Shown here piece by piece: positions 1 through 64,000 of a stretch of 64,000 nucleotides of DNA (positions are counted from its first letter, which is position 1; each line of letters starts with the position of its first letter). Where the stretch lies: positions 1 to 64,000 of IMG/VR virus record IMGVR_UViG_3300042275_000095; one strand, 5' to 3'. Source of the DNA: a virus. Lineage: Duplodnaviria > Caudoviricetes. Both the position numbers and the translations under genes were made by a program. The notes under the pieces are model-generated. The model made no database searches. It worked only from the letters and a program-made list of their open reading frames with translations, and was not told the origin of the DNA.

Positions 1-2265
1 GATATATCAAATTATGATGGTGAAATGGCATATAATTTTGGACTTATTACAGGAAGTACTGCTAAATACGATGCTACTAATAAAGTAATGTATATACAAT
101 ATGATGAACATTCATATGGTACAATTGGTAATGGATTAGCTAAAGTATCTGAAATAAATAATGCTAAAGCTCAAGCTATTTATTCTATAATATCACATGA
201 CCATGATGCAATAGCTTACTTTAAATCAATGGCTGATTTATTAACTGCGGATGGAACTCCTACTAAAGCTAGCGATTTAATGATAGAAGCTTCTAGGACT
301 AAAGATTGGGAAACCATATTTAAAAGTAATTTATATTACAGTAATGTAAAAGAACAATTACAAAATGCTCCTACTAGTCAATTAGATATTGAAGATGTGC
401 CAACTTCAACTATTAAAGATGATTCTATATTTACAACAACAGTTGTAGAAGGTGGACATGGGTATGATGATAGTGGAAGTAGCAACTCTAGAAAAGTTGA
501 TAAAAACTTAAGACTTGGTATATCAAATACTTTAAGAGATACAAATGCTAAATTATATGATGCTGAATTATTATATACTCAATATCAAGATGAAGTATTA
601 TTAGCACAAGAAGAATATACAAACAATCCAACACCAGAAACTAGAAATAAATTAGAAACAGCTAAACGTAATTTTGATAGTTCAAGTAAAATATTACAAA
701 CATTAACTGAACAACGTGAGCACAATCTTAATTTCTTAAGATCTGCAATTTCAACTGTTAGAGCTGAAAATGGATTAACACCATCTAATGAAATATTAAC
801 ATATGATGAATTTAAAACAGCATTGGAAAAGGACTCAAATGCTACAATATATGATATTAATAAATATACTGATAGTGAATCAACAACTTCTAAATTCTAT
901 GCACATCCTAAGAGATATAAAGAATTAAATAGTGACTTGCCTGAGTACATTGCACAAGAAACATTTAGATTAATAAATGAAGAAGGTGTTAGTACATCTA
1001 AAGGTTTATTACAAGGTATAGGTCAAAGTTTAGGAATTAAAATGCAATCAAGTGATGATGAAAATGCAATGATTCAAGCTATTACATATCGTGTATTTAA
1101 AGGAGCAGGTTTTAGTGATGAAGATGCATTAAAGTATTCTAAACCTAGTATTAAAGATGGTTTAAGCAATAGGTCAGGTGTATATCACTTTTTAAAACAA
1201 TTTGATAATGTACAAAAAGCAGCTAATAATATATTTGATTATTTTAAAGATGTAGAATTTACTATACCTTACGATGTAGTAATGGAAAGTGAAGACAAAA
1301 ACGCTCCTGAGAATGCAATGAATAATTATGTAAGTAGTATAATACAAGGAGCTACATTATACGATCAATATGGTGAAGTTGTAAGTCCTGATGGTTCATC
1401 TCATGCTAGATTTATAAATAAAATCAAAAATATGGAAAATGTAACAGGAAGTGCTACTATGACAATTTTAAATGGAATGTATGGTATTCAAATTAGAGGG
1501 GAGACTGCATTAGAAAGTACATCTATGAAAAATCCTATGGTAGAACGTGAATCAACTATTGCATTTTTAGATAATAAATCATCAATTCAATTACTAACTA
1601 AAAATATTAACAATGTAAAACTTGCAAATTCAAAGAATAAGGAATTAGAAGGTTCTTTATTACCATCAGGTTTAACTATGACACAAGAAAAACAATTTGC
1701 AGAAGATGAGGCAATGTTATCTAAATCATATGATGGAATTTATTTATCAACTATATCAAGCGTATTAGATAGAGCAGGTGATAAATTCTTAGCTAGTACA
1801 GGTGGAAAATCTGAAACCTTTGACCATACATTTGATATAGGTGAAAATCCTAAAGTTAGTTATAATATGCCAGGAACTATTAAATTTGAGTACATTAACA
1901 ATACTGGTGAAAATGAATATGCTCAATTTGATTATTTAAAACGATCTGGTAAAATTGCAATGCAAGTAACTTATCCAACTGAAATAAATGGTACATATAG
2001 AAATGTCAATAGGTATGTTTATGCATTAGGTGCAGATGTTACATTTGAACAATTAAATAATATAACAATGAGTAATATACCACAATTACAGGATTTAGAA
2101 AAAGAAGGATACACTAATTATGACATAGTTCCTACACCTAGTGGTATATTGGTATTACTATATGAATCTACTTATAGTGGTAATGTATTAGAAGATTTTG
2201 ATAATGGAGTTGATGCAATGGTAGCAACACATTATTTAGCTAAAGGTATGGAAACATCTAAATAA
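1..2265 (+). CDS. Large virion/ejection (cargo) protein, 5'-truncated
   Basis: The frame is open from base 1 (GAT ATA TCA AAT TAT GAT GGT GAA ATG), so the true start probably lies upstream. It sits in the large-gene block before the virion RNAP, as in crAss-like phages, and has a coiled-coil segment. Confidence 0.6.
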   Translation, partial: DISNYDGEMAYNFGLITGSTAKYDATNKVMYIQYDEHSYGTIGNGLAKVSEINNAKAQAIYSIISHDHDAIAYFKSMADLLTADGTPTKASDLMIEASRTKDWETIFKSNLYYSNVKEQLQNAPTSQLDIEDVPTSTIKDDSIFTTTVVEGGHGYDDSGSSNSRKVDKNLRLGISNTLRDTNAKLYDAELLYTQYQDEVLLAQEEYTNNPTPETRNKLETAKRNFDSSSKILQTLTEQREHNLNFLRSAISTVRAENGLTPSNEILTYDEFKTALEKDSNATIYDINKYTDSESTTSKFYAHPKRYKELNSDLPEYIAQETFRLINEEGVSTSKGLLQGIGQSLGIKMQSSDDENAMIQAITYRVFKGAGFSDEDALKYSKPSIKDGLSNRSGVYHFLKQFDNVQKAANNIFDYFKDVEFTIPYDVVMESEDKNAPENAMNNYVSSIIQGATLYDQYGEVVSPDGSSHARFINKIKNMENVTGSATMTILNGMYGIQIRGETALESTSMKNPMVERESTIAFLDNKSSIQLLTKNINNVKLANSKNKELEGSLLPSGLTMTQEKQFAEDEAMLSKSYDGIYLSTISSVLDRAGDKFLASTGGKSETFDHTFDIGENPKVSYNMPGTIKFEYINNTGENEYAQFDYLKRSGKIAMQVTYPTEINGTYRNVNRYVYALGADVTFEQLNNITMSNIPQLQDLEKEGYTNYDIVPTPSGILVLLYESTYSGNVLEDFDNGVDAMVATHYLAKGMETSK

Positions 2266-2275
2266 CTAATAGATT

Positions 2276-5200
2276 ATGAAACTAAGTACTAATAATTCTC
2301 AACCATCAGTATTAAATACAGATTCTCTTATAGGTAAAACAATGAGAGGGTTGCCAAAAATAGGTCAACAAGGATCTTCATATATACATTCTGAAAGTAA
2401 TCAAGGTCAGAGATATGATAATCATTTTAAATATATAAAAGGAGATATAGATCTAAATTCTGATTTAGATGAATTAAGAGCAAGAGGTCAAAGTGCAGGA
2501 GAGCAATGGTTACATGGAACTGGTAAATTTGGAGTACGAGCTTTAGGTTCATTTATAGGTACTCTGGTATCACCATTAGATATGATAGCTTCTTTAGAAC
2601 AAACAGGTGAGATATATAATGGCCCGATTGGAACGTTCTTTGATAATATGTATGAGAAGGCTGAAGAGTGGATGCCTAACTATTATACTCAAGATGAAAT
2701 TGATAATACTAGAGTGTTTACTGCAAACTTCTTAGCTGATAAAGCATTGAAGAATGCAGGATTCACAGTAGGTACTATTAGTGCAATGTTAGCTACAGCA
2801 GGTCTATCAGCAGGTTTAATAGGTAAAGGAATGAGAATGTTTGGTAGGGCTAATAAACAAATTAGTCAACTATCAAGTAAAGTTGCAATGGCTAATGCTA
2901 GTGGTTATGTAGATGATGCTGCTAAAATAGCATTAGAAGTAGAAAATGCAGGTAAATTAACTTCTCAAAGTTTAACTAAATTAAATCAAATAGCAAATGC
3001 TAGAACTTTAAATAAGTTAAATAAAGGATATCAAATGGCAACAGCTACATTATTTGAAGCTAGTGCTGAAACAAGAGAAGGATTAAAAAATATAGATAAA
3101 GGGTTACAAGCTATAGGTATTATGCCCGGTACTCCTGAGTATGAAAAACGTATGGATGAAGCAGGTAGAGAAATATTTAATACCAACTTAGCTATTCTAT
3201 CACTATCTAATGCTGTAATGTATAGTCAACTATTGAATAGGGCATCTATGAGAGCATTAAGAGGTCGTAAACTTCTTACAAACAATGCACGTTTAATGTC
3301 AAAAGAATCAGTAGATGCTATAGCTAAAAGTGGATTAAGAAACCCAGGATTGAATATTGAATTACCAATGTTAAAAGTTGGTAAAATAGGTATGAAATCA
3401 GATAAAGTGCTAGGTGCTGAAAAGATATTAAATAAAGGAGTTAATGTAGGTAAGAATCTTATAACTGAAGGTTTTTATGAAGAAGGAGGTCAGTTTGCAG
3501 CACATCAAGCAGCTGAGCAAAAAGCATTATTAGATAATCCATCATTTGATAACTTTGTAAATAACCTTGAAAATGTATGGACTAATTTAGGAATGTACAA
3601 AGAAGGTAGAGAATCTGTTATATTAGGTGGCATGACTGGTGGTATGGTAAGTATGATATCAGGTCTTAAAGGTACTATTACAGGTGAGGATCAAAAAACT
3701 GAAAGAAGAGAGCGTGAAACTGCATTGAATTACCTCAACCGTTTACATACAATGTTTGATACAAGTGATCAATCAGATGAAGCTAAACAGATGAGAAACT
3801 TTTTAAGTTACTATGGTAGTAAATTTGAAAATGGTAAATTAATGTACGATTCTCTTAAATTATCAAGTGATGCATTAGAACAAATAGAGAATTATGCTAC
3901 TACCTTTGTTGAAATGTCAATGGAAGATGCCAGTAAAGCTGAAAAGGAAGTTGCTATTACTAATTTAGTTAATTCATTTTCTAGTACTAGAGTTGCTCAA
4001 ATGAATAATCTAGTTGATATGGCTGAGAGTTTTTCAATGGTTGAATCAATGGATGTTCTGTATGATAATATAGATGCGATGTTACAAATGCCAGATGAAC
4101 AATTCTCATCTTTAATAGGCTTACCTTCTGGTCAAACAGTATCTCAAAGTGATAAAATAGAAATAATAAATGATTTAAAAGAACATGTACAAAAAGCTGA
4201 AATAATAAATGACCAATTGAATAACGTACGTGAGAGCTTACATCCTGATGCATTATATGAACAAGATGAAGAGGGAAATATAACATCTAATTTATTATAT
4301 AAACTTAAACAATCATTATCTACTATTGCAGCATATGATTTAGAATATGAAGATTTAATACAAGATTTTGATGCTGTTATGCAATCCCCTGATGAAAATG
4401 GAATTAGCATATCATTTAGTAATGTCAAAGCTGAAGCTGATTTAAATAATATTTCTATATATGAAGCTTACAATAACATTAAAGATAAACTGGAACGTGA
4501 AAAAAACAATGAAACTTTAAATAGTGAAAATCCAAAAGACTCTACTATAGAAGTAGAAAAGTTTGATAGTAGACATCGTAAAGGATCTTTAATATTAAAA
4601 GCTATACAAGATGTAACAAATGCAACAAAGAAAGCTGCAAATGCTAAATTAGAATTAGAAGTATCATTATTAGATAATAAAGATAGAATTGCAGAAAATC
4701 AAAGAATTAAACGTGAAACAGTAAATAAGTATATTGATAGACATTTAAATGCAGCTAGAAGTGTAGAAGAATTAAATGCTATTGAAAACCATTTAAGAGC
4801 ATTTAATGCAAATCCGGCTTTATATAAAAATAAATTAGAAGCTAGACGTAAGAAAGTAGAGACGTTACAAGAAATGAAAGAGCGATATGCAAAAATGGAG
4901 AAAGACGACTCTAATGAACGTAATAAGCAAGAACGTACTGAACTAAGTAATAATATAAACAGAATAGATAAAAAATTAGCATCTGGTAATTTAGAAACCT
5001 TTGAATTAGGATATTTAGATAATTTATTTAAAGCTAGAAATAAAGTTGATTTCTCAAAAACACCTGTTAATGAAGATGATGAACCTAAAAAGAATAAAAT
5101 AAAAGATTTATTTGGTAAGAAAAAAGATAATAAATCTAAAGATGAATCTAAAAATAAATCTAAAGATGAATCTAAGGATGAGAAAAAAGATAAAGATTCT

Positions 5201-5620
5201 AAAGATGAGAACAAAGATGATTTACCTAAAACAAGTGATGATGTAAAAGTTGTAGAACCTAATGACCAAACTAAAAATGCATTTAAAAGCGTATTAGATG
5301 GATTTACAGCTAGTACAGATGCAATGGCTAACTTAGAGAATCTAAGATATGAAGATGATAAAACAGGTGAGATATGTGACCCAGGTACTGGAAAGCCTAT
5401 AACAAAAGCAGCTAATGGATTAGCTACTCCATTTACACTAGGTGGAACATGGGGAATAATTAAAACGTTTAAAGGTAAATCACATGCACATGGTGGTATA
5501 GACATAGCAATAGGAGACGGTAAGATATCAATGACAGGCAAAGATAGTAATATAAAAGCTGCAAATGGAATATTGATTACCGCTAGAGATTATATTAAAA
5601 ATGCTAATGATAATTATTAA
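2276..5620 (+). CDS. Large virion ejection/cargo protein with hydrophobic Gly/Ala-rich helices and coiled coils
   Basis: 1114 aa with putative membrane-inserting segments (AGFTVGTISAMLATAGLSAGLIG; ILGGMTGGMVSMISG), an EG..EEGGQ motif typical of ejection proteins, a K/D/E-rich tail and a C-terminal GKSHAHGGIDI motif. Confidence 0.65.
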   Translation: MKLSTNNSQPSVLNTDSLIGKTMRGLPKIGQQGSSYIHSESNQGQRYDNHFKYIKGDIDLNSDLDELRARGQSAGEQWLHGTGKFGVRALGSFIGTLVSPLDMIASLEQTGEIYNGPIGTFFDNMYEKAEEWMPNYYTQDEIDNTRVFTANFLADKALKNAGFTVGTISAMLATAGLSAGLIGKGMRMFGRANKQISQLSSKVAMANASGYVDDAAKIALEVENAGKLTSQSLTKLNQIANARTLNKLNKGYQMATATLFEASAETREGLKNIDKGLQAIGIMPGTPEYEKRMDEAGREIFNTNLAILSLSNAVMYSQLLNRASMRALRGRKLLTNNARLMSKESVDAIAKSGLRNPGLNIELPMLKVGKIGMKSDKVLGAEKILNKGVNVGKNLITEGFYEEGGQFAAHQAAEQKALLDNPSFDNFVNNLENVWTNLGMYKEGRESVILGGMTGGMVSMISGLKGTITGEDQKTERRERETALNYLNRLHTMFDTSDQSDEAKQMRNFLSYYGSKFENGKLMYDSLKLSSDALEQIENYATTFVEMSMEDASKAEKEVAITNLVNSFSSTRVAQMNNLVDMAESFSMVESMDVLYDNIDAMLQMPDEQFSSLIGLPSGQTVSQSDKIEIINDLKEHVQKAEIINDQLNNVRESLHPDALYEQDEEGNITSNLLYKLKQSLSTIAAYDLEYEDLIQDFDAVMQSPDENGISISFSNVKAEADLNNISIYEAYNNIKDKLEREKNNETLNSENPKDSTIEVEKFDSRHRKGSLILKAIQDVTNATKKAANAKLELEVSLLDNKDRIAENQRIKRETVNKYIDRHLNAARSVEELNAIENHLRAFNANPALYKNKLEARRKKVETLQEMKERYAKMEKDDSNERNKQERTELSNNINRIDKKLASGNLETFELGYLDNLFKARNKVDFSKTPVNEDDEPKKNKIKDLFGKKKDNKSKDESKNKSKDESKDEKKDKDSKDENKDDLPKTSDDVKVVEPNDQTKNAFKSVLDGFTASTDAMANLENLRYEDDKTGEICDPGTGKPITKAANGLATPFTLGGTWGIIKTFKGKSHAHGGIDIAIGDGKISMTGKDSNIKAANGILITARDYIKNANDNY
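5129..5220 (+). repeat. In-frame imperfect 12/24-bp tandem repeat (KSKDESKN / KDE)
   Basis: aaatctaaagatgaatctaaaaataaatctaaagatgaatctaaggatgag... Confidence 0.8.
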
Positions 5621-5632
5621 ATATTATATAAT

Positions 5633-6988
5633 ATGACTAAACAGAGAGTAGAAGTAGAAGGTGGTGAATTAGCTATTAGAAACTCACATGGTGATATAGC
5701 AATAATTCCAAAATACGATAGAGATAAGGTACAAAAAATGATAGATGCGGGTTGTAATACCTGCATTGATCGTTATGTAGCTAAACTTCCTAGGATGAAC
5801 AACTATGCAGCAGATGGTACATTTATTGAAAATGATAAACCTAATAATCCACCAATATCTAATAAATCTAAACGTAATAAAATAGTAGTATTTGCTGAGA
5901 GTAAAGTTACTGACTATACTATACCTCAAATGTTAAGTAATTTTTATATAAATCAATCAGATGTTGAAAAAGCATACAATGATATAAAAAATTTAAGTGA
6001 TGATAAAAAAGAAATATTAAAAGGTTTAATAGACAAACGAAATAAAGCTATACGAACAAATATTGAATTAGAAAAACGAATTAAAGAATTTGATGAATTG
6101 TATCAAAATGCATATGATATTGTAGATAAATATAATTTATATGAGTTAGAAGAATTTTCAGAGATAGACCCTTACGCTTTGATGACTAACAATGTAAACA
6201 TAGAAGATGAACTATCTAAAATACAAAATGGTATTATTAAAGATAAAATATCATTATACTATAATGAAATATCGCCAGTATTAACTAAACTGTCAGAGTT
6301 AAATAATGTAATTGAAACTTACAATGAAAAGATAACTGATTATAATGACAGTGTTATAAACTTTGATAAGAGTTTATCAAAGGATGAAATTCAAAACACT
6401 ATGTATTCATATGAAGATGATTCTTTTCAACAAGAGGCAAGTAAATTAAAAAGATATTATAAAGGGGATAAAGATATAGAAATAGTTCCATTATATAATG
6501 ATATTAATAAATTTGATAGTATTGTAAGCTCATTAAATAAAGATGATAAAGTTATAATAATGGGACACAGTGGTAGGAAATTAATGGGAATTGATAATTC
6601 GGTACTTGGAGAATCTTTAAGTAATTGCAATGCTAATGATTTATATTTAGGTACATGTAATGGAGATAAAAGATATGAGCAATTTAAAGATTCCAATATG
6701 AATATAAAATATAGACCTCATTCTTCATGGTTAGGAATAAATCCTACAGGTAATACATTAGATGAATTAATGTTTGGTAATTTAAATGAGGAAGTAACTA
6801 ATGATATAGAATTAGGCAAACATTATGACCAGTATCTAAAAGCTGGATTTAACGAAGTAGCACCTAAAAAAGATGAAATTGAAAATGATAAACCTATAAT
6901 TGGACCAACAATATTAAATGAAAATGTGAATGTAAATAGGTTTAATAATTATATTGATGAATTAAATAAATTACAAACAATTAATTAA
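5633..6988 (+). CDS. Virion-associated protein with a putative clan CD (caspase/CHAT-like) cysteine peptidase domain
   Basis: N-terminal VEVEGGE motif. Strand-helix pattern IVVFAE ... FQQEASKLKRYY-IEIVPL ... VIIMGHSG (His312) ... LYLGTC (Cys342). Confidence 0.55.
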   Translation: MTKQRVEVEGGELAIRNSHGDIAIIPKYDRDKVQKMIDAGCNTCIDRYVAKLPRMNNYAADGTFIENDKPNNPPISNKSKRNKIVVFAESKVTDYTIPQMLSNFYINQSDVEKAYNDIKNLSDDKKEILKGLIDKRNKAIRTNIELEKRIKEFDELYQNAYDIVDKYNLYELEEFSEIDPYALMTNNVNIEDELSKIQNGIIKDKISLYYNEISPVLTKLSELNNVIETYNEKITDYNDSVINFDKSLSKDEIQNTMYSYEDDSFQQEASKLKRYYKGDKDIEIVPLYNDINKFDSIVSSLNKDDKVIIMGHSGRKLMGIDNSVLGESLSNCNANDLYLGTCNGDKRYEQFKDSNMNIKYRPHSSWLGINPTGNTLDELMFGNLNEEVTNDIELGKHYDQYLKAGFNEVAPKKDEIENDKPIIGPTILNENVNVNRFNNYIDELNKLQTIN

Positions 6989-6998
6989 TATATAAATT

Positions 6999-9900
6999 AT
7001 GGCATGTGTATATGTATATACCGATAGTAACGGTAAAACTCGTAAGTACAAAACAATAAATGATTTTATTAACAATCATCACTCTGAAATATGGAATGAG
7101 TTTGTAGATTATATGTCTAATCGTAATAATATAGCTGCTGATTCTGATATATGGTATGGTAAAGAGATGTTGGATTCATTTAAAAACTATGTATATAATG
7201 AGTTTAAGCGTGATGTACCTAGAGAAGATAATACAATATCAGAAGAAACTCAAGAGTTCATAAATAGAGCAACTGATATAGAACATACTCTTACTACATT
7301 AGAAACTTTAGCAATTGAAGGTCATTTATATAATGAGGAAGTGATTGAAATGTTAAAAGCTAAAGTGGAAAACGCATTTAATGAATTAGGTAGTAGAGAA
7401 ACATCTATGTTCACAGAAGAAGGAATGTATAAAGCTGAGAACATTATAAACTCTATAGCAAATGAATTAATAAAAATTAGAAATAGTCAAGCCAGTGAAG
7501 AAAGCTATGATGCTGTAGTACACGATGCTGAAATAATGCGTGATAACTTAGACTTCACGAATTCACTTGACCTAAGTTCTACATTTACAGAAGTAGAACA
7601 ATTAAACAATGACCTACGTGAAGATAAACAAGAAAGTGCAAATGCTGTAAGTGCTTTACAATTTGAAACTAATGAAGGAAATAGCATTGGAGATAAAGTA
7701 AAGAGAGCATCTGAAAAAGGATTTATTGACATTGAAGATGTATTCACAGAGGAGCAATTAGAACAATTTAATAAAATACTTAATCTTAAAGAAGGTGACA
7801 AACTAACAGCTGAGATTGATAAAAGCAATCCTAGATATGAACAAAATAAAGCAAACTTTAATAATGTACCTATTGTATTAAAACGTAATGGTATAAAAGT
7901 AGCATACTTGAATGAAATAAGTGTTTCAGATTTAAATAATAACAGTTATTCTGCAAGTACATTTTCATTACGTAATCGAGTATTCTACAATTCAAATGGA
8001 AAAGCTATAAATTTAAAAATTAAATCTATAGGTAATACCAATACTAATATATGGGCACCTAGACAATACACAGGTGATGCTATAGGTGCTAATAATACTA
8101 AATTAGGTAATGCTATAAAGAAACTTAGAGGTAAAGAAGCTAAAGATTCAATAGGTGGATTTAAAATAGCTAGGGTATCTAAAGATAAAAACAATAAGAA
8201 ACAGTTAGTAAACGTTAAAACAGGACAACCTGTACATAACAGAGTAAAAGATAGAACTAATAAATTCTATGTAGAATTAAAAACTATAGGTGATAACTCT
8301 GTATGGTTTCCATTAAACAATGCAACTGTATCTGAAACCAGTCAAGGTAACGATAACTTTAGTAAATATCTAACTACCGAAGTTGCACATCGTATGTTGG
8401 AATATATAAAAGCAATAAAAGAATATCATACTTATTTAGAGTATAAAAGAAAAGCTGATTTAAATCAAGATGTTAAAGTAATTAGAAATGGTAAAGAGGT
8501 TGCGTTTACTGATGCTCAAATACAAAAAGGTTTAATTGATAGTAAAAATGAATTAGATAGTAGAGAAGATAAACTACATGAATTAATATCTATTGGTAAA
8601 TTTGATAACAAATCATATTTTAATTATGAACGTAACATAAAAGATATAAGACTTAAAGCTCTCAATAGTAATTCTGTAATAATGGAAGATGGATTTCAGG
8701 AAACACTTGAAATAATACCAAGAATTAATGGTGAGCCGCTTACAATGTATTTCTTAGGTAATAAACATCAAATAGATGATTTAGATTCATCAGAGTTTTA
8801 TGATTTATTACATAGTGTTGCAAAAGGTATGACCCGAAACATTCAAATTGAAGCTACAGGTGTTATACAAAATGTTGAAAACTTCACAGTAACATTAAGA
8901 AATAAAAAAGGTGATGTTAAATACAAAAAAGAATTTAAAAATTATATTGATTATGTATTAAAAACCGATGCCTTACTTACAGATGTAGGTGCTATAACAA
9001 AAAATGGCAAACCTATATCAAATTTAAACATGGCAGCAAGTGCATTATTTACATTAGAAGTTGAAACAACTACATCTACTAAGTCTAAACTTAATGAAGA
9101 ATTAAAAAATGCATCTAATATAGAAATGACAGTAGAAGAATTTGTTAATAAGTTTGTACAAGATTTAGAAATAGCAAGTTCTTTAAAAGAAGTAATGAAT
9201 AACTTTAAACGTACAGGAGTAAAGATAGCAAAAGGTGCCATATCAGCTAAAGATGTAATTGAAAGTGAGTTTAAAGGTAATTACATAAAAGATGCTAAAT
9301 TACTTAAGAGATTTAAAGAGCTTAAAAAGTTAGGTTCTAAACGTACCAATTCTCAAAATAAAGAATATAATGCATTAAAAGAAACTAATGAAACAGATAA
9401 ACAAGATAGGATAAATAATACTAGAGTTCAATTCCTATTTAATGCTAAGACTAATACTATACATTTTACAACATATGCTATTAGTAGATTGAAAGATGCA
9501 GAGGTAGCATATAATAATGGTGATATAGATACAGCTAATTTCATAATAGATACTGTAAGATGGGGGGCAATACATGAATTAGTTCATCCACTATTAAGAG
9601 TATCTTTTTCCCCTGATATGGGGGTTGGAAAAGCAACCACTAACAAAGAGAAATATGCTAAGTTTTCAGATGACGCATTGGAAATAGTAAATCAAATATT
9701 AAATAAGTATTCAACCTTACGTAACACTTTAATAGAACGTGGACATCTAACAGATAATGAAGTAGCAAAATTAGATGCGTGGAAAACTAAAATATTAGAA
9801 GGTGCAGTATTACCTAATTTAATACAATTAAAAAATACAGGTGTTCTAAACTACAACATTGAGGAATTATTTACTTATGCTTTCACAGATAAAACTATTA

Positions 9901-12900
9901 GTACATTCCTTAATGATATGTATTTTGATGGTGATATTGACAATACTACCAAATCTATATTTCAAAAGCTAGTAGATTTACTTTTAAATTTATTAGGAAT
10001 TACTATAAATGAAGGTAGCCAATTAGCTAAAATACGTGATTTATTAGGTGAACATTACAATAGTAATAAATTCTGGGAAACAATAAAAGATTCTGAAAAA
10101 CAAATATCAGATGAGAAAAGTGAGATATCAGATGAGAAAAGTGAGATATCAGATAAGAATGATAGTGAGAACTCTAAGACTCCCACTGGGGAAGAAAGAA
10201 GCATATCAATTGGAGAGAAACAGTTAAGTAATATAGTAACAATTATTAATAAATTAAAACTAAAAGATAGTAAAACTGATTTCTCAGATATTGAAAATGA
10301 AAGCGTTGCTGAAGTATTTAGATTTTTATACAGTTTACGTAACTTATCTGAAAGTAATATTAATGAGTATATTAAAGGTGCTGATACAGCATTAGATGCT
10401 TATGCTGTTCAAAGTGCATTACAATTAATATTGGGATTACCAATAGGCAGACCTAATGATAATTTAGAAGGTTTATTTGCACATTACTCATTACTAGACG
10501 ATGGAGCATTCTTTGCACCTAATACTATACTATATAATTTATCATCGGTTACTCCAGAGTTTAACGATAAAGGTGAAGTTAGTATAGAAGCTGTAACTCA
10601 ATTACGTGAGTATTTTAAAGAGATAAAAGAAGATTTAGAATTAAATGATATAGTTGAAGGTGATGTAGTACATTCAACTGACTTAAATAATGAAAATGAT
10701 AATAATAAAGTATATCCATTTAATTTAGATGAAGTAGCTAGACACTTATTAAATACAACTGGTAAATTTGAAAATGAATCTGTACAAGATGGCAGTGATG
10801 CTTATACAATGATACATGATTTTAATAGACAATTACGTGAAGTTGGATTACCTGAAGTATTTAAATTAACTAAGATTGAAAATACTATTGATAGGTTACG
10901 CTTAACAATTGACAAAGAAGGATTAGCTTTTATAAATGATGTAATTAACAATACTACATATACTAAGATAACAAGTTTAATACTTAATCGTACATACTCA
11001 AAAGATGGTATTTATTTAAATGGTGTTTTTGATATAGATAGAATTTCAAAAGATAAAAGTTTATCATTATTTTCAAATACTAGAAGTAATGTTAAAGCAT
11101 CTTTATTGGGATATATGGTTAATAAAGCTATATCTGATGCTTTAACTTGGATGTCATCATATGACAATGCAGCTGATGATACTGATGCATTTGAATTATT
11201 AGATGAAAATAAAGGTATTGATTCTACTGTAGCTAATTACTTTGGTGGTGTTAAGAATGTAATTAAATTATTTAATACTAGAGTAACAAGTATAAAGACA
11301 GAAGAAGGTAAAGATATGGCACTTATAAGTGCTTTACCTATCTTAAAAGCTAGGACTATGGCTGTCAAAGTTGGTAAAGGTAGTAAGAAACGTGAAATAC
11401 ATATACCAACTGATAAATTTAATACCACTGGTTTCACTGATGATGCTTTACAAGATATAGCTAACAGTTTAGTTTATTTCTTTGGACGTAGTAGACGTGA
11501 TTTTGTATTACTACTTAATAAACTGTTTGATGATAAAGGTATATTAAGTGATAAAATTAAGGTGCGTAAACAAGTTATAAAAAGTTTAAATAGTATACGC
11601 AACTTGTACAAATCAATGAATGAAAATAATCAATATGATAACTATATTGAGAATTTAACTACTATAATAGATGATTTAAAATTTAGAGATAGTGAGATAT
11701 GGACTAGGTTTATTGCTTATTTAAGTAAAGAAGTTACCATAGCTGAAGAGAGCACTATGTCAATGGATGCTATAATTGATGAGACTATAGCAGGTAGAAA
11801 TACTATGTGGGGTAAAGCAAGGACGCAGCATAAACAAACTGTATCTTCTAATATAAAACATTTATTGTGGGGTAATTTAAACATTCGTAATTCAGAAGAT
11901 GCTTTATCTCATATGAGAGAGCTAACAAGTGATACATCAAGTCTTACTCAATTAGAATATTTGATTAAAAATGATAAAGTTGAAGTATCGTCTATAACAG
12001 GTTTACCTGTTACTATAAAGGCATCTGAAGTTAAAGATATGTTAGTTACTGCTACATCAGGCTCTATAAATAAAAGTGATTTTATAAATAGATTAGAAGA
12101 AGTAACAGCTATACAGCCTGCATTATATCCAATAGTTGAAGCTGTTACCACTAATGGTAATGAAGCATTACTTAGAAAGTTATATACAGCTGTTAAATTA
12201 CAATCTGCATTGTATGTAGTACCTAGTATTAAATCTATATATGGAAGTACAGGTAAAGCTCTAAGATTTAATGTAGCAAATATTGAAGTTAATCCTGCTA
12301 TGGCAATAGCTTCAAATATAAATAATCATTTAACTAATAGAGCTAGATATTTAGAAGTAAAAGCATTAGATAAATTCATTGAAGAATTAAAAGCTGCTAA
12401 AATAGGATTGCATTCTAATAGAACAAAGACAGATGCTATAGTTGCAGCAATGATGCTAATGTTAAAAGATAAATATAAATTTACAATACGTAAAGCTATA
12501 ACTAAAGCAATACGTAAAGATAAATCATTTGTAAGTAATTTTGAAGGTTTGTTAGATTCTTACATTACTAGTTTATCATATGTATCTTATGATAAAGATG
12601 CTAAAAGAGAACTTAATAAACATGACCCTTCAAGTAAAAAAGATGTTGAGGTAAGTGAATTTAAATTATATCATAAAGGTATTAAAGTATTTAAAGTATT
12701 TAATGATATAGCTTATTACTTCCCACTTGATTCTTTTTATACAACTGTTGATTTAACTACAGCTTATTCACATCAATTACCAAACTATTTAACTGAAACT
12801 ATTGATGTAATGAATAATGAAGAAGGATTATTAGAACTTGGTGAAAAATGGTATAATGATCCTGCAATGCGATACAATAGATTATTTAATACATTATTCA

Positions 12901-15900
12901 CAGTTACTAAAGGTAAAGTTAAAATTAAAGATAAAAATATAATAGGTTCTATTAATTATGCTTTATTAGGCGGTAGTATAAATGAAGATTTAAGTAACAG
13001 GATTGAATATGAATCATTGCTAGGTAAAGATTGGACAGTTAGCCAAATGCTATTTTATTTAAGTGATTATATGTTAATGAATAGCTCATCTGATGCTAGT
13101 AGAATATATGGTATATCAATTCCAAATAATAAATTCAAATTTAGAAATAGAAATGAATTTAATCAAATATATGAATTTGTACAAAATAGAAAACAATTAG
13201 ATTCTATTATTAAAAACCCTGCATTTATACAAATACGTAATATACTGTATGGTGAAATTAATGAAATGATTGTAGCAAGAAATGCATTTTTTAACATAGA
13301 TAATATAGATGGTACATTAGAAGTTAAAGATAATGTTAATCCAACTATTTTGTTACAAGGTGTACATAAAAATAAAAAAGGTGAACTATTAGATAAGAAT
13401 GGTAAAACTACAGGTAAAGTATTTACATTTGATAGTCTTAATATAAAACATAATGGTGTTTTATACTCATTTGAGGACTTTTTAGCTGAGGAAGGCATCA
13501 ATTTTATGCCAAATGGCGCACCTTTATTTAATAATGAACAATTATATAATAAAAGAGTTGAAAGCCTTGAAGAAGCTAAAAAAGATATAGCAAATAAAGA
13601 TTTCTTTGACGCTGTTGATTCATTTATAGGTGCTTATATTAAATCATTAATAAATGATAGAATTGCAACTATAAATCAATATAAGGATCAATTATTAGAA
13701 ATTCGCAAATCTGAAATGTCAGAAGTGAATAACTGGTATAATGAAAGTGAAATGATAATTCATCCTGAACAAATAGATATAAATAGGTGGGCTTACTCAT
13801 TTATCATAGATGAGCTATTGTCAAACTTTGATTGGAATAAAGTATTTCAAGGTGACACTATAGAGTTTGGGCCAGCTATTAAACAAAGTAAAAGGCTATC
13901 ACAAATAGGTAGACCTGGTGAAGCTATATTAAGTGATGCCTCTATGTTTACTATGACAATTAAAGATGCTAGTACTGAGAGTAATTTACTTAAACTTATA
14001 CATGATAGATTACCACAATTTGAAGAATACTATAAAGGAGCTGAGGGAATTAAAGATGAAGCTGCTAGTGATGGTATGACATATATGACTAGAAAAGGAT
14101 TTGAGAAATTTATAAAAGAGCAAGGACTAGAAGACAAATATGCACCATTTTTAGAAGCATTAGATAGTCAAGATTATAATTCAGATGCATTTAAATATGG
14201 TATTCAATCACTTAAAACATTTTATTTTAATAGAGATATAGCTGATTATGGAAATGGTTATATGAGAATGACCAGTGAGCAAATCAAACATTCTATATTT
14301 GTATTAACTGAAGATTTTGCATATAGCAAAGACCAACGTGATTTAATTAAGTTTATGGATAGGGTTGGTTTAGATATGATTGACTTTGCTAGTGCTGAGA
14401 AAGTAGGTGTTACGTCTGAGTATGAATTAATGGATCCTAAAACTAAGAGATTAAAAGATGTAAATAATATAAATTATGCGGATATAGCTTATTATATTAA
14501 AGCTAGACCCGTTAATAAATATCGTATTCAGTTACAATTACCTCAACATGGTTTAGATTATTCAGGTAAAGTTGCAACTCAGTTAAAGAGGCAATTTGAA
14601 AACTTAGAAATGGATAATAGGATATATGATATAGAAGGTCAGAAGTTTACAGGAGCTGAACTTTTTAAGATGTATCAACATTTATTTGCTCTTAATATAG
14701 AAGAGGAATCTTTAGCATTATATAAAGAGTTTGGTGTAGAAATGCATAACGGTATACCTATTAGAAATGAGCAAACTGGTTCATTGAGTATAAACAATAA
14801 TGCAATTTATAATTTCATACAGTCATTTGTTACTGAGTATTATAATGAAGCAAACTTAATGGAAGTTGTAGGTATTGACGACAATGGTCAAACTAAACTA
14901 CCTGTTTGGTTTACAACTATAGCTGGAAGATTACAACAACGTATTGTAGCTAGAATAAGAGAGCAAATCTTGCAACAAAAACAAGTTGGAGCGCATGCTG
15001 CAATTGTAGCTAATACATTTGTAAATGGAAGTTTTGATACTTTAGATAACGTTGATAGTTCTAAAATAACATTTAGAAAAGATTATTTAGATAAAGTAAA
15101 GAACGATAGAAATGGAGATATGACTTTACATATTGAACAACGTAAAGTCAAACAAGCTGATGGTACAACTAAGAAAATGCTTATTGCAGAAGCTATCATA
15201 AGTACTCCAAGTGGTAAGTTTGCAAGTAATGGTAAATTATTAAGTATTGATGAATTATATGAAGCTGACCCTAAAGTATTACAAATGTTAGCCCATCGTA
15301 TTCCAATAGAAGGTGAACAATCAATGATAATGATTGATGTTGTTGGAATTATGCATAATAAAGCTAGCCATGTAATATTACCTGATGATGTAGCTGTTAA
15401 ATCTGGAGCTGACTTTGATATTGATACATCATATATGATGTCATATAATTTAGAATATTATAATGGTAAAATACGAACTATACCATATTATGATAAGATA
15501 ACAGATGAAAATATTGATTATCTTTATGATAATTATATTAACAACAACATGACTGATTTATTACGTAATAACCTTAAAGCTATACGTAATGATTTTAATG
15601 CTCAAATGGAAGCTCAAATTCATGATGATAGAGCACTAACAAATGAGGAATTTAAAATAAAGCTAAAAGAATTATTTGAAGATAAAACGAAGTATACTGA
15701 ATTCTTTAATTTACCTGAAGGATTGCAAGAATCATTTAAAGTATTAGAAAAAGATTTTAAATCTCTAGGTTATAAAGGATTTAAGAAGTTTGAATTATAT
15801 GTAAATTTAGTAGATAGTTTGACAATTGTTTTAGCAATGTCTAGAAGTGCTGAACAAATAAGCGAATCTACAATAAATGATTTAATTGATGAACCTGCTG

Positions 15901-18900
15901 CACAAGTATTTCTAAATGATGCATATAATAATTTTAAAACTTTATCCGATAGAGAGTTTTCAGGATTAGCTTACACATTAGATAAGTTACAAAAAGAATA
16001 TAATGACAACTTAAAACATTATAGAAACAAGTTAGATGACTTATTAAATGATCATATTGCTAATCAATTAGCAATTAAAGAAGGTAGATGGAAAGATTAC
16101 CAATCTAATTTATCTGATGCATTAAATGAAATGAAAAAGAATTTAATGACTAAAGATGAATTTAAAAAGATACCTATTGAGGAAATAAATTCTAAGTTAG
16201 CTAGACAAAATAGATTATTAGATATAACAGCTTCTATTATTACATCTGATAATCATTTTGAAAATGTAATGAAAGTTAATGAGTTTCCAGATACTGAGAA
16301 TGCAGCTAAGGCTACTAATAAATTATGGGGAAATGACCTTAGTAACTTAGACCATAATAATGGTAATGATAGAGAAGTATTAAAAAACCTTAACTCTTCA
16401 GCTAAGAAACTAAAAGGTAATAGTATTGCATTTGATAGAACAATGTCTATTTTAAGACCTGTAAATGCAGAATTTGCTAATTTCCAAATACCTGTACCTA
16501 TTGCAAAAGCTGACTTAAAAGCTAGGAATATAACAATGGCTACCTTAGAAAAGAAATATGGGAAAGGTAACATAACTGAACAAGGTGACCATTTAGTTAT
16601 AATGGTATCTAAATTAGGTAACAATTTAACAGGTGATGGTACTACAATATTTGGTACTAATATATTTGAATTTATTAACCAAGCAACTGCCCATATTCTT
16701 GATTCTGCATCAAGGGCTACATCTAAGAACTTAAATGAATACACTTTAGGTGTTTATAAATTATTAAGTATTACAGGTATTACAAATCTTGTAGATTTCA
16801 CTACAAAGGGTTTAAGTAAAAGTGAAATAAATACTAAAGGTGCTACTGAAACTGCTTATTATTATGCAGATTTATTTATTAACCATCCAGCTGTAGTTGA
16901 AATAGCAGCTGAGTTTTTAGATAGAACTGGTATTTTAGCTAATAGCAAAAAGAGTACTGATACGTCTATTATCGTACGAGATATGAAAAATAGATATATT
17001 CAAGAAATGTACACTCAACTATTAGAACTAAATGAAGATATTACCATTGATGAAATAGAAAATAATATAAATAAAAATAAAGGTATTAAATCATTTGATA
17101 TTTTAAAGATTGATAGTACAACATTAAATACAATTTTAAATAAATTAAGCAATTTAATAACAGCTGAACTTAGAAAACTTGAACCTAATGCAGATAATGT
17201 ATCATTGGTAAGAGGCGTTCCAACTATAACATCAATAGAAAATGAAATAAAATATGAAGTTAAGAATGCAAATACATTACGTTCATTAGCAAATAAGTTT
17301 GCATATTTAGATCATTGGGCTACACTAAGAGAACAATCAAATCATATAACTCAAATAACTGGTATATTAAAGCAAGATTCTATAGAGTTAACTGATAGTG
17401 CTATTATAAAAATGGATTATAATATAGGTGAAAATGCTTTTAATCATGATGTACTATTAGAAGAGTTAATAAGATTAAGTAATACAGATATTAGATATTC
17501 GGACTTTATGTCAGAGTTTAATAGATTTAAACAATTGACAAATAAAGAGAAATACAATAAGGTATATAATGAATATCGTCAAGCAGGAATGAATATCAAA
17601 AAGCTGTATAAATTTACAGTTAATGGTCAAAACTTAATTGAAAGTATTTTACCAAGCGCATTTGGTTTAGAACAAGAAAGCTCATATGAAAGTTTAAATA
17701 CATTTTATAAATATGGAGTTGAATTAGCTAAGTCAATATCAAATTCAATGTTTGCATACAACTTCCCAGTTGGTAAAATGATAATTAATACGATAACTAA
17801 GAATGTTACAAACATGTCGGAACGTAACATAAAAACTGCTATTAATTGGTTTAATGGTTGGTTAGCTACTAGTTCTAACATGGCTAATATGCAAGCTCAT
17901 GAAAAGTATAGAATAATGTCATTAATAAATGAGCAATTTAATATAAAATTTAAAGGTGGCAATAACAATTTCACTATTTATAGAAGTGAGGAAGACTTTA
18001 AAGCTAACGTTCCTTTAACTGAAATAGAAATTGAACATTTAACATTATTAGAGAAAATTAATATAGTTAAACAATTAGGAGACTATGTAGATGATTATAC
18101 ATTTATAACTGATATGCGTGTTACAAATGATAAGAACTTTCCTGATAATTCATTTATTAAATTATTATTCCCATCAAATATATCAACTCAGGAAGCTCAA
18201 CGTCAAATAACAGCAATGTATTATGATAATGCTAATCCTATATTCAAATCATTAGTTGAAGATTTATATAAGTATTCATTCCTTAAAGATGGACTAGTAT
18301 TTGGAAATAAGATTTCAAAATTCTTACCTTTCAAGTTCTTAACTACTCCAGGCTTCATGGGTCAAAATACATCATTTGGACAAGAGTTACATATTCAAGC
18401 TAGTAAACTTCATACTTTAGAAGATTTAGCTATAACAGGTATGGGTGAAATTAATAGAGCATTCCATCAATCTAATTGGAATAATCCATCATTTGTACCT
18501 AACTTTTATATGGGTGGTGAAAATGATATTGTAATTGATTTGGCTAAATATAATAGAGATTTAGCAAACTTAAAACCTAAACAATTATTAATGGCTAAGA
18601 AATCAGTTATAGATAATCATAAATTATTAAGAGGTAAAGCTTATATAAAAGACGGACATACAGATAGATTATATGAATTAATACGAACTGATTTAACAGC
18701 TGATACTCAACAATCTGATTACTATTTTTATAGAGAAATTGAACGTAGAGATACATTTGAATATTCAAATACATATGTACAAACTTATAAAGTTAATGAT
18801 ATTGAAACTTTAAATGAGGCTGTAAGTTTAGTATTAAATGGTACTATTAATATTCCATTTAATGATGGAAACGTTAGTAGTTTAAAGAAAGCCAATGGTA

Positions 18901-21900
18901 CATTACTTAATACATCACAAGTTGGAACAGAGCTTACACCATTTGATTCATTAGGTACACATGAAAGAGTTGAATTTAAAGCTGAAGGTAATTATAATAC
19001 TTTATATTCATTAAATGTTGAGGTTGGAATTGATAGACTTGAAAGAATAGTTGCCACTAGTTCTGATATATCTATTGTTGTTGATACAGGTCAAACTGAT
19101 ATTCAAACTGACGATTTACAAAATAAATTAGCAGCTAGTAAATTAAATAATAAATTATTTAGAGTAGGTGGAATTAACTCAAGTAGTTTTATAAAGCAGG
19201 TAAGTGATATTATAAATAATAATATAAATGAGAATGATGCAATTAAATTATCAATTCATATACCATCTACAGGTTACATAAACGACTTAAGTGATTTTAA
19301 TGTTGTAGATATGCTTAATAGGTTAGCAAATGATTTAACTAAATTACCTATGCTAACTAAAGCTGGCCATATAACATTATTAATGGCTAATAATCCTACA
19401 ATAGCTGGACCAATATCATCTGTTATATCTGATATTCAATTTAGAAATGGATATAAACCTAATGTATCTGATGTAATTAATTCTAATGTACTATTCAGTA
19501 AAGGTTTTAGAACTTATAATTCTAATACTCAATTAGAAACTGATGATACTTATGACTATACAGATAATGAAGGTAATGTATATTCAATGGATTTATCAAA
19601 TCCTGAAACTGAATCTAGGATTGATGATTTAAGAGTTAATCAGGAAGCATTATATATGGGTAATAAGACTAATAAGGCAGCTTTTGAATTTATAAATGCA
19701 GCTGCTAAAGAGTCTAAAGCTAAAGTAAAAAGTGTATCTGCTCATATTACTGATATAGTAGGAAAGCGCACTAATGTAAATGTTGATGATTTTGATAAAC
19801 GTGCAGGTAGTGAATTGCATAGCTATTTATTACCAATTGTTAAAGATTTATTAGATAATGTAAAACCTGAGACAATTGAAAATGCTATTAACATTGCACA
19901 TAAAAACTTAATAGCTAAAGAGATAATAACAAGTAATGTAACAGCAGCTGACTTACTTAAAGTAGCAGGCGGTATAATGCAACAAATAGATTCGATTAGA
20001 ACTCAAAGTGGTGTAGATGTACATGAAGCATTTACTGAGTTAGTAATTGCATCTCTTAATCCAAATGCTAAAAATGGTTCTACTTTAACTACAGGCTCTA
20101 TTGATTTATTTGATATGAATAATAAAGGTGGAACTGTATTTGATATTAAATTTTCAAGTAGTACTACTAAGAGTGATACATATGCAGGAGTTGGGCCTAA
20201 TGAATCATTCTCTGCAAGATTTAGACATGCATTGCAAGGTACGTTCTATGCTAGAATGTTAGAAGTACCTGCAATGTTAAGATATAAAGGTATCAATTTA
20301 AAAGCTCCTAGGATATCACCTGATAATATATATTTAGGTAATATTAAAACTACATTAACTACACATGGTAAGAATAATAGACCTATTATAGATTCTTTAG
20401 AGGTAGAAGATTTTATTAATTTAAGTGCAACAACTGATTATATAGATGCTCGTGAGATAGTAAGAAGTGCTGATATATTACCAATGGATAATACAGAACG
20501 AGCACTATATAAAGAACATTTAAAATCGTTAGAACTTAGAGGCACTCAAGCAACAATCAGAAAGGCTAAAGATACAGTAGAAGCTATTAATGCTGCACTA
20601 GTTGCTATGGAACATGAATATGGTAATGGGCCGTATAAAGAGTTAATACAATCACTTACAGCATTAATTCCTGAGCTTACTGAAAAGATGGATATTACTA
20701 GTCTAGATGTAATGTTATCTAAAATTATAAATAATCTAAGAGACTTTACAGCATTTGGGTTACGTAATATTACATATTTGGAAGAACGTGCTAAGTATTA
20801 TAATGATCCTAAATTAAGTATGTATCAACTTGTAAGGAGTATTAACAATTCTAATAGATTTGTTAAGGATATGAACCTTATAAATAAAATGGTTAATATA
20901 GTTAAAGGTGCTCAAGATTTAACACTTATTGAAACTGAAGGCATTGATAATATATTAACAGCTAACTTAATAGACGCTTATAATAATACTGTAGAAGGAT
21001 TAACAAGTGGTGAAAATGGATTGTTAAATAAGGCTTTAGAATTACATAAAATATACTCTCAGTCAATTAGAGAATATATGACTGAATTAATAGCATTTAA
21101 TAGTAGAAATCCTAAAGTTCAAGAGTTCATAATTAGAAACGAAGATGGAAGTATAGATTTTGAACAAACAGATACAAATGTATTATTTAGATTTGAAGAT
21201 ATATCTATTCCAGCTTTATGGTTAGATTCTAGATTTGACCACGGTATTCCATTTGATGATGCAATAGGTATGACTGATAGAGTTATTAAAGATAAGATTA
21301 ATCACGAAAAGCAAATGGAAAGGTTAGTCTTTTATAAGTTATTAGCTAAAGCATATAAAGGTGATGATAAATGGAGATATAAAGGTGATACTTTAAAGAA
21401 ATCAGCTGAAATTACTAAATGGTTTAAAGATATATTCATGGCTAAAGACTATGATGGTAAGGATACAATGCATTTAGTAACTGCCCATAATGAACAAATC
21501 TTTTATGGTAAGATAGTAGATATGATCGCTAGAATACAAATAGCTACAGAGTCATGGGAAGAGAATGAAGCTAAAGAGCTAAGAAAGAAACTAGAAGAAG
21601 AAGGCTTAAATGAAAATCAAATAAAATATGAATTAAAAAAGGCAAGGTCTGCTTCTAGAATTAACTTATTAAAAGAATATGAAGAGTTTTATAATAAATA
21701 TGGAGATAAACTTGGTGCTAGTAAAGTAGTAGTAGGAGAAGGTGCGACCAGAGTTGAAATGTCAATTAAGAACTTTATTGATAAATATACATCTGGTATG
21801 AATGAACAACAAAAGCGTATATTCTTAGCATATCATGGTATCATTCGTGACCCATATAGAAAGTTAATTGTTTTAAGACCTAAGAGTAAAGCCTTAGATA

Positions 21901-24341
21901 AAGGAGATAACATAGAACCTAATAAGCAATTTCAACGTATAATGAATGACCCTAATTTAAAGGGATTATATGATTACTTAATTGGTTTACCTAGCAAGTT
22001 ATTGGATTTTAATAAAGGTATTATAGTAGACCCAAGTAGAATACCATTATTATATAATGGTGAAAGAAGTAATTGGCAAAGCTTTGTAAGATTTATGGGA
22101 TTTGCAGCAACTGAAGCAAGTAGTACAACAGCTATGACAGATATTACCAATAAAACAGTATATAACTTAAGTGTTCCAATGCTAGGTCTATTATTTAATA
22201 AAGAGAGATTAGTATTTAGAAATAGACGTAGAAATGAAAAACAAGAAGATTATGAACGTTCTATAGTAAATTATGTTAACAAAGAGTACGGTAGAGACTT
22301 TACTAGTTATAGTGAGATACTAGCACATAATAAAGCTGAAACTCTACAACGTAAGCAGTTAACATTAGAAAAGATGGAATATAACCCTCTTAAAATATAT
22401 AGATCATTTATAGAAGAGAGTTTAAACTATAAAGAAAAGATGTTACTTCATGATCAATATTCTATGTATACAGACTTCTTAGGAGAGTTTGCAAAGAGTT
22501 ATGTATTACATAAAGGTAAACCTAAAAAAGACGTAGCTAAAAAGAAATCACAACAGTCAGATGAATTTCTATTTGAAAGTGGAGATAAGAGTAATTTAGC
22601 AAATCTTGTTCAAACTTACATGAAAAGTAAGATATATCAAACTGATGAATTTAAAATGAATCAAACTTATGAACGTATATTTAAAGGTTTACGTCAGTTA
22701 ACATCATTACGTGTTATGTCAGGTAACATTAGAGCAGGTGTTAAGAACTTAACAAAAGGTGTGATTGATATAATGTCAGAAGGGGAATCTGGTCAATTTG
22801 TAGATAGAACAGGTTTGATAAAAGGATTTAGACAATATAGAAGTGCCATATCAGAGATTATAGCAAATCCTCATAGTGAAGAAACTAATAATTTAGCAGC
22901 TGCTTTTATAAAAGAGCATAATACATTATTAGAAAAACAAAATGAAAAAGGACAAGAGATTACATCTGATGTTAAAAACACTGCTGATAGGTTATTGATG
23001 GCTACAGATTTAGCATATTTCTTTAATAATGCAGGTGAACATATAATGCAATATGGAATGTATTTAGGAATGTTAAATTCACATAGAGTAGTGGATGGTA
23101 CAATTATGAATATGTCTGATTATATGGGCAATTTAGCACAAGAGTTATTAAAAGGTAATTTAACTGAAGAGGAGCTAAAGGAATTTGAGACCTATAAAAC
23201 TAAATATAGTGAAAAGGAATCATGGCGACCATTTGAATATACTGATTACTTTGGAAGGTGGATTATAAACTCTACAATTCTACATAAGAACTCTTCATTA
23301 TTGAAAAAAGTTAAAAATATTTATAAAACTGAATATAAGAAACTTAAAAAACAAAAAGAAAAAGATTTTAAATCTTATAAAACAGTATATGAATCTCATA
23401 CTACTAAAGATGGATTATTAAGTCTTAAAAAAGAGGTTAAGTTAAACCAGAATGAATTTACAAAGTTTAAATTACGTGTTAAACGAGTAAATCACAGTAT
23501 GCATGGTATTTATAATAGAGTTGATGCATCTAAACTACAAACATATGTGTGGGGTGAAACATTAACACAGTTTAGAAAGTGGATGCGACCTAATTGGAAT
23601 AGGTGGTATGGTCAAAGATTCAATAGAACAATATGGAATGAAGGACTTAACACTTGGACTAAAGGTTCTGCTATAAGTATGTGGGATTTAGCATTTAGAC
23701 CTTTCCAAGAATACAGAATGTTAGATAAGAACGAAAGAGCATCAGTTAATTTATTTAAAGCTGTATTGAGATATTGGGGTCAAATGGGAACTATGTATCG
23801 AACAATGGACGATATTGATAAACGTAACATTCGTAGATTCATGTTTAATTTCTCAGCATTCTTAACTACTGTATTTGCTGCTATGTTTGCTGCATCAGGA
23901 TTAGACGATTGGAAGAAAAAGAGTAAAACAAATGAATTACTATATGGATTCTTAATGTATCAAGTATCATCAATGTCTATGGAACTTAGTGAATTTACTC
24001 CTATATTGGGATGGAAATCAATATTTGATAGATTTATTGATAGTCCTGCACCATCACTTAAAACTGTTACTGACTTTAGTAAGTTATTAGGTTATGGTTT
24101 AGGTGAAGCAGGTACAATGTTTGGTATACCTTATGAATCTAGATTCCAAGGAGGGCCTAAGAAAGGACGTAGTAAATTTAATTCACAGTTGATGTCATTA
24201 GTACCATTAGCACGTGAAGTTTACAGTTTACGTAATATAAGTTCTATTGTTGATTACTATAAAATGAATGATACATTTAAACTACAAGAGAAATTCACAG
24301 ATTTAACTAAGCCTTCAAAAGCAGGTGGTAGAGAGAGATAG
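6999..24341 (+). CDS. Giant virion RNA polymerase polyprotein (crAss-type), with zincin and PD-(D/E)xK domains
   Basis: 5780 aa. GADFDID metal-binding loop (15411-15425) preceded by HRIP; HELVH..EELF zincin motif (9573-9587); GSELH..TGSIDLF..FDIK..Q..Y nuclease motif (~19800-20260); C-terminal hydrophobic helix. Confidence 0.9.
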   Translation: MACVYVYTDSNGKTRKYKTINDFINNHHSEIWNEFVDYMSNRNNIAADSDIWYGKEMLDSFKNYVYNEFKRDVPREDNTISEETQEFINRATDIEHTLTTLETLAIEGHLYNEEVIEMLKAKVENAFNELGSRETSMFTEEGMYKAENIINSIANELIKIRNSQASEESYDAVVHDAEIMRDNLDFTNSLDLSSTFTEVEQLNNDLREDKQESANAVSALQFETNEGNSIGDKVKRASEKGFIDIEDVFTEEQLEQFNKILNLKEGDKLTAEIDKSNPRYEQNKANFNNVPIVLKRNGIKVAYLNEISVSDLNNNSYSASTFSLRNRVFYNSNGKAINLKIKSIGNTNTNIWAPRQYTGDAIGANNTKLGNAIKKLRGKEAKDSIGGFKIARVSKDKNNKKQLVNVKTGQPVHNRVKDRTNKFYVELKTIGDNSVWFPLNNATVSETSQGNDNFSKYLTTEVAHRMLEYIKAIKEYHTYLEYKRKADLNQDVKVIRNGKEVAFTDAQIQKGLIDSKNELDSREDKLHELISIGKFDNKSYFNYERNIKDIRLKALNSNSVIMEDGFQETLEIIPRINGEPLTMYFLGNKHQIDDLDSSEFYDLLHSVAKGMTRNIQIEATGVIQNVENFTVTLRNKKGDVKYKKEFKNYIDYVLKTDALLTDVGAITKNGKPISNLNMAASALFTLEVETTTSTKSKLNEELKNASNIEMTVEEFVNKFVQDLEIASSLKEVMNNFKRTGVKIAKGAISAKDVIESEFKGNYIKDAKLLKRFKELKKLGSKRTNSQNKEYNALKETNETDKQDRINNTRVQFLFNAKTNTIHFTTYAISRLKDAEVAYNNGDIDTANFIIDTVRWGAIHELVHPLLRVSFSPDMGVGKATTNKEKYAKFSDDALEIVNQILNKYSTLRNTLIERGHLTDNEVAKLDAWKTKILEGAVLPNLIQLKNTGVLNYNIEELFTYAFTDKTISTFLNDMYFDGDIDNTTKSIFQKLVDLLLNLLGITINEGSQLAKIRDLLGEHYNSNKFWETIKDSEKQISDEKSEISDEKSEISDKNDSENSKTPTGEERSISIGEKQLSNIVTIINKLKLKDSKTDFSDIENESVAEVFRFLYSLRNLSESNINEYIKGADTALDAYAVQSALQLILGLPIGRPNDNLEGLFAHYSLLDDGAFFAPNTILYNLSSVTPEFNDKGEVSIEAVTQLREYFKEIKEDLELNDIVEGDVVHSTDLNNENDNNKVYPFNLDEVARHLLNTTGKFENESVQDGSDAYTMIHDFNRQLREVGLPEVFKLTKIENTIDRLRLTIDKEGLAFINDVINNTTYTKITSLILNRTYSKDGIYLNGVFDIDRISKDKSLSLFSNTRSNVKASLLGYMVNKAISDALTWMSSYDNAADDTDAFELLDENKGIDSTVANYFGGVKNVIKLFNTRVTSIKTEEGKDMALISALPILKARTMAVKVGKGSKKREIHIPTDKFNTTGFTDDALQDIANSLVYFFGRSRRDFVLLLNKLFDDKGILSDKIKVRKQVIKSLNSIRNLYKSMNENNQYDNYIENLTTIIDDLKFRDSEIWTRFIAYLSKEVTIAEESTMSMDAIIDETIAGRNTMWGKARTQHKQTVSSNIKHLLWGNLNIRNSEDALSHMRELTSDTSSLTQLEYLIKNDKVEVSSITGLPVTIKASEVKDMLVTATSGSINKSDFINRLEEVTAIQPALYPIVEAVTTNGNEALLRKLYTAVKLQSALYVVPSIKSIYGSTGKALRFNVANIEVNPAMAIASNINNHLTNRARYLEVKALDKFIEELKAAKIGLHSNRTKTDAIVAAMMLMLKDKYKFTIRKAITKAIRKDKSFVSNFEGLLDSYITSLSYVSYDKDAKRELNKHDPSSKKDVEVSEFKLYHKGIKVFKVFNDIAYYFPLDSFYTTVDLTTAYSHQLPNYLTETIDVMNNEEGLLELGEKWYNDPAMRYNRLFNTLFTVTKGKVKIKDKNIIGSINYALLGGSINEDLSNRIEYESLLGKDWTVSQMLFYLSDYMLMNSSSDASRIYGISIPNNKFKFRNRNEFNQIYEFVQNRKQLDSIIKNPAFIQIRNILYGEINEMIVARNAFFNIDNIDGTLEVKDNVNPTILLQGVHKNKKGELLDKNGKTTGKVFTFDSLNIKHNGVLYSFEDFLAEEGINFMPNGAPLFNNEQLYNKRVESLEEAKKDIANKDFFDAVDSFIGAYIKSLINDRIATINQYKDQLLEIRKSEMSEVNNWYNESEMIIHPEQIDINRWAYSFIIDELLSNFDWNKVFQGDTIEFGPAIKQSKRLSQIGRPGEAILSDASMFTMTIKDASTESNLLKLIHDRLPQFEEYYKGAEGIKDEAASDGMTYMTRKGFEKFIKEQGLEDKYAPFLEALDSQDYNSDAFKYGIQSLKTFYFNRDIADYGNGYMRMTSEQIKHSIFVLTEDFAYSKDQRDLIKFMDRVGLDMIDFASAEKVGVTSEYELMDPKTKRLKDVNNINYADIAYYIKARPVNKYRIQLQLPQHGLDYSGKVATQLKRQFENLEMDNRIYDIEGQKFTGAELFKMYQHLFALNIEEESLALYKEFGVEMHNGIPIRNEQTGSLSINNNAIYNFIQSFVTEYYNEANLMEVVGIDDNGQTKLPVWFTTIAGRLQQRIVARIREQILQQKQVGAHAAIVANTFVNGSFDTLDNVDSSKITFRKDYLDKVKNDRNGDMTLHIEQRKVKQADGTTKKMLIAEAIISTPSGKFASNGKLLSIDELYEADPKVLQMLAHRIPIEGEQSMIMIDVVGIMHNKASHVILPDDVAVKSGADFDIDTSYMMSYNLEYYNGKIRTIPYYDKITDENIDYLYDNYINNNMTDLLRNNLKAIRNDFNAQMEAQIHDDRALTNEEFKIKLKELFEDKTKYTEFFNLPEGLQESFKVLEKDFKSLGYKGFKKFELYVNLVDSLTIVLAMSRSAEQISESTINDLIDEPAAQVFLNDAYNNFKTLSDREFSGLAYTLDKLQKEYNDNLKHYRNKLDDLLNDHIANQLAIKEGRWKDYQSNLSDALNEMKKNLMTKDEFKKIPIEEINSKLARQNRLLDITASIITSDNHFENVMKVNEFPDTENAAKATNKLWGNDLSNLDHNNGNDREVLKNLNSSAKKLKGNSIAFDRTMSILRPVNAEFANFQIPVPIAKADLKARNITMATLEKKYGKGNITEQGDHLVIMVSKLGNNLTGDGTTIFGTNIFEFINQATAHILDSASRATSKNLNEYTLGVYKLLSITGITNLVDFTTKGLSKSEINTKGATETAYYYADLFINHPAVVEIAAEFLDRTGILANSKKSTDTSIIVRDMKNRYIQEMYTQLLELNEDITIDEIENNINKNKGIKSFDILKIDSTTLNTILNKLSNLITAELRKLEPNADNVSLVRGVPTITSIENEIKYEVKNANTLRSLANKFAYLDHWATLREQSNHITQITGILKQDSIELTDSAIIKMDYNIGENAFNHDVLLEELIRLSNTDIRYSDFMSEFNRFKQLTNKEKYNKVYNEYRQAGMNIKKLYKFTVNGQNLIESILPSAFGLEQESSYESLNTFYKYGVELAKSISNSMFAYNFPVGKMIINTITKNVTNMSERNIKTAINWFNGWLATSSNMANMQAHEKYRIMSLINEQFNIKFKGGNNNFTIYRSEEDFKANVPLTEIEIEHLTLLEKINIVKQLGDYVDDYTFITDMRVTNDKNFPDNSFIKLLFPSNISTQEAQRQITAMYYDNANPIFKSLVEDLYKYSFLKDGLVFGNKISKFLPFKFLTTPGFMGQNTSFGQELHIQASKLHTLEDLAITGMGEINRAFHQSNWNNPSFVPNFYMGGENDIVIDLAKYNRDLANLKPKQLLMAKKSVIDNHKLLRGKAYIKDGHTDRLYELIRTDLTADTQQSDYYFYREIERRDTFEYSNTYVQTYKVNDIETLNEAVSLVLNGTINIPFNDGNVSSLKKANGTLLNTSQVGTELTPFDSLGTHERVEFKAEGNYNTLYSLNVEVGIDRLERIVATSSDISIVVDTGQTDIQTDDLQNKLAASKLNNKLFRVGGINSSSFIKQVSDIINNNINENDAIKLSIHIPSTGYINDLSDFNVVDMLNRLANDLTKLPMLTKAGHITLLMANNPTIAGPISSVISDIQFRNGYKPNVSDVINSNVLFSKGFRTYNSNTQLETDDTYDYTDNEGNVYSMDLSNPETESRIDDLRVNQEALYMGNKTNKAAFEFINAAAKESKAKVKSVSAHITDIVGKRTNVNVDDFDKRAGSELHSYLLPIVKDLLDNVKPETIENAINIAHKNLIAKEIITSNVTAADLLKVAGGIMQQIDSIRTQSGVDVHEAFTELVIASLNPNAKNGSTLTTGSIDLFDMNNKGGTVFDIKFSSSTTKSDTYAGVGPNESFSARFRHALQGTFYARMLEVPAMLRYKGINLKAPRISPDNIYLGNIKTTLTTHGKNNRPIIDSLEVEDFINLSATTDYIDAREIVRSADILPMDNTERALYKEHLKSLELRGTQATIRKAKDTVEAINAALVAMEHEYGNGPYKELIQSLTALIPELTEKMDITSLDVMLSKIINNLRDFTAFGLRNITYLEERAKYYNDPKLSMYQLVRSINNSNRFVKDMNLINKMVNIVKGAQDLTLIETEGIDNILTANLIDAYNNTVEGLTSGENGLLNKALELHKIYSQSIREYMTELIAFNSRNPKVQEFIIRNEDGSIDFEQTDTNVLFRFEDISIPALWLDSRFDHGIPFDDAIGMTDRVIKDKINHEKQMERLVFYKLLAKAYKGDDKWRYKGDTLKKSAEITKWFKDIFMAKDYDGKDTMHLVTAHNEQIFYGKIVDMIARIQIATESWEENEAKELRKKLEEEGLNENQIKYELKKARSASRINLLKEYEEFYNKYGDKLGASKVVVGEGATRVEMSIKNFIDKYTSGMNEQQKRIFLAYHGIIRDPYRKLIVLRPKSKALDKGDNIEPNKQFQRIMNDPNLKGLYDYLIGLPSKLLDFNKGIIVDPSRIPLLYNGERSNWQSFVRFMGFAATEASSTTAMTDITNKTVYNLSVPMLGLLFNKERLVFRNRRRNEKQEDYERSIVNYVNKEYGRDFTSYSEILAHNKAETLQRKQLTLEKMEYNPLKIYRSFIEESLNYKEKMLLHDQYSMYTDFLGEFAKSYVLHKGKPKKDVAKKKSQQSDEFLFESGDKSNLANLVQTYMKSKIYQTDEFKMNQTYERIFKGLRQLTSLRVMSGNIRAGVKNLTKGVIDIMSEGESGQFVDRTGLIKGFRQYRSAISEIIANPHSEETNNLAAAFIKEHNTLLEKQNEKGQEITSDVKNTADRLLMATDLAYFFNNAGEHIMQYGMYLGMLNSHRVVDGTIMNMSDYMGNLAQELLKGNLTEEELKEFETYKTKYSEKESWRPFEYTDYFGRWIINSTILHKNSSLLKKVKNIYKTEYKKLKKQKEKDFKSYKTVYESHTTKDGLLSLKKEVKLNQNEFTKFKLRVKRVNHSMHGIYNRVDASKLQTYVWGETLTQFRKWMRPNWNRWYGQRFNRTIWNEGLNTWTKGSAISMWDLAFRPFQEYRMLDKNERASVNLFKAVLRYWGQMGTMYRTMDDIDKRNIRRFMFNFSAFLTTVFAAMFAASGLDDWKKKSKTNELLYGFLMYQVSSMSMELSEFTPILGWKSIFDRFIDSPAPSLKTVTDFSKLLGYGLGEAGTMFGIPYESRFQGGPKKGRSKFNSQLMSLVPLAREVYSLRNISSIVDYYKMNDTFKLQEKFTDLTKPSKAGGRER
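10104..10155 (+). repeat. In-frame 21-bp tandem repeat (ISDEKSE x2.5)
   Basis: atatcagatgagaaaagtgag twice, then atatcagata. Confidence 0.9.
10181..10204 (+). repeat. Dispersed 24-bp motif, copy 1 (inside the RNAP gene)
   Basis: TCCC ACTG GG GAAGAAA GAAGCAT. Confidence 0.75.
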
Positions 24342-24364
24342 CAATTTGTTCTTATAGTGGTTAC

Positions 24365-24408
24365 ATAAAAAAGGTAAGTATTTTAATTTATACTTACCTT
24401 TTATTTTA
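24365..24408. terminator. Bidirectional intrinsic terminator between the convergent gene blocks
   Basis: AAAAGGTAAGTA-N10-TACTTACCTTTT, with A/T tracts on both sides. Confidence 0.85.
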
Positions 24409-24984
24409 TTAATTCTCACTTCCTTCTAATATATTACGTGTTTCAGCTAACTTAATATAATAATCAGGAAACTCATCTTTTAAAATATCTGTTATGTGAG
24501 TTGTATATATAATATAATCATTACTACTTAATGGAATATTCACTGTAGCTTTGTGATCAGTTGCAGTTATTATATATACATTTATAGTAATATCATCACT
24601 TGTAACTAAATGATCTAATTTATCTTTATTTACAGAATATCCAATTGTATCTACAACTCCTAATAGTTTACCTTCTTTTAAATTACATAATAATAATTTA
24701 TTGTCAGAAATAGTGTTTAAATGATTAATTAATGAATCTGTAATATTCAATGATATTCTACTATTATTGTAAACATTAGCTTTATATATTAACAATTCTT
24801 TAGGACGTATAGAGTTTAATCCTAATAAATAATCTGCATATTCACGATTAGCAGTCTCAACTATTTTTGAGTTTCTACTTCTATTTGAATAGAATTTAAT
24901 AGTGTTAGTAAAACTAACTAATTTATACTTAGTAAAGTATTCTACCTTTAATGTATAGTTTCGTTTAGAACTTTTATGTCCCAT
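24409..24984 (-). CDS. Hypothetical protein
   Basis: 191-aa ORF, last gene of the minus-strand block. Confidence 0.7.
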   Translation of the reverse strand: MGHKSSKRNYTLKVEYFTKYKLVSFTNTIKFYSNRSRNSKIVETANREYADYLLGLNSIRPKELLIYKANVYNNSRISLNITDSLINHLNTISDNKLLLCNLKEGKLLGVVDTIGYSVNKDKLDHLVTSDDITINVYIITATDHKATVNIPLSSNDYIIYTTHITDILKDEFPDYYIKLAETRNILEGSEN

Positions 24985-25013
24985 AAATTAAAGTTTAAAT
25001 GGTTAGTATCAAT

Positions 25014-25074
25014 ATGCATCTTTTTCTCCTATAGGGGGATTCCTTACAACTCCCTAAAGGAAAGAGAGATGCAC
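25014..25074. repeat. Back-to-back inverted pair of the 24-bp motif (copies 2 and 3)
   Basis: Minus strand 25037-25014: CCCC TATA GG AGAAAAA GATGCAT. Plus strand 25051-25074: TCCC TAAA GG AAAGAGA GATGCAC. Intergenic. Confidence 0.85.
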
Positions 25075-25093
25075 TTTTATTTAAAAGTTATTG

Positions 25094-25315
25094 TTAATAC
25101 TTTATAGTTTCACATTCCGAATTTAATATAATAGGACTTTTTGAACTTGCTATTATTAAATTTTTGAATTTCAATAAATAGTACTCATCTCGCTCCACAC
25201 TTTCATTTTCTTCGTCAAATACTTGTAAGATTTCAAAATCTCCTATTTTATCCATCACTGTGTATAATATATAGTTATATACATAACCTTCAACTTTTAT
25301 TAAATTAATTGCCAT
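25094..25315 (-). CDS. Hypothetical protein
   Basis: 73-aa ORF with an A-rich upstream leader. Confidence 0.65.
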   Translation of the reverse strand: MAINLIKVEGYVYNYILYTVMDKIGDFEILQVFDEENESVERDEYYLLKFKNLIIASSKSPIILNSECETIKY

Positions 25316-25327
25316 AATTTTGATTTT

Positions 25328-25355
25328 AAAAAGGGAGTGCTTTTACACACTCCCT
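25328..25355 (-). terminator. Intrinsic terminator after dUTPase
   Basis: AGGGAGTG/CACTCCCT stem followed by a U-tract on the minus strand. Confidence 0.75.
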
Positions 25356-25402
25356 ACACACAGTTAATAATTAACCTTACAACTTAAAAATAAGGCTATT
25401 TC

Positions 25403-26035
25403 TTATTTACCACTACTTCCAAATCCACCATCTTTTCTATCAGTAGTAGGTAATTTAATAAATTCCTCCATACTAATTGAATCTGTATATACAGGTGCTA
25501 CTTTAGCTATTACAAGTTGAGCTATTCTATCACCTTTTTCAAAAGTTATAGCTCGTTTACCATGATTAACTAATATAACTTTAACTTCTCCTCTATAACC
25601 TTCATCTATGGTTCCAGGAGAATTACCTACAGTTATACCATGTTTATTAGCTAATCCACTACGAGGTCTAACTTGAGCCTCAAAGCCTTCAGGTAAAGCT
25701 ACATGTACACCAGTTGGTACTAATAATCTGGCATTCGGAGATATTACAAAGCTGTCTGTACAATGTAAATCATATCCTGAATCACCTTCCTTAGCTTTAG
25801 TCAATTTACCTGTATGTTTAACTTCTCGTTTAACTATCAATTTTGAATAGATTTCACCTACGTTTTCACGTAAATGGTTCTTTTGACCTATTAGAGAATG
25901 AATAGATTGTTCATGTAATCTTACATGCCTTTTTAATTGACTTATATCTCTAGTAGTAAGTAGTACAAATATAACTAAACTTACTACAAATATTAACATT
26001 AATCCTAGTTTAACATATTCCATTTTAAATTTCAT
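25403..26035 (-). CDS. dut: Trimeric dUTPase with an N-terminal transmembrane/coiled-coil extension
   Basis: All five motifs present: GDSGYDL, RPRSGLA, GTIDEGYRGE, GDRIAQLV, RKDGGFGSSG. N-terminal hydrophobic LGLMLIFVVSLVIFVLL. Confidence 0.92.
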   Translation of the reverse strand: MKFKMEYVKLGLMLIFVVSLVIFVLLTTRDISQLKRHVRLHEQSIHSLIGQKNHLRENVGEIYSKLIVKREVKHTGKLTKAKEGDSGYDLHCTDSFVISPNARLLVPTGVHVALPEGFEAQVRPRSGLANKHGITVGNSPGTIDEGYRGEVKVILVNHGKRAITFEKGDRIAQLVIAKVAPVYTDSISMEEFIKLPTTDRKDGGFGSSGK

Positions 26036-26037
26036 TT

Positions 26038-26937
26038 TTAATTTCTAGATTTATTTAATTCGTCAACTGTTGTCATACCACTTACTACCTTTATTAAGTT
26101 AGTTACACCTAATACTTTTTCAGGTTTAGTATCAATTTCAGTCTTATGGCTACTTAGATGTTGTGTAAATGCATTATATACATTCCACATTCGATTATTA
26201 CCTTCCTCATGTAAGTTATATAGTTGGAATATCCTACCGTTTTGATTAGGACTTAACATTGCAGCCATTCCAAAATTAAATGTATATGTATTCACTAATT
26301 CTAATTCATAGTTTATAATGTTTAAATCAGCAATAACATTTTTAACTTGTTGTTCATCTAATTTTTCATTGAATAGTGTCATTTGAAATCTATGTTGATC
26401 TTTTACACTATTCTCTATATCATTATTAAATTCATGGGATGTATCCTCTAATGCAAATCTTAAATCTTCAACTGCACGGTTCCATTCTACTTCTTTACGT
26501 CTTGTATCTGAACCTTTAGTTGGTGCTTTTATCTTCAATACTTTAATATCATCAGCATTTAGAATCATCATATTCATACATGCCATTACATTTGTACCTC
26601 TATATACTTTTATAATTGGTTGTTTACCTGAATAAGACCAGATTATACCTACTGTATAATTACTTTCAGGTAATATACTGTCATTACTTATTCCAAATGG
26701 AGATATTATACTAACTAAACCTTTTTGAAAACTTGTTAAACCTTGACCTCCATTTGTAGGTGCTAACTGTATTTTATCAGATACCTCTGCATTTATATTA
26801 CAGTTTTCAGTAAACATATCATTTAGTTTCAATTCATTTAGAAACCAATTAGACAGTTGTCCTGGGGATGGATAAGTTCTATTTTGATTTACCCATGCAT
26901 CAGTTTGCAGTAATTCTGCATATTCTATATTTGCCAT
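26038..26937 (-). CDS. DUF932-like protein
   Basis: GIIWSYSG...G.NVMACMNMMI and a C-terminal WNVYNAFT resemble the DUF932 family, which is common in crAss-like replication modules. Confidence 0.55.
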   Translation of the reverse strand: MANIEYAELLQTDAWVNQNRTYPSPGQLSNWFLNELKLNDMFTENCNINAEVSDKIQLAPTNGGQGLTSFQKGLVSIISPFGISNDSILPESNYTVGIIWSYSGKQPIIKVYRGTNVMACMNMMILNADDIKVLKIKAPTKGSDTRRKEVEWNRAVEDLRFALEDTSHEFNNDIENSVKDQHRFQMTLFNEKLDEQQVKNVIADLNIINYELELVNTYTFNFGMAAMLSPNQNGRIFQLYNLHEEGNNRMWNVYNAFTQHLSSHKTEIDTKPEKVLGVTNLIKVVSGMTTVDELNKSRN

Positions 26938-26938
26938 A

Positions 26939-27316
26939 TTAAATTAAATTAAATTGTAAATAGCCTTCGTTATATCTATCTATAATAGAATAATATAACT
27001 TTTTAGCATTATTATACGTTTTTATTGTTTCACCTACTACTTGAATGTTATGTATTGTTTTAATGTCAATATCTGAATCCAACTTAGATATAACTTTAAT
27101 AATGAATCTTCCTTTTTTATATTTATGTAATCTAAATTCAGAAATGTTTATATAACCAGTTGGAATATATACTTCATATACTCGCATTAATAACAACTTA
27201 AATGTATCATTTAAAGTATAACTATCAATTATTTCATTTTCCATGCCCATATCAACAGGTCTAGGATAGTTATATAATTTAGAATTACTTAAATATATTG
27301 ATACCGGAGCTTTCAT
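26939..27316 (-). CDS. Hypothetical protein
   Basis: 125-aa ORF, tightly packed in the operon. Confidence 0.7.
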   Translation of the reverse strand: MKAPVSIYLSNSKLYNYPRPVDMGMENEIIDSYTLNDTFKLLLMRVYEVYIPTGYINISEFRLHKYKKGRFIIKVISKLDSDIDIKTIHNIQVVGETIKTYNNAKKLYYSIIDRYNEGYLQFNLI

Positions 27317-27318
27317 TT

Positions 27319-27870
27319 TTAAAACTTAATATTAGCTAATTTAATACCATGAGTTTGATATTTAATAGGTGCATCTAAATCAACTACCGAGCCATGCATA
27401 TCTTTTAGTTTATGACCTAACTCTATTAAATTATCAGCTAATTCAATAGTATCTAAATTAACACTTATATTTGTACCTTCAGGTAAAGCCTTTTGAACTT
27501 CTGATAAATTATCTAAATCTTTAAATAACTTATCTATCTCTTGTTTAATATCTGTAATTGGATTTTCAAACTCTTTTTTGGTATATGTAACACCATGAGA
27601 TATTTTCTTACCATCAATTGTTGACTTATTAAATTCTAAAGCTAAGTTATCAATTATTTCTTTTAATTGTTTATCCTCTTTAATTAATTCATTAACTTTG
27701 TTTAATTTATAGGTGGCAATATAAAATCTAAGTAAACCTTCATCTGAAATGTTACCTTCATCTATACTTTCTTTAATCATTGCATAGATTTCTTTTTCAT
27801 TTTTTAATCTTACGGTATTAGATATTATACCACTGTCTAATTTACTAACTTTTTTACCTTCTGTTTTCAT
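27319..27870 (-). CDS. Hypothetical helical protein
   Basis: 183-aa ORF, tightly packed. Confidence 0.75.
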   Translation of the reverse strand: MKTEGKKVSKLDSGIISNTVRLKNEKEIYAMIKESIDEGNISDEGLLRFYIATYKLNKVNELIKEDKQLKEIIDNLALEFNKSTIDGKKISHGVTYTKKEFENPITDIKQEIDKLFKDLDNLSEVQKALPEGTNISVNLDTIELADNLIELGHKLKDMHGSVVDLDAPIKYQTHGIKLANIKF

Positions 27871-28171
27871 TTGTATAATTATTATAATTAAATACGTAAC
27901 TTACTCTATTGTCTCCTTCTATAAGTTCAATTAAATCTTCTAATGTTGCAATTGTTATTAAAAGTGCATGTTCTAAATCATAATTTCTAATTTTTATGAT
28001 ACGTTTATTTCTAAATTTATCTTTAAATGTTAGAGTAACAGTATAGTTAATTCGTAATGAATTAAATTGTCTATTTATGTTAATGTTATATTTAAAACTT
28101 TGCACTTTAATAACATATGAGTTAATTGTACCTATTAAATATTCCAACTTCATATCTTGTAAATCACTCAT
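27854..28171 (-). CDS. Hypothetical protein
   Basis: 105-aa ORF with short overlaps to both neighbours. Confidence 0.7.
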   Translation of the reverse strand: MSDLQDMKLEYLIGTINSYVIKVQSFKYNININRQFNSLRINYTVTLTFKDKFRNKRIIKIRNYDLEHALLITIATLEDLIELIEGDNRVSYVFNYNNYTNENRR

Positions 28172-28613
28172 TTTTATGATAATAGGATTTATAAATGTTT
28201 AGTATGGTGTGCCCATCTTCATTACTTATTACATAATCATCGGGATTTAATCCTAGTTGAGATACTTCATTTCTCCATACATCACTAGGTATTTTACCGT
28301 TTAGTTCCACCTTAAATGTTGCAATTGAATCAACATTATCTACATCAGAGTCTACTTCAAATATTTCAATTAATTCTTTAGTTAACTCTTCATTATTTAT
28401 AGTGCTAGATTGAATATGATCTAATAAAAACTCTAATAAACAGTGAGGACTACAAAAATGAAATTGATTACTTGAATCTAAACTTAAGGCTTTTATACCA
28501 GCTCTTTTAATTTGTAATTCGCCTTTTGTAGTTTTAATTTCTATCCATCTATCATTTATTATATCACTAGATAATTTATCACATCTATCACATTTGTATA
28601 CTTCACCTTTCAT
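28164..28613 (-). CDS. Hypothetical protein with a probable Zn finger
   Basis: CDRC ... FCSPHC (TRASH/MYM-like Cys spacing). Confidence 0.7.
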   Translation of the reverse strand: MKGEVYKCDRCDKLSSDIINDRWIEIKTTKGELQIKRAGIKALSLDSSNQFHFCSPHCLLEFLLDHIQSSTINNEELTKELIEIFEVDSDVDNVDSIATFKVELNGKIPSDVWRNEVSQLGLNPDDYVISNEDGHTILNIYKSYYHKNE

Positions 28614-29008
28614 TATACATCCTCTACTGTTATTATTAATCCTTCAGGGTACATTAACTTTTCTAATATACAATTAAATGAACTATGTGCATCATAATGT
28701 ATAGGTCTATCTGTCCACTCTTTTATTGAACAACATGCATATGATCTAACTTTAACATTACTCATACTTTTAGAATCACGTACATATACATGTGGAATAA
28801 ATGAACCTAATTTACTTTTACTTTCTGTGCCATCAATTTCTCCCATTGCTTTAACAAATGGTTCTAACTCGTGGATACTTATAAAATCTAATTGGTCATC
28901 TATTGGAACAGCTATAAACTTAGTTAATGTGTTAGAATCAGTATCTAGAATTGATAAAGTTTTAAAGTCATCTATTTTATAAGTCTTTATAATATATTTA
29001 GATCGCAT
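28613..29008 (-). CDS. Hypothetical protein
   Basis: 131-aa ORF, translationally coupled to neighbours. Confidence 0.7.
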   Translation of the reverse strand: MRSKYIIKTYKIDDFKTLSILDTDSNTLTKFIAVPIDDQLDFISIHELEPFVKAMGEIDGTESKSKLGSFIPHVYVRDSKSMSNVKVRSYACCSIKEWTDRPIHYDAHSSFNCILEKLMYPEGLIITVEDV

Positions 29009-30033
29009 AATATATCGTATACATAATTAATAGCTACTTGTTTATTTGACTTATATGTATCAGATAAATCTTTCATTCCAGTATTAATAACTGTACTATT
29101 TAAACCATTTAATATAAAACGATCATTCATCATCACTCCAATATCATCGTTATCTACTATTATTAAATGATTATCATATTTAGATATCACATCTAACCAA
29201 AATTTATTAAATACTATAGTTTCAGATGATAGTGAATTAACTACAATCTTAGTATTAACTAATGTCGGTTCTACAGAACTTATATATGCTAGTATGTTAT
29301 TAAATACAGCCCTACATTTAGTTGATTTAAGTAATATTAATATATCACCTCTTACTAATAAATCAGGTCTTTCAATAGGATGTGGAAAGTTAGTTATAAA
29401 TCTTGGCAGTTTACTACTTTTATGTCTATCTATAAAATACAATTTAGAATAAAATAATGGATACAATATAATAACATAAGCTCTGTCCTTATTTGAATGT
29501 TCATATGATGTTACTTTATCCTTATTATTTATTATTGCAGAATGTAAAGGATATATCCTTTCCCGTTTCATGCATGATTCAGTAATACCATAAGGTTCCC
29601 AATATAACGTATCATATTTACTATAAGGTCTTATATTATAATCTATATCTGTAGGTTCATTATTACTATTAGAGTATTCTATTTTATGTTTAACTATTTC
29701 ATTTTTTACTGCTAGATTTATTAACCATTTACATATTAATATAAACTCTTTAGGATTATTACAATTTAAATTAGTTACTAATCCTGCTATATCTATTATA
29801 TCACCTCTATATCTAATATCTGCAAAATCATGCATACGTAATTTACCATTCTTAACATAGAATGTAACAGATGGTCGTCTTTCATTACGCATTAAATTTA
29901 AGGTAGTTCTACTTTTAACAGACAAGCATTCATTTATTTCCTCTGGTGTTATACTTGTAACCTTAGAGAATAATTCAATTTGATCAAATTGTAATACAAA
30001 GTCTAATAATCTATCTGTTGGTGATAATAGCAT
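28987..30033 (-). CDS. DNA primase (DnaG/Toprim type, crAss-like)
   Basis: RNERRPS..F...DF..RGDIID N-terminal domain, YW..YGIT, SSET and DNDDIG Toprim motifs, KDLSD. Confidence 0.8.
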   Translation of the reverse strand: MLLSPTDRLLDFVLQFDQIELFSKVTSITPEEINECLSVKSRTTLNLMRNERRPSVTFYVKNGKLRMHDFADIRYRGDIIDIAGLVTNLNCNNPKEFILICKWLINLAVKNEIVKHKIEYSNSNNEPTDIDYNIRPYSKYDTLYWEPYGITESCMKRERIYPLHSAIINNKDKVTSYEHSNKDRAYVIILYPLFYSKLYFIDRHKSSKLPRFITNFPHPIERPDLLVRGDILILLKSTKCRAVFNNILAYISSVEPTLVNTKIVVNSLSSETIVFNKFWLDVISKYDNHLIIVDNDDIGVMMNDRFILNGLNSTVINTGMKDLSDTYKSNKQVAINYVYDILCDLNIL

Positions 30034-30047
30034 TAATTAATAAATAT

Positions 30048-30080
30048 AAAAATAAGGCAGTACTAATGTACTACCTTATT
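30048..30080 (-). terminator. Intrinsic terminator
   Basis: Minus strand AATAAGGTAGTAC-ATTA-GTACTGCCTTATT-TTT. Confidence 0.7.
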
Positions 30081-30098
30081 TAATATTACACTTATAAA

Positions 30099-30932
30099 TT
30101 AAATATCCATATCATTTAACAACTTTTCAGTGTCTTGGTTAGCACTTTCAAGTTCTTTAAGAATGGCATTTTTAGATTTCTTAGGTGATAGTTCGAATCT
30201 ATCTCCAGGTCGCTTACTTACACGTTTAGGTGATTGCCATTTACCATCTTTCTGAATAGCTCTTTCAATAAAACCTTGACCTACATAAGTAGGAATAGTA
30301 AAATAATTACCATATTTATATTCAGCAACTACTTTAAGTCTCATTACAAAGAATGAATTACCATCTTTATAAATAGGTTCACCTTTGTCACCTGAACGTG
30401 CACCATTGAAACTTCCTGCTACAAATTCAAAGAACTTTGTAAAAGCTTCAACTCTTTCCTCAGGACTCATATTATCATCTACACTTGGTAGATTAAAGTA
30501 TTCATTTACTTCTTTCTTTGTCATTTTAGCAAATGATACATAATTAGGAGAGAAGGCATAGGCATCATGAATGTGCTTAATTCTAGCATACATTGCTTGA
30601 GTTAAGTCATCAACTGTTTTACTGTCAATGTTAGTATATTCAGTTTCACTGCCTTCCATAAGTTTCTTTGAATGTACACATTTCTCACGTAAAAGCAAAT
30701 AACGATCTTCTTCGTCAGTTTTAAGTTTATGATTAATAAACTCAATTTGTAACTCAGGAACTTCTAATCCTTTATACTCACCTTTCTCGTGAACTGTTTT
30801 AACTACTTCAACTCTTACTAACTTAACAAATGGAATGCCATCGTGAATTTCAGCTTTTGTTTGTTTGTCGATTAATGGTTCAATAGGCAACCTACTTTCG
30901 ACGTTCAACGTGTTGTCTAATTTAATAGCCAT
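30099..30932 (-). CDS. Putative single-stranded DNA-binding protein (crAss replication module)
   Basis: Position next to the primase; beta-rich; P.YVGQGFIE motif; acidic C-terminus. Confidence 0.5.
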   Translation of the reverse strand: MAIKLDNTLNVESRLPIEPLIDKQTKAEIHDGIPFVKLVRVEVVKTVHEKGEYKGLEVPELQIEFINHKLKTDEEDRYLLLREKCVHSKKLMEGSETEYTNIDSKTVDDLTQAMYARIKHIHDAYAFSPNYVSFAKMTKKEVNEYFNLPSVDDNMSPEERVEAFTKFFEFVAGSFNGARSGDKGEPIYKDGNSFFVMRLKVVAEYKYGNYFTIPTYVGQGFIERAIQKDGKWQSPKRVSKRPGDRFELSPKKSKNAILKELESANQDTEKLLNDMDI

Positions 30933-30966
30933 AAGTATTATGTTTTAATTAATTAATAAAAAGGTT

Positions 30967-30997
30967 AAAAAAGCCCTATTTATTACCATAGGGCTTT
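30967..30997 (-). terminator. Intrinsic terminator
   Basis: AAAGCCCTAT/ATAGGGCTTT stem with a U6 tract on the minus strand. Confidence 0.8.
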
Positions 30998-31039
30998 CAA
31001 TTAAAAAAGAAACTTTAAGTATTAGCAATAATACATTAA

Positions 31040-31651
31040 TTAATCTTCATCTTCATCTTCTGAATCAGTAGGACGTTCACGTTCTGTACGATTAACCAAT
31101 GCATAGAGTTTAACAGTGATAAGTTCACCTTCTGCATTCTTATCTACCGGTACTTCATCAATGAGTTCTCCATTAGCATCTCTGATTTCTTCTACATCGT
31201 AAGTGACAATCTTATCTGCTTTAACACTGCGTTCATTATCAGGATCAATAGTCAATAGACCAAGTTTTGCCATTTCTTCTACTGGCTTACTTACTGGATC
31301 AAAATCAAGGTCAGGATAAATACCACGAGCCCAAATTCCTGAATAACTGAATTGGTTACTATCACCAATGGTAGTTCCTTTTACTTTACCATCTTTGATA
31401 TAACCTTTAGATGTTGCAAAACGGAATCCATTTTTCTCACCTGCTTCAACTCCAAAGTCATAAAGAATAATAGTATCATCTTTATCTTTGTCAATTCCCA
31501 TAAGATTAATAGCACCGCTACTAATACTCATTTTATTTCTCATTGAAGAGAATGTAATTCTTGGTTCACCTGAACGATTAACAACAGTTTTCTGTCTTGC
31601 TGCACTTTGAGCACTTTCAGCTAGTGCATTAAAATCAACATTAAAATCCAT
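31040..31651 (-). CDS. Conserved crAss-like protein with an acidic tail (possible nucleic-acid-binding protein)
   Basis: 203 aa ending DSEDEDED; flanked by its own terminator and a long A-rich leader. Confidence 0.6.
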   Translation of the reverse strand: MDFNVDFNALAESAQSAARQKTVVNRSGEPRITFSSMRNKMSISSGAINLMGIDKDKDDTIILYDFGVEAGEKNGFRFATSKGYIKDGKVKGTTIGDSNQFSYSGIWARGIYPDLDFDPVSKPVEEMAKLGLLTIDPDNERSVKADKIVTYDVEEIRDANGELIDEVPVDKNAEGELITVKLYALVNRTERERPTDSEDEDED

Positions 31652-31729
31652 AATAAGATTTGTTTAAAATTAATAAAATAAATAAATTAGTTAAATACTT
31701 AAATGTAATTGGAGTGATTACTTATATGT

Positions 31730-32743
31730 TTAATTTATAACTTCAATAGGATTGCCATTCTCATCTAACAGTACAGTAGTACCTTCAACTTGGTCTAATT
31801 CTGCTGGTGCATACATACCAAATAATATATCAGGTGCGATAGCTCTAGCTCCATTCATGAATGCACGATGGTCAATCATTATATTAGGATACTTATTATA
31901 ATTACCAGATGGTTTTATTAACTCAGCAGCTTCAGCGTCTTTTAATGAAAATCTACTATGTATAACATCTTCATGGTTTTTACCATTTACTATACGAGTA
32001 CGTCTAAACTCATATTCAGTAACTCTAGTTATAATAACAGGTTTACCCTCCTTTAATATAGGAATTAAACCTATAATACCATTACTATTATCGTGGTTCT
32101 TTAATTCATTAGTTGTATTATATATAACATGTTTTTCAGGTAAAGGTTCATTGTATTTGAATATAACCTTTTCGTCATTTATTAATGCTAAATAGTTATA
32201 AGCAGGTTCAAAATCTTTTATTAATTTCCATGTTACATTAGAACGAGTGATTAACATAGCTTTAGCTAAGTGTACACTAATACTAATTTTAGTGCCACCT
32301 TTAGTTGGTATCATATAGATATTTTCTAATGCTGTAGTCCAACCTACATTAATCTCTCTTGACTTTTGATATAGTAATAATGCATCACCTTCTCTTGTAA
32401 TAGAATTGGTTGATGATTTTACCATAAACGTTAAATACTCTAAAGGACTAGCAAATCCTAAATCATTAGATATTGCTACCACATCTGTCATATGTCCAAT
32501 AGGTGTTAATGATTTAGGAGCTTTAATAAGTTTATTTCCTATTAAAGTGTTATGGTTAGATGTATTAATATCAGTGTTATTGATATTTGCATCTTCAAGT
32601 TTATCAAGTTTAATATCATTAACAACTTCATCATTGTCATTAGATATGTCTACATCCGTTTTCTTATCTTCTACTTTAGTAGGTTCGATAGATTTTTCAG
32701 AACTTGGGTTTTTTGATGTAGTGTTTACCTTATCTTTTTCCAT
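31730..32743 (-). CDS. Putative single-strand annealing recombinase (RecT/Bet-like)
   Basis: FSLKDAEAAEL...NYNKYPNIM..HRA....RAIAPDILFGMY..EL matches the phage annealing-protein pattern. Confidence 0.65.
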   Translation of the reverse strand: MEKDKVNTTSKNPSSEKSIEPTKVEDKKTDVDISNDNDEVVNDIKLDKLEDANINNTDINTSNHNTLIGNKLIKAPKSLTPIGHMTDVVAISNDLGFASPLEYLTFMVKSSTNSITREGDALLLYQKSREINVGWTTALENIYMIPTKGGTKISISVHLAKAMLITRSNVTWKLIKDFEPAYNYLALINDEKVIFKYNEPLPEKHVIYNTTNELKNHDNSNGIIGLIPILKEGKPVIITRVTEYEFRRTRIVNGKNHEDVIHSRFSLKDAEAAELIKPSGNYNKYPNIMIDHRAFMNGARAIAPDILFGMYAPAELDQVEGTTVLLDENGNPIEVIN

Positions 32744-32747
32744 ATTG

Positions 32748-32779
32748 TAAAAGTATTATAAAAAATTGACACTTGCAAA
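32748..32779 (-). promoter_or_regulatory. Bacteroidota housekeeping-sigma-type promoter
   Basis: Minus strand TTTG-N20-TACTTTTA, one mismatch to the TAnnTTTG -7 element, just upstream of the 32743 start. Confidence 0.55.
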
Positions 32780-32821
32780 TTTTAAGTTAAGAAATTTACA
32801 TTTATTTCACTTTTATTTACC

Positions 32822-34225
32822 TTAATCAATGACATCTGAGTTTACCAAATATGCTCGTTTACAATCCACATCTGAAAGCATTTTTATAAGATTTGAGAGA
32901 GGTTTAGGTAATATGACTTCATCATCAGCGGTCTTTATAAACGTTGGCAAAAGCCACAAATACCCTGTCAAACCTGTTAATCCAGCTTCTATTTCACTCC
33001 CATCTAAAAGTAAATCTAAATCATGCGATTGTTCAAATTTACCTATTAGCTGAGGTTCAACTATTGTCATCAATACTTTGTTTATATTAGGTGGCACATT
33101 GATTGTTTTAATAGTTTTACCACCTATATATAATTTACACTGATTATTAATGGATGCATCGTGTATAGCTCGTAATAATCTTACAGTTCCTAATTTCTTA
33201 GGATTGCCTTTTTTATCAGTTATTACATTATTTGTATTGTAATTAAACATTAATCTACTAGTTAATGTATTACCTACAGCTAATGTCATAGGATATCCAT
33301 CAAACCATTCACTATTTAATTGATTACTTATAAATTCTGCTAACTTTGTAGTATCAACTAAACATAATGTTTGTTCATCGTTATTATGATTAGCGAATTT
33401 ACTAATTTTAGTAAATAGTGAATTATTTGCATTTAACATATCATTACGATACTTTATATATGATTGTAATCTAATAGCTATATCATGTAATCTATCAGGA
33501 TGAAAGTTATCAAGTATCATTTTATTATTAATAGTGTTAGGTTGTAATTTAGGATGCCATCCTTCTTCAGTAGCTATCAATCCACAAATGTTATTATATG
33601 AAAATCGTTTACCATTGTATTCCATTCCATATATACAATATCTCATTATATCATAAGGACTTATAGGTAAATCAGTATTTCCTTCAAAGTGACGAGCTAG
33701 ACTTTTAAATAATCTATACTTTTCAATAATAAAATTATTGTATTGTACAAATCTATGTATTTCATCATTTGATAACTTATATAGTTCAACTTCAAATGTT
33801 AATTCTTCATTGTGAAATTCAGCATTTATATTTTCTAGTTTACGAGTGTTATCTATTATTAAATAACGATCAAAAATAATGTGTGCTAATTTACCAGATG
33901 TTAATACATCGTACATATAACCTGTACAATCAACAATTCCAAAATCATATCTAACATTACTTAACTTAACTGCTTCTTTTATAGTATAAATTTTAACTAT
34001 ATAATCAGGATAAGCATTAAAATATTCTAAATAAATATATTTATAATAATCATTTTCTACTATTATTAATATACTATTTGTTTTTGATTTAACAAATGTT
34101 AGAAATTCAGATACTAACTTTAATGGATTATAAGATTTATAAGTTCTTAACACCATCTTTCTATTAAATTTCATAGCCCATAATTTGACTATATCATTTG
34201 GTATAGTTTCATTACTAAGTATCAT
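32822..34225 (-). CDS. Degenerate SF2/SNF2-like helicase-fold protein
   Basis: Syntenic with the crAss SNF2-like gene near PolB. ILIIV and YDFGIVDC occupy the motif Ia/II positions, but there is no intact Walker A or DExH. Confidence 0.45.
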   Translation of the reverse strand: MILSNETIPNDIVKLWAMKFNRKMVLRTYKSYNPLKLVSEFLTFVKSKTNSILIIVENDYYKYIYLEYFNAYPDYIVKIYTIKEAVKLSNVRYDFGIVDCTGYMYDVLTSGKLAHIIFDRYLIIDNTRKLENINAEFHNEELTFEVELYKLSNDEIHRFVQYNNFIIEKYRLFKSLARHFEGNTDLPISPYDIMRYCIYGMEYNGKRFSYNNICGLIATEEGWHPKLQPNTINNKMILDNFHPDRLHDIAIRLQSYIKYRNDMLNANNSLFTKISKFANHNNDEQTLCLVDTTKLAEFISNQLNSEWFDGYPMTLAVGNTLTSRLMFNYNTNNVITDKKGNPKKLGTVRLLRAIHDASINNQCKLYIGGKTIKTINVPPNINKVLMTIVEPQLIGKFEQSHDLDLLLDGSEIEAGLTGLTGYLWLLPTFIKTADDEVILPKPLSNLIKMLSDVDCKRAYLVNSDVID

Positions 34226-34626
34226 ATTGTATTTTTTAAATTTAATCCATTTAATGCATTGGATGCTATATCAATATTAGGTTTAAACTTTTCTTTAGTA
34301 GCTTTAACTGACCGTTTACCTTTATTTGAACGATCATTGATTTTAGCTTTGTTCGCTTCCCACATTTTATATTCATCCTCTTTAGCTGGCATTAATTCTA
34401 ACCCTGTTGCAAATGTTTTAGCTCTACCATCAGTCACTTCACATATTTGATAATATAGCCCATTTCTATCAACAATTTCAACATTTGAAACTGTAAGTTC
34501 AGCAGTAGTATCTACTTTTGTAATTTGTAAACTCATACTACTAGGTGTAATGTATTTAACTTTATCACCTTTTTGATATTTAACAATTCCTATAAATTTA
34601 CTCATAGCCTTCAAATAAGTTACCAC
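34222..34626 (-). CDS. Hypothetical protein (SH3-like N-terminus, basic tail)
   Basis: KYQKGDKVKY pattern. The real start may be the internal Met (MSKFIG). Confidence 0.65.
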   Translation of the reverse strand: MVTYLKAMSKFIGIVKYQKGDKVKYITPSSMSLQITKVDTTAELTVSNVEIVDRNGLYYQICEVTDGRAKTFATGLELMPAKEDEYKMWEANKAKINDRSNKGKRSVKATKEKFKPNIDIASNALNGLNLKNTI

Positions 34627-36835
34627 TGATACCGCTTTTACTTTTAGTACCAGTTATTAGTTTATAATCTAAATGTAATGCTTTATCTAATATTTTATGT
34701 GATTCTTTAATATAGTAATTACGATGTAAATCATTAAGACTATGATTATATCGTATATCATTAACTATATTCACAAACTGTCCTTTTTTTAAATTGAAGT
34801 TTCTAATTTGACCTCTTAACTTATACTTATCATGCGTAGGATGGTAACGTTTAATTAATACCTTACCCTGTGTACTAACATAATATCTATCAGTTTTTTG
34901 TAACTTGTTTTCTTCTACTTTACCTGTACTTGGATTAACATGTAAGGTAAACAGTTCCATAACATTGCCAACCTTTTGCGAATATACAAAATTAAATGGA
35001 TTGTTATTACTATTTACAGTATCACTAATAGATATACCATTTAAAAACCAATTTTCAAGTGCTATAGGTACTATTGGCGCACTGTAACCTTTATCTAATT
35101 TAATTTCACTTTCAAAATCACCTTTTCTTTTAATCTCTCCGTTATCTTTAATTGCAATATAATGATTAACAGATGTTGCTAAATATCTAGAATAGTTTGT
35201 AAATTCAAGATCGAAATTGAATAGTTTCTCCCACTCATGACACACTTGCAAATATGCATCTCTTTTCCCCTTGGGGACTTTACAGATTATACCATCAGTA
35301 TTAGCACTTACTGTTTGAATACCTTTCAAATATAACATTTCAATTAACTTAAACAACATTAATTGACCATTAATAGTTGTTTTATACATTGCACGTAAAT
35401 CATATAACCAACCATGTTGATAGCCTAACTTACCATATATATTATTAATTGAGATTTTTAATCCTTCATTGATGAATTTATATTTTAATCTAATTTCCTT
35501 ATCTAATGTCTTATCTTTTTGTAATTTCTTAGCCTCAACCCTATCATTTAACATTACTTCCAAAGCTGCTAGAAATACATTAGGGTCTAAGTGTCTAGGA
35601 CATACAAATGAATTTAACATTATGTTAGGATAATACGATACAACATCAGCATCGGTATAATCATATTCATCAGTACTTTTTAAATACATAGGTCTATCTA
35701 CACTATGTAAACCACCTAATGCCATTTTATATTTAGTACCATTAAATATAATTTCCTTTTTAAATTTAACATGTTTAGGATGACCTTTAGAATATGCAGT
35801 TGTTCTAATTAATTCATTATATAAAGTTTTAAATGTATCAGTTTCAAATGTTATATTATCTGATATTATATCTACAAAAGGCACTGCTCTTCTAACAGTT
35901 CTAAGTTTATTAAATCGCCATACAGGTTTACCTGATATTTCAGAATACTTACTTTCTAATATCTTATCGCCTGTAGCACTTCTTGATAACGAATGAACGT
36001 TCACACCAAAAGTTTTAGATATTCCAGCTCGCATTTTAAATTCATTTCTACTTTTCTTAAAACCCATAATTGTAATTAATACATCATTTATGTTATAAGT
36101 TAAAGTATTGAATATACGACCTTCTTCTAAACCTTTTGGTGTATCTAGTCTCATACCTGGAGTATATGGTAAGTCTTGTATCCTATACCACATTAATGAA
36201 ACTGCAACCTTTTTCAAACTAATACCTAATTCATTTAATCTATTCAACTTCATTATATCTAATTGAATACCTCTAAAGGTTAAAGCTTTTTTCTCATCCC
36301 AAGTTAATATATCATTTACTATTTTATTACTTAATTCAAATAGTGCATCATTTAATGATTTATAAATATATTTATCATTACTAGGTTGTAATATATTTAA
36401 CTTAGGTATGTACCCAGTATTAGCTACTTCATCATTGGTTCTCATTAATAATCCTAACATAGGGTCATCATAACCTATGTTATTAAAACCTATTCTATAA
36501 ATAGCTCGTGTTTTTATAAACTCTTTTAAATTTACACAACCATCACCTTTACGTATTGTAAATATAACAATATTCATATTACGCATTGTTTTAATTAATG
36601 CATTAACATTATTTGTCATATCCGCTTTACAATACTTCTTAATTAATTGTTTAGATGTATCAGCAGGAATAAATGTAACAGAGAAGAAATCTTTATAATC
36701 CTCTATATCATAAGCCCATTTATTTATATCAGGAAACTTATTAGGATTAGGATTTACAAATTCTTGTAAATATAAATATGGATTATCTTCAGTTGCAGTA
36801 TAACCAATAGAAGATAAATATTTATAATCAATCAT
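34598..36835 (-). CDS. polB: Family B DNA polymerase
   Basis: Exonuclease motifs YDIE, GFNNIGYD, YNINDV; polymerase motifs DVVSYYPN, KISINNIYGKLG, NTDGI. Confidence 0.95.
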   Translation of the reverse strand: MIDYKYLSSIGYTATEDNPYLYLQEFVNPNPNKFPDINKWAYDIEDYKDFFSVTFIPADTSKQLIKKYCKADMTNNVNALIKTMRNMNIVIFTIRKGDGCVNLKEFIKTRAIYRIGFNNIGYDDPMLGLLMRTNDEVANTGYIPKLNILQPSNDKYIYKSLNDALFELSNKIVNDILTWDEKKALTFRGIQLDIMKLNRLNELGISLKKVAVSLMWYRIQDLPYTPGMRLDTPKGLEEGRIFNTLTYNINDVLITIMGFKKSRNEFKMRAGISKTFGVNVHSLSRSATGDKILESKYSEISGKPVWRFNKLRTVRRAVPFVDIISDNITFETDTFKTLYNELIRTTAYSKGHPKHVKFKKEIIFNGTKYKMALGGLHSVDRPMYLKSTDEYDYTDADVVSYYPNIMLNSFVCPRHLDPNVFLAALEVMLNDRVEAKKLQKDKTLDKEIRLKYKFINEGLKISINNIYGKLGYQHGWLYDLRAMYKTTINGQLMLFKLIEMLYLKGIQTVSANTDGIICKVPKGKRDAYLQVCHEWEKLFNFDLEFTNYSRYLATSVNHYIAIKDNGEIKRKGDFESEIKLDKGYSAPIVPIALENWFLNGISISDTVNSNNNPFNFVYSQKVGNVMELFTLHVNPSTGKVEENKLQKTDRYYVSTQGKVLIKRYHPTHDKYKLRGQIRNFNLKKGQFVNIVNDIRYNHSLNDLHRNYYIKESHKILDKALHLDYKLITGTKSKSGISGNLFEGYE
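35254..35277 (-). repeat. Dispersed 24-bp motif, copy 4 (inside polB)
   Basis: TCCC CAAG GG GAAAAGA GATGCAT, encoded with the atypical GC-ending codons GTC CCC AAG GGG. Confidence 0.8.
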
Positions 36836-37023
36836 TACAGTTTCTTTATAAATATTAATAATTTATCTATATTCGCTTTGTTTATTGTATGTTCCTCACT
36901 AACTTTCTTTTTACCTGCATATACTGCCATTTTACCACTGTCTTTTCCATGATTAAGAATAGCTCTTATTCTATAACCATTATATTCAGCTATTACATAA
37001 CCTAATTTAGTCCTCTTGTTCAT
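36835..37023 (-). CDS. Small basic hypothetical protein
   Basis: 62 aa, stop/start-coupled to polB. Confidence 0.7.
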   Translation of the reverse strand: MNKRTKLGYVIAEYNGYRIRAILNHGKDSGKMAVYAGKKKVSEEHTINKANIDKLLIFIKKL

Positions 37024-37642
37024 GTTGATATATTATTTTAATAGTTATTAATTTATCATTTTTTAGTTCACAATACTTTTCTAACGTGTACAATTTAAAT
37101 TCATTGTTTTCTTCCACAGGAATGTATATTTGTACAACATTAAAAGTATTAACAATAAATCCTAAATCTACATGATTAGTAGATTCGTTTGAATTTTGTG
37201 TATAAATAACAAATGGTAACAGTTCATTACCACTTAATAGTAATGTTTTACATATTGATTCAATACCTTTAGTTATTAAATCAATATTAGTAAAATTATT
37301 AACATTTGTATATTTATTTGTAAAATCTATGAAATTAAATACATTTATAAATGATATATTAAATGCGTTTGAAAACTGAGATTCTAAATGATACATTGTA
37401 TCAAATGCATTAAGAATGTACTCTTCAAATGATACAATGCTACTAAATTTATTTAATATATCAAATTTAAATACATAACCTAACTTAAAAATTAAATCAT
37501 GTCTACATGTTAATTTATCATGATTTTTTATTAAATATTTAAGATTACTATAAGAATCAAATAACTTTTTTATAGTATCGTATGTTATATTTAATTTATT
37601 AGCATCATAATTACTAATAGTTATATATTTTATTTGTCCCAT
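37007..37642 (-). CDS. Hypothetical protein
   Basis: 211-aa ORF, overlapping both neighbours by a few bases. Confidence 0.7.
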   Translation of the reverse strand: MGQIKYITISNYDANKLNITYDTIKKLFDSYSNLKYLIKNHDKLTCRHDLIFKLGYVFKFDILNKFSSIVSFEEYILNAFDTMYHLESQFSNAFNISFINVFNFIDFTNKYTNVNNFTNIDLITKGIESICKTLLLSGNELLPFVIYTQNSNESTNHVDLGFIVNTFNVVQIYIPVEENNEFKLYTLEKYCELKNDKLITIKIIYQHEQED

Positions 37643-37980
37643 ATTGTACCTTGTAAATTGTAATTATTGACTAATCTTTCTATATCAGAACTGTCAGTTA
37701 TAGCAAACATTGTACTATCTAATAACCAAGCTTCTTCTTGTGTTAAACTAGGTTTCATCATAAATGTATTATATAATATATAACCTGCTACACGTTCTTT
37801 TTTATATGTAAATAATTCATAGTTTAATGAATCTATAATAGCTGGGTATTCATTATCACATTTATTTTTTAATTCTACAACTCTTGTTGATAACACTCTA
37901 ATATTAACTGTTAATACTACTATACATATACATAATATACCTATAGCTATATTTCGTTTATCATTTGTTAATCGTACCAT
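37630..37980 (-). CDS. Membrane-anchored hypothetical protein
   Basis: Probable start at ATG 37980 (MVRLT), which avoids a long overlap with UDG; TM helix IAIGILCICIVVLTVNI. Confidence 0.65.
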   Translation of the reverse strand: MVRLTNDKRNIAIGILCICIVVLTVNIRVLSTRVVELKNKCDNEYPAIIDSLNYELFTYKKERVAGYILYNTFMMKPSLTQEEAWLLDSTMFAITDSSDIERLVNNYNLQGTIWDK

Positions 37981-38548
37981 TGTATTTAGGATTAAATTGA
38001 TATTCAGGTACAACCTTACTAAATAATTTATATAATAATTTCCAATGCTCATTATATATAGTTATAAATTCTTTATTTATACCTATATATGAAGGATGAT
38101 ACATTGGCATTATTATCATATTTTTATATCTAAAAGGTTTACCTGCTAATTTCTTCACTTGATTAGAATAACCAGTGATTGTAGATATTGCAGTATTACC
38201 AAATAATACTAATATCTTTGGTTTTACAACATTAATCTCTCGTATTAAATACTCTTTACAATTATTTATTTCATTACTGTTAGGTTCTCTATTACGTGGA
38301 GTTTTACATTTTATTATATTAGTTAAATATAAATGTTCTTTTTCCCATCCATATAAATTAATATAATAATCTAATAGTTGTCCTGACTTACCTACAAATG
38401 GCTCTCCTAATTTATCTTCTTTATAACCAGGTGCTTCTCCTATGAACATCATATCAGCATTAATTGATCCTTTTCCATCAACTACTTGAGTTCTTGATAT
38501 ACATAAGTCACATCTAATACAAATTTTAATATTAGGATTTATGCTCAT
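37961..38548 (-). CDS. Uracil-DNA glycosylase, family 4 (Fe-S)
   Basis: CIRCDLC, IGEAPG, PFVGKSG, TNIIKC..P.NREP, YHPSY. Confidence 0.92.
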   Translation of the reverse strand: MSINPNIKICIRCDLCISRTQVVDGKGSINADMMFIGEAPGYKEDKLGEPFVGKSGQLLDYYINLYGWEKEHLYLTNIIKCKTPRNREPNSNEINNCKEYLIREINVVKPKILVLFGNTAISTITGYSNQVKKLAGKPFRYKNMIIMPMYHPSYIGINKEFITIYNEHWKLLYKLFSKVVPEYQFNPKYNGTINK

Positions 38549-38551
38549 AGT

Positions 38552-39922
38552 CTAAGTTATTGTATAAGCTCTATACTTTGCTCTACTTAATGCAGTATAT
38601 AACAAATTGTTTCTAAACTTACTTTGATATTCTTCAACTTGAAAGTCTTTTAAATCTACTATAATATTATCAACAGTTGTACCTTGTAATTTGTGAGTTG
38701 TTAAAGCATATCCATAATCTAATTCTTTTTGTATTGTATCATATACACTTCCATCTGTAGCATATAAATAAATATCATCTAATGTTAAATGAGAATCTTT
38801 AAATGCATAATACTTTATCCAATTTTTACGTCTTTCAGCTTTAGTTGATTGTTTTGCTCTAATGTACGCTTGTTTTAATGCAGGTACAAATCTATTATTA
38901 TAGGTAGGTGAATCTCTATTTACAATATTTACAGTTACTATCTTTTTAGTATCCATATTTTGTAAAGTTGTTAAACATCCATCTATTCCTTTTTCATCTG
39001 TTCTATATACTACATCTATTACAATGTAATCATCACTATTTACAATAGTTGTATTTAGAAAAGAATCTAATAATGTTTTATAACCTGTTAAAACATCACC
39101 TTTAACTAACATTCCATTTGCATTTGGAAACAATCGTGATCTTATTGATAAGTTAGCATCAGCTATGGTATCTCTACGCCAAGCTGTAAATCTAGTATTT
39201 CGTATATCAGTTACATCTATAAAAAACTCATCTAATAATGCAGGTTTCATATGTCTAGTTAAAGTTTGAATACCAGTTTCCATTTCTCGTAAATCAGCTT
39301 TAGCTCTAGATAATAATGCATTATTAATTCTACTACTACCGTTTTTTATATCACTTCTTAACTCTGTTAAAAGCATTAATAATTTATTATTTTTAGATTG
39401 TCTTACAACTTCAGTTAGTTCAAAACTGTCTTGAGTTGCAAATGTTCTAGATATACGATTTTCACCAATTGGTGGTAATTGATATGGATCACCAACATAT
39501 ATTATTTTAACACCTAATTTCTTTGCACGTTCAATAGTTAAAGTATGTATACCATGTGGTATTTGAGATGCTTCATCTATAACTATAAGTTTATAATTAC
39601 CTAATTTTTGTTCACCCATAGGGTCAAATTGCATACTTCCAACTTTAAAATCAGATATATTGAAATTTGGTCTTAATCCATGTAGTGAATGTAATGTTTC
39701 ACCCTTTACTTTAGTTGCTTGTTCTATAACACGTACTGCTTTATGAGTAGGTGCAGCAACTGCTTTAGAATAATGAATACTTTGTAAAAAGTCTTTCATC
39801 ATAAAAGTTTTACCTGTTCCAGCAGGGCCTTTAATTACAGTCCATACTCTATTAGAACTCTCTAAAAACTTTAATAAATGATCTTTACCTTTTTGTTGAC
39901 TAATCGTTAAGCTCATACTCAA
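38552..39922 (-). CDS. SF1B DNA helicase (Dda/RecD-like)
   Basis: GPAGTGKT, APTHKA, IDEAS, GDPYQLPP, LTEVVRQ, YALTTHKLQGTT, YTALSRA. Confidence 0.93.
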   Translation of the reverse strand: MSMSLTISQQKGKDHLLKFLESSNRVWTVIKGPAGTGKTFMMKDFLQSIHYSKAVAAPTHKAVRVIEQATKVKGETLHSLHGLRPNFNISDFKVGSMQFDPMGEQKLGNYKLIVIDEASQIPHGIHTLTIERAKKLGVKIIYVGDPYQLPPIGENRISRTFATQDSFELTEVVRQSKNNKLLMLLTELRSDIKNGSSRINNALLSRAKADLREMETGIQTLTRHMKPALLDEFFIDVTDIRNTRFTAWRRDTIADANLSIRSRLFPNANGMLVKGDVLTGYKTLLDSFLNTTIVNSDDYIVIDVVYRTDEKGIDGCLTTLQNMDTKKIVTVNIVNRDSPTYNNRFVPALKQAYIRAKQSTKAERRKNWIKYYAFKDSHLTLDDIYLYATDGSVYDTIQKELDYGYALTTHKLQGTTVDNIIVDLKDFQVEEYQSKFRNNLLYTALSRAKYRAYTIT

Positions 39923-40154
39923 ACACTGTTATGTTAATATTATTAAATGTACCATCTTCATATTTAATCATAACTAAATATTCAGAATGTAGATGTTTAA
40001 TATTATGTGTACACATTAGTGTAGTTTTTACTACTGTACGTTTGTGATTGTAGTGACTACTTATAATATATTCTATATTATCTTCGTTATCAGTTACATC
40101 TAATAATTCAGGTCTTCTACAATACTTATTGTTAGTTGCTATTAAAATATACAT
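39900..40154 (-). CDS. Hypothetical protein
   Basis: 84-aa ORF in a packed operon. Confidence 0.65.
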   Translation of the reverse strand: MYILIATNNKYCRRPELLDVTDNEDNIEYIISSHYNHKRTVVKTTLMCTHNIKHLHSEYLVMIKYEDGTFNNINITVFEYELND

Positions 40155-40155
40155 A

Positions 40156-40482
40156 TTATTTTACGTTTTGTTCATGACCATCTATTAAGTTTTTACCTAC
40201 TGATGGTTCTACATCTACCATAGGCATATCAACAACCTCTTTAACAGTCTCTTCAACTATCTCTGTAATACCCTCGATAGTATTATTATTTATATATAGT
40301 ATAGGTGTTTTATCATATTCACCTGTTACTAATAATAAACTATCGTTACTTGTAGATCTAAATACTTCTACACTTTCTACTCTATAGGAAATGGATAGGT
40401 CTATAGTAGTACCCGTAGGAATATAGATAAAGTCCTTATACTTTATTGCCTCCACTATTTCAAAATCTAATTGTTTATGCAT
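40156..40482 (-). CDS. Hypothetical protein
   Basis: 108-aa ORF. Confidence 0.7.
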   Translation of the reverse strand: MHKQLDFEIVEAIKYKDFIYIPTGTTIDLSISYRVESVEVFRSTSNDSLLLVTGEYDKTPILYINNNTIEGITEIVEETVKEVVDMPMVDVEPSVGKNLIDGHEQNVK

Positions 40483-40498
40483 ATTTACCTCCCTGTTT

Positions 40499-40828
40499 TT
40501 ATTGATATGTTGCTTTAGTTAATCTATATTGATATTTAGTAAATGATGGTAACTCTAATGTATTAAACAATTCATACTCATATTCCTTTAATGGTGGAAT
40601 ATCAAATACTTTACTATCTTGTGTAATAGATATATTTCTATTGTCAGTTGCTGCTAATCTCATTATACATTCCAATGTATCTTTAGATAGTATATAGCAT
40701 GTTGAGAATGAACGGTCAGAGTGAATAAAGGCTATATCCAAATAGATATCTGAAATCCATACGCTAAGACCATTACCAAAATGTGCACTTACAATCTTAT
40801 TCGGTGGTACATGTAATTCTTTATTCAT
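40499..40828 (-). CDS. Hypothetical protein
   Basis: 109-aa ORF. Confidence 0.7.
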   Translation of the reverse strand: MNKELHVPPNKIVSAHFGNGLSVWISDIYLDIAFIHSDRSFSTCYILSKDTLECIMRLAATDNRNISITQDSKVFDIPPLKEYEYELFNTLELPSFTKYQYRLTKATYQ

Positions 40829-41168
40829 TTGTCAAATCTATTATGTGATAATGCTTTAATGCATTAATGAAATTAGGTAAGTTACTTCTAGTAACATTAT
40901 CTATTAACTTACCATCTAACCACCATTGTATAAGGTATTTTCTACTGAACCAACTCTTAGCTTTAGCATATGGTTTAGCTTTATTCTCAATAGGAGAACT
41001 AATATATATTATTATAGTAAATGGTGTAAACTTCTTTATTACAAAATGACAATGTCTAAAAGGATGGGTTCTAGGACATTGGCTATCACCTATATCATAA
41101 GTGTTACTTATATACTTTAAATGATTAACTGTATCAATCAATCTATAATGTTTTGGCTTCCTTTTCAT
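40821..41168 (-). CDS. Hypothetical protein
   Basis: 115-aa ORF. Confidence 0.7.
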   Translation of the reverse strand: MKRKPKHYRLIDTVNHLKYISNTYDIGDSQCPRTHPFRHCHFVIKKFTPFTIIIYISSPIENKAKPYAKAKSWFSRKYLIQWWLDGKLIDNVTRSNLPNFINALKHYHIIDLTNE

Positions 41169-41174
41169 AACATC

Positions 41175-41690
41175 TTATAATAGTTTTAAATATTCAATTA
41201 ATGTATCTTCACCAATTATATTAACTGCTTCCATCATTGCATCCTTAGATTTAAAATAAACAGTTAAATTTTTTGTTACAGTATGTGTATTATATCTTAA
41301 TATAGGAGACCCATGGTTATAATACAAATAAAATATCCAACCCGTATTACCTATTTCAGCATGCCAGTCATTACCATTAACGAATCTTGCAACATTTATT
41401 AATATAGTATATATAGCAACTTTATTAATATCGGTTTGTTTAGTAGTGATAGCTTTTATTGAATCATTACTAATATTTATACGTAAAGGATTCATAGCCT
41501 TACATACAAATCTACCATCACTCTCTATATAATAACCAAAATCATTATTATCTGCAATTAAAACTTTAATTACATCATGTAATGTAGAAATAGGTTGATT
41601 AATTACTATTTTACCTTCTTTAAGGTTAGACTCTTTTTCATTAATTTGTTCACCTTTTTCAAGGTGTACTGTATGAGTTCTAGTTTTCAT
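41175..41690 (-). CDS. Hypothetical protein, paralog of 48458-48955
   Basis: Shared L.NVA..(V/L)NG.W and V.FKS...A...IG motifs. Confidence 0.75.
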   Translation of the reverse strand: MKTRTHTVHLEKGEQINEKESNLKEGKIVINQPISTLHDVIKVLIADNNDFGYYIESDGRFVCKAMNPLRINISNDSIKAITTKQTDINKVAIYTILINVARFVNGNDWHAEIGNTGWIFYLYYNHGSPILRYNTHTVTKNLTVYFKSKDAMMEAVNIIGEDTLIEYLKLL

Positions 41691-41692
41691 AG

Positions 41693-41888
41693 TTATTGTT
41701 GTATTGAGATATGTAATTGATTTTTTACTTCTGAATGTCTATCTTTAACAGATTCGTATATTTTGGTAGCTGTATCAATATCACCACATACCATATGAAA
41801 TGGCATATCGAAACAATACCACTACTGTTCTAACTACATCTGGTAATTCTTTGTACCAATCTGTAAATTTATAATCAAATTCTGTCAT
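41693..41888 (-). pseudogene. Small gene interrupted by a single-base frameshift
   Basis: ATG 41888 stops after 35 codons (TGA 41783-41781). A shifted frame (WYCFDMPFH...ISIQQ*) runs to TAA 41693. The span is 3n+1. Confidence 0.5.
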
Positions 41889-42460
41889 ATTTTATACATT
41901 GTTTTATATACGTATACGTAATATACTTGGTCAGTAATTATTTTTATGCTAGTTTGCATATTTGGTATATCTACATGACTGTAGTCAGCTATGAAAATAG
42001 CATTAAGTCCATACTTACCAATTAGAATGTCAACTAAATTACTTAAATTATTAGTAACTGCAATAGGCTCAACTACATTAGCTATAGTATCCTCTTGGTT
42101 TATTACATATAATTCACTTGGTTTTAGATAATGTTCTAATTTATTAAGCTCATTGATGAACTTTAACTTATGATTCAATACTGTACGATATGACATGCTT
42201 GCAAGTCTCCATAGACATGTACTAGAATGAGTTATATACCCCATCAAGTGTATATAATCATCATCTGTAAGGTCTTCAATAGGTTTACTAATAATAGTTT
42301 TACCTTTTTTAGAACAATGAGGACACGTTAATATAACATAGGTTTTATGCTCATTATCCTCTTTTATTATAGGTCTTGCTGATAATATACCTTCAGTTAA
42401 TTCTTCAACTAACTGAACCATATCAATAACTGGTAACTTTATACTTGCTATATTTCCCAT
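41885..42460 (-). CDS. Hypothetical protein with a possible Zn ribbon
   Basis: CPHC...H...C. Confidence 0.7.
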   Translation of the reverse strand: MGNIASIKLPVIDMVQLVEELTEGILSARPIIKEDNEHKTYVILTCPHCSKKGKTIISKPIEDLTDDDYIHLMGYITHSSTCLWRLASMSYRTVLNHKLKFINELNKLEHYLKPSELYVINQEDTIANVVEPIAVTNNLSNLVDILIGKYGLNAIFIADYSHVDIPNMQTSIKIITDQVYYVYVYKTMYKI

Positions 42461-42483
42461 AACATTTAATTGTTTAATTGTAT

Positions 42484-42580
42484 AAAATGACCCTCTACAT
42501 GGCTATATACCTCTGCCTCCGAAAGATTGTACTACTTAGCCCTACTCACTAGCATACGGGTTCCATGTTTCAGGTCATTT
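42484..42580 (-). ncRNA. Putative structured intergenic RNA
   Basis: Closing stem AAATGACC/GGTCATTT, nested ACATGG/CCATGT, GC-rich interior, U-tract at the minus-strand 3' end. Confidence 0.45.
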
Positions 42581-42584
42581 ATAT

Positions 42585-43052
42585 TTACTCAGTCGTATGT
42601 TCTTCGTTTATTTCCTTATATTTATTGTCATAGTGAACATTATTAAATTCATCTCTTGTTGGTATTTGTGAATCACTTAGAATACGAGTGCGATAGTTAG
42701 TATTTCTTACTAATCCTAATGCCACATTTTTTGTAAAAGCGGTTTTATCTTTCTCAACTTCAAGTTTATACTCTAACGTAGCTATTTTCAAATCACGTTC
42801 TCTTTTGTCACAATCTCTTTCTCGTACTTCTAATTTTGCATTTCTATCGTCAAAATTTCTATAATGACTAAGTTTATTATTAGCAGTTTCTAATCGTGTG
42901 GTTAACTTACTTATTTCTTCTTTCTGCTCTATTATAGTCTTAGCGTCTCTTTCACCTTGTTCTAATACTTTCTTTAAAGTATCTCCAACTTGTGCAGGTA
43001 AATGCTTTTTAATTAATTGTTCAATTTCGTTTGTCATAATTTCTTTCTCCAT
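42585..43052 (-). CDS. Coiled-coil hypothetical protein
   Basis: 155-aa ORF. Confidence 0.75.
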   Translation of the reverse strand: MEKEIMTNEIEQLIKKHLPAQVGDTLKKVLEQGERDAKTIIEQKEEISKLTTRLETANNKLSHYRNFDDRNAKLEVRERDCDKRERDLKIATLEYKLEVEKDKTAFTKNVALGLVRNTNYRTRILSDSQIPTRDEFNNVHYDNKYKEINEEHTTE

Positions 43053-43072
43053 GATTTATTTGTGTTATATAA

Positions 43073-43414
43073 TTAATATCCACTTACAGGTAAATCTTGA
43101 TTCTGTATATATGTTCTATGTTCCCATTCATCTTCATCTGGATTAGTTAATGAATGATAATATTGCTTTAATTCTTCGCCTATAGCATCTAACTTAGTAG
43201 CACTTTCATTATCAGTTGTACCAGTCTGTCTACGTATTGTATCATTAACGCATACTTTACCTAACATACCTCCACCTAAATAGTTTTGATATGCAGCCAT
43301 CTTTTGACCCTCAAAACCAAATGGTGTAAGGTCTATCTCTATTCCACCACCTCTACTACTTACTTCAATTCTTAATATTGTAGTTTCTACTCCTTGTAAT
43401 GTAATTGTTTCCAT
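43073..43414 (-). CDS. Hypothetical protein
   Basis: 113-aa ORF with a Gly-rich YQNYLGGGMLG motif. Confidence 0.75.
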   Translation of the reverse strand: METITLQGVETTILRIEVSSRGGGIEIDLTPFGFEGQKMAAYQNYLGGGMLGKVCVNDTIRRQTGTTDNESATKLDAIGEELKQYYHSLTNPDEDEWEHRTYIQNQDLPVSGY

Positions 43415-43495
43415 GTTATTTGATAGTTAGTTAATAGTTAGTTAATCTAGTTGCAATTTCTTTCATTACGTATCCACATACATTACCCATAACCG

Positions 43496-43730
43496 CTAAA
43501 ACTCCGCTGGTCTATCAAAAGGCATCATTGGAGGATTATCATTAAGCATTTCGAGATAATGTTCGTAAAGTATTGCGTCCTCACATCTACAACAGCCACA
43601 ATTGGCAATTGCCTTTAGTGCTTTGTCTGCTATTTCTTGGTAAAAATTAGCATCCTGTGTTATTTGTATTGCCATATATCCATCAAGTTTTGTACCGTTC
43701 TTTTCCGCTTTTTGCTATTTGTTTATTCAT
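43496..43730 (-). pseudogene. Frameshifted small gene, or a 59-aa Cys-rich ORF from ATG 43675
   Basis: ATG 43730 frame stops after 15 codons. A one-base shift at the A5 run gives KAEKNGTKLDGYMAIQ...NCGCCRC...PAEF*. Confidence 0.45.
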
Positions 43731-43763
43731 AAGAAAGTAAATAATAAATACTTCAATTTACTT

Positions 43764-44306
43764 TCATTTAATATTACTAATGTAATTATCAAACCTTTCT
43801 TTATTAGTTGTTTCATCAAAGCTAATATGTGAGAGTTGATGATACTCTAAAAAGTCTTGTTCTGTAGCAGGTTGTAAATCATCTATCCACAATTTATTAA
43901 CTCCAAAACCTAGTAGTTTACTATATTGCATGTTTGTAGTTAATGTAGCACCTCTCATAGGACTATCTGCCAATACATACATATCAATATATCGCCCATC
44001 GTACAATTCTTTTTCAGGTCTGATATAGCCAAAATAGCAATTATCATATACCACATATAATACTTCGTCTTTATGTACCATATTGTAATCTATTTCAACA
44101 TATAACTTATATAGATAATCATGTATTTGATGTAAATGACCAGATGTATTTACACCATCCTTAAATAACTTATTCCTATTAAAATAGTAAGGCATATTAT
44201 CGTATTTAGTACCTTTTATGATATATCCAATATACTGATTATCAAAATATACCATAACATGTGGTAATTCTTTATCGTTACCTTTATTACGTTTTAATTC
44301 TATCAT
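43764..44306 (-). CDS. Hypothetical protein
   Basis: 180 aa with an internally repeated V(Y)FDN/YDN..(I/F)GYI motif. Confidence 0.75.
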   Translation of the reverse strand: MIELKRNKGNDKELPHVMVYFDNQYIGYIIKGTKYDNMPYYFNRNKLFKDGVNTSGHLHQIHDYLYKLYVEIDYNMVHKDEVLYVVYDNCYFGYIRPEKELYDGRYIDMYVLADSPMRGATLTTNMQYSKLLGFGVNKLWIDDLQPATEQDFLEYHQLSHISFDETTNKERFDNYISNIK

Positions 44307-44524
44307 TTGTTAATCTCCTCTATTTTTGATTTATATTCTAATGGTTTAAAATATGCATATGGTGATAAGTTCATAATACATAATAAACATGTATAACTTC
44401 CATTTTCATTATCATAATCATTACCATTATCATACATACATCTAATACATCCTACAAAGTTAATATTAGGTTCTGTTTCAACAACTATTAAATGATTATC
44501 TAACTCTTTTAATATCTTTTCCAT
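44303..44524 (-). CDS. Small Cys-containing hypothetical protein
   Basis: GCIRC...CLLC. Confidence 0.7.
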   Translation of the reverse strand: MEKILKELDNHLIVVETEPNINFVGCIRCMYDNGNDYDNENGSYTCLLCIMNLSPYAYFKPLEYKSKIEEINK

Positions 44525-44529
44525 ATGTT

Positions 44530-44961
44530 TTATATTAATAACCTAAGTAACATTCCTACAACTAATCCAATTGTTACACTTACACGTATTATACCCCTAC
44601 GTTTGACTGAATTACAAAATATGATTGCATTACTAGTATTACCTGTTAAACTTATTATTTTTTTAAGTACATCTAATCTATACTTATGAGGTGCAAATAC
44701 TAATATTAAAGTATTTATTGTAATAAATAGCTCACTTAATCTTACTAATCCAAGTAAAATAAGAAACATGTTAAATCTAGTACTAAATTTCATATATAAG
44801 TGAGCTTCACGTAATTTATTATATACTTTATTATCAGTAATTGCAAGGTCATATACACTTTTATGTGTTTTATCATTTGATTTATTTAATGCATCTAATA
44901 CTTCATTAAAGTTTTTCATAGCAATGGTTATTAAATTAGTGAATAATCGGTAATTCCCCAT
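44530..44961 (-). CDS. Membrane hypothetical protein
   Basis: Two hydrophobic segments. The start may be the internal Met at 44919. Confidence 0.65.
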   Translation of the reverse strand: MGNYRLFTNLITIAMKNFNEVLDALNKSNDKTHKSVYDLAITDNKVYNKLREAHLYMKFSTRFNMFLILLGLVRLSELFITINTLILVFAPHKYRLDVLKKIISLTGNTSNAIIFCNSVKRRGIIRVSVTIGLVVGMLLRLLI

Positions 44962-44979
44962 ACGGGAAAAGAGAAGCCA
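44956..44979 (+). repeat. Dispersed 24-bp motif, copy 5
   Basis: CCCC ATAC GG GAAAAGA GAAGCCA. Confidence 0.75.
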
Positions 44980-45000
44980 TTTTCATTACAAACTAACTAG

Positions 45001-45426
45001 CTACCATTCTAAATCATCATTTAAACTTTTAAATGGTTCTTCTGTTAACATATAAGCTATCTTATTAAATACTTCTATAATATCGTTGTCAGTTGGGATG
45101 ATATGAGGTTTCTCATATTTATAAGATGCTATTATACCTGTATCAACATCATTACCATTTAATAACAATTCTCTTGGTGATTCGTGATCTAGTTTAATTT
45201 TAGAAATATATATACCTTTTAATGTGTAATATATAAATATTCCAAATTTAATAGTTAAATAACTATTTATTATAGTTAGTTGTAAGTAAGCAGGTATACT
45301 TTTAAATTTATCATATGATATAGTTATACCTGTTCTATTATAATACTTTTTAAAACTTGTTTCACTTACAATGTATATAAATCTACTTATAAATTTCATA
45401 ACTAATTGAAGATTTAAAGGTTTCAA
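45001..45426 (-). CDS. Hypothetical protein
   Basis: 141-aa ORF with a TTG start. Confidence 0.65.
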   Translation of the reverse strand: MKPLNLQLVMKFISRFIYIVSETSFKKYYNRTGITISYDKFKSIPAYLQLTIINSYLTIKFGIFIYYTLKGIYISKIKLDHESPRELLLNGNDVDTGIIASYKYEKPHIIPTDNDIIEVFNKIAYMLTEEPFKSLNDDLEW

Positions 45427-45539
45427 TTTTATAATCTAATTGATTAATTTTAAACTGTAAATATAAAATGTACCATAAGAATAATGTAAATAAAATCATA
45501 CTTATTATTACAACTCTCATGGTACATTTCTTCTTAGAA

Positions 45540-45872
45540 TTAATCATCATTTTCTATTAATTGTTTATTAGTAATAGCTAAATTGTTAATTTTATCAATA
45601 TTAGCTTTAATTTTCATACCCTCTTTAAAAGGTGACCAATAAATAGCAACACTATACGGCTTAGATGAACCGCTGAATGATTTTTCAGTCCAAGGTGGCC
45701 ATTTGTTATTTTTAGGTAAACTATAAAGTTTATTATATGCATTTATTGTATCAATGTACACAATGTTATAAAATTTATCTTTTACCTTCAATTGCAAACG
45801 TTCCAACTCCTTATTGTAAACAACTTTTCCTTTTACAGGAATGCTTACATCTTTAATCGGTATTGTTTTCAT
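45540..45872 (-). CDS. Hypothetical protein
   Basis: 110-aa ORF. Confidence 0.7.
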   Translation of the reverse strand: MKTIPIKDVSIPVKGKVVYNKELERLQLKVKDKFYNIVYIDTINAYNKLYSLPKNNKWPPWTEKSFSGSSKPYSVAIYWSPFKEGMKIKANIDKINNLAITNKQLIENDD

Positions 45873-46401
45873 TGTTTGAAGTTATGTTAAAGATTGAACA
45901 GGTTGGAGAACGACCTATTATTAATAATTCTCGTTTAGACACTACTACTTCATCTCCATCAGGTAGTGTTATTTCAACTGCTCCAGGTTGTGCAGTTACT
46001 CTAATGTTAGTAACAATACCCCAATTGTATTTCATATCCCACCCTTTTACATGGGCAGAATCTTGTACCATAACTAAGTCATTAAGTCTTAACTTATTAG
46101 GTATTACATTTGGTTTACCGTATATTATATCACCATCTTTATATTTGTTTTGTACTTTGTATTGCAATCTTCCAAGTATTTTAGTCATACCTGTAATGTC
46201 ATTAATAATTGCAAATTGAGCTAATGGTATAAATTGATTTCTATTATACTTTTTACCATCTGACATTAGATACTTATTTTCATCTCTAATGTACTTTATG
46301 ATAGTTAGTCGTTTATCACTATCAAAAGGTAACATTATAGCAGGATTGCTAAATATTATTTCTTCTACTGGCAGTGTTGTAACTATTGCACGTGTTTCCA
46401 T
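45853..46401 (-). CDS. Hypothetical protein (C-terminal SH3/KOW-like beta domain possible)
   Basis: 182-aa ORF; LRLNDLVMV...WGIVTNI. Confidence 0.7.
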   Translation of the reverse strand: METRAIVTTLPVEEIIFSNPAIMLPFDSDKRLTIIKYIRDENKYLMSDGKKYNRNQFIPLAQFAIINDITGMTKILGRLQYKVQNKYKDGDIIYGKPNVIPNKLRLNDLVMVQDSAHVKGWDMKYNWGIVTNIRVTAQPGAVEITLPDGDEVVVSKRELLIIGRSPTCSIFNITSNNENNTD

Positions 46402-46436
46402 AGTTATATTATTTGGTTAAACTTTAATGTTTATTA

Positions 46437-46925
46437 TCAATTTTGTAAATATATACCATCAATATCATTTAATAATGAATTAATTAATTCATCGCCTTTA
46501 TCTATTATTTTAATTTTATTAGTTTTTCCATTTTTTACTATAGCTTTATTTAATGTTATAGGGTCATAGTCTAATTTAACTAATATGAATTTAAGTGGAT
46601 CAGTTTTATCATTTATAAAATTTTCATCTATGACTAATAATCCTAAATTCTCATTTAGAATTGAACTAGTTGAATAGACAGATACTATATTTTCTAATAG
46701 ATATAAGTAATTTGTAATATTATAACTCTTATGATGTATATCATGAGAATTATCAGTTACTTTATTCATTATATTATTAAATATATCTACTTGTAATTTA
46801 TCAGTTCTTATACCTACTAGTAATTTAAAACGTATTACATCTATACATATCCAAAGATTATCTTCTAATTCTTCAATTAGTAAAAACGGTACGTTTGCAA
46901 TTTCGGTGAACATTCCTTGTTTCAT
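46437..46925 (-). CDS. Hypothetical protein
   Basis: 162-aa ORF. Confidence 0.7.
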   Translation of the reverse strand: MKQGMFTEIANVPFLLIEELEDNLWICIDVIRFKLLVGIRTDKLQVDIFNNIMNKVTDNSHDIHHKSYNITNYLYLLENIVSVYSTSSILNENLGLLVIDENFINDKTDPLKFILVKLDYDPITLNKAIVKNGKTNKIKIIDKGDELINSLLNDIDGIYLQN

Positions 46926-46956
46926 AGCTTTTTATGTTAAATTAATAAATCCATTT

Positions 46957-47484
46957 AAAATAGGGCTGAATCCACTATTACTAGTTTCATCAGCCCTTGT
47001 TATCCCAACCACGGAAACTCTTAAAAAGGGCTAAATTAATAGCCCTATTGATAGCTTTTACTTAAATGTAAATTAGACACTATGTTAATTTGATACGGTT
47101 AATAAATAGATTTTTGTTTGATTAATTATCCAATCTGTAATAATTAATTTGTAGTACGGTAAGAACGTATAATTGTAGTCTATTATTGTAGCTATCTAAT
47201 GTCTTAAAAAGGAGTATTCTCACATGTGGAAAAGTTAACAAAACATAAAAGTTAAAACACTAACCAAAATGAGAGAAGACGGTGTTATATCAGGAAGGAT
47301 ATGTGAGAATTACTCCAATAGTTTACAAGTTATTTAATATATTTAATAACTTCAATTTAATGAATAATTAAATACATTATATAATGTATAATAAATTTAA
47401 AATTAGTATGACAATAAGCAGGTAGGATGTTGAAACTAAAATGACCAAAACCAAAGTGCTATCGGTAGGATATCATACTAATTT
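46957..47484 (-). ncRNA. Cluster of stem-closed putative small RNAs/terminators
   Basis: Stems: AGGGCTGA/TCAGCCCT (46962-46997), AGGGCTA/TAGCCCT (47027-47046), 47075/47204, GGAGTATTCTCACAT/ATGTGAGAATTACTCC (47211-47316), AAATTAGTATGA/TCATACTAATTT (47400-47484). Confidence 0.5.
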
Positions 47485-47498
47485 ATTAGCTGTAGTTG

Positions 47499-47936
47499 TT
47501 AGTTGTTAAATGTTGAGTAAAACATTTTAGTTAAAAAGATTATCAAATCGTTACTTCTATTAGATAAATTGTATTTCATATGAAATGTAATTTCATTAGA
47601 TTCGGTTAATTCATCTAATTTATTTATAAAGTTTGATAATTCACTGTAGAGTTTAGTAATATCATTATATTCCTTAGTGTCTAATCTGTATTCGACAATG
47701 AAATTACCATGATATACTACATCAGTAACTTTAGCTAATTCTTTGTATAGTTTCTTATTTTGATTAATAAGTTCTTTTTCATTAGCTAAAGTTATCTTAT
47801 TCTCGTTGCCATGTAGAATGTTTAAACGAACTGTTAATACATCAGTATAATAAAATATTGAAATATCAACTTTTATAATATCATTCTTATTTGGCATATC
47901 ATTGAATAGGTCTAAAGACCCTGAAGTGTTTGCCAT
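47499..47936 (-). CDS. Hypothetical protein
   Basis: 145-aa ORF whose ATG lies inside motif copy 6. Confidence 0.7.
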   Translation of the reverse strand: MANTSGSLDLFNDMPNKNDIIKVDISIFYYTDVLTVRLNILHGNENKITLANEKELINQNKKLYKELAKVTDVVYHGNFIVEYRLDTKEYNDITKLYSELSNFINKLDELTESNEITFHMKYNLSNRSNDLIIFLTKMFYSTFNN

Positions 47937-47954
47937 CTTTCTTTCCTTTAGGGG
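47931..47954 (-). repeat. Dispersed 24-bp motif, copy 6
   Basis: CCCC TAAA GG AAAGAAA GATGGCA. Confidence 0.8.
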
Positions 47955-47970
47955 ATTTGTAATTAATTGA

Positions 47971-48414
47971 TTACTGATTATATAAATTTACTAGTTTTTC
48001 TAATCTAGCTACAAATAGCAATTTGTTAAAATTAGATGGATTATCTCGTTCCAATGTTATCATTGCAATACTTATTTCACGTATTGGTGAAAGTATAATT
48101 TTCATTATATACGTTTCTGATAGGTCACGTTTCATACTAACTTTTAATACTTCACCATCTAAGACTTTAGTAATTTCAATACTATCATCTAATTTAGTAA
48201 TATTATCTATAATTACTTTTTCTTTTTCTTCACGAATTTCATCTTTTAATCCAAATAATAGAATAAAATCCACTAAACGATCTTTTGGTAATTCCACATC
48301 TTTTAAATATGTATTTACTTTTTCTATCATTACCCCCATTTCAAGTGTTTCATTTACTTTAGTGTCGTCTCCTTCGTTATTAATAGTTGGGTTGTTTTTA
48401 GCTTCTTTTTCCAT
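47971..48414 (-). CDS. Hypothetical protein
   Basis: 147-aa ORF. Confidence 0.7.
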   Translation of the reverse strand: MEKEAKNNPTINNEGDDTKVNETLEMGVMIEKVNTYLKDVELPKDRLVDFILLFGLKDEIREEKEKVIIDNITKLDDSIEITKVLDGEVLKVSMKRDLSETYIMKIILSPIREISIAMITLERDNPSNFNKLLFVARLEKLVNLYNQ

Positions 48415-48457
48415 GTTTTTAATTTTAAAATAATTTATAATTTAATTAATTAGTATA

Positions 48458-48955
48458 TTACCACCATTTAATTGCAGCTATGATTGATTCTTTTCCAATC
48501 AACTTTAATGCTGTTTCAGCTAACTGTTCACTTTTAAATGCCACCTCTGTAGTTAAAAATGAAACATTTTGTGATACAATAACCACATCATCTAAAGCAT
48601 TCAATGCAAATACATAACACATTTTATCTACATCAGGTTCCCAATTACCATTTAGATATTTTGCTACATTACGTAGATGATTGATACATTTTAATGAGAC
48701 AGCTTGTTTCATAGTAAAACAATTAGTCATATTTGTTATCTCTGACTTGGTATTTACACTATAAGGTAATATTTCACCATGTACATTAATACGATAAGGT
48801 GTATTAGCACGAACTAATTTATTATACACGCTGTACGTATCTAATTTGATTTCTTTTTTGATTATATCTACATTAATGGTAGGATGATAATTAATTATCA
48901 CCTTTACATTAGTATGGTCGTCAGTTAAGTCTACATTATATGTTTTTGTTTTCAT
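48458..48955 (-). CDS. Hypothetical protein, paralog of 41175-41690
   Basis: LRNVAKYLNGNW, VAFKSEQLA..A..LIG. Confidence 0.75.
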   Translation of the reverse strand: MKTKTYNVDLTDDHTNVKVIINYHPTINVDIIKKEIKLDTYSVYNKLVRANTPYRINVHGEILPYSVNTKSEITNMTNCFTMKQAVSLKCINHLRNVAKYLNGNWEPDVDKMCYVFALNALDDVVIVSQNVSFLTTEVAFKSEQLAETALKLIGKESIIAAIKWW

Positions 48956-48971
48956 ATTAATTTCTCCTATG

Positions 48972-49193
48972 TTAAACGGTTGTATAAAATGGTTGAATAT
49001 TGTCTTTTATATTGTTGAAGTCGTAAATGCGTTCAACATTTGTACTGTTAATCTTATTTACTTGTTCAAGGTTATCACTTATAACACCTACTCTAGCTTT
49101 TACAAAAGCGATTGTTGCTATTGATTTGTAAGGTGCATTGACCATATAATATGGTAATCCTTTGAGTTTGAATATTGGTGTAGTGGCTGGCAT
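48972..49193 (-). CDS. Hypothetical protein
   Basis: 73-aa ORF. Confidence 0.6.
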   Translation of the reverse strand: MPATTPIFKLKGLPYYMVNAPYKSIATIAFVKARVGVISDNLEQVNKINSTNVERIYDFNNIKDNIQPFYTTV

Positions 49194-49207
49194 ATTTCAA
49201 GTATTGG

Positions 49208-49477
49208 TTATAAATCCTTTAACTCTTTTTCACGTTTATCAATCATTAATGTTATCCGTTCTAGCATTGCACGTTTAGCGACTCCGGCAATTTCACCTTC
49301 AAGGTTGTTACTATTATGAATATAACGTAAATCCTTCATATAAGATATAGGAAGATTATTTATATTACCTATTCCTATACAAGTGTGACTGTCATCTTCT
49401 AATATACTTCGTAATTTAGTTAGATGTTTTAACTCTTCATTGAGTTTTATTATTTTGTTAATCTTCTCTATTTCCAT
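49208..49477 (-). CDS. Hypothetical protein
   Basis: 89-aa ORF. Confidence 0.7.
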   Translation of the reverse strand: MEIEKINKIIKLNEELKHLTKLRSILEDDSHTCIGIGNINNLPISYMKDLRYIHNSNNLEGEIAGVAKRAMLERITLMIDKREKELKDL

Positions 49478-49517
49478 ATGTTATTTATTAATCAAATATT
49501 AAGTGAATTAATTAAAC

Positions 49518-49607
49518 TGTGGCTAAAGTGTACCTAAGAGCTGAACCTACGGGTCTTTCAGGGTTACTCGTTTGCACACAGTACTGTTAACCCTTGTTCC
49601 TGCCACA
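49518..49607 (-). ncRNA. Putative structured intergenic RNA
   Basis: Closing stem TGTGGC/GCCACA, internal AGGGTTA/TAACCCT, GC-rich relative to the genome. Confidence 0.45.
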
Positions 49608-49618
49608 TATAATAACTA

Positions 49619-49804
49619 TCATTCTGCTATCCATCTACCATCATAGTAGTATTTAACACTTCTACCAGCAGGATGAAAGTTTAAGGTTACAATGTTGTTT
49701 TTGAAATCACGATGTACTCTACAGTACTGTGCACCAGTGAATGCAATGTGATTTAATACTTTAGCTTTGAGCCAATATTTGGGTAATGGGTATTTATATT
49801 TCAT
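49619..49804 (-). CDS. Hypothetical protein
   Basis: 61-aa ORF. Confidence 0.65.
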   Translation of the reverse strand: MKYKYPLPKYWLKAKVLNHIAFTGAQYCRVHRDFKNNIVTLNFHPAGRSVKYYYDGRWIAE

Positions 49805-49822
49805 ATTGATTGGTTTTGGTAA

Positions 49823-50020
49823 TTATTGAATTATTGCTTTGAATGACACTGGTTTAATTACATGTGTTAATGTTGAACAATCATCAACCATTTCATAGAT
49901 ATAGATGAATTTATCATCAAACATTAAACTAGCATGATTTTCTATATCAAGTGTAGTTTGCTGTTCACGACTATCTGTAGTCATTCTATATGTTATTCTA
50001 CTTGCTACTAGTTGTTCCAT
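49823..50020 (-). CDS. Hypothetical protein, paralog of 50663-50863
   Basis: IY.YE......L...IKP.S(F/Y)K shared. Confidence 0.7.
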   Translation of the reverse strand: MEQLVASRITYRMTTDSREQQTTLDIENHASLMFDDKFIYIYEMVDDCSTLTHVIKPVSFKAIIQ

Positions 50021-50055
50021 GTTGTAATCTCCTCTATTTGTGTATTATTTAACAG

Positions 50056-50307
50056 TTAAGCTTTATGCCACATTACAATTAATCCTTTTCTTATCAACCT
50101 ACTTTCAACAATATTTTTCTCTTTAATATCATATGAATCAATAAACTTTTCTAAATCCTCCATTGATTTGAACTCATTATAATATAGATGAGTAGATTGT
50201 TCTGCGTACTCTTTCATTGCAGGTAATATCACATTATCTACAAATGATTGGTTAATAATTGTATTTGGTTCTTCTTGTTCCCAGTACTTATATAATATCT
50301 TTTCCAT
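50056..50307 (-). CDS. Hypothetical protein
   Basis: 83 aa with the AMKEYAEQ motif seen in small Bacteroidota phage proteins. Confidence 0.7.
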   Translation of the reverse strand: MEKILYKYWEQEEPNTIINQSFVDNVILPAMKEYAEQSTHLYYNEFKSMEDLEKFIDSYDIKEKNIVESRLIRKGLIVMWHKA

Positions 50308-50310
50308 ACT

Positions 50311-50556
50311 TTACAGATTAAATAACTTAGTTAGTTTAGACTTCAATTCATCATCTAAATACGTAATATAATTTTGTATATCATCATTTGCCTTTTGTGG
50401 GGCATCAGTTTTATTGATAAGTGTGTGTGATACTATATATTGAATATATTCATTTCTGAATTGTTTTGCATCTTTTACAGTACTAATTGTCTTTAATGCA
50501 TGTAAAACATCTGGCAATGTTATAAATGGTTTGTTGTTAGGATTTAATATACTCAT
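50311..50556 (-). CDS. Hypothetical protein
   Basis: 81-aa ORF. Confidence 0.7.
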   Translation of the reverse strand: MSILNPNNKPFITLPDVLHALKTISTVKDAKQFRNEYIQYIVSHTLINKTDAPQKANDDIQNYITYLDDELKSKLTKLFNL

Positions 50557-50662
50557 GATAGCTTATTTATAATGTTAGAATATTATATAACAATTGTACT
50601 ACCTAATGTTACACACAATATTATTAATATCATAATTAATGGTAGTATTGTTAATTTGATAA

Positions 50663-50863
50663 TTATTTATAAACAATCTTATAAGATAACGGTTTAATTT
50701 CTTGTTTCAATTTTAAGATTCCATTATGTCGTTCATAACAATATATTGTACCATTATTAATTGTGATTTTGGAATACTCAGCTGCTCTTACTAATTCAGC
50801 TTTAGTTGTTAAACTTACGTAATATCTTATAAATTTTATTTCAGGTTTTAATGGGCTTTCCAT
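50663..50863 (-). CDS. Hypothetical protein, paralog of 49823-50020
   Basis: IYCYE...LKQEIKPLSYK. Confidence 0.7.
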   Translation of the reverse strand: MESPLKPEIKFIRYYVSLTTKAELVRAAEYSKITINNGTIYCYERHNGILKLKQEIKPLSYKIVYK

Positions 50864-51240
50864 AATTATTAGTTTTAATTGATAGTTAGAGTAATTTCTT
50901 TAGTGGTTAGGTTTGATAGCTTTAGATTAGAAAGTTGATAGGTGAGGTTGGAATTAATTTGAAAATATTTGATAATAGTTGTGAGGGTTGATAGATAGTA
51001 GTATGGTGGTGAATGTGTGAGATTAGTAGGAGCTGGGTGCTGCACCCTTCCAATACACACTCAATATATCTAATCTCATCTCTTAATATAGTAAAAAGCT
51101 ACAAACAACTACATCAAGATAACTATATCTTAAACACATTTCAATATAGTCATACCACATTCACCATTTTACTGCTTAAACTAAATCATCACAAAAGACT
51201 AAAACAGTCCATACTACTAGAACATCTTATAAATCAGCTA
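50864..51240. other. Non-coding skew-inversion element centred on a palindrome (candidate origin or termination zone)
   Basis: Plus strand is C-free over 50921-51032, then GGGTGC-T-GCACCC (51035-51047), then G-poor sequence. Confidence 0.55.
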
Positions 51241-51305
51241 TTTGTTTATGCTGTATTCAATAAAAAAGGTAATATCATAGGCTATTTGTTGATGTGCAAT
51301 TAATC

Positions 51306-51340
51306 AAAAGGGTGAGCGATGCTAGTTAACATCACTCACC
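51306..51340 (-). terminator. Intrinsic terminator
   Basis: GGTGAGCGATG/CATCACTCACC stem with a U-tract on the minus strand. Confidence 0.7.
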
Positions 51341-51367
51341 TAATAGCAATATGAATTAATTAATCAA

Positions 51368-52240
51368 TTAGTCTTCTATCTTGCTTTCTGCATCAGCAAG
51401 TTGAGACTTAAAGGTCTTTAGCTCTTCATTTAGAGTTCCAATCTTCTCTTCGGCAGTCTTAGCTTTAGCAGGTGTTAACTTACCGCTATCAAGTTGTGCC
51501 TGAGTACTATCAATTAAAGCATTGTGTTCTGCTATTGCATTCTTGAGCTTGTTAATCTCAATACGTGCAGCCTTCTCTTCATCACTGGTACGAAGATCAG
51601 GTATAGCAGTACGTGCTTGCTGTTGCTTTAATTGCATAGCTTCAATCTTACGCATATTAGCTTCAGCTTTGGCTTTAGAGTCATCACTGAGCATGATACG
51701 TCTGACATAGTTAGGCAATGTGAATGGCATAAGAGGCGAAACCTCATAGCTCAATTTAACATCGCCAATGTCATAGCGTCCGTCCTCACTTGGAGAAATC
51801 ACAAATGGATCTCCGCCTTTACGCTGATAGGTATTACCTACAATGCGTTGTACTGCCAGAACTTTCAAGAATGCACAATCGTATGAACCATCGTCTTTGA
51901 TTTCAGCGGCAGTATACATAGGTATCATCTCCTCAGCTATTTGATAGTCTTGAGGAATACGAGCTATGTGAAAGTCATAAAGTGATAGTGAACCTATCTC
52001 TTTAAGTCTGTCAGGCATCAATGAATGGTCATGAAGCAATACAGCCGAGTGGGTAATATCAGCTTTACCATTTTTAGATGTCCGTATCTTAGTGTCATAT
52101 TTATCACTAATGATACGATCTAATTGAATACCTTCAATCGGCACCTTAATGGCAGTTATTGCTTCTGCATAAGGATACTCTTCGCCTGCTAATCTTTCCA
52201 TCAGTTTAGTGTCCTGAATAGACATGTTTACGTTTGCCAT
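51368..52240 (-). CDS. Early protein with a C-terminal coiled coil
   Basis: 290-aa ORF, visibly more GC-rich than the rest; monocistronic between terminators. Confidence 0.8.
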   Translation of the reverse strand: MANVNMSIQDTKLMERLAGEEYPYAEAITAIKVPIEGIQLDRIISDKYDTKIRTSKNGKADITHSAVLLHDHSLMPDRLKEIGSLSLYDFHIARIPQDYQIAEEMIPMYTAAEIKDDGSYDCAFLKVLAVQRIVGNTYQRKGGDPFVISPSEDGRYDIGDVKLSYEVSPLMPFTLPNYVRRIMLSDDSKAKAEANMRKIEAMQLKQQQARTAIPDLRTSDEEKAARIEINKLKNAIAEHNALIDSTQAQLDSGKLTPAKAKTAEEKIGTLNEELKTFKSQLADAESKIED

Positions 52241-52357
52241 AATTTTAATTATTTTAATTATTAAACTGTGTATTACTTCAAAGTTGTAAGCAATTTGACT
52301 AAGTGCGCTAACTGTCCACCAATTCAGCGCAGCTATTTGTATTTGTGTCGATGCTTT

Positions 52358-52385
52358 AAAAAAACTCCCTAACTTAATAGGGAGT
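52358..52385 (-). terminator. Intrinsic terminator
   Basis: ACTCCCTA/TAGGGAGT stem followed by a U-tract on the minus strand. Confidence 0.8.
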
Positions 52386-52392
52386 CTTAATG

Positions 52393-52989
52393 TTAAAGTG
52401 ACCTTAACTGTTTACCAGTTCTTTTGATTACAGTTTGCACACTTTCAGTACTACTCAATGTTCTAGCCAACATTGCCATATCAAAATCAATATTGAACGG
52501 TTGACCATAATATACATTGTAACTTAATGTACCTTGTTTAGCAGTCCTCTTGTTTACCTTAGTAGCGTCTTGAATAGTGCTATACTTCTTACCTACAGTA
52601 TATCTCTTAATATAGATATTCATTAAGAGATCTGGACCAGATTGCAGACCTTTTCTCAATATTAAATCGAGAGTGTCTACATCATCACAGTAAGATAGCT
52701 TGGCAAACTTCTCCATTTCATCAATAGAGACTTTAACAGCTACTATACTATACTTACTACCATTGATATCACATGTTCCATTAATATCAGGATTCATAAA
52801 ATTGATAATGTAGCCGCTTCCATCACTCATTTTACTTATAATCTTTGCACCAGTATCAACTAATAAAACTGGGAAGATTTCAATTGAGTCCACAGCAGGC
52901 ACTTCACGATCATCAATGTAAAGTTTAGTAAGTTCTGCTTCTTTTGCTTTTAACATGTTTGATAACATGTTCATTTCTGAATCTTTCAT
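52393..52989 (-). CDS. Early hypothetical protein
   Basis: 198-aa ORF. Confidence 0.75.
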   Translation of the reverse strand: MKDSEMNMLSNMLKAKEAELTKLYIDDREVPAVDSIEIFPVLLVDTGAKIISKMSDGSGYIINFMNPDINGTCDINGSKYSIVAVKVSIDEMEKFAKLSYCDDVDTLDLILRKGLQSGPDLLMNIYIKRYTVGKKYSTIQDATKVNKRTAKQGTLSYNVYYGQPFNIDFDMAMLARTLSSTESVQTVIKRTGKQLRSL

Positions 52990-53034
52990 ATTGCTATTTA
53001 TTTAAATGATTAACTATCGTTCGTCGATAGTCTT

Positions 53035-53080
53035 TGCGGACAGAGAGGAATCGAACCTCTCTATACACCATGTGTCCTAC
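53035..53080 (-). ncRNA. Anticodon-less tRNA-like element 1
   Basis: GUAGGACA-CAUGGUGUAUA-GAGAGG UUCGAUU CCUCUC-UGUCCGCA: canonical T-loop plus an acceptor-like stem. Confidence 0.7.
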
Positions 53081-53511
53081 TCAGTACGATGTAACACAGA
53101 ACCTATACCTATCACAATAAACCCTATTGCTAATGATATAAATCCTTCTTTGAATGATTGCATTGGATTATCACCTCTAATAAACCACATTACTATCACT
53201 AGTTTTAATAGTGACATCAGCGATATTGTACTTCCAGCTACTAATAATGAGACACTTATGATATCACGTCGTCGGGATTTAATGTATCTCGCATAATGAT
53301 AATAAAATAACTCATCTAGACTTTCACGCCTTTCATAATTAGCATTAGCTATCTCACATGCACCATCAAAACCCCAAGTCTCAACTTTTTCTTTAAGACT
53401 GATAGGTAATGATTTATATGTATCAGGTGTGATAAATAAATCATCTAACATGTGAAATGTCTCAGCTGCGAGATACATTCTAAAGTTATAGGTCATCTTA
53501 AACTTAGGCAT
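53077..53511 (-). CDS. Early membrane protein (two TM helices)
   Basis: 144 aa with two hydrophobic C-terminal helices. Confidence 0.7.
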   Translation of the reverse strand: MPKFKMTYNFRMYLAAETFHMLDDLFITPDTYKSLPISLKEKVETWGFDGACEIANANYERRESLDELFYYHYARYIKSRRRDIISVSLLVAGSTISLMSLLKLVIVMWFIRGDNPMQSFKEGFISLAIGFIVIGIGSVLHRTE

Positions 53512-53821
53512 TGCTACCTCCTTTCATAATAAATTTATGAATAGATGTAAACTCTACATTATTAAGGTCATTTAAGACCTTTGCAGAACCAGGTTGACCC
53601 ATATCACAAATTACAATGTCCAACACTGTAGGTCTACTAACCAATGTACATATGACTTCTGTTGGATTAAACCTTAATAAGGTCATGTATCCAATTTCAC
53701 CAACATATGCACGGGCTGTCAATCTACCTTGTGCGTCCAATGCAATTAATTTGTGATACATCTTTCTTGAGATTGTTTCATTTTTGCGGATTAATAATCC
53801 TGCTTTTTCTAATTCTTTCAT
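53504..53821 (-). CDS. Early hypothetical protein
   Basis: 105-aa ORF. Confidence 0.7.
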   Translation of the reverse strand: MKELEKAGLLIRKNETISRKMYHKLIALDAQGRLTARAYVGEIGYMTLLRFNPTEVICTLVSRPTVLDIVICDMGQPGSAKVLNDLNNVEFTSIHKFIMKGGSNA

Positions 53822-53991
53822 AGCTTTTTGTTTTGTGTAACTGTTGCTATTAGTTACGATTATAGTTAGTTGTAATTACTACTCTGCAAATATTAGCCAC
53901 ATACAATAGGTTGTACATATTTACAGAGTTATTATCTCTAATCCTTATTATAATGGATGAGTTTATAGACTACTGAGATTACGCAGTCTTA

Positions 53992-54040
53992 GTGCCTAGT
54001 CGAGAATCGAACTCGAATATACTATCCATAGCTAGGCTAC
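53992..54040 (-). ncRNA. Anticodon-less tRNA-like element 2
   Basis: GUAGCCUAG-CUAUGGAUAGUAUAU-UCGAG UUCGAUU CUCGA-CUAGGCAC. Confidence 0.7.
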
Positions 54041-54229
54041 CTTTGTACCATTAACTACTATACCCTAATGGTTTGGGTAAGCACGGTTAATATAGACCAC
54101 GTGCTATTCTATACTATCTTATGTGGTTGGGATAGTACCAATTACTACTATATTATCACCTGTAGTAGCTTCAGGGATACTGTTCTTTGTCTAACTTGGG
54201 GAACTAGCTAAGACCCAATCTCACAGCTA

Positions 54230-54478
54230 TTACAAATAGTACCATGTAGTACTATTGGCATCACACTGTAATGGTCTATTACCTTGTAACTCAAAGTCAT
54301 CAGGTAATTCCAAACGTGTGTTCCAATATGTACCATCAGTAGCACCATCCATATAGCGTGTGTCTGTAGTATATCCTACATATGCATCCTCAGATACACT
54401 CTCAGGATCATTAGGATAAAATGTACTACTACCATCACGCCATTCTGTGAGGTTACCGAATATATACATACGGTACAT
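54230..54478 (-). CDS. First gene of the minus-strand block; small acidic/aromatic protein
   Basis: 82-aa ORF. Confidence 0.55.
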   Translation of the reverse strand: MYRMYIFGNLTEWRDGSSTFYPNDPESVSEDAYVGYTTDTRYMDGATDGTYWNTRLELPDDFELQGNRPLQCDANSTTWYYL

Positions 54479-54662
54479 TTACTGTGCTATCAACTACTAG
54501 TCCTTGATAACGTAGGACTGTGTCACTTGACACTTACCAATAAATAAATAAAATAATTATTCATTTATTGGTAATTAAATGTAAATGAAGGGCTACCCTT
54601 GGTAGGGGGTACTCCACTTACAACAATTTGTACCCGTCGCTGATATAGGTGGGTCACGCTAG

Positions 54663-54897
54663 AACACCCTCACTCTATTTTCACATCTTCCAAACTATCC
54701 TAAACTCTAATATATTTTACTATCATCTCCTTCTAATCCAACTAACCAATATTATCTCTAATCTCTAATCTACTCCACTTAACAATTAATCAATCTCACC
54801 TTATCTCTACCAAATTAAATACTCTACCTTTCTAACTATTAAATAACTAATCAACCCCCTACCCCCTACTACCCTACTTTAATATAATATATAATAA
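54663..54897 (+). other. 235-nt guanine-free tract in the divergent intergenic region
   Basis: No G on the plus strand between 54663 and 54897; ends with CCCCCTACCCCCTACTACCC. Confidence 0.85.
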
Positions 54898-54946
54898 GTA
54901 CCGGTCATTTAATATTGTAAATAACTAGCAAGCGTTAGCTAATAAA

Positions 54947-54970
54947 GTGCATCTCTTTCTCCTTTAGGGA
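54947..54970 (-). repeat. Dispersed 24-bp motif, copy 7
   Basis: TCCC TAAA GG AGAAAGA GATGCAC, followed by TTT as in copy 3. Confidence 0.85.
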
Positions 54971-55070
54971 GATAGCCAAATACTCTAAAGTAATTACTCT
55001 TGTTAACTATTAACTCTAATATACTAATCTATATCTCTAAATAAATATTTAAAATAATATATTGTCTAGC

Positions 55071-55101
55071 TTGATTTTGTCAAAATTTTAGTATAACTTT
55101 A
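55071..55101 (+). promoter_or_regulatory. Bacteroidota-type promoter for the late block
   Basis: TTG-N20-TAACTTTA; same architecture as the promoters at 32748-32779 and 56102-56132. Confidence 0.55.
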
Positions 55102-55110
55102 TCCACTGAA

Positions 55111-55176
55111 GTAAGTTAGTAATAAATCACAGGTAACTAATAAGTAAATTAGTAATAATCCACAGATAACTAATAA
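55111..55176 (+). repeat. Two 33-bp imperfect direct repeats
   Basis: gtaagttagtaataaatcacaggtaactaataa / gtaaattagtaataatccacagataactaataa. Confidence 0.85.
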
Positions 55177-55265
55177 GACTTACAATTTTAGAAAGTTTTT
55201 TAATTTTTTTAAATTACTATAAATTAATTACTAATAAAATAAGTTATAAATTAAATTAATTTAAA

Positions 55266-55658
55266 ATGGAAGAGTTAACTAAGTTTGAACCTTATGGAGA
55301 ATCATTAATGATTAAAAGAGTTATTACAGTATCTAATTTAGCATTAAATGGAGTAGGTAAGGTAAAACCAGAACATGAGAAAGAAATTTCAATTACTATT
55401 GTAAAAGTGGGTAATGACAAATACAAAGATGTTATTGGTAAACGACCTATGTTTCCAAGTAATATGAAGCAGATGATGATTAATGGTAGTGCTACATTAG
55501 TATATGATATGGATAATAAGAAATCTATTCAATATTATCAGGAGCATAATAAAGAATCTAATGTAATAAAAGATAATAAAGAAATTGATATAACAGGTGT
55601 TACTGAGTTTGTAGATTATTTTATTGTAAATGCTAATTATTTAATTGGAATAAAATAG
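55266..55658 (+). CDS. GroES-like co-chaperonin-fold protein
   Basis: FEPYGESLMIKR (cf. LKPLGDRVLVKR), IVKVG, C-terminal NANYLIGI. Confidence 0.5.
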   Translation: MEELTKFEPYGESLMIKRVITVSNLALNGVGKVKPEHEKEISITIVKVGNDKYKDVIGKRPMFPSNMKQMMINGSATLVYDMDNKKSIQYYQEHNKESNVIKDNKEIDITGVTEFVDYFIVNANYLIGIK

Positions 55659-56083
55659 TGAGAAAAGACCGGATAATAACAAGTGCATTGAACGCAGCAG
55701 TTGAAGCGGCTAATGAATCAGGAGATAGTAGAATTAAAAAACTTAATAATTCTGATACATTAGATTTAGTTACGCTTATAATTAATCATCATACGATGTG
55801 TATTAGAGATGAGATGTTATCTGGTGAAGATAGAGTTATAATTCCTAAAATAGGAGCTTTCACTAAGAACAACAATAAAGCAATTTTTAATGATATAAAA
55901 AAGACGGTTTTAAATAAGCATGGATATTCTGATTGGATTGATGTACCTAAGCCTTTAAGACCGTCTATTTTAAGGGAGATAAACCTTATAGCAAAGGATA
56001 AATTTCAAAGCATTAAAAGAGCTAAAAAGGTTAAAGCTATTGATGTGTTGAATGAAAATAATATATCATTTAAAAAAGATTAA
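55658..56083 (+). CDS. HU/IHF-like DNA-binding protein
   Basis: MLSGEDRVIIPKIGAFT resembles the HU/IHF signature; GTG start overlapping the upstream stop. Confidence 0.6.
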   Translation: MRKDRIITSALNAAVEAANESGDSRIKKLNNSDTLDLVTLIINHHTMCIRDEMLSGEDRVIIPKIGAFTKNNNKAIFNDIKKTVLNKHGYSDWIDVPKPLRPSILREINLIAKDKFQSIKRAKKVKAIDVLNENNISFKKD

Positions 56084-56101
56084 ATTTTTTTACATTAATA
56101 G

Positions 56102-56132
56102 TTGTATATATTAAAAAGGTGTACTATCTTTG
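56102..56132 (+). promoter_or_regulatory. Bacteroidota housekeeping-sigma promoter
   Basis: TTG-N20-TATCTTTG, a perfect TAnnTTTG -7 element. Confidence 0.75.
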
Positions 56133-56157
56133 TAGTGAACTTAAAAATTTAAGCCTT

Positions 56158-56322
56158 ATGACAAATATTGTTGTTACTGAATCAGCAAGACAGGTAGTAA
56201 AATCAAATGGAAAAGCATTAAATTCTACTATTAGTGAAGTACGCAAATCTAAGAAATCTGAAGGTAGAACTAAATTAGGAATTACATTTAAGAGAATAGC
56301 AAATGCAATCTATTTGATGTAA
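56158..56322 (+). CDS. Small basic protein
   Basis: ATG 56158 lies downstream of the promoter (MTNIVVTESAR...). Confidence 0.55.
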   Translation: MTNIVVTESARQVVKSNGKALNSTISEVRKSKKSEGRTKLGITFKRIANAIYLM

Positions 56323-56323
56323 T

Positions 56324-56974
56324 ATGAAATTAGATAACAGATTTACACCTATATTAAAGGATGATGAAAATGCCGTAAGTATAAGTCTTCCACTATGTGA
56401 CAGAGCATATAGGGAATTATATGAAGACAAAGCCGACCCTATTCTAAGAGATAAGGAGTTGGCTTTTGTCGTATTAACTCAGTCACCTAGTAGTTCACTA
56501 GTTAAACAAGGGTTTGAAGGTGATGAGTTATTTGAAGCTGCTAGACGTGAATTAGGATTATCTAAATTGTGGAAACCATCAGAGAAGGTATTACATGCAA
56601 TACAACATTATAATAGTACAAATGGTTCTGCAATTGAAAAGTATGTAAAGAACTTACATAAACAATACAACAATAGAAATAAGAGTATTAGTATAATAGC
56701 TAAGAAAATAAAATTATTACAAAATCAAATTCATAGAGTTGAAGAGTTAGGAGATAACAATACTTCTATGGTATTAGAGTTAATAAATCAATTAGTTGAA
56801 TTAGAAAAATCAATAGATGTATTATCTAAATCTGTACCAGAACAAGTTAAAACTTTTAATAGTGCTATATCAGAACTACAAGAAGAGATGAAACGCAATG
56901 TTGTAACTCAAGGTGGTGGTATAGTAGATGATTCTATGGATCCTGACAAATCAGTTATAAATCAAAGATCATGA
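56324..56974 (+). CDS. Conserved helical protein of the packaging module (candidate terminase small subunit)
   Basis: 216 aa with a coiled coil, upstream of terL. Function inferred from position only. Confidence 0.45.
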   Translation: MKLDNRFTPILKDDENAVSISLPLCDRAYRELYEDKADPILRDKELAFVVLTQSPSSSLVKQGFEGDELFEAARRELGLSKLWKPSEKVLHAIQHYNSTNGSAIEKYVKNLHKQYNNRNKSISIIAKKIKLLQNQIHRVEELGDNNTSMVLELINQLVELEKSIDVLSKSVPEQVKTFNSAISELQEEMKRNVVTQGGGIVDDSMDPDKSVINQRS

Positions 56975-57951
56975 TGGTAGAAGAACGCATAATCTATTTT
57001 AATGAAGAATTGCATAAATATACCGATCAATTTAGTAATGTATATACAAGTGCTACAACTAAGTTAAGTGAATATGAACAAAAGCAAGACTTTAAAAAAA
57101 TAGCAATGGCTTGCGAAAGGATTGGTAAGAATCCAGAACATAGAAACTATTATAAATACAAAGGTAAAACTGCTCAACAATTATTGAAAGAGTGGAAACT
57201 AATTACCGACAACTCACTCGATAGAGGAAATACGGAACACAATTATTTAGAAATAAGTGTGAAATTAGCTAATGGGTTTGAGAGTAATTATAAAAAAGGT
57301 AAAAGTTTATCAATTGGAAATAAAGAATATACTAGAATGTATAGTATATATGATTTGAAAATAGGTAACTTAAATGATGTAGGAGAAATATCAATTGAAG
57401 AATTAAAAGTTCAGAATTTACATATACGATACCCTGATATATTTAATCTAATTGTCAGTTTACATAAAAAAGGATTTAAGTTTTATCCTGAGATAGTAGT
57501 CTATCATCCTGATTGGTTAATTTCAGGTATGGTAGATTTACTTGCTGTTAGAGGTAATGAATTTATAATTATTGATTGGAAAACTAATAAAGGAGATATA
57601 TCTTTTGAAGCGGGTTATTATGAGAAAGATTCTAATGGTGATATGACAAATGTATTTCATAAAACAGGTAAAACATTTAAATATCCTATTCAACATTTAC
57701 CTGCATCTACAGGTCATAAGTACTCATTACAATTATCATTATATGCATATTTCATTGAAAGGTTTGGATTTAAATTAAAAGGTTTATTATTATTTCATAT
57801 TACACATAACGAGATTAAAGAAAGTGACAATATAAGATGGAGAACTAAACCTATTAAAATTGAATACTTTAAAGATGAAATTGAAGCTATAGGTAATGAT
57901 ATAATATTAACAGGTGATAACCGTAATACTCAATATAATGCATTTAAATAA
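56971..57951 (+). CDS. PD-(D/E)xK (RecB/Cas4-like) nuclease
   Basis: RGNTEH, ISGMVDLL, IIDWKTN, YSLQLSLY. Confidence 0.85.
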   Translation: MMVEERIIYFNEELHKYTDQFSNVYTSATTKLSEYEQKQDFKKIAMACERIGKNPEHRNYYKYKGKTAQQLLKEWKLITDNSLDRGNTEHNYLEISVKLANGFESNYKKGKSLSIGNKEYTRMYSIYDLKIGNLNDVGEISIEELKVQNLHIRYPDIFNLIVSLHKKGFKFYPEIVVYHPDWLISGMVDLLAVRGNEFIIIDWKTNKGDISFEAGYYEKDSNGDMTNVFHKTGKTFKYPIQHLPASTGHKYSLQLSLYAYFIERFGFKLKGLLLFHITHNEIKESDNIRWRTKPIKIEYFKDEIEAIGNDIILTGDNRNTQYNAFK

Positions 57952-58477
57952 TAAGGAAGTTTTATGTATTTCATCTTTTTATGAATATTCAAATATTTAT
58001 AATAATATAAAAGATGATGTTGAATACGATATCCATATATATCAATGGATAGTAATAGAAAATAACTATTTACGAATCTGTAAAATAGATGGTATTTTAC
58101 CTGAAACTATTTATACAATTTCAGATGTTAGAGATTTAGTATTACCTGGTGTGTATAAATTACAATTACGTAAAGAAGATACACCTTTAACTATTAAATA
58201 TAGAACCTTATTTCCAAAATTATTTAAATACCATATAGAATTGGTTGTTCCAAATAGAACTGGGATATATTATCATATAGGTAATAAATTTAATCAGAGT
58301 GATGGTTGTGAATTAGTAGGAAATAAAATTATTAAATACAAACATAAATTTGATAATGACAAAACATATGTTTTAGAACAGGTATTAAACAGTAGAGTTA
58401 CATATAAACAAATGTACACTAATTTATTACCATTTTTAAATAATGATAATATAAATATATATATTCATATTCTATGA
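57914..58477 (+). CDS. DUF5675 family protein (L,D-transpeptidase-like, possible lysin)
   Basis: LPGVYKL...VPNRTGIYYHIGN....SDGCELVG. The start may be ATG 57938. Confidence 0.7.
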   Translation: MITVILNIMHLNNKEVLCISSFYEYSNIYNNIKDDVEYDIHIYQWIVIENNYLRICKIDGILPETIYTISDVRDLVLPGVYKLQLRKEDTPLTIKYRTLFPKLFKYHIELVVPNRTGIYYHIGNKFNQSDGCELVGNKIIKYKHKFDNDKTYVLEQVLNSRVTYKQMYTNLLPFLNNDNINIYIHIL

Positions 58478-60786
58478 CAATAGGAAAGGAATTTGTATTT
58501 GATTATCCAAGTGCTTTTATAAACTTTATAAATGAAGATAAAAGTCAATATAAAAGAGCTAAGGATTGTATTAATCCTTTAACAGGTAAAAAATATATTG
58601 ATCCAAATGATGAATTTTTAGTAGGTAAAAGTGGAGGCATATTGATGGATATGTCTTTTACTTTTGTTAATACTCATTTATTAAGAAAGCCAGCTTTAGA
58701 ATATTTATCTAAAGGTAGATATACAGGAGCAAAAAGAGGTTCGTCTGAATATGATAAATTTAGACGCAGAGAAGAGTATTTTAGATATTATGGTTATGAT
58801 GCCATGTGTAAAAAAACATTAGATGGTAAAATAGAAAAACTTCATATCACAGGTGAACACTATAATTTCATTAACTATGGACGTATAATGTTACTTGATG
58901 AAAGTAAGATACGAAAAGGGTTATTGAATGTAGCTAAAGAAGAATCTATACCTATATTTATAGATGCTCAATATTGGTATTTTAAATCTAAAGAGTTTGC
59001 TAAATTAAATTCATTTCATTTTATAGTAGGTAAAGCGAGACGTGGTGGATATAGCTATATGGAAGCTATTGATTCTGCTAATATTGTTAATTTAATACCA
59101 AAGATTACAGTTATACATGGTGCATTTGATAAGAAATATCTTACTCAAGGTAACTCTATATCAGGTATGGCACGTACTCAGTTAAACTTCTATGAACAAT
59201 CTACACCTTTTAATAGATGTGGTTATAAGAAACATAAGCAAGGGTTTTATTATCCATCTGGTTTATTAAAAAAGGATTTAGAGGAAATTAAATTAGGATA
59301 TAAATATATAGATGGAACTGAAGGTGGATATTTAAGTAAGATATTAGCAATATCATTCTTTAATAATAAAGATGCAGCTATTGGAAAAGATGGTATTCGT
59401 ATTAAACTAGAAGAGCTATCTAACTTTGAAAACTTTGATGGTGTAATGGGTGTACTAGAACCTACTACAAGAACAGGTTCATATACTACAGGTTTTATTG
59501 TTGCATTTGGTACTGGTGGTTCAGAAGAAGGTAAATGGATAATCTTTGAACGTAATTTCTATAATCCAATGCGACATAAGTTTTTAATGTTTGAAAATGT
59601 ATGGGATAAAGATAGAAGAAATACAGTATGTGGTTTCTTTAAACCTTATTGGTGGGGATTACAAGGTACAATAAATAATAAGTATGCATTAGATGAAGAT
59701 GGTAATAGTAATTATGATGTAGCTATTGAGATATCTAAGAATGAGCGTAGAATTAAATTTGAAGATGGAGATGTAACAGAATCTGATTTCACTTTATATT
59801 GTGGTCAATATGCAAACCATCCATCTGAAGCATTTAGTGGATCAACTTCTGGTATTTTTAGTAGTCAAGATTTAAGTAATCATATAAGTGATGTTTTATC
59901 TAATTCAGCTCATAAATATTATAGTGATGGTGTTTTAGGAGTAGTTGATGGAGTAGTTCAATTTATAAGCAATGATTCAATAAAAGCTAATAAATTAGAT
60001 TATGAAATTCATCCTTATGTAGATGATGTACCTGTTAAAGGAGGACAAGATGTCCATGGATGTGTTAGAATATGGCATCATCCTAATATTCCAAATGGTG
60101 AAAAAGGTACTGATATTTATTATGGTATAGCTGACCCTGTAGCTATAGATAAAAATAAAGATAGTATAGGGGTTAAAGATTCATTAAATTCATTTCAAAT
60201 ATGGATGCAACCACGTAGAGGTACTAGAACAACAGGTGATATATTAGTTGCTACATATAGAGGTCGTAAAGACAGAACTGAAGATACAGATAGAATATTT
60301 TTATATATGCTTATTTATTACAACTGTAGAGGATTAGTAGAAATTAACAGAGGTAATTTAAAATCTAATTTTAATAAATGGGGAAGGTCACATATGTTAT
60401 ATCGTAATCCTCTTCGTATGTTAGAACAATTAGAACGAGATGGCTATGTAGATGAAAGTAATATACCTATAGGTTTAAATATGTCAGGTTCATTAAAAGA
60501 CGATACATTACTTCAATTAAAGTCTTTTATTTATACTATGTACACTACTGATGCAGATGATACGATTAGATTCATTTTACATGATATATCTGAAATTAGT
60601 ATATTACGAGAATTGGATAAATTTGATGTTAATGGTAACTTCGATACACTTAGTGCATTATTATTATTAATGGTATTAAGAGCCTATATATTAGCAATAA
60701 CTAAAGAAGATGTTGATAAAGCATTGAATATGAATGATGCAATTAATAGAACCTCATCAATAGTTGATGAATTAGGACTAATTTAA
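58474..60786 (+). CDS. terL: Terminase large subunit
   Basis: ITGEHYNFINY, Walker A GKARRGGYSY, Walker B IKLEE, FGTGG, nuclease GIADP; crAss-type. Confidence 0.93.
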   Translation: MTIGKEFVFDYPSAFINFINEDKSQYKRAKDCINPLTGKKYIDPNDEFLVGKSGGILMDMSFTFVNTHLLRKPALEYLSKGRYTGAKRGSSEYDKFRRREEYFRYYGYDAMCKKTLDGKIEKLHITGEHYNFINYGRIMLLDESKIRKGLLNVAKEESIPIFIDAQYWYFKSKEFAKLNSFHFIVGKARRGGYSYMEAIDSANIVNLIPKITVIHGAFDKKYLTQGNSISGMARTQLNFYEQSTPFNRCGYKKHKQGFYYPSGLLKKDLEEIKLGYKYIDGTEGGYLSKILAISFFNNKDAAIGKDGIRIKLEELSNFENFDGVMGVLEPTTRTGSYTTGFIVAFGTGGSEEGKWIIFERNFYNPMRHKFLMFENVWDKDRRNTVCGFFKPYWWGLQGTINNKYALDEDGNSNYDVAIEISKNERRIKFEDGDVTESDFTLYCGQYANHPSEAFSGSTSGIFSSQDLSNHISDVLSNSAHKYYSDGVLGVVDGVVQFISNDSIKANKLDYEIHPYVDDVPVKGGQDVHGCVRIWHHPNIPNGEKGTDIYYGIADPVAIDKNKDSIGVKDSLNSFQIWMQPRRGTRTTGDILVATYRGRKDRTEDTDRIFLYMLIYYNCRGLVEINRGNLKSNFNKWGRSHMLYRNPLRMLEQLERDGYVDESNIPIGLNMSGSLKDDTLLQLKSFIYTMYTTDADDTIRFILHDISEISILRELDKFDVNGNFDTLSALLLLMVLRAYILAITKEDVDKALNMNDAINRTSSIVDELGLI

Positions 60787-60795
60787 GACATTGTA

Positions 60796-63216
60796 ATGGA
60801 AAATAGAAGTAAAGATATACCGGAACAAAGAGTATCATTAAATAAAAAACTTACAAGTGCTAATTGGTATGAACCAACTATTGATTATTGGATAGACCTT
60901 GCACAAAGAACTGCTCAACCATATCAAAAAATAGCAAATGAATCTTTAGATATAGCAAATGGTGATATTGACCCTAATGAATATAAACATATAATGTCAC
61001 CATTAGCTAAATCAAGTGATGAAAAAGTCAGAAGTCTTAAATTGACCACTCCAATGAGGTCTACAGATTTCATATCTGCAATTAGAGATAAATCATTAGG
61101 TGAATATATAGAATTACCATTTCCAGTAACAGTTATATCTAATAGTGAAAAGGCAATTATACGTAAAAAGAACTTTGTTAAACGTAAATTAATGGCTTAT
61201 GCAGTTGAACGTTTCATGTCAGAAGTTAATAAGATAAAACAGCAAGCTGAACAACAGGGTCAGGAAGTAACTGAAGATATGTTTCCTGATTCTGAAACTT
61301 ACGTTAATGAAGTAATTGAAGAGTTTTTAAATAATAAAGCTGATGTAGACGCTAAGATATTAAAATTAATACGTAATGAAGTAGATTTTGAAATTAAGAG
61401 AAGTGAAGCATATGTTAATTGGTGGATGACTGAACAGTTTTATACCATGTGTGGAATTGAAGGTAATAATGTAACATATGATATTATACCTGTAACTGAA
61501 GGATTCCCTGTTTGTCAATATGGAGAGAATGTAGAAGACGGAGATGCATTTCTATATAAGTATAGATTATCTTATAATCAAATGGTTGATGAATACAGAG
61601 ACCAATTAAGTAATTCTGATATGATGTTACTTAATCATATAGAAAATGCAACAGGTAAGAATGGAGCAGTAGCTAGTTTTGGTTTAACATATGGTGATTT
61701 TATAAAAGCATTTCCTAATAGAGCAGGCAGAACTGATGATTTAGCATATAAAAATTCATTAAGTGAATGGACTAATGAAACTGTATTAATACATAAATTA
61801 TTTTTTAAGAGTGAAACTAAAGTTAAAATTGTAACATATATTGATTTAGATGGCTCACAAAAGGATATTGTATTACCTGCTGATTATAAACTCAACCCTG
61901 AAATAGGTGATATTACTTTTAGATATGATTGGATAAATGTAGTATTTGAAGCTACTAGGATTGGTGATACAACTACTGGTTTATATATACCACCTCGTAT
62001 AATACCTGTTCAATTAAGTGATAGAAATAACCCATCACGTTGTAAATTACCTGTAGGCGGTAGAGTGGGATTAGTAAAAGGAATTAAATTAAAACCTGTA
62101 CCGATAAGACTAAAACCTTATCAAATTATTGATAATATATTAGTTAATAGAATTGAAGCTGAAATTGCAAAATATCAATCATTTATTGAAGCTATACCTA
62201 AGAGTGCGTTAGCTGCAATGGATGATAGTATAGGTAAAGCATTTTATTCTATTAAGAATAACAGTTTGATGATATATGATGATGATAAATTGAAACCTCA
62301 AGAATTAGTAAATGGAGTTAGATTTATTGTCAATGATAGTTTATATAACTACATTAAAGTTCTTATGGAATTAAGAGATAAGAACAAAGAAGATGCATAT
62401 GATACAAGCAGTGTGAATAATGATAGTTTAGGTAACATAGATACTAAATCTGTTAAAGGTAATGTAGAATATAATATTGCTAGAGCTAGATTGGGTATGG
62501 TATTAGGGGTTCAATTGTTTAACAATGCTTTATCTAAAGATTTAACAAAATTATTAGAATATAGTAAAATAGCATGGGAACGTGGTAAGGCAGGTCATAT
62601 AGAAAACAAAGATGGTAAGTTAGAAAACTTCTCTGTTAATATTGAAGAACACATGGAATCTGAATATGGAATCTTTGTTAAGAATTCTAAATCATCTCAA
62701 GATAAGATTAACCACTATGTACAATTAGCACAAGCTGGGGCTCAAAATGATATGATGGAGTTAGCAATAGAGAGTGTTGACTTTGATAATATGCCAGGTG
62801 CTAAACAAACATTGCTAGATGCTATTAAAGCTAAACGTGACTTTGATCGTGAAATGGCAGAATATAATCGTAAGAGTGCATCTGAGAATATTCAAGCACA
62901 AGTTCAAGATAAACAAGCTCAACGTCAACATGAAATACAATTAGAACAACTTAAACAGGAGTATGAAACTCAACGTGAAAGTATGAAGCTTGAAATGCAA
63001 ATGATAATTGAACAAATGAAATTAGCAGGTGCATCTTCTGAAGGTAATGTAGATAGTCAATATCTTAAAACATTACAAGAATTACAAAAAGATAAAGCAC
63101 AAGAGTTGAAACAATTAGATTTAAAATTCAAAGAACGTAAACATAAAGAAGATTTAGCATTTAAGAATAAGCAATTACAGACACAAAAAGAAATAGCTAA
63201 GATGAATAAAAATTAA
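60796..63216 (+). CDS. Portal protein
   Basis: 806 aa directly after terL; PEQRVS N-terminus, CKLP motif and long C-terminal helical barrel typical of crAss portals. Confidence 0.88.
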   Translation: MENRSKDIPEQRVSLNKKLTSANWYEPTIDYWIDLAQRTAQPYQKIANESLDIANGDIDPNEYKHIMSPLAKSSDEKVRSLKLTTPMRSTDFISAIRDKSLGEYIELPFPVTVISNSEKAIIRKKNFVKRKLMAYAVERFMSEVNKIKQQAEQQGQEVTEDMFPDSETYVNEVIEEFLNNKADVDAKILKLIRNEVDFEIKRSEAYVNWWMTEQFYTMCGIEGNNVTYDIIPVTEGFPVCQYGENVEDGDAFLYKYRLSYNQMVDEYRDQLSNSDMMLLNHIENATGKNGAVASFGLTYGDFIKAFPNRAGRTDDLAYKNSLSEWTNETVLIHKLFFKSETKVKIVTYIDLDGSQKDIVLPADYKLNPEIGDITFRYDWINVVFEATRIGDTTTGLYIPPRIIPVQLSDRNNPSRCKLPVGGRVGLVKGIKLKPVPIRLKPYQIIDNILVNRIEAEIAKYQSFIEAIPKSALAAMDDSIGKAFYSIKNNSLMIYDDDKLKPQELVNGVRFIVNDSLYNYIKVLMELRDKNKEDAYDTSSVNNDSLGNIDTKSVKGNVEYNIARARLGMVLGVQLFNNALSKDLTKLLEYSKIAWERGKAGHIENKDGKLENFSVNIEEHMESEYGIFVKNSKSSQDKINHYVQLAQAGAQNDMMELAIESVDFDNMPGAKQTLLDAIKAKRDFDREMAEYNRKSASENIQAQVQDKQAQRQHEIQLEQLKQEYETQRESMKLEMQMIIEQMKLAGASSEGNVDSQYLKTLQELQKDKAQELKQLDLKFKERKHKEDLAFKNKQLQTQKEIAKMNKN

Positions 63217-63301
63217 ATTTAAGTTACAATATATACTGAATTGATTGTAAATAAGAATACCTATAATATATATTAATTAATAACTTAACAATTAACTGAT
63301 T

Positions 63302-64000
63302 ATGACAGATGTTAAAATTGAAAAAACAAATCTTTTGAACAGTGAATTAAACATAGTACAATTGGGAGTTGATTTTAAACTTCCTAATTTCTATGCATTA
63401 GATGTATCAGGTGGAAATAATAATTCTGATAATAATTCTGATAATACTTCTGATAATGATAATTCAGATAATAATTCAGATAATAATTCAGATAACAATA
63501 AAATTGATAATTCAACTACTGATAAATCTAAAAATGTAAATACTAATAATTCAGATAATAATACATTTTCAACTGATGGACTTGAATCAATAACCCTTGA
63601 AGGAGAAAAAGATGATTATTATTTGAGTGCTAATGGTGAAGTAGTTAACAATAAAGGTGAAGTTAAATACAGTAAAGAAGAATATGACAAGCTAGTTGCT
63701 AATAATGTTGTTGATGATGTACCTGATGGTTACACTTTAGTTGAGGTAGATGGTTTTGATGAAACTGTTTATTTAAATGAAAATAAAGAATTAGTAAATG
63801 CAAAAGGTGAAGTATTAAAAACTGCTGATGAAGTAGAAGCTGAATATGATATGGGAAATGATGATACAAACCCATTTATTGAAGGTTTAAGAAGTACTAA
63901 TTTATTTGAAGATGTAGATTCTTTAGAATTTACACCTGATAGTGTAACTAGTGTTGTAAATACTGCATATGATAAAGGTGTTAATAAAGGTAAAGATGTA
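63302..64000 (+). CDS. Acidic low-complexity protein after the portal (probable scaffold), 3'-truncated
   Basis: ATG 63302 (MTDVKIEKTN...) is open to the window end; rich in N/D/S. Confidence 0.65.
   Translation, partial: MTDVKIEKTNLLNSELNIVQLGVDFKLPNFYALDVSGGNNNSDNNSDNTSDNDNSDNNSDNNSDNNKIDNSTTDKSKNVNTNNSDNNTFSTDGLESITLEGEKDDYYLSANGEVVNNKGEVKYSKEEYDKLVANNVVDDVPDGYTLVEVDGFDETVYLNENKELVNAKGEVLKTADEVEAEYDMGNDDTNPFIEGLRSTNLFEDVDSLEFTPDSVTSVVNTAYDKGVNKGKDV
63417..63500 (+). repeat. In-frame 12-bp repeats (NNSD)n
   Basis: aataattc(t/a)gat repeated about 6 times. Confidence 0.85.

Follow-up and report, generated by a model that had tools for sequence, protein, structure and literature searches.

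Introduction

At ssiA and ssiB of RSF1010, and at oriT, the enzyme acts at a conserved box that lies a few bases beyond a hairpin formed by one strand, and RSF1010 has an origin made of two such signals, one per strand. Relaxase and rolling-circle nick sites, like single-strand initiation signals, follow this grammar of hairpin, short spacer and conserved box. Cluster A mycobacteriophages, which are temperate and carry an immunity repressor, have stoperators of 13–14 bp, asymmetric words dispersed through the genome in one orientation to transcription that co-evolve with a phage protein. Phage RNA polymerases use sharply defined promoter words of 20–30 nt, which co-evolve with the polymerase and sometimes lie inside upstream genes; T7 and T3 provide examples, and the two P23-45 polymerases likewise have sharply defined promoter words. 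In phi14:2, the one crAss-like phage studied, the replication block belongs to the early, virion-RNAP-transcribed class, and no early-promoter motif has been found. Motifs associated with nicks have been described in T5, phiKMV-like phages, tf, LUZ24-like phages and Rembedalsseter; they lie on one strand only, ∼88% of them within genes in keeping with coding density, and occur as clade-specific variants thought to co-evolve with the enzyme, their function being still unknown (PMC3517423, PMC11780129). For the tf nickase in particular, co-evolution of motif and enzyme has been proposed (PMC3517423).

The word analysed here, 24 nt long and bipartite, shares with the nick motifs a short consensus, a modest copy number (∼5–14 per genome in their case), occurrence inside and between genes, and similar map positions in relatives. 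The nick motifs, in contrast, measure 7–19 nt, have no hairpin part, and keep to one strand with a coding share equal to coding density, whereas here the strands carry 7 and 4 copies, inverted pairs occur and non-coding DNA is enriched. Like the promoters of T7/T3, of the N4 virion RNAP and of the P23-45 vRNAP and nvRNAP, it is a defined word that departs from genome composition, appears to co-evolve with its reader, may sit in coding DNA and is purine-rich after GG; those promoters all face their genes, however, whereas about half of the copies here are antisense, and the 5–7 bp stem and 3-nt loop of the N4 form are not found. Dispersal, asymmetry and apparent co-evolution with a phage protein recall stoperators, but their length, single orientation and temperate, immunity-repressor setting are not seen here. 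The opposite-strand ssi signals of RSF1010 resemble an inverted pair in this genome, although ssi and nic sites number 1–2 per replicon and have known enzymes (RepB′ primase, HUH relaxases), whereas ∼11–31 copies occur in the phages considered here and no such enzyme was detected. Literature searches found no published description of the word or of a related crAss signal, in agreement with a first-pass annotation of this DNA, which knew of no such element in Crassvirales.

Results

The window, a stretch of 64,000 nt from the 91,109-base genome of a wastewater crAss-like phage (253-base terminal overlap), contains exactly seven matches to the 24-nt word YCCC-N4-GG-R7-GAWGS. All seven had been listed in the first-pass annotation, and all are exact. 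Dinucleotide-preserving shuffles of the window (n = 100) gave a mean of 0.00 matches and a maximum of 0, which puts a computed figure in place of the earlier rough estimate that chance recurrence was very unlikely. Allowing 2 mismatches added a single weak match in the window, at 63594+, and the rest of the genome contributed two exact copies, 79575− and 87900−. In a weight-matrix scan of the whole genome, as the annotation had proposed, the nine canonical copies scored 38.7–50.1 bits and the next best site 6.5 bits, a bimodal distribution with no intermediate matches. A covariance model added two variants, 85135+ (21.6 bits) and 9621− (16.4 bits, E = 0.42), both supported by orthologous positions in relatives, bringing the total to ∼11 copies. 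The copies are not a product of chance.

Each copy can be read as a CCC/GG mini-hairpin, a purine spacer and a GATGC-type box. The CCC and GG blocks are invariant, while the loop ranges over 4–6 nt and the spacer over 7–9 nt across variants and relatives. The invariant spacing reported earlier thus holds for the nine canonical copies and breaks down in variants and relatives, which have 1–2 extra bases in the loop or purine tract. The word forms a strongly asymmetric purine strand whose tract keeps purines but not their identity. The predicted hairpin is weak and variable (2–5 base pairs, −1.1 to −6.0 kcal/mol as RNA), and since CCC and GG never co-vary, it remains a putative structure.

Two copies lie in the ORF for the 5780-aa virion RNAP (6999-24341). 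One is canonical and sense (10181..10204, +), uses the Pro codon CCC (1% usage), has a probability of 4e-4 for its core given the protein, and recurs at the same alignment columns in the three related phages examined, r1 (as a 6-nt loop variant), r2 and r3. The other is the antisense variant at 9598..9621 (−), with a 6-nt loop and a GATAC box, which faces away from 10181+ at a distance of 560 bp; its columns hold strong canonical copies in r2 and r3 and a near-identical variant in r1 that differs in its GATAC-type box. Both sites are thus occupied in 4/4 genomes.

A back-to-back pair of canonical copies with a 13-nt spacer lies at 25 kb. Its sense arm (25014..25037, −) is intergenic, follows a terminator-like hairpin and T-run seen directly in the sequence, and stands 30 nt ahead of ORF 24409-24984, which closes the replication block; its antisense arm occupies 25051..25074 (+). 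The pair is kept in 4/4 genomes at spacings of 13–16 nt among relatives, the antisense arm in all four and the sense arm in r1 and r3, having been lost in r2, and the two arms show no co-variation in relatives. The 191-aa gene adjoining the pair is an orphan: it has a single homologue, and its structural model, of low confidence, is mostly beta.

The copy in polB (35254..35277, −; gene at 34598-36835) is canonical and sense and lies just after the catalytic NTDG motif, at the same codon position in 4/4 genomes. Its codons are rare, as the annotation had noticed (GTC 2%, CCC 1%, GGG 5%); the wobble C of the Val/Leu codon is kept throughout (GTC, GTC, GTC, CTC; usage 2% and 1%), and, given the protein, the core has a probability of 3e-3 to 8e-3 in every genome. 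The canonical copy at 44956..44979 (+), in an early region absent from the contigs of the relatives, has a GAAGC box and runs antisense to the genes around it, overlapping ORF 44530-44961 at its start codon, and the canonical, sense copy at 47931..47954 (−) supplies in its ATG the start codon of ORF 47499-47936. The divergent control region has a canonical copy at 54947..54970 (−), which heads the leftward (replication/early) block and has a C-poor non-coding stretch downstream; it is present in 2/2 genomes where the region is available, with position and 3′ flank both conserved in r1 (L008 987−). Beyond the window, 79575− is kept in 3/3 genomes, and 87900− and the variant 85135+ in 2/3 each. 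The doubtful match at 63594..63617 (+; 18.1 bits in the covariance model, E = 0.17) lies inside ORF 63302-64822, whose protein is conserved in r1 although the DNA word is absent there; this copy is probably due to chance, the protein sequence explaining the match.

The copies in coding DNA fall in different reading frames, both sense and antisense, and draw on codons of 1–2% usage (GTC, CTC, CCC, TCC), with probabilities of the core given the protein from 2e-5 to 8e-3 per copy. When codons were shuffled synonymously with proteins kept, the background that the annotation had suggested, 0 of 300 shuffles gave a full match, compared with 4 observed in coding DNA. The copies overlie conserved coding sequence without insertions or deletions, and similarity among them ends at ∼30 nt. 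Because copies are kept even through essential genes with rare codons, the sequences show that the word is selected at the level of DNA itself and not through proteins. The synonymous constraint anticipated at the polB and RNAP copies is borne out by their rare codons, low probabilities and fixed positions, and mixed frames, both orientations, use of the rarest codons and conserved positions together uphold the annotation's central proposal of a DNA-level recognition signal that ignores gene boundaries. Such selection implies a DNA-level process so far without description.

In the relatives, whose polB proteins are 59–78% identical, both the gene position and the orientation of copies are preserved, so that the orthologues sought by the annotation exist in r1, r2 and r3; proteins around the kept copies have diverged to 46–78% identity, and by eye most other synonymous sites have changed. 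The word comes in a dialect particular to each genome. As the 3′ box, GATGC predominates in the window, GATAC in r1 and AATGC in r2; the loop TAAA is favoured in the window and r1; and in r2 three copies in unrelated genes have in common an identical 17-mer with the loop GGAA. Since co-evolution with a reader predicts such dialects, they point to a phage-encoded reader. Tests of 58 proteins of the phage detected no nickase, HUH enzyme, RepL or primase family and identified no reader, and a six-frame RepL search of the genome gave no match.

The 11 copies divide 7 to 4 between the strands and, relative to genes, into 5 sense and 6 antisense, and the antisense orientation is also conserved in relatives. 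Five of the 11 fall in non-coding DNA, which makes up ∼6% of the genome. Since orientation is independent of transcription, a message-level element or an ordinary promoter is disfavoured. A stoperator, like an ordinary promoter, needs one orientation to transcription, which is not seen here. Two observations speak against nicking: known phage nick motifs are one-strand and follow coding density, whereas this word uses both strands and is enriched in non-coding DNA, and nicks on both strands at the pair, 14 bp apart, would amount to a double-strand break.

Prototype crAssphage (BK010471) carries 31 copies of a related word, composed of a C-run, a 4-nt loop, a purine-rich arm and a GATGG-type box. 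They lie on both strands, 11/31 of them intergenic and the others sense and antisense in genes, and close inverted pairs occur, among them one near the end of the replication block; such pairs precede both RepL replication-initiator genes. The likeness extends to the GATGG/GATGC box, the use of both strands and the close pairs. In prototype crAssphage, however, the box directly follows the hairpin and copies number 31, whereas here a 7–9 nt purine spacer intervenes and ∼11 copies occur; the pairs near the two RepL genes stand face to face and the pair here back to back. No orthologous positions common to the two phages were found, and their polB copies differ in place and orientation. Homology of the two words is plausible.

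Discussion

We tentatively favour a strand-specific signal that a phage enzyme would recognize in single-stranded form, nicking DNA or initiating strands at the site. The word would be a cis-acting DNA signal of this phage lineage, recognized by a phage-encoded enzyme and not as message or protein. Recognition would take place when the strand is single-stranded or extruded, with CCC and GG(G) pairing into the mini-hairpin, and the site of enzyme action would lie in or close to the GATGC-type box, which is 7–9 purines 3′ of the GG block. Most likely, the enzyme would nick the DNA at a specific site or begin a new strand (a primer or displacement strand) while the DNA is being replicated or packaged, and the back-to-back pair before the last replication-block gene may be a two-strand version of the signal, a candidate origin-like site. 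The single-stranded reading, the nicking or strand start and the link to replication are all steps that we infer; by analogy, the grammar of the word matches that of relaxase and rolling-circle nick sites and single-strand initiation signals. Among the mechanisms proposed in the first-pass annotation, the DNA-level core has stood, and stoperators or ordinary promoters, one-strand nick motifs and a universal virion-RNAP start fit poorly.

It is possible, though we consider it unlikely, that the copies are instead duplex binding sites, usable in either orientation, for a phage-encoded regulator, initiator or architectural protein, in the manner of DnaA boxes, iterons or dispersed centromeres. 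The pair would then be an operator or origin before the last replication gene, and single copies would tune transcription, titrate the protein or organize the chromosome. Orientation-independent use, the dialects and the enrichment in control regions (the 54970 divergent region, the pair, and the two copies overlapping gene starts) all agree with this, as do the location of the pair between an intrinsic terminator and a gene, the inverted pairs preceding both RepL genes of prototype crAssphage, and an HU/IHF-like gene at 55658-56083, although its Pfam match is weak (E = 4e-4, below cut-off). A rigid two-part duplex site, however, would poorly tolerate a block distance that varies by 1–2 bp and a loop of 4–6 nt, and this flexibility of loop and spacer is better suited to a hairpin read on one strand. 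A purine tract without fixed base identity is likewise unusual for base-specific duplex reading, the pair varies in spacing and has lost one arm in r2, no DNA-binding family was found next to it, and copies deep in polB, RNAP and tail genes have long been kept without a nearby promoter to regulate.

Rather less probable still are promoters for a phage-specific polymerase such as the injected virion RNAP, in which CCC and the loop would serve recognition and melting, transcription would start at GG and pass first through the purine tract, and antisense copies would yield regulatory or priming RNAs. The precedent of defined words inside upstream genes is in its favour, and four copies (54970, 47954, 35277 and 25037) point along the replication block, the first heading a conserved non-coding unit, the second heading a gene and the last following the terminator-like hairpin with its T-run. 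Against it, 6/11 copies are antisense to local genes with their orientation kept in relatives, r2 keeps only the antisense arm of the pair, the start codon at 47954 falls inside the word, and the hairpin does not have the form of the N4 virion-RNAP promoter. Early virion-RNAP transcripts of phi14:2 have no common upstream motif, and its first 50 kb contain neither the word nor another strongly over-represented GC-rich word, so this phage lends no support to a universal virion-RNAP start signal.

An element acting in RNA, whether a Shine-Dalgarno sequence with start codon or leader peptide, a boxB-like protein-binding hairpin, or paired sense and antisense RNAs, seems very improbable. The word does resemble a classical ribosome-binding site with ATG, its exact matches in other public sequences look by eye like SD-plus-ATG gene starts, the 47954 copy does supply a start codon, and the two 25-kb arms could form a 24-bp helix as RNA (20/24 pairs by hand count). 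About half of the copies are nevertheless antisense to every annotated gene, two of the canonical copies and several orthologues are without ATG, the frames that the ATGs open are, as read from the sequence, short and unrelated, and most genes of the phage lack a Shine-Dalgarno site; the pair arms do not co-vary and r2 has one only, and the word has no Rfam matches. The word is neither a ribosome-binding site nor a sigma-54 promoter, nor is it a known RNA or a host motif.

That the word has no function of its own, being chance, a by-product of protein sequence or a spread mobile or REP-like repeat, is suggested by the weak 63594 copy, explained by its protein, and by intergenic copies and an inverted pair that recall REP/BIME units, but is already contradicted by the lack of matches in either kind of shuffle, the indel-free overlap with conserved coding sequence, positions and orientations conserved despite diverged synonymous sites, and the end of similarity at ∼30 nt.

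In coordinate analysis, the orientations could not be reconciled with a simple replication map, whether the origin was put at 55 kb or at 25 kb. The spacing of ∼10 kb to which the annotation had drawn attention is suggestive at most, P for the minus-strand copies being 0.02–0.12 depending on the copies counted.

Census of the 24-bp word

Exactly seven matches to the word YCCC-N4-GG-R7-GAWGS were found on the two strands of the window, and none in 100 dinucleotide-preserving shuffles of it. These are the seven copies that the first-pass annotation had reported, and all were re-found exactly, in coordinates and in strand (10181+, 25037-, 25051+, 35277-, 44956+, 47954- and 54970-, each named by the first base of the word and its strand). 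Allowing two mismatches added a single weak match in the window, 63594+, and the remainder of the genome holds two further exact copies, 79575- and 87900-. A weight matrix derived from these nine canonical copies and run over the genome scored them at 38.7–50.1 bits; no other site exceeded 6.5 bits, a gap that leaves no intermediates. A covariance model trained on 24 copies from four genomes recovered the nine canonical copies at 26–36.5 bits and gave further matches at 85135+ (21.6 bits), 63594+ (18.1 bits) and 9621- (16.4 bits), with noise at or below 12.7 bits. Both 85135+ and 9621- are backed by orthology in related phages, and 63594+ was dropped as a true copy, being explained by the protein encoded there and missing from the closest relative. 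The final census therefore comprises nine canonical copies and two variants, with a strand split of seven minus to four plus.

The spacing of roughly 10 kb that the first-pass annotation saw for four sites is weakly supported by a test of regularity, and strand alternation along the 11 copies is not significant (P about 0.17, hand count). No other repeat family or enriched word of note was detected in this genome, and none was comparably enriched. Searches for the exact word returned 7 matches in 596 Gb of prokaryote genomes and 12 in JGI metagenomes. A host origin for the motif was rejected, as these matches are no more frequent than chance predicts and tblastx relates none of them to the phage; to the eye, they resemble ordinary gene starts with a Shine-Dalgarno site and an ATG. 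The exact word was absent from IMG/VR, as was any close polB relative. The literature searched contained no description of the signal, in agreement with the view that nothing of the kind has been described for Crassvirales.

Genome setting, anatomy and placement

The phage is a divergent crAss-like phage from wastewater, with a polB only about 30% identical to those of crAss phages in GenBank. A plus-strand block extends to 24341 and contains a 5780-aa virion RNA polymerase (RNAP) ORF (6999-24341); a minus-strand replication block with polB, SF1 helicase, UDG and dUTPase runs from about 54.5 to 24.4 kb; and a second plus-strand block, which in relatives includes the crAss capsid gene, begins at 55.3 kb. 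GC content is 25–32%, non-coding DNA makes up about 6% of the genome, and most genes lack a Shine-Dalgarno site. Neither Rfam 15 families (at gathering score) nor tRNA genes were detected in the window. The record has 91,109 bases, and its two ends, 1-253 and 90857-91109, are identical over 253 bases that take in the start of ORF 25-2265. Either a direct terminal repeat or, in a circular or permuted genome, an overlap left by assembly could account for this.

Read on its purine-rich strand, the word consists of a weak TAAA-like flank, YCCC, four bases, GG, seven purines and a GATGC or GAAGC box, usually followed by A, a pyrimidine and a T-rich run. The four-base loop is TAAA in four of the nine canonical copies, and in the seven-base tract purines are kept while their identity varies. 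The CCC and GG blocks are able to pair, with a stem of only 2–5 bp (-1.1 to -6.0 kcal/mol as RNA), and covariation between them is absent because both blocks never vary. Among variants and relatives, the loop measures 4–6 nt and the purine tract 7–9 nt.

Five of the 11 copies are intergenic or at a gene start, and six lie within ORFs. A back-to-back pair, 25037-/25051+, with a 13-nt spacer, is intergenic; the gene that ends the replication block starts 30 nt downstream of it, and a terminator-like hairpin lies on its upstream side. The 54970- copy lies within a divergent control region, 44956+ overlaps the start codon of ORF 44530-44961, and 47954- provides the start codon of ORF 47499-47936. 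Inside ORFs, the copies in the virion RNAP (10181+) and polB (35277-) are in the sense orientation, as is 85135+ in the final 50 nt of ORF 84480-85184; 9621- (also in the virion RNAP ORF), 79575- and 87900- are antisense. Relative to local transcription, 5/11 copies are thus sense and 6/11 antisense. Directly upstream of the 10181 copy, the virion RNAP ORF contains a tandem 21-nt repeat (10111-10164) that encodes an acidic linker of low complexity, and the four phages differ greatly in this segment.

Conservation in related phages

Relatives were found through polB homologues of 59–78% identity on three metagenome assemblies: r1 (SRR28093312, contigs of 41.9 and 41.0 kb), r2 (ERR2721180, 55.8 kb) and r3 (SRR11702760, 36.1 kb). 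As the first-pass annotation had proposed, these related phages were examined for the word, and orthologous copies were present in all three, with position and orientation retained. The polB copy occupies the identical codon position in 4/4 genomes, and both virion RNAP copies (9621- and 10181+) fall in the same alignment columns in 4/4, some with loops of 5 or 6 nt. The pair precedes the last replication gene in all four genomes, with the antisense arm only in r2; its spacer varies from 13 to 16 nt and its arms show no mutual covariation. The 54970 copy is present in r1 together with its 3′ flank, the 79575 copy in r1 and r2, and the 85135 and 87900 copies in r1, not in r2. The comparison covers these nine sites; 44956 and 47954 lie in an early region that no relative contig spans.

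Contigs of all three relatives end at or near the borders of this early small-gene region (about 43.4-54.2 kb), and wastewater-run contigs turn to unlike sequence at recurring points (36304/36337, 45505, 48427 and 53350). These contig ends and switch points suggest that the region is hypervariable or mosaic. At the sites within 35.1-55.1 kb, contigs from four wastewater runs agreed with the window, and their ends were uninformative. No RNA run figured among the 24 public runs listed.

Selection on the DNA sequence

In polB, the word requires a Val or Leu codon that ends in C, and the four genomes use GTC, GTC, GTC and CTC there (usage 2% and 1%), in a neighbourhood where synonymous sites and even amino acids differ among them. 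The sense copy in the RNAP ORF takes a CCC or TCC codon (1% usage each), and antisense copies impose TCC, AGG or CGG, and GAG or GGG codons. The synonymous-site comparison suggested in the first-pass annotation finds rare codons held at the polB and RNAP sites alike. Given the protein and the codon usage of the genome, the probability of the core is 2e-5 to 8e-3 per copy. When synonymous codons were shuffled over all genes, full matches averaged 0 and core matches 0.09 per genome; the phage has 4 and 6, respectively. With copies in and between genes, in either sense and at the price of rare codons, the word behaves as the DNA-level signal independent of gene boundaries that had been postulated. 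The signal is strongly selected, conserved and real, and the notion that it has no function can be given next to no credence.

The word also differs between genomes as dialects do. The loop TAAA is favoured in the window and r1; r2 carries an identical 17-mer with loop GGAA in three copies from unrelated genes; and the 3′ box has a majority form of its own in each genome (window, GATGC; r1, GATAC; r2, AATGC). Sites that drift jointly within a genome yet hold fixed places point to a reader encoded by the phage itself.

A related word in prototype crAssphage and other parallels

Prototype crAssphage (BK010471) contains 31 copies of a related word, in which a C-run and a 4-nt loop precede a purine arm that can pair back to the C-run side; a GATGG or GATGC box follows the arm immediately. 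Copies are distributed over the plus (18) and minus (13) strands; 11/31 are intergenic, as compared with 6% non-coding DNA, and those in genes are sense in 9 cases and antisense in 11. Six close inverted pairs occur in 97 kb, and two of these, arranged face to face (28077-28183 of segment L029, and 45745-45875 of segment L030, corresponding to BK010471 95745-95875), lie 260–540 bp upstream of the two RepL genes gp43 and gp88. Both genes match the Pfam RepL family of replication initiators (E = 4e-9 and 7e-5), and one of them ends the replication block, the map position that the pair holds in the window. The association of pairs with RepL was noticed post hoc; with no more than six close pairs over 97 kb, it is unlikely to have arisen by chance.

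The two genomes are alike in using both strands and either sense, in intergenic enrichment and in inverted pairs. They differ in that the word in the window has a 7–9 nt purine spacer between hairpin and box, whereas that of BK010471 has none. In polB, the copies of the two phages sit at different places and point in different directions; the RNAP regions are unalignable, and the proteins are only about 30% identical. From its layout, the word in the window resembles a dialect of this kind of signal; common descent of the two is plausible, with no shared orthologous site found.

Among published motifs, the nick-associated ones of T5, phiKMV-like and tf/LUZ24-like phages come closest; they share with the signal a dispersed pattern, similar map positions and a clade-specific, co-evolving consensus. 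Published nick motifs occur on one strand only, and their share in genes follows coding density (PMC3517423, PMC11780129). In contrast, the signal occurs on both strands (7 minus, 4 plus) and does not track coding density.

In phi14:2, the sole crAss-like phage with studied transcription, early genes are transcribed by the virion RNAP without a common upstream motif. Its first 50 kb contain no copy of the word and no GC-rich word of similar enrichment.

Candidate readings of the signal

The reading we favour, tentatively, is that a phage-encoded DNA enzyme recognizes the signal on a single strand, probably in the form of a small hairpin with the 3′ box, and would nick or start a strand there. 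It draws on the strand asymmetry of the word, the invariant CCC/GG with its flexible loop, the second conserved box, the purines kept without identity, the indifference to transcription direction, the conserved map positions and orientations, the genome-specific dialects, and the inverted pairs at control regions of replication-related look. Recognition of the same sites as duplex by a regulator or an initiator is an unlikely reading.

Start signals for a phage RNA polymerase are less probable again, because 6/11 copies are antisense to local genes. The layout of such promoters, upstream of and facing genes, is not seen, with that antisense majority and five to six copies in ORFs. The N4 virion RNAP promoter is a stable hairpin with a 5–7 bp stem and a 3-nt loop, and the word does not conform to it, having stems of 2–5 bp, loops of 4–6 nt and energies of -1.1 to -6.0 kcal/mol. 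Host-type promoters fared no better. Sigma-54 promoters have invariant GG and GC 10 nt apart within TGGCAC- and TTGCW-like elements, and most canonical copies fit GG-N10-GC, with GG in place of GC at 47954. This candidate was rejected because relatives swap the GC (GATAC, GATAT) and have the spacing shifted by 1–2 nt, and because no CAC lies behind the GG. A scan for sigma-70-type promoters showed no enrichment over shuffles.

An RNA element is very improbable, and a single long RNA hairpin at the pair was rejected because the arms lack covariation and r2 has one arm. The word looks like a strong Shine-Dalgarno site followed by ATG; a role in translation starts was dismissed, as only 47954 begins an ORF, half of the copies are antisense, most genes of the phage do without a Shine-Dalgarno site, and the ATG is missing from two canonical copies, 10181 and 44956, and from polB in r1 and r3. 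REP, BIME and REPIN elements are palindromic units between genes that a RAYT transposase spreads; they were set aside because about half of the copies overlie coding sequence that shows neither insertion nor deletion, and the proteins tested include no member of a transposase family. In our coordinate analysis, no placement of an origin or end gave orientations consistent with a fork trap (Ter-like), with lagging-strand use or with the direction of ejection. The remaining probability falls to mechanisms beyond those considered here.

More guardedly than for one-strand recognition by a phage enzyme, we raise the possibility that many Crassvirales, from the gut prototype to this divergent wastewater lineage, share a genome-wide, strand-specific hairpin-plus-box system. 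Selection would hold its word at 10–30 fixed places over the two strands, where a phage enzyme would read it for a DNA transaction without counterpart in model phages, be it multi-site strand initiation, programmed nicking, or genome handling in ejection or packaging. CrAss-like phages are among the most abundant viruses known and, to our knowledge, the replication, packaging and first expression of their DNA are largely uncharacterized. A word that selection holds in place on both strands, even where this imposes the rarest codons on polB and on the virion RNA polymerase, would mark a life-cycle step missing from current models. The window adds a new lineage and dialect, the bipartite anatomy with flexible loop and spacer, and codon-level proof of selection at orthologous sites. 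The 11 defined sites here and the 31 in prototype crAssphage offer an experimental handle, and lineage dialects could help to trace the reader gene through phyletic comparison and could aid the classification of crAss lineages.

Candidate readers and sequences flanking the copies

Pfam and PHROGs searches for a reader among 58 phage proteins identified only dUTPase, UDG and SF1 helicase, with weak extra matches to HU-like and VtrC proteins, and a six-frame search of the genome detected no RepL. Directly downstream of the pair lies an orphan gene of 191 aa (24409-24984, minus). Its one homologue among 1.8 billion representatives is in r1 (31% identity); it has no family match, no similarity to crAssphage RepL and no usable match in an Atlas search, and its AlphaFold model is mostly beta and of low confidence (pLDDT 57). 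Other small genes occupy its place in r2 and r3. A GC-rich hairpin with a T-run at 25320-25360 (minus), in the form of an intrinsic terminator, closes the dUTPase operon; it is only 60 nt from the pair in r1, and in the window a 73-aa ORF (25094-25315) lies between the two.

The divergent control region at 55040-55266 is about 90% identical to that of r1 and contains two direct repeats of about 35 nt. A near-consensus sigma-70-type promoter (TTGACA, 16 nt, TATATT) is predicted at 55083-55056 (minus) and would give a leftward transcript starting about 80 nt upstream of the 54970 copy. Downstream of that copy (54540-54900, minus), about 250 nt are rich in G, A and T and nearly C-free, and beyond them lie a structured segment and an AT-rich hairpin at about 54540-54590. 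In r1, the composition and flanking blocks of the C-poor stretch are kept, and its sequence is not. The stretch recalls the abundant early non-coding RNAs reported for phi14:2.
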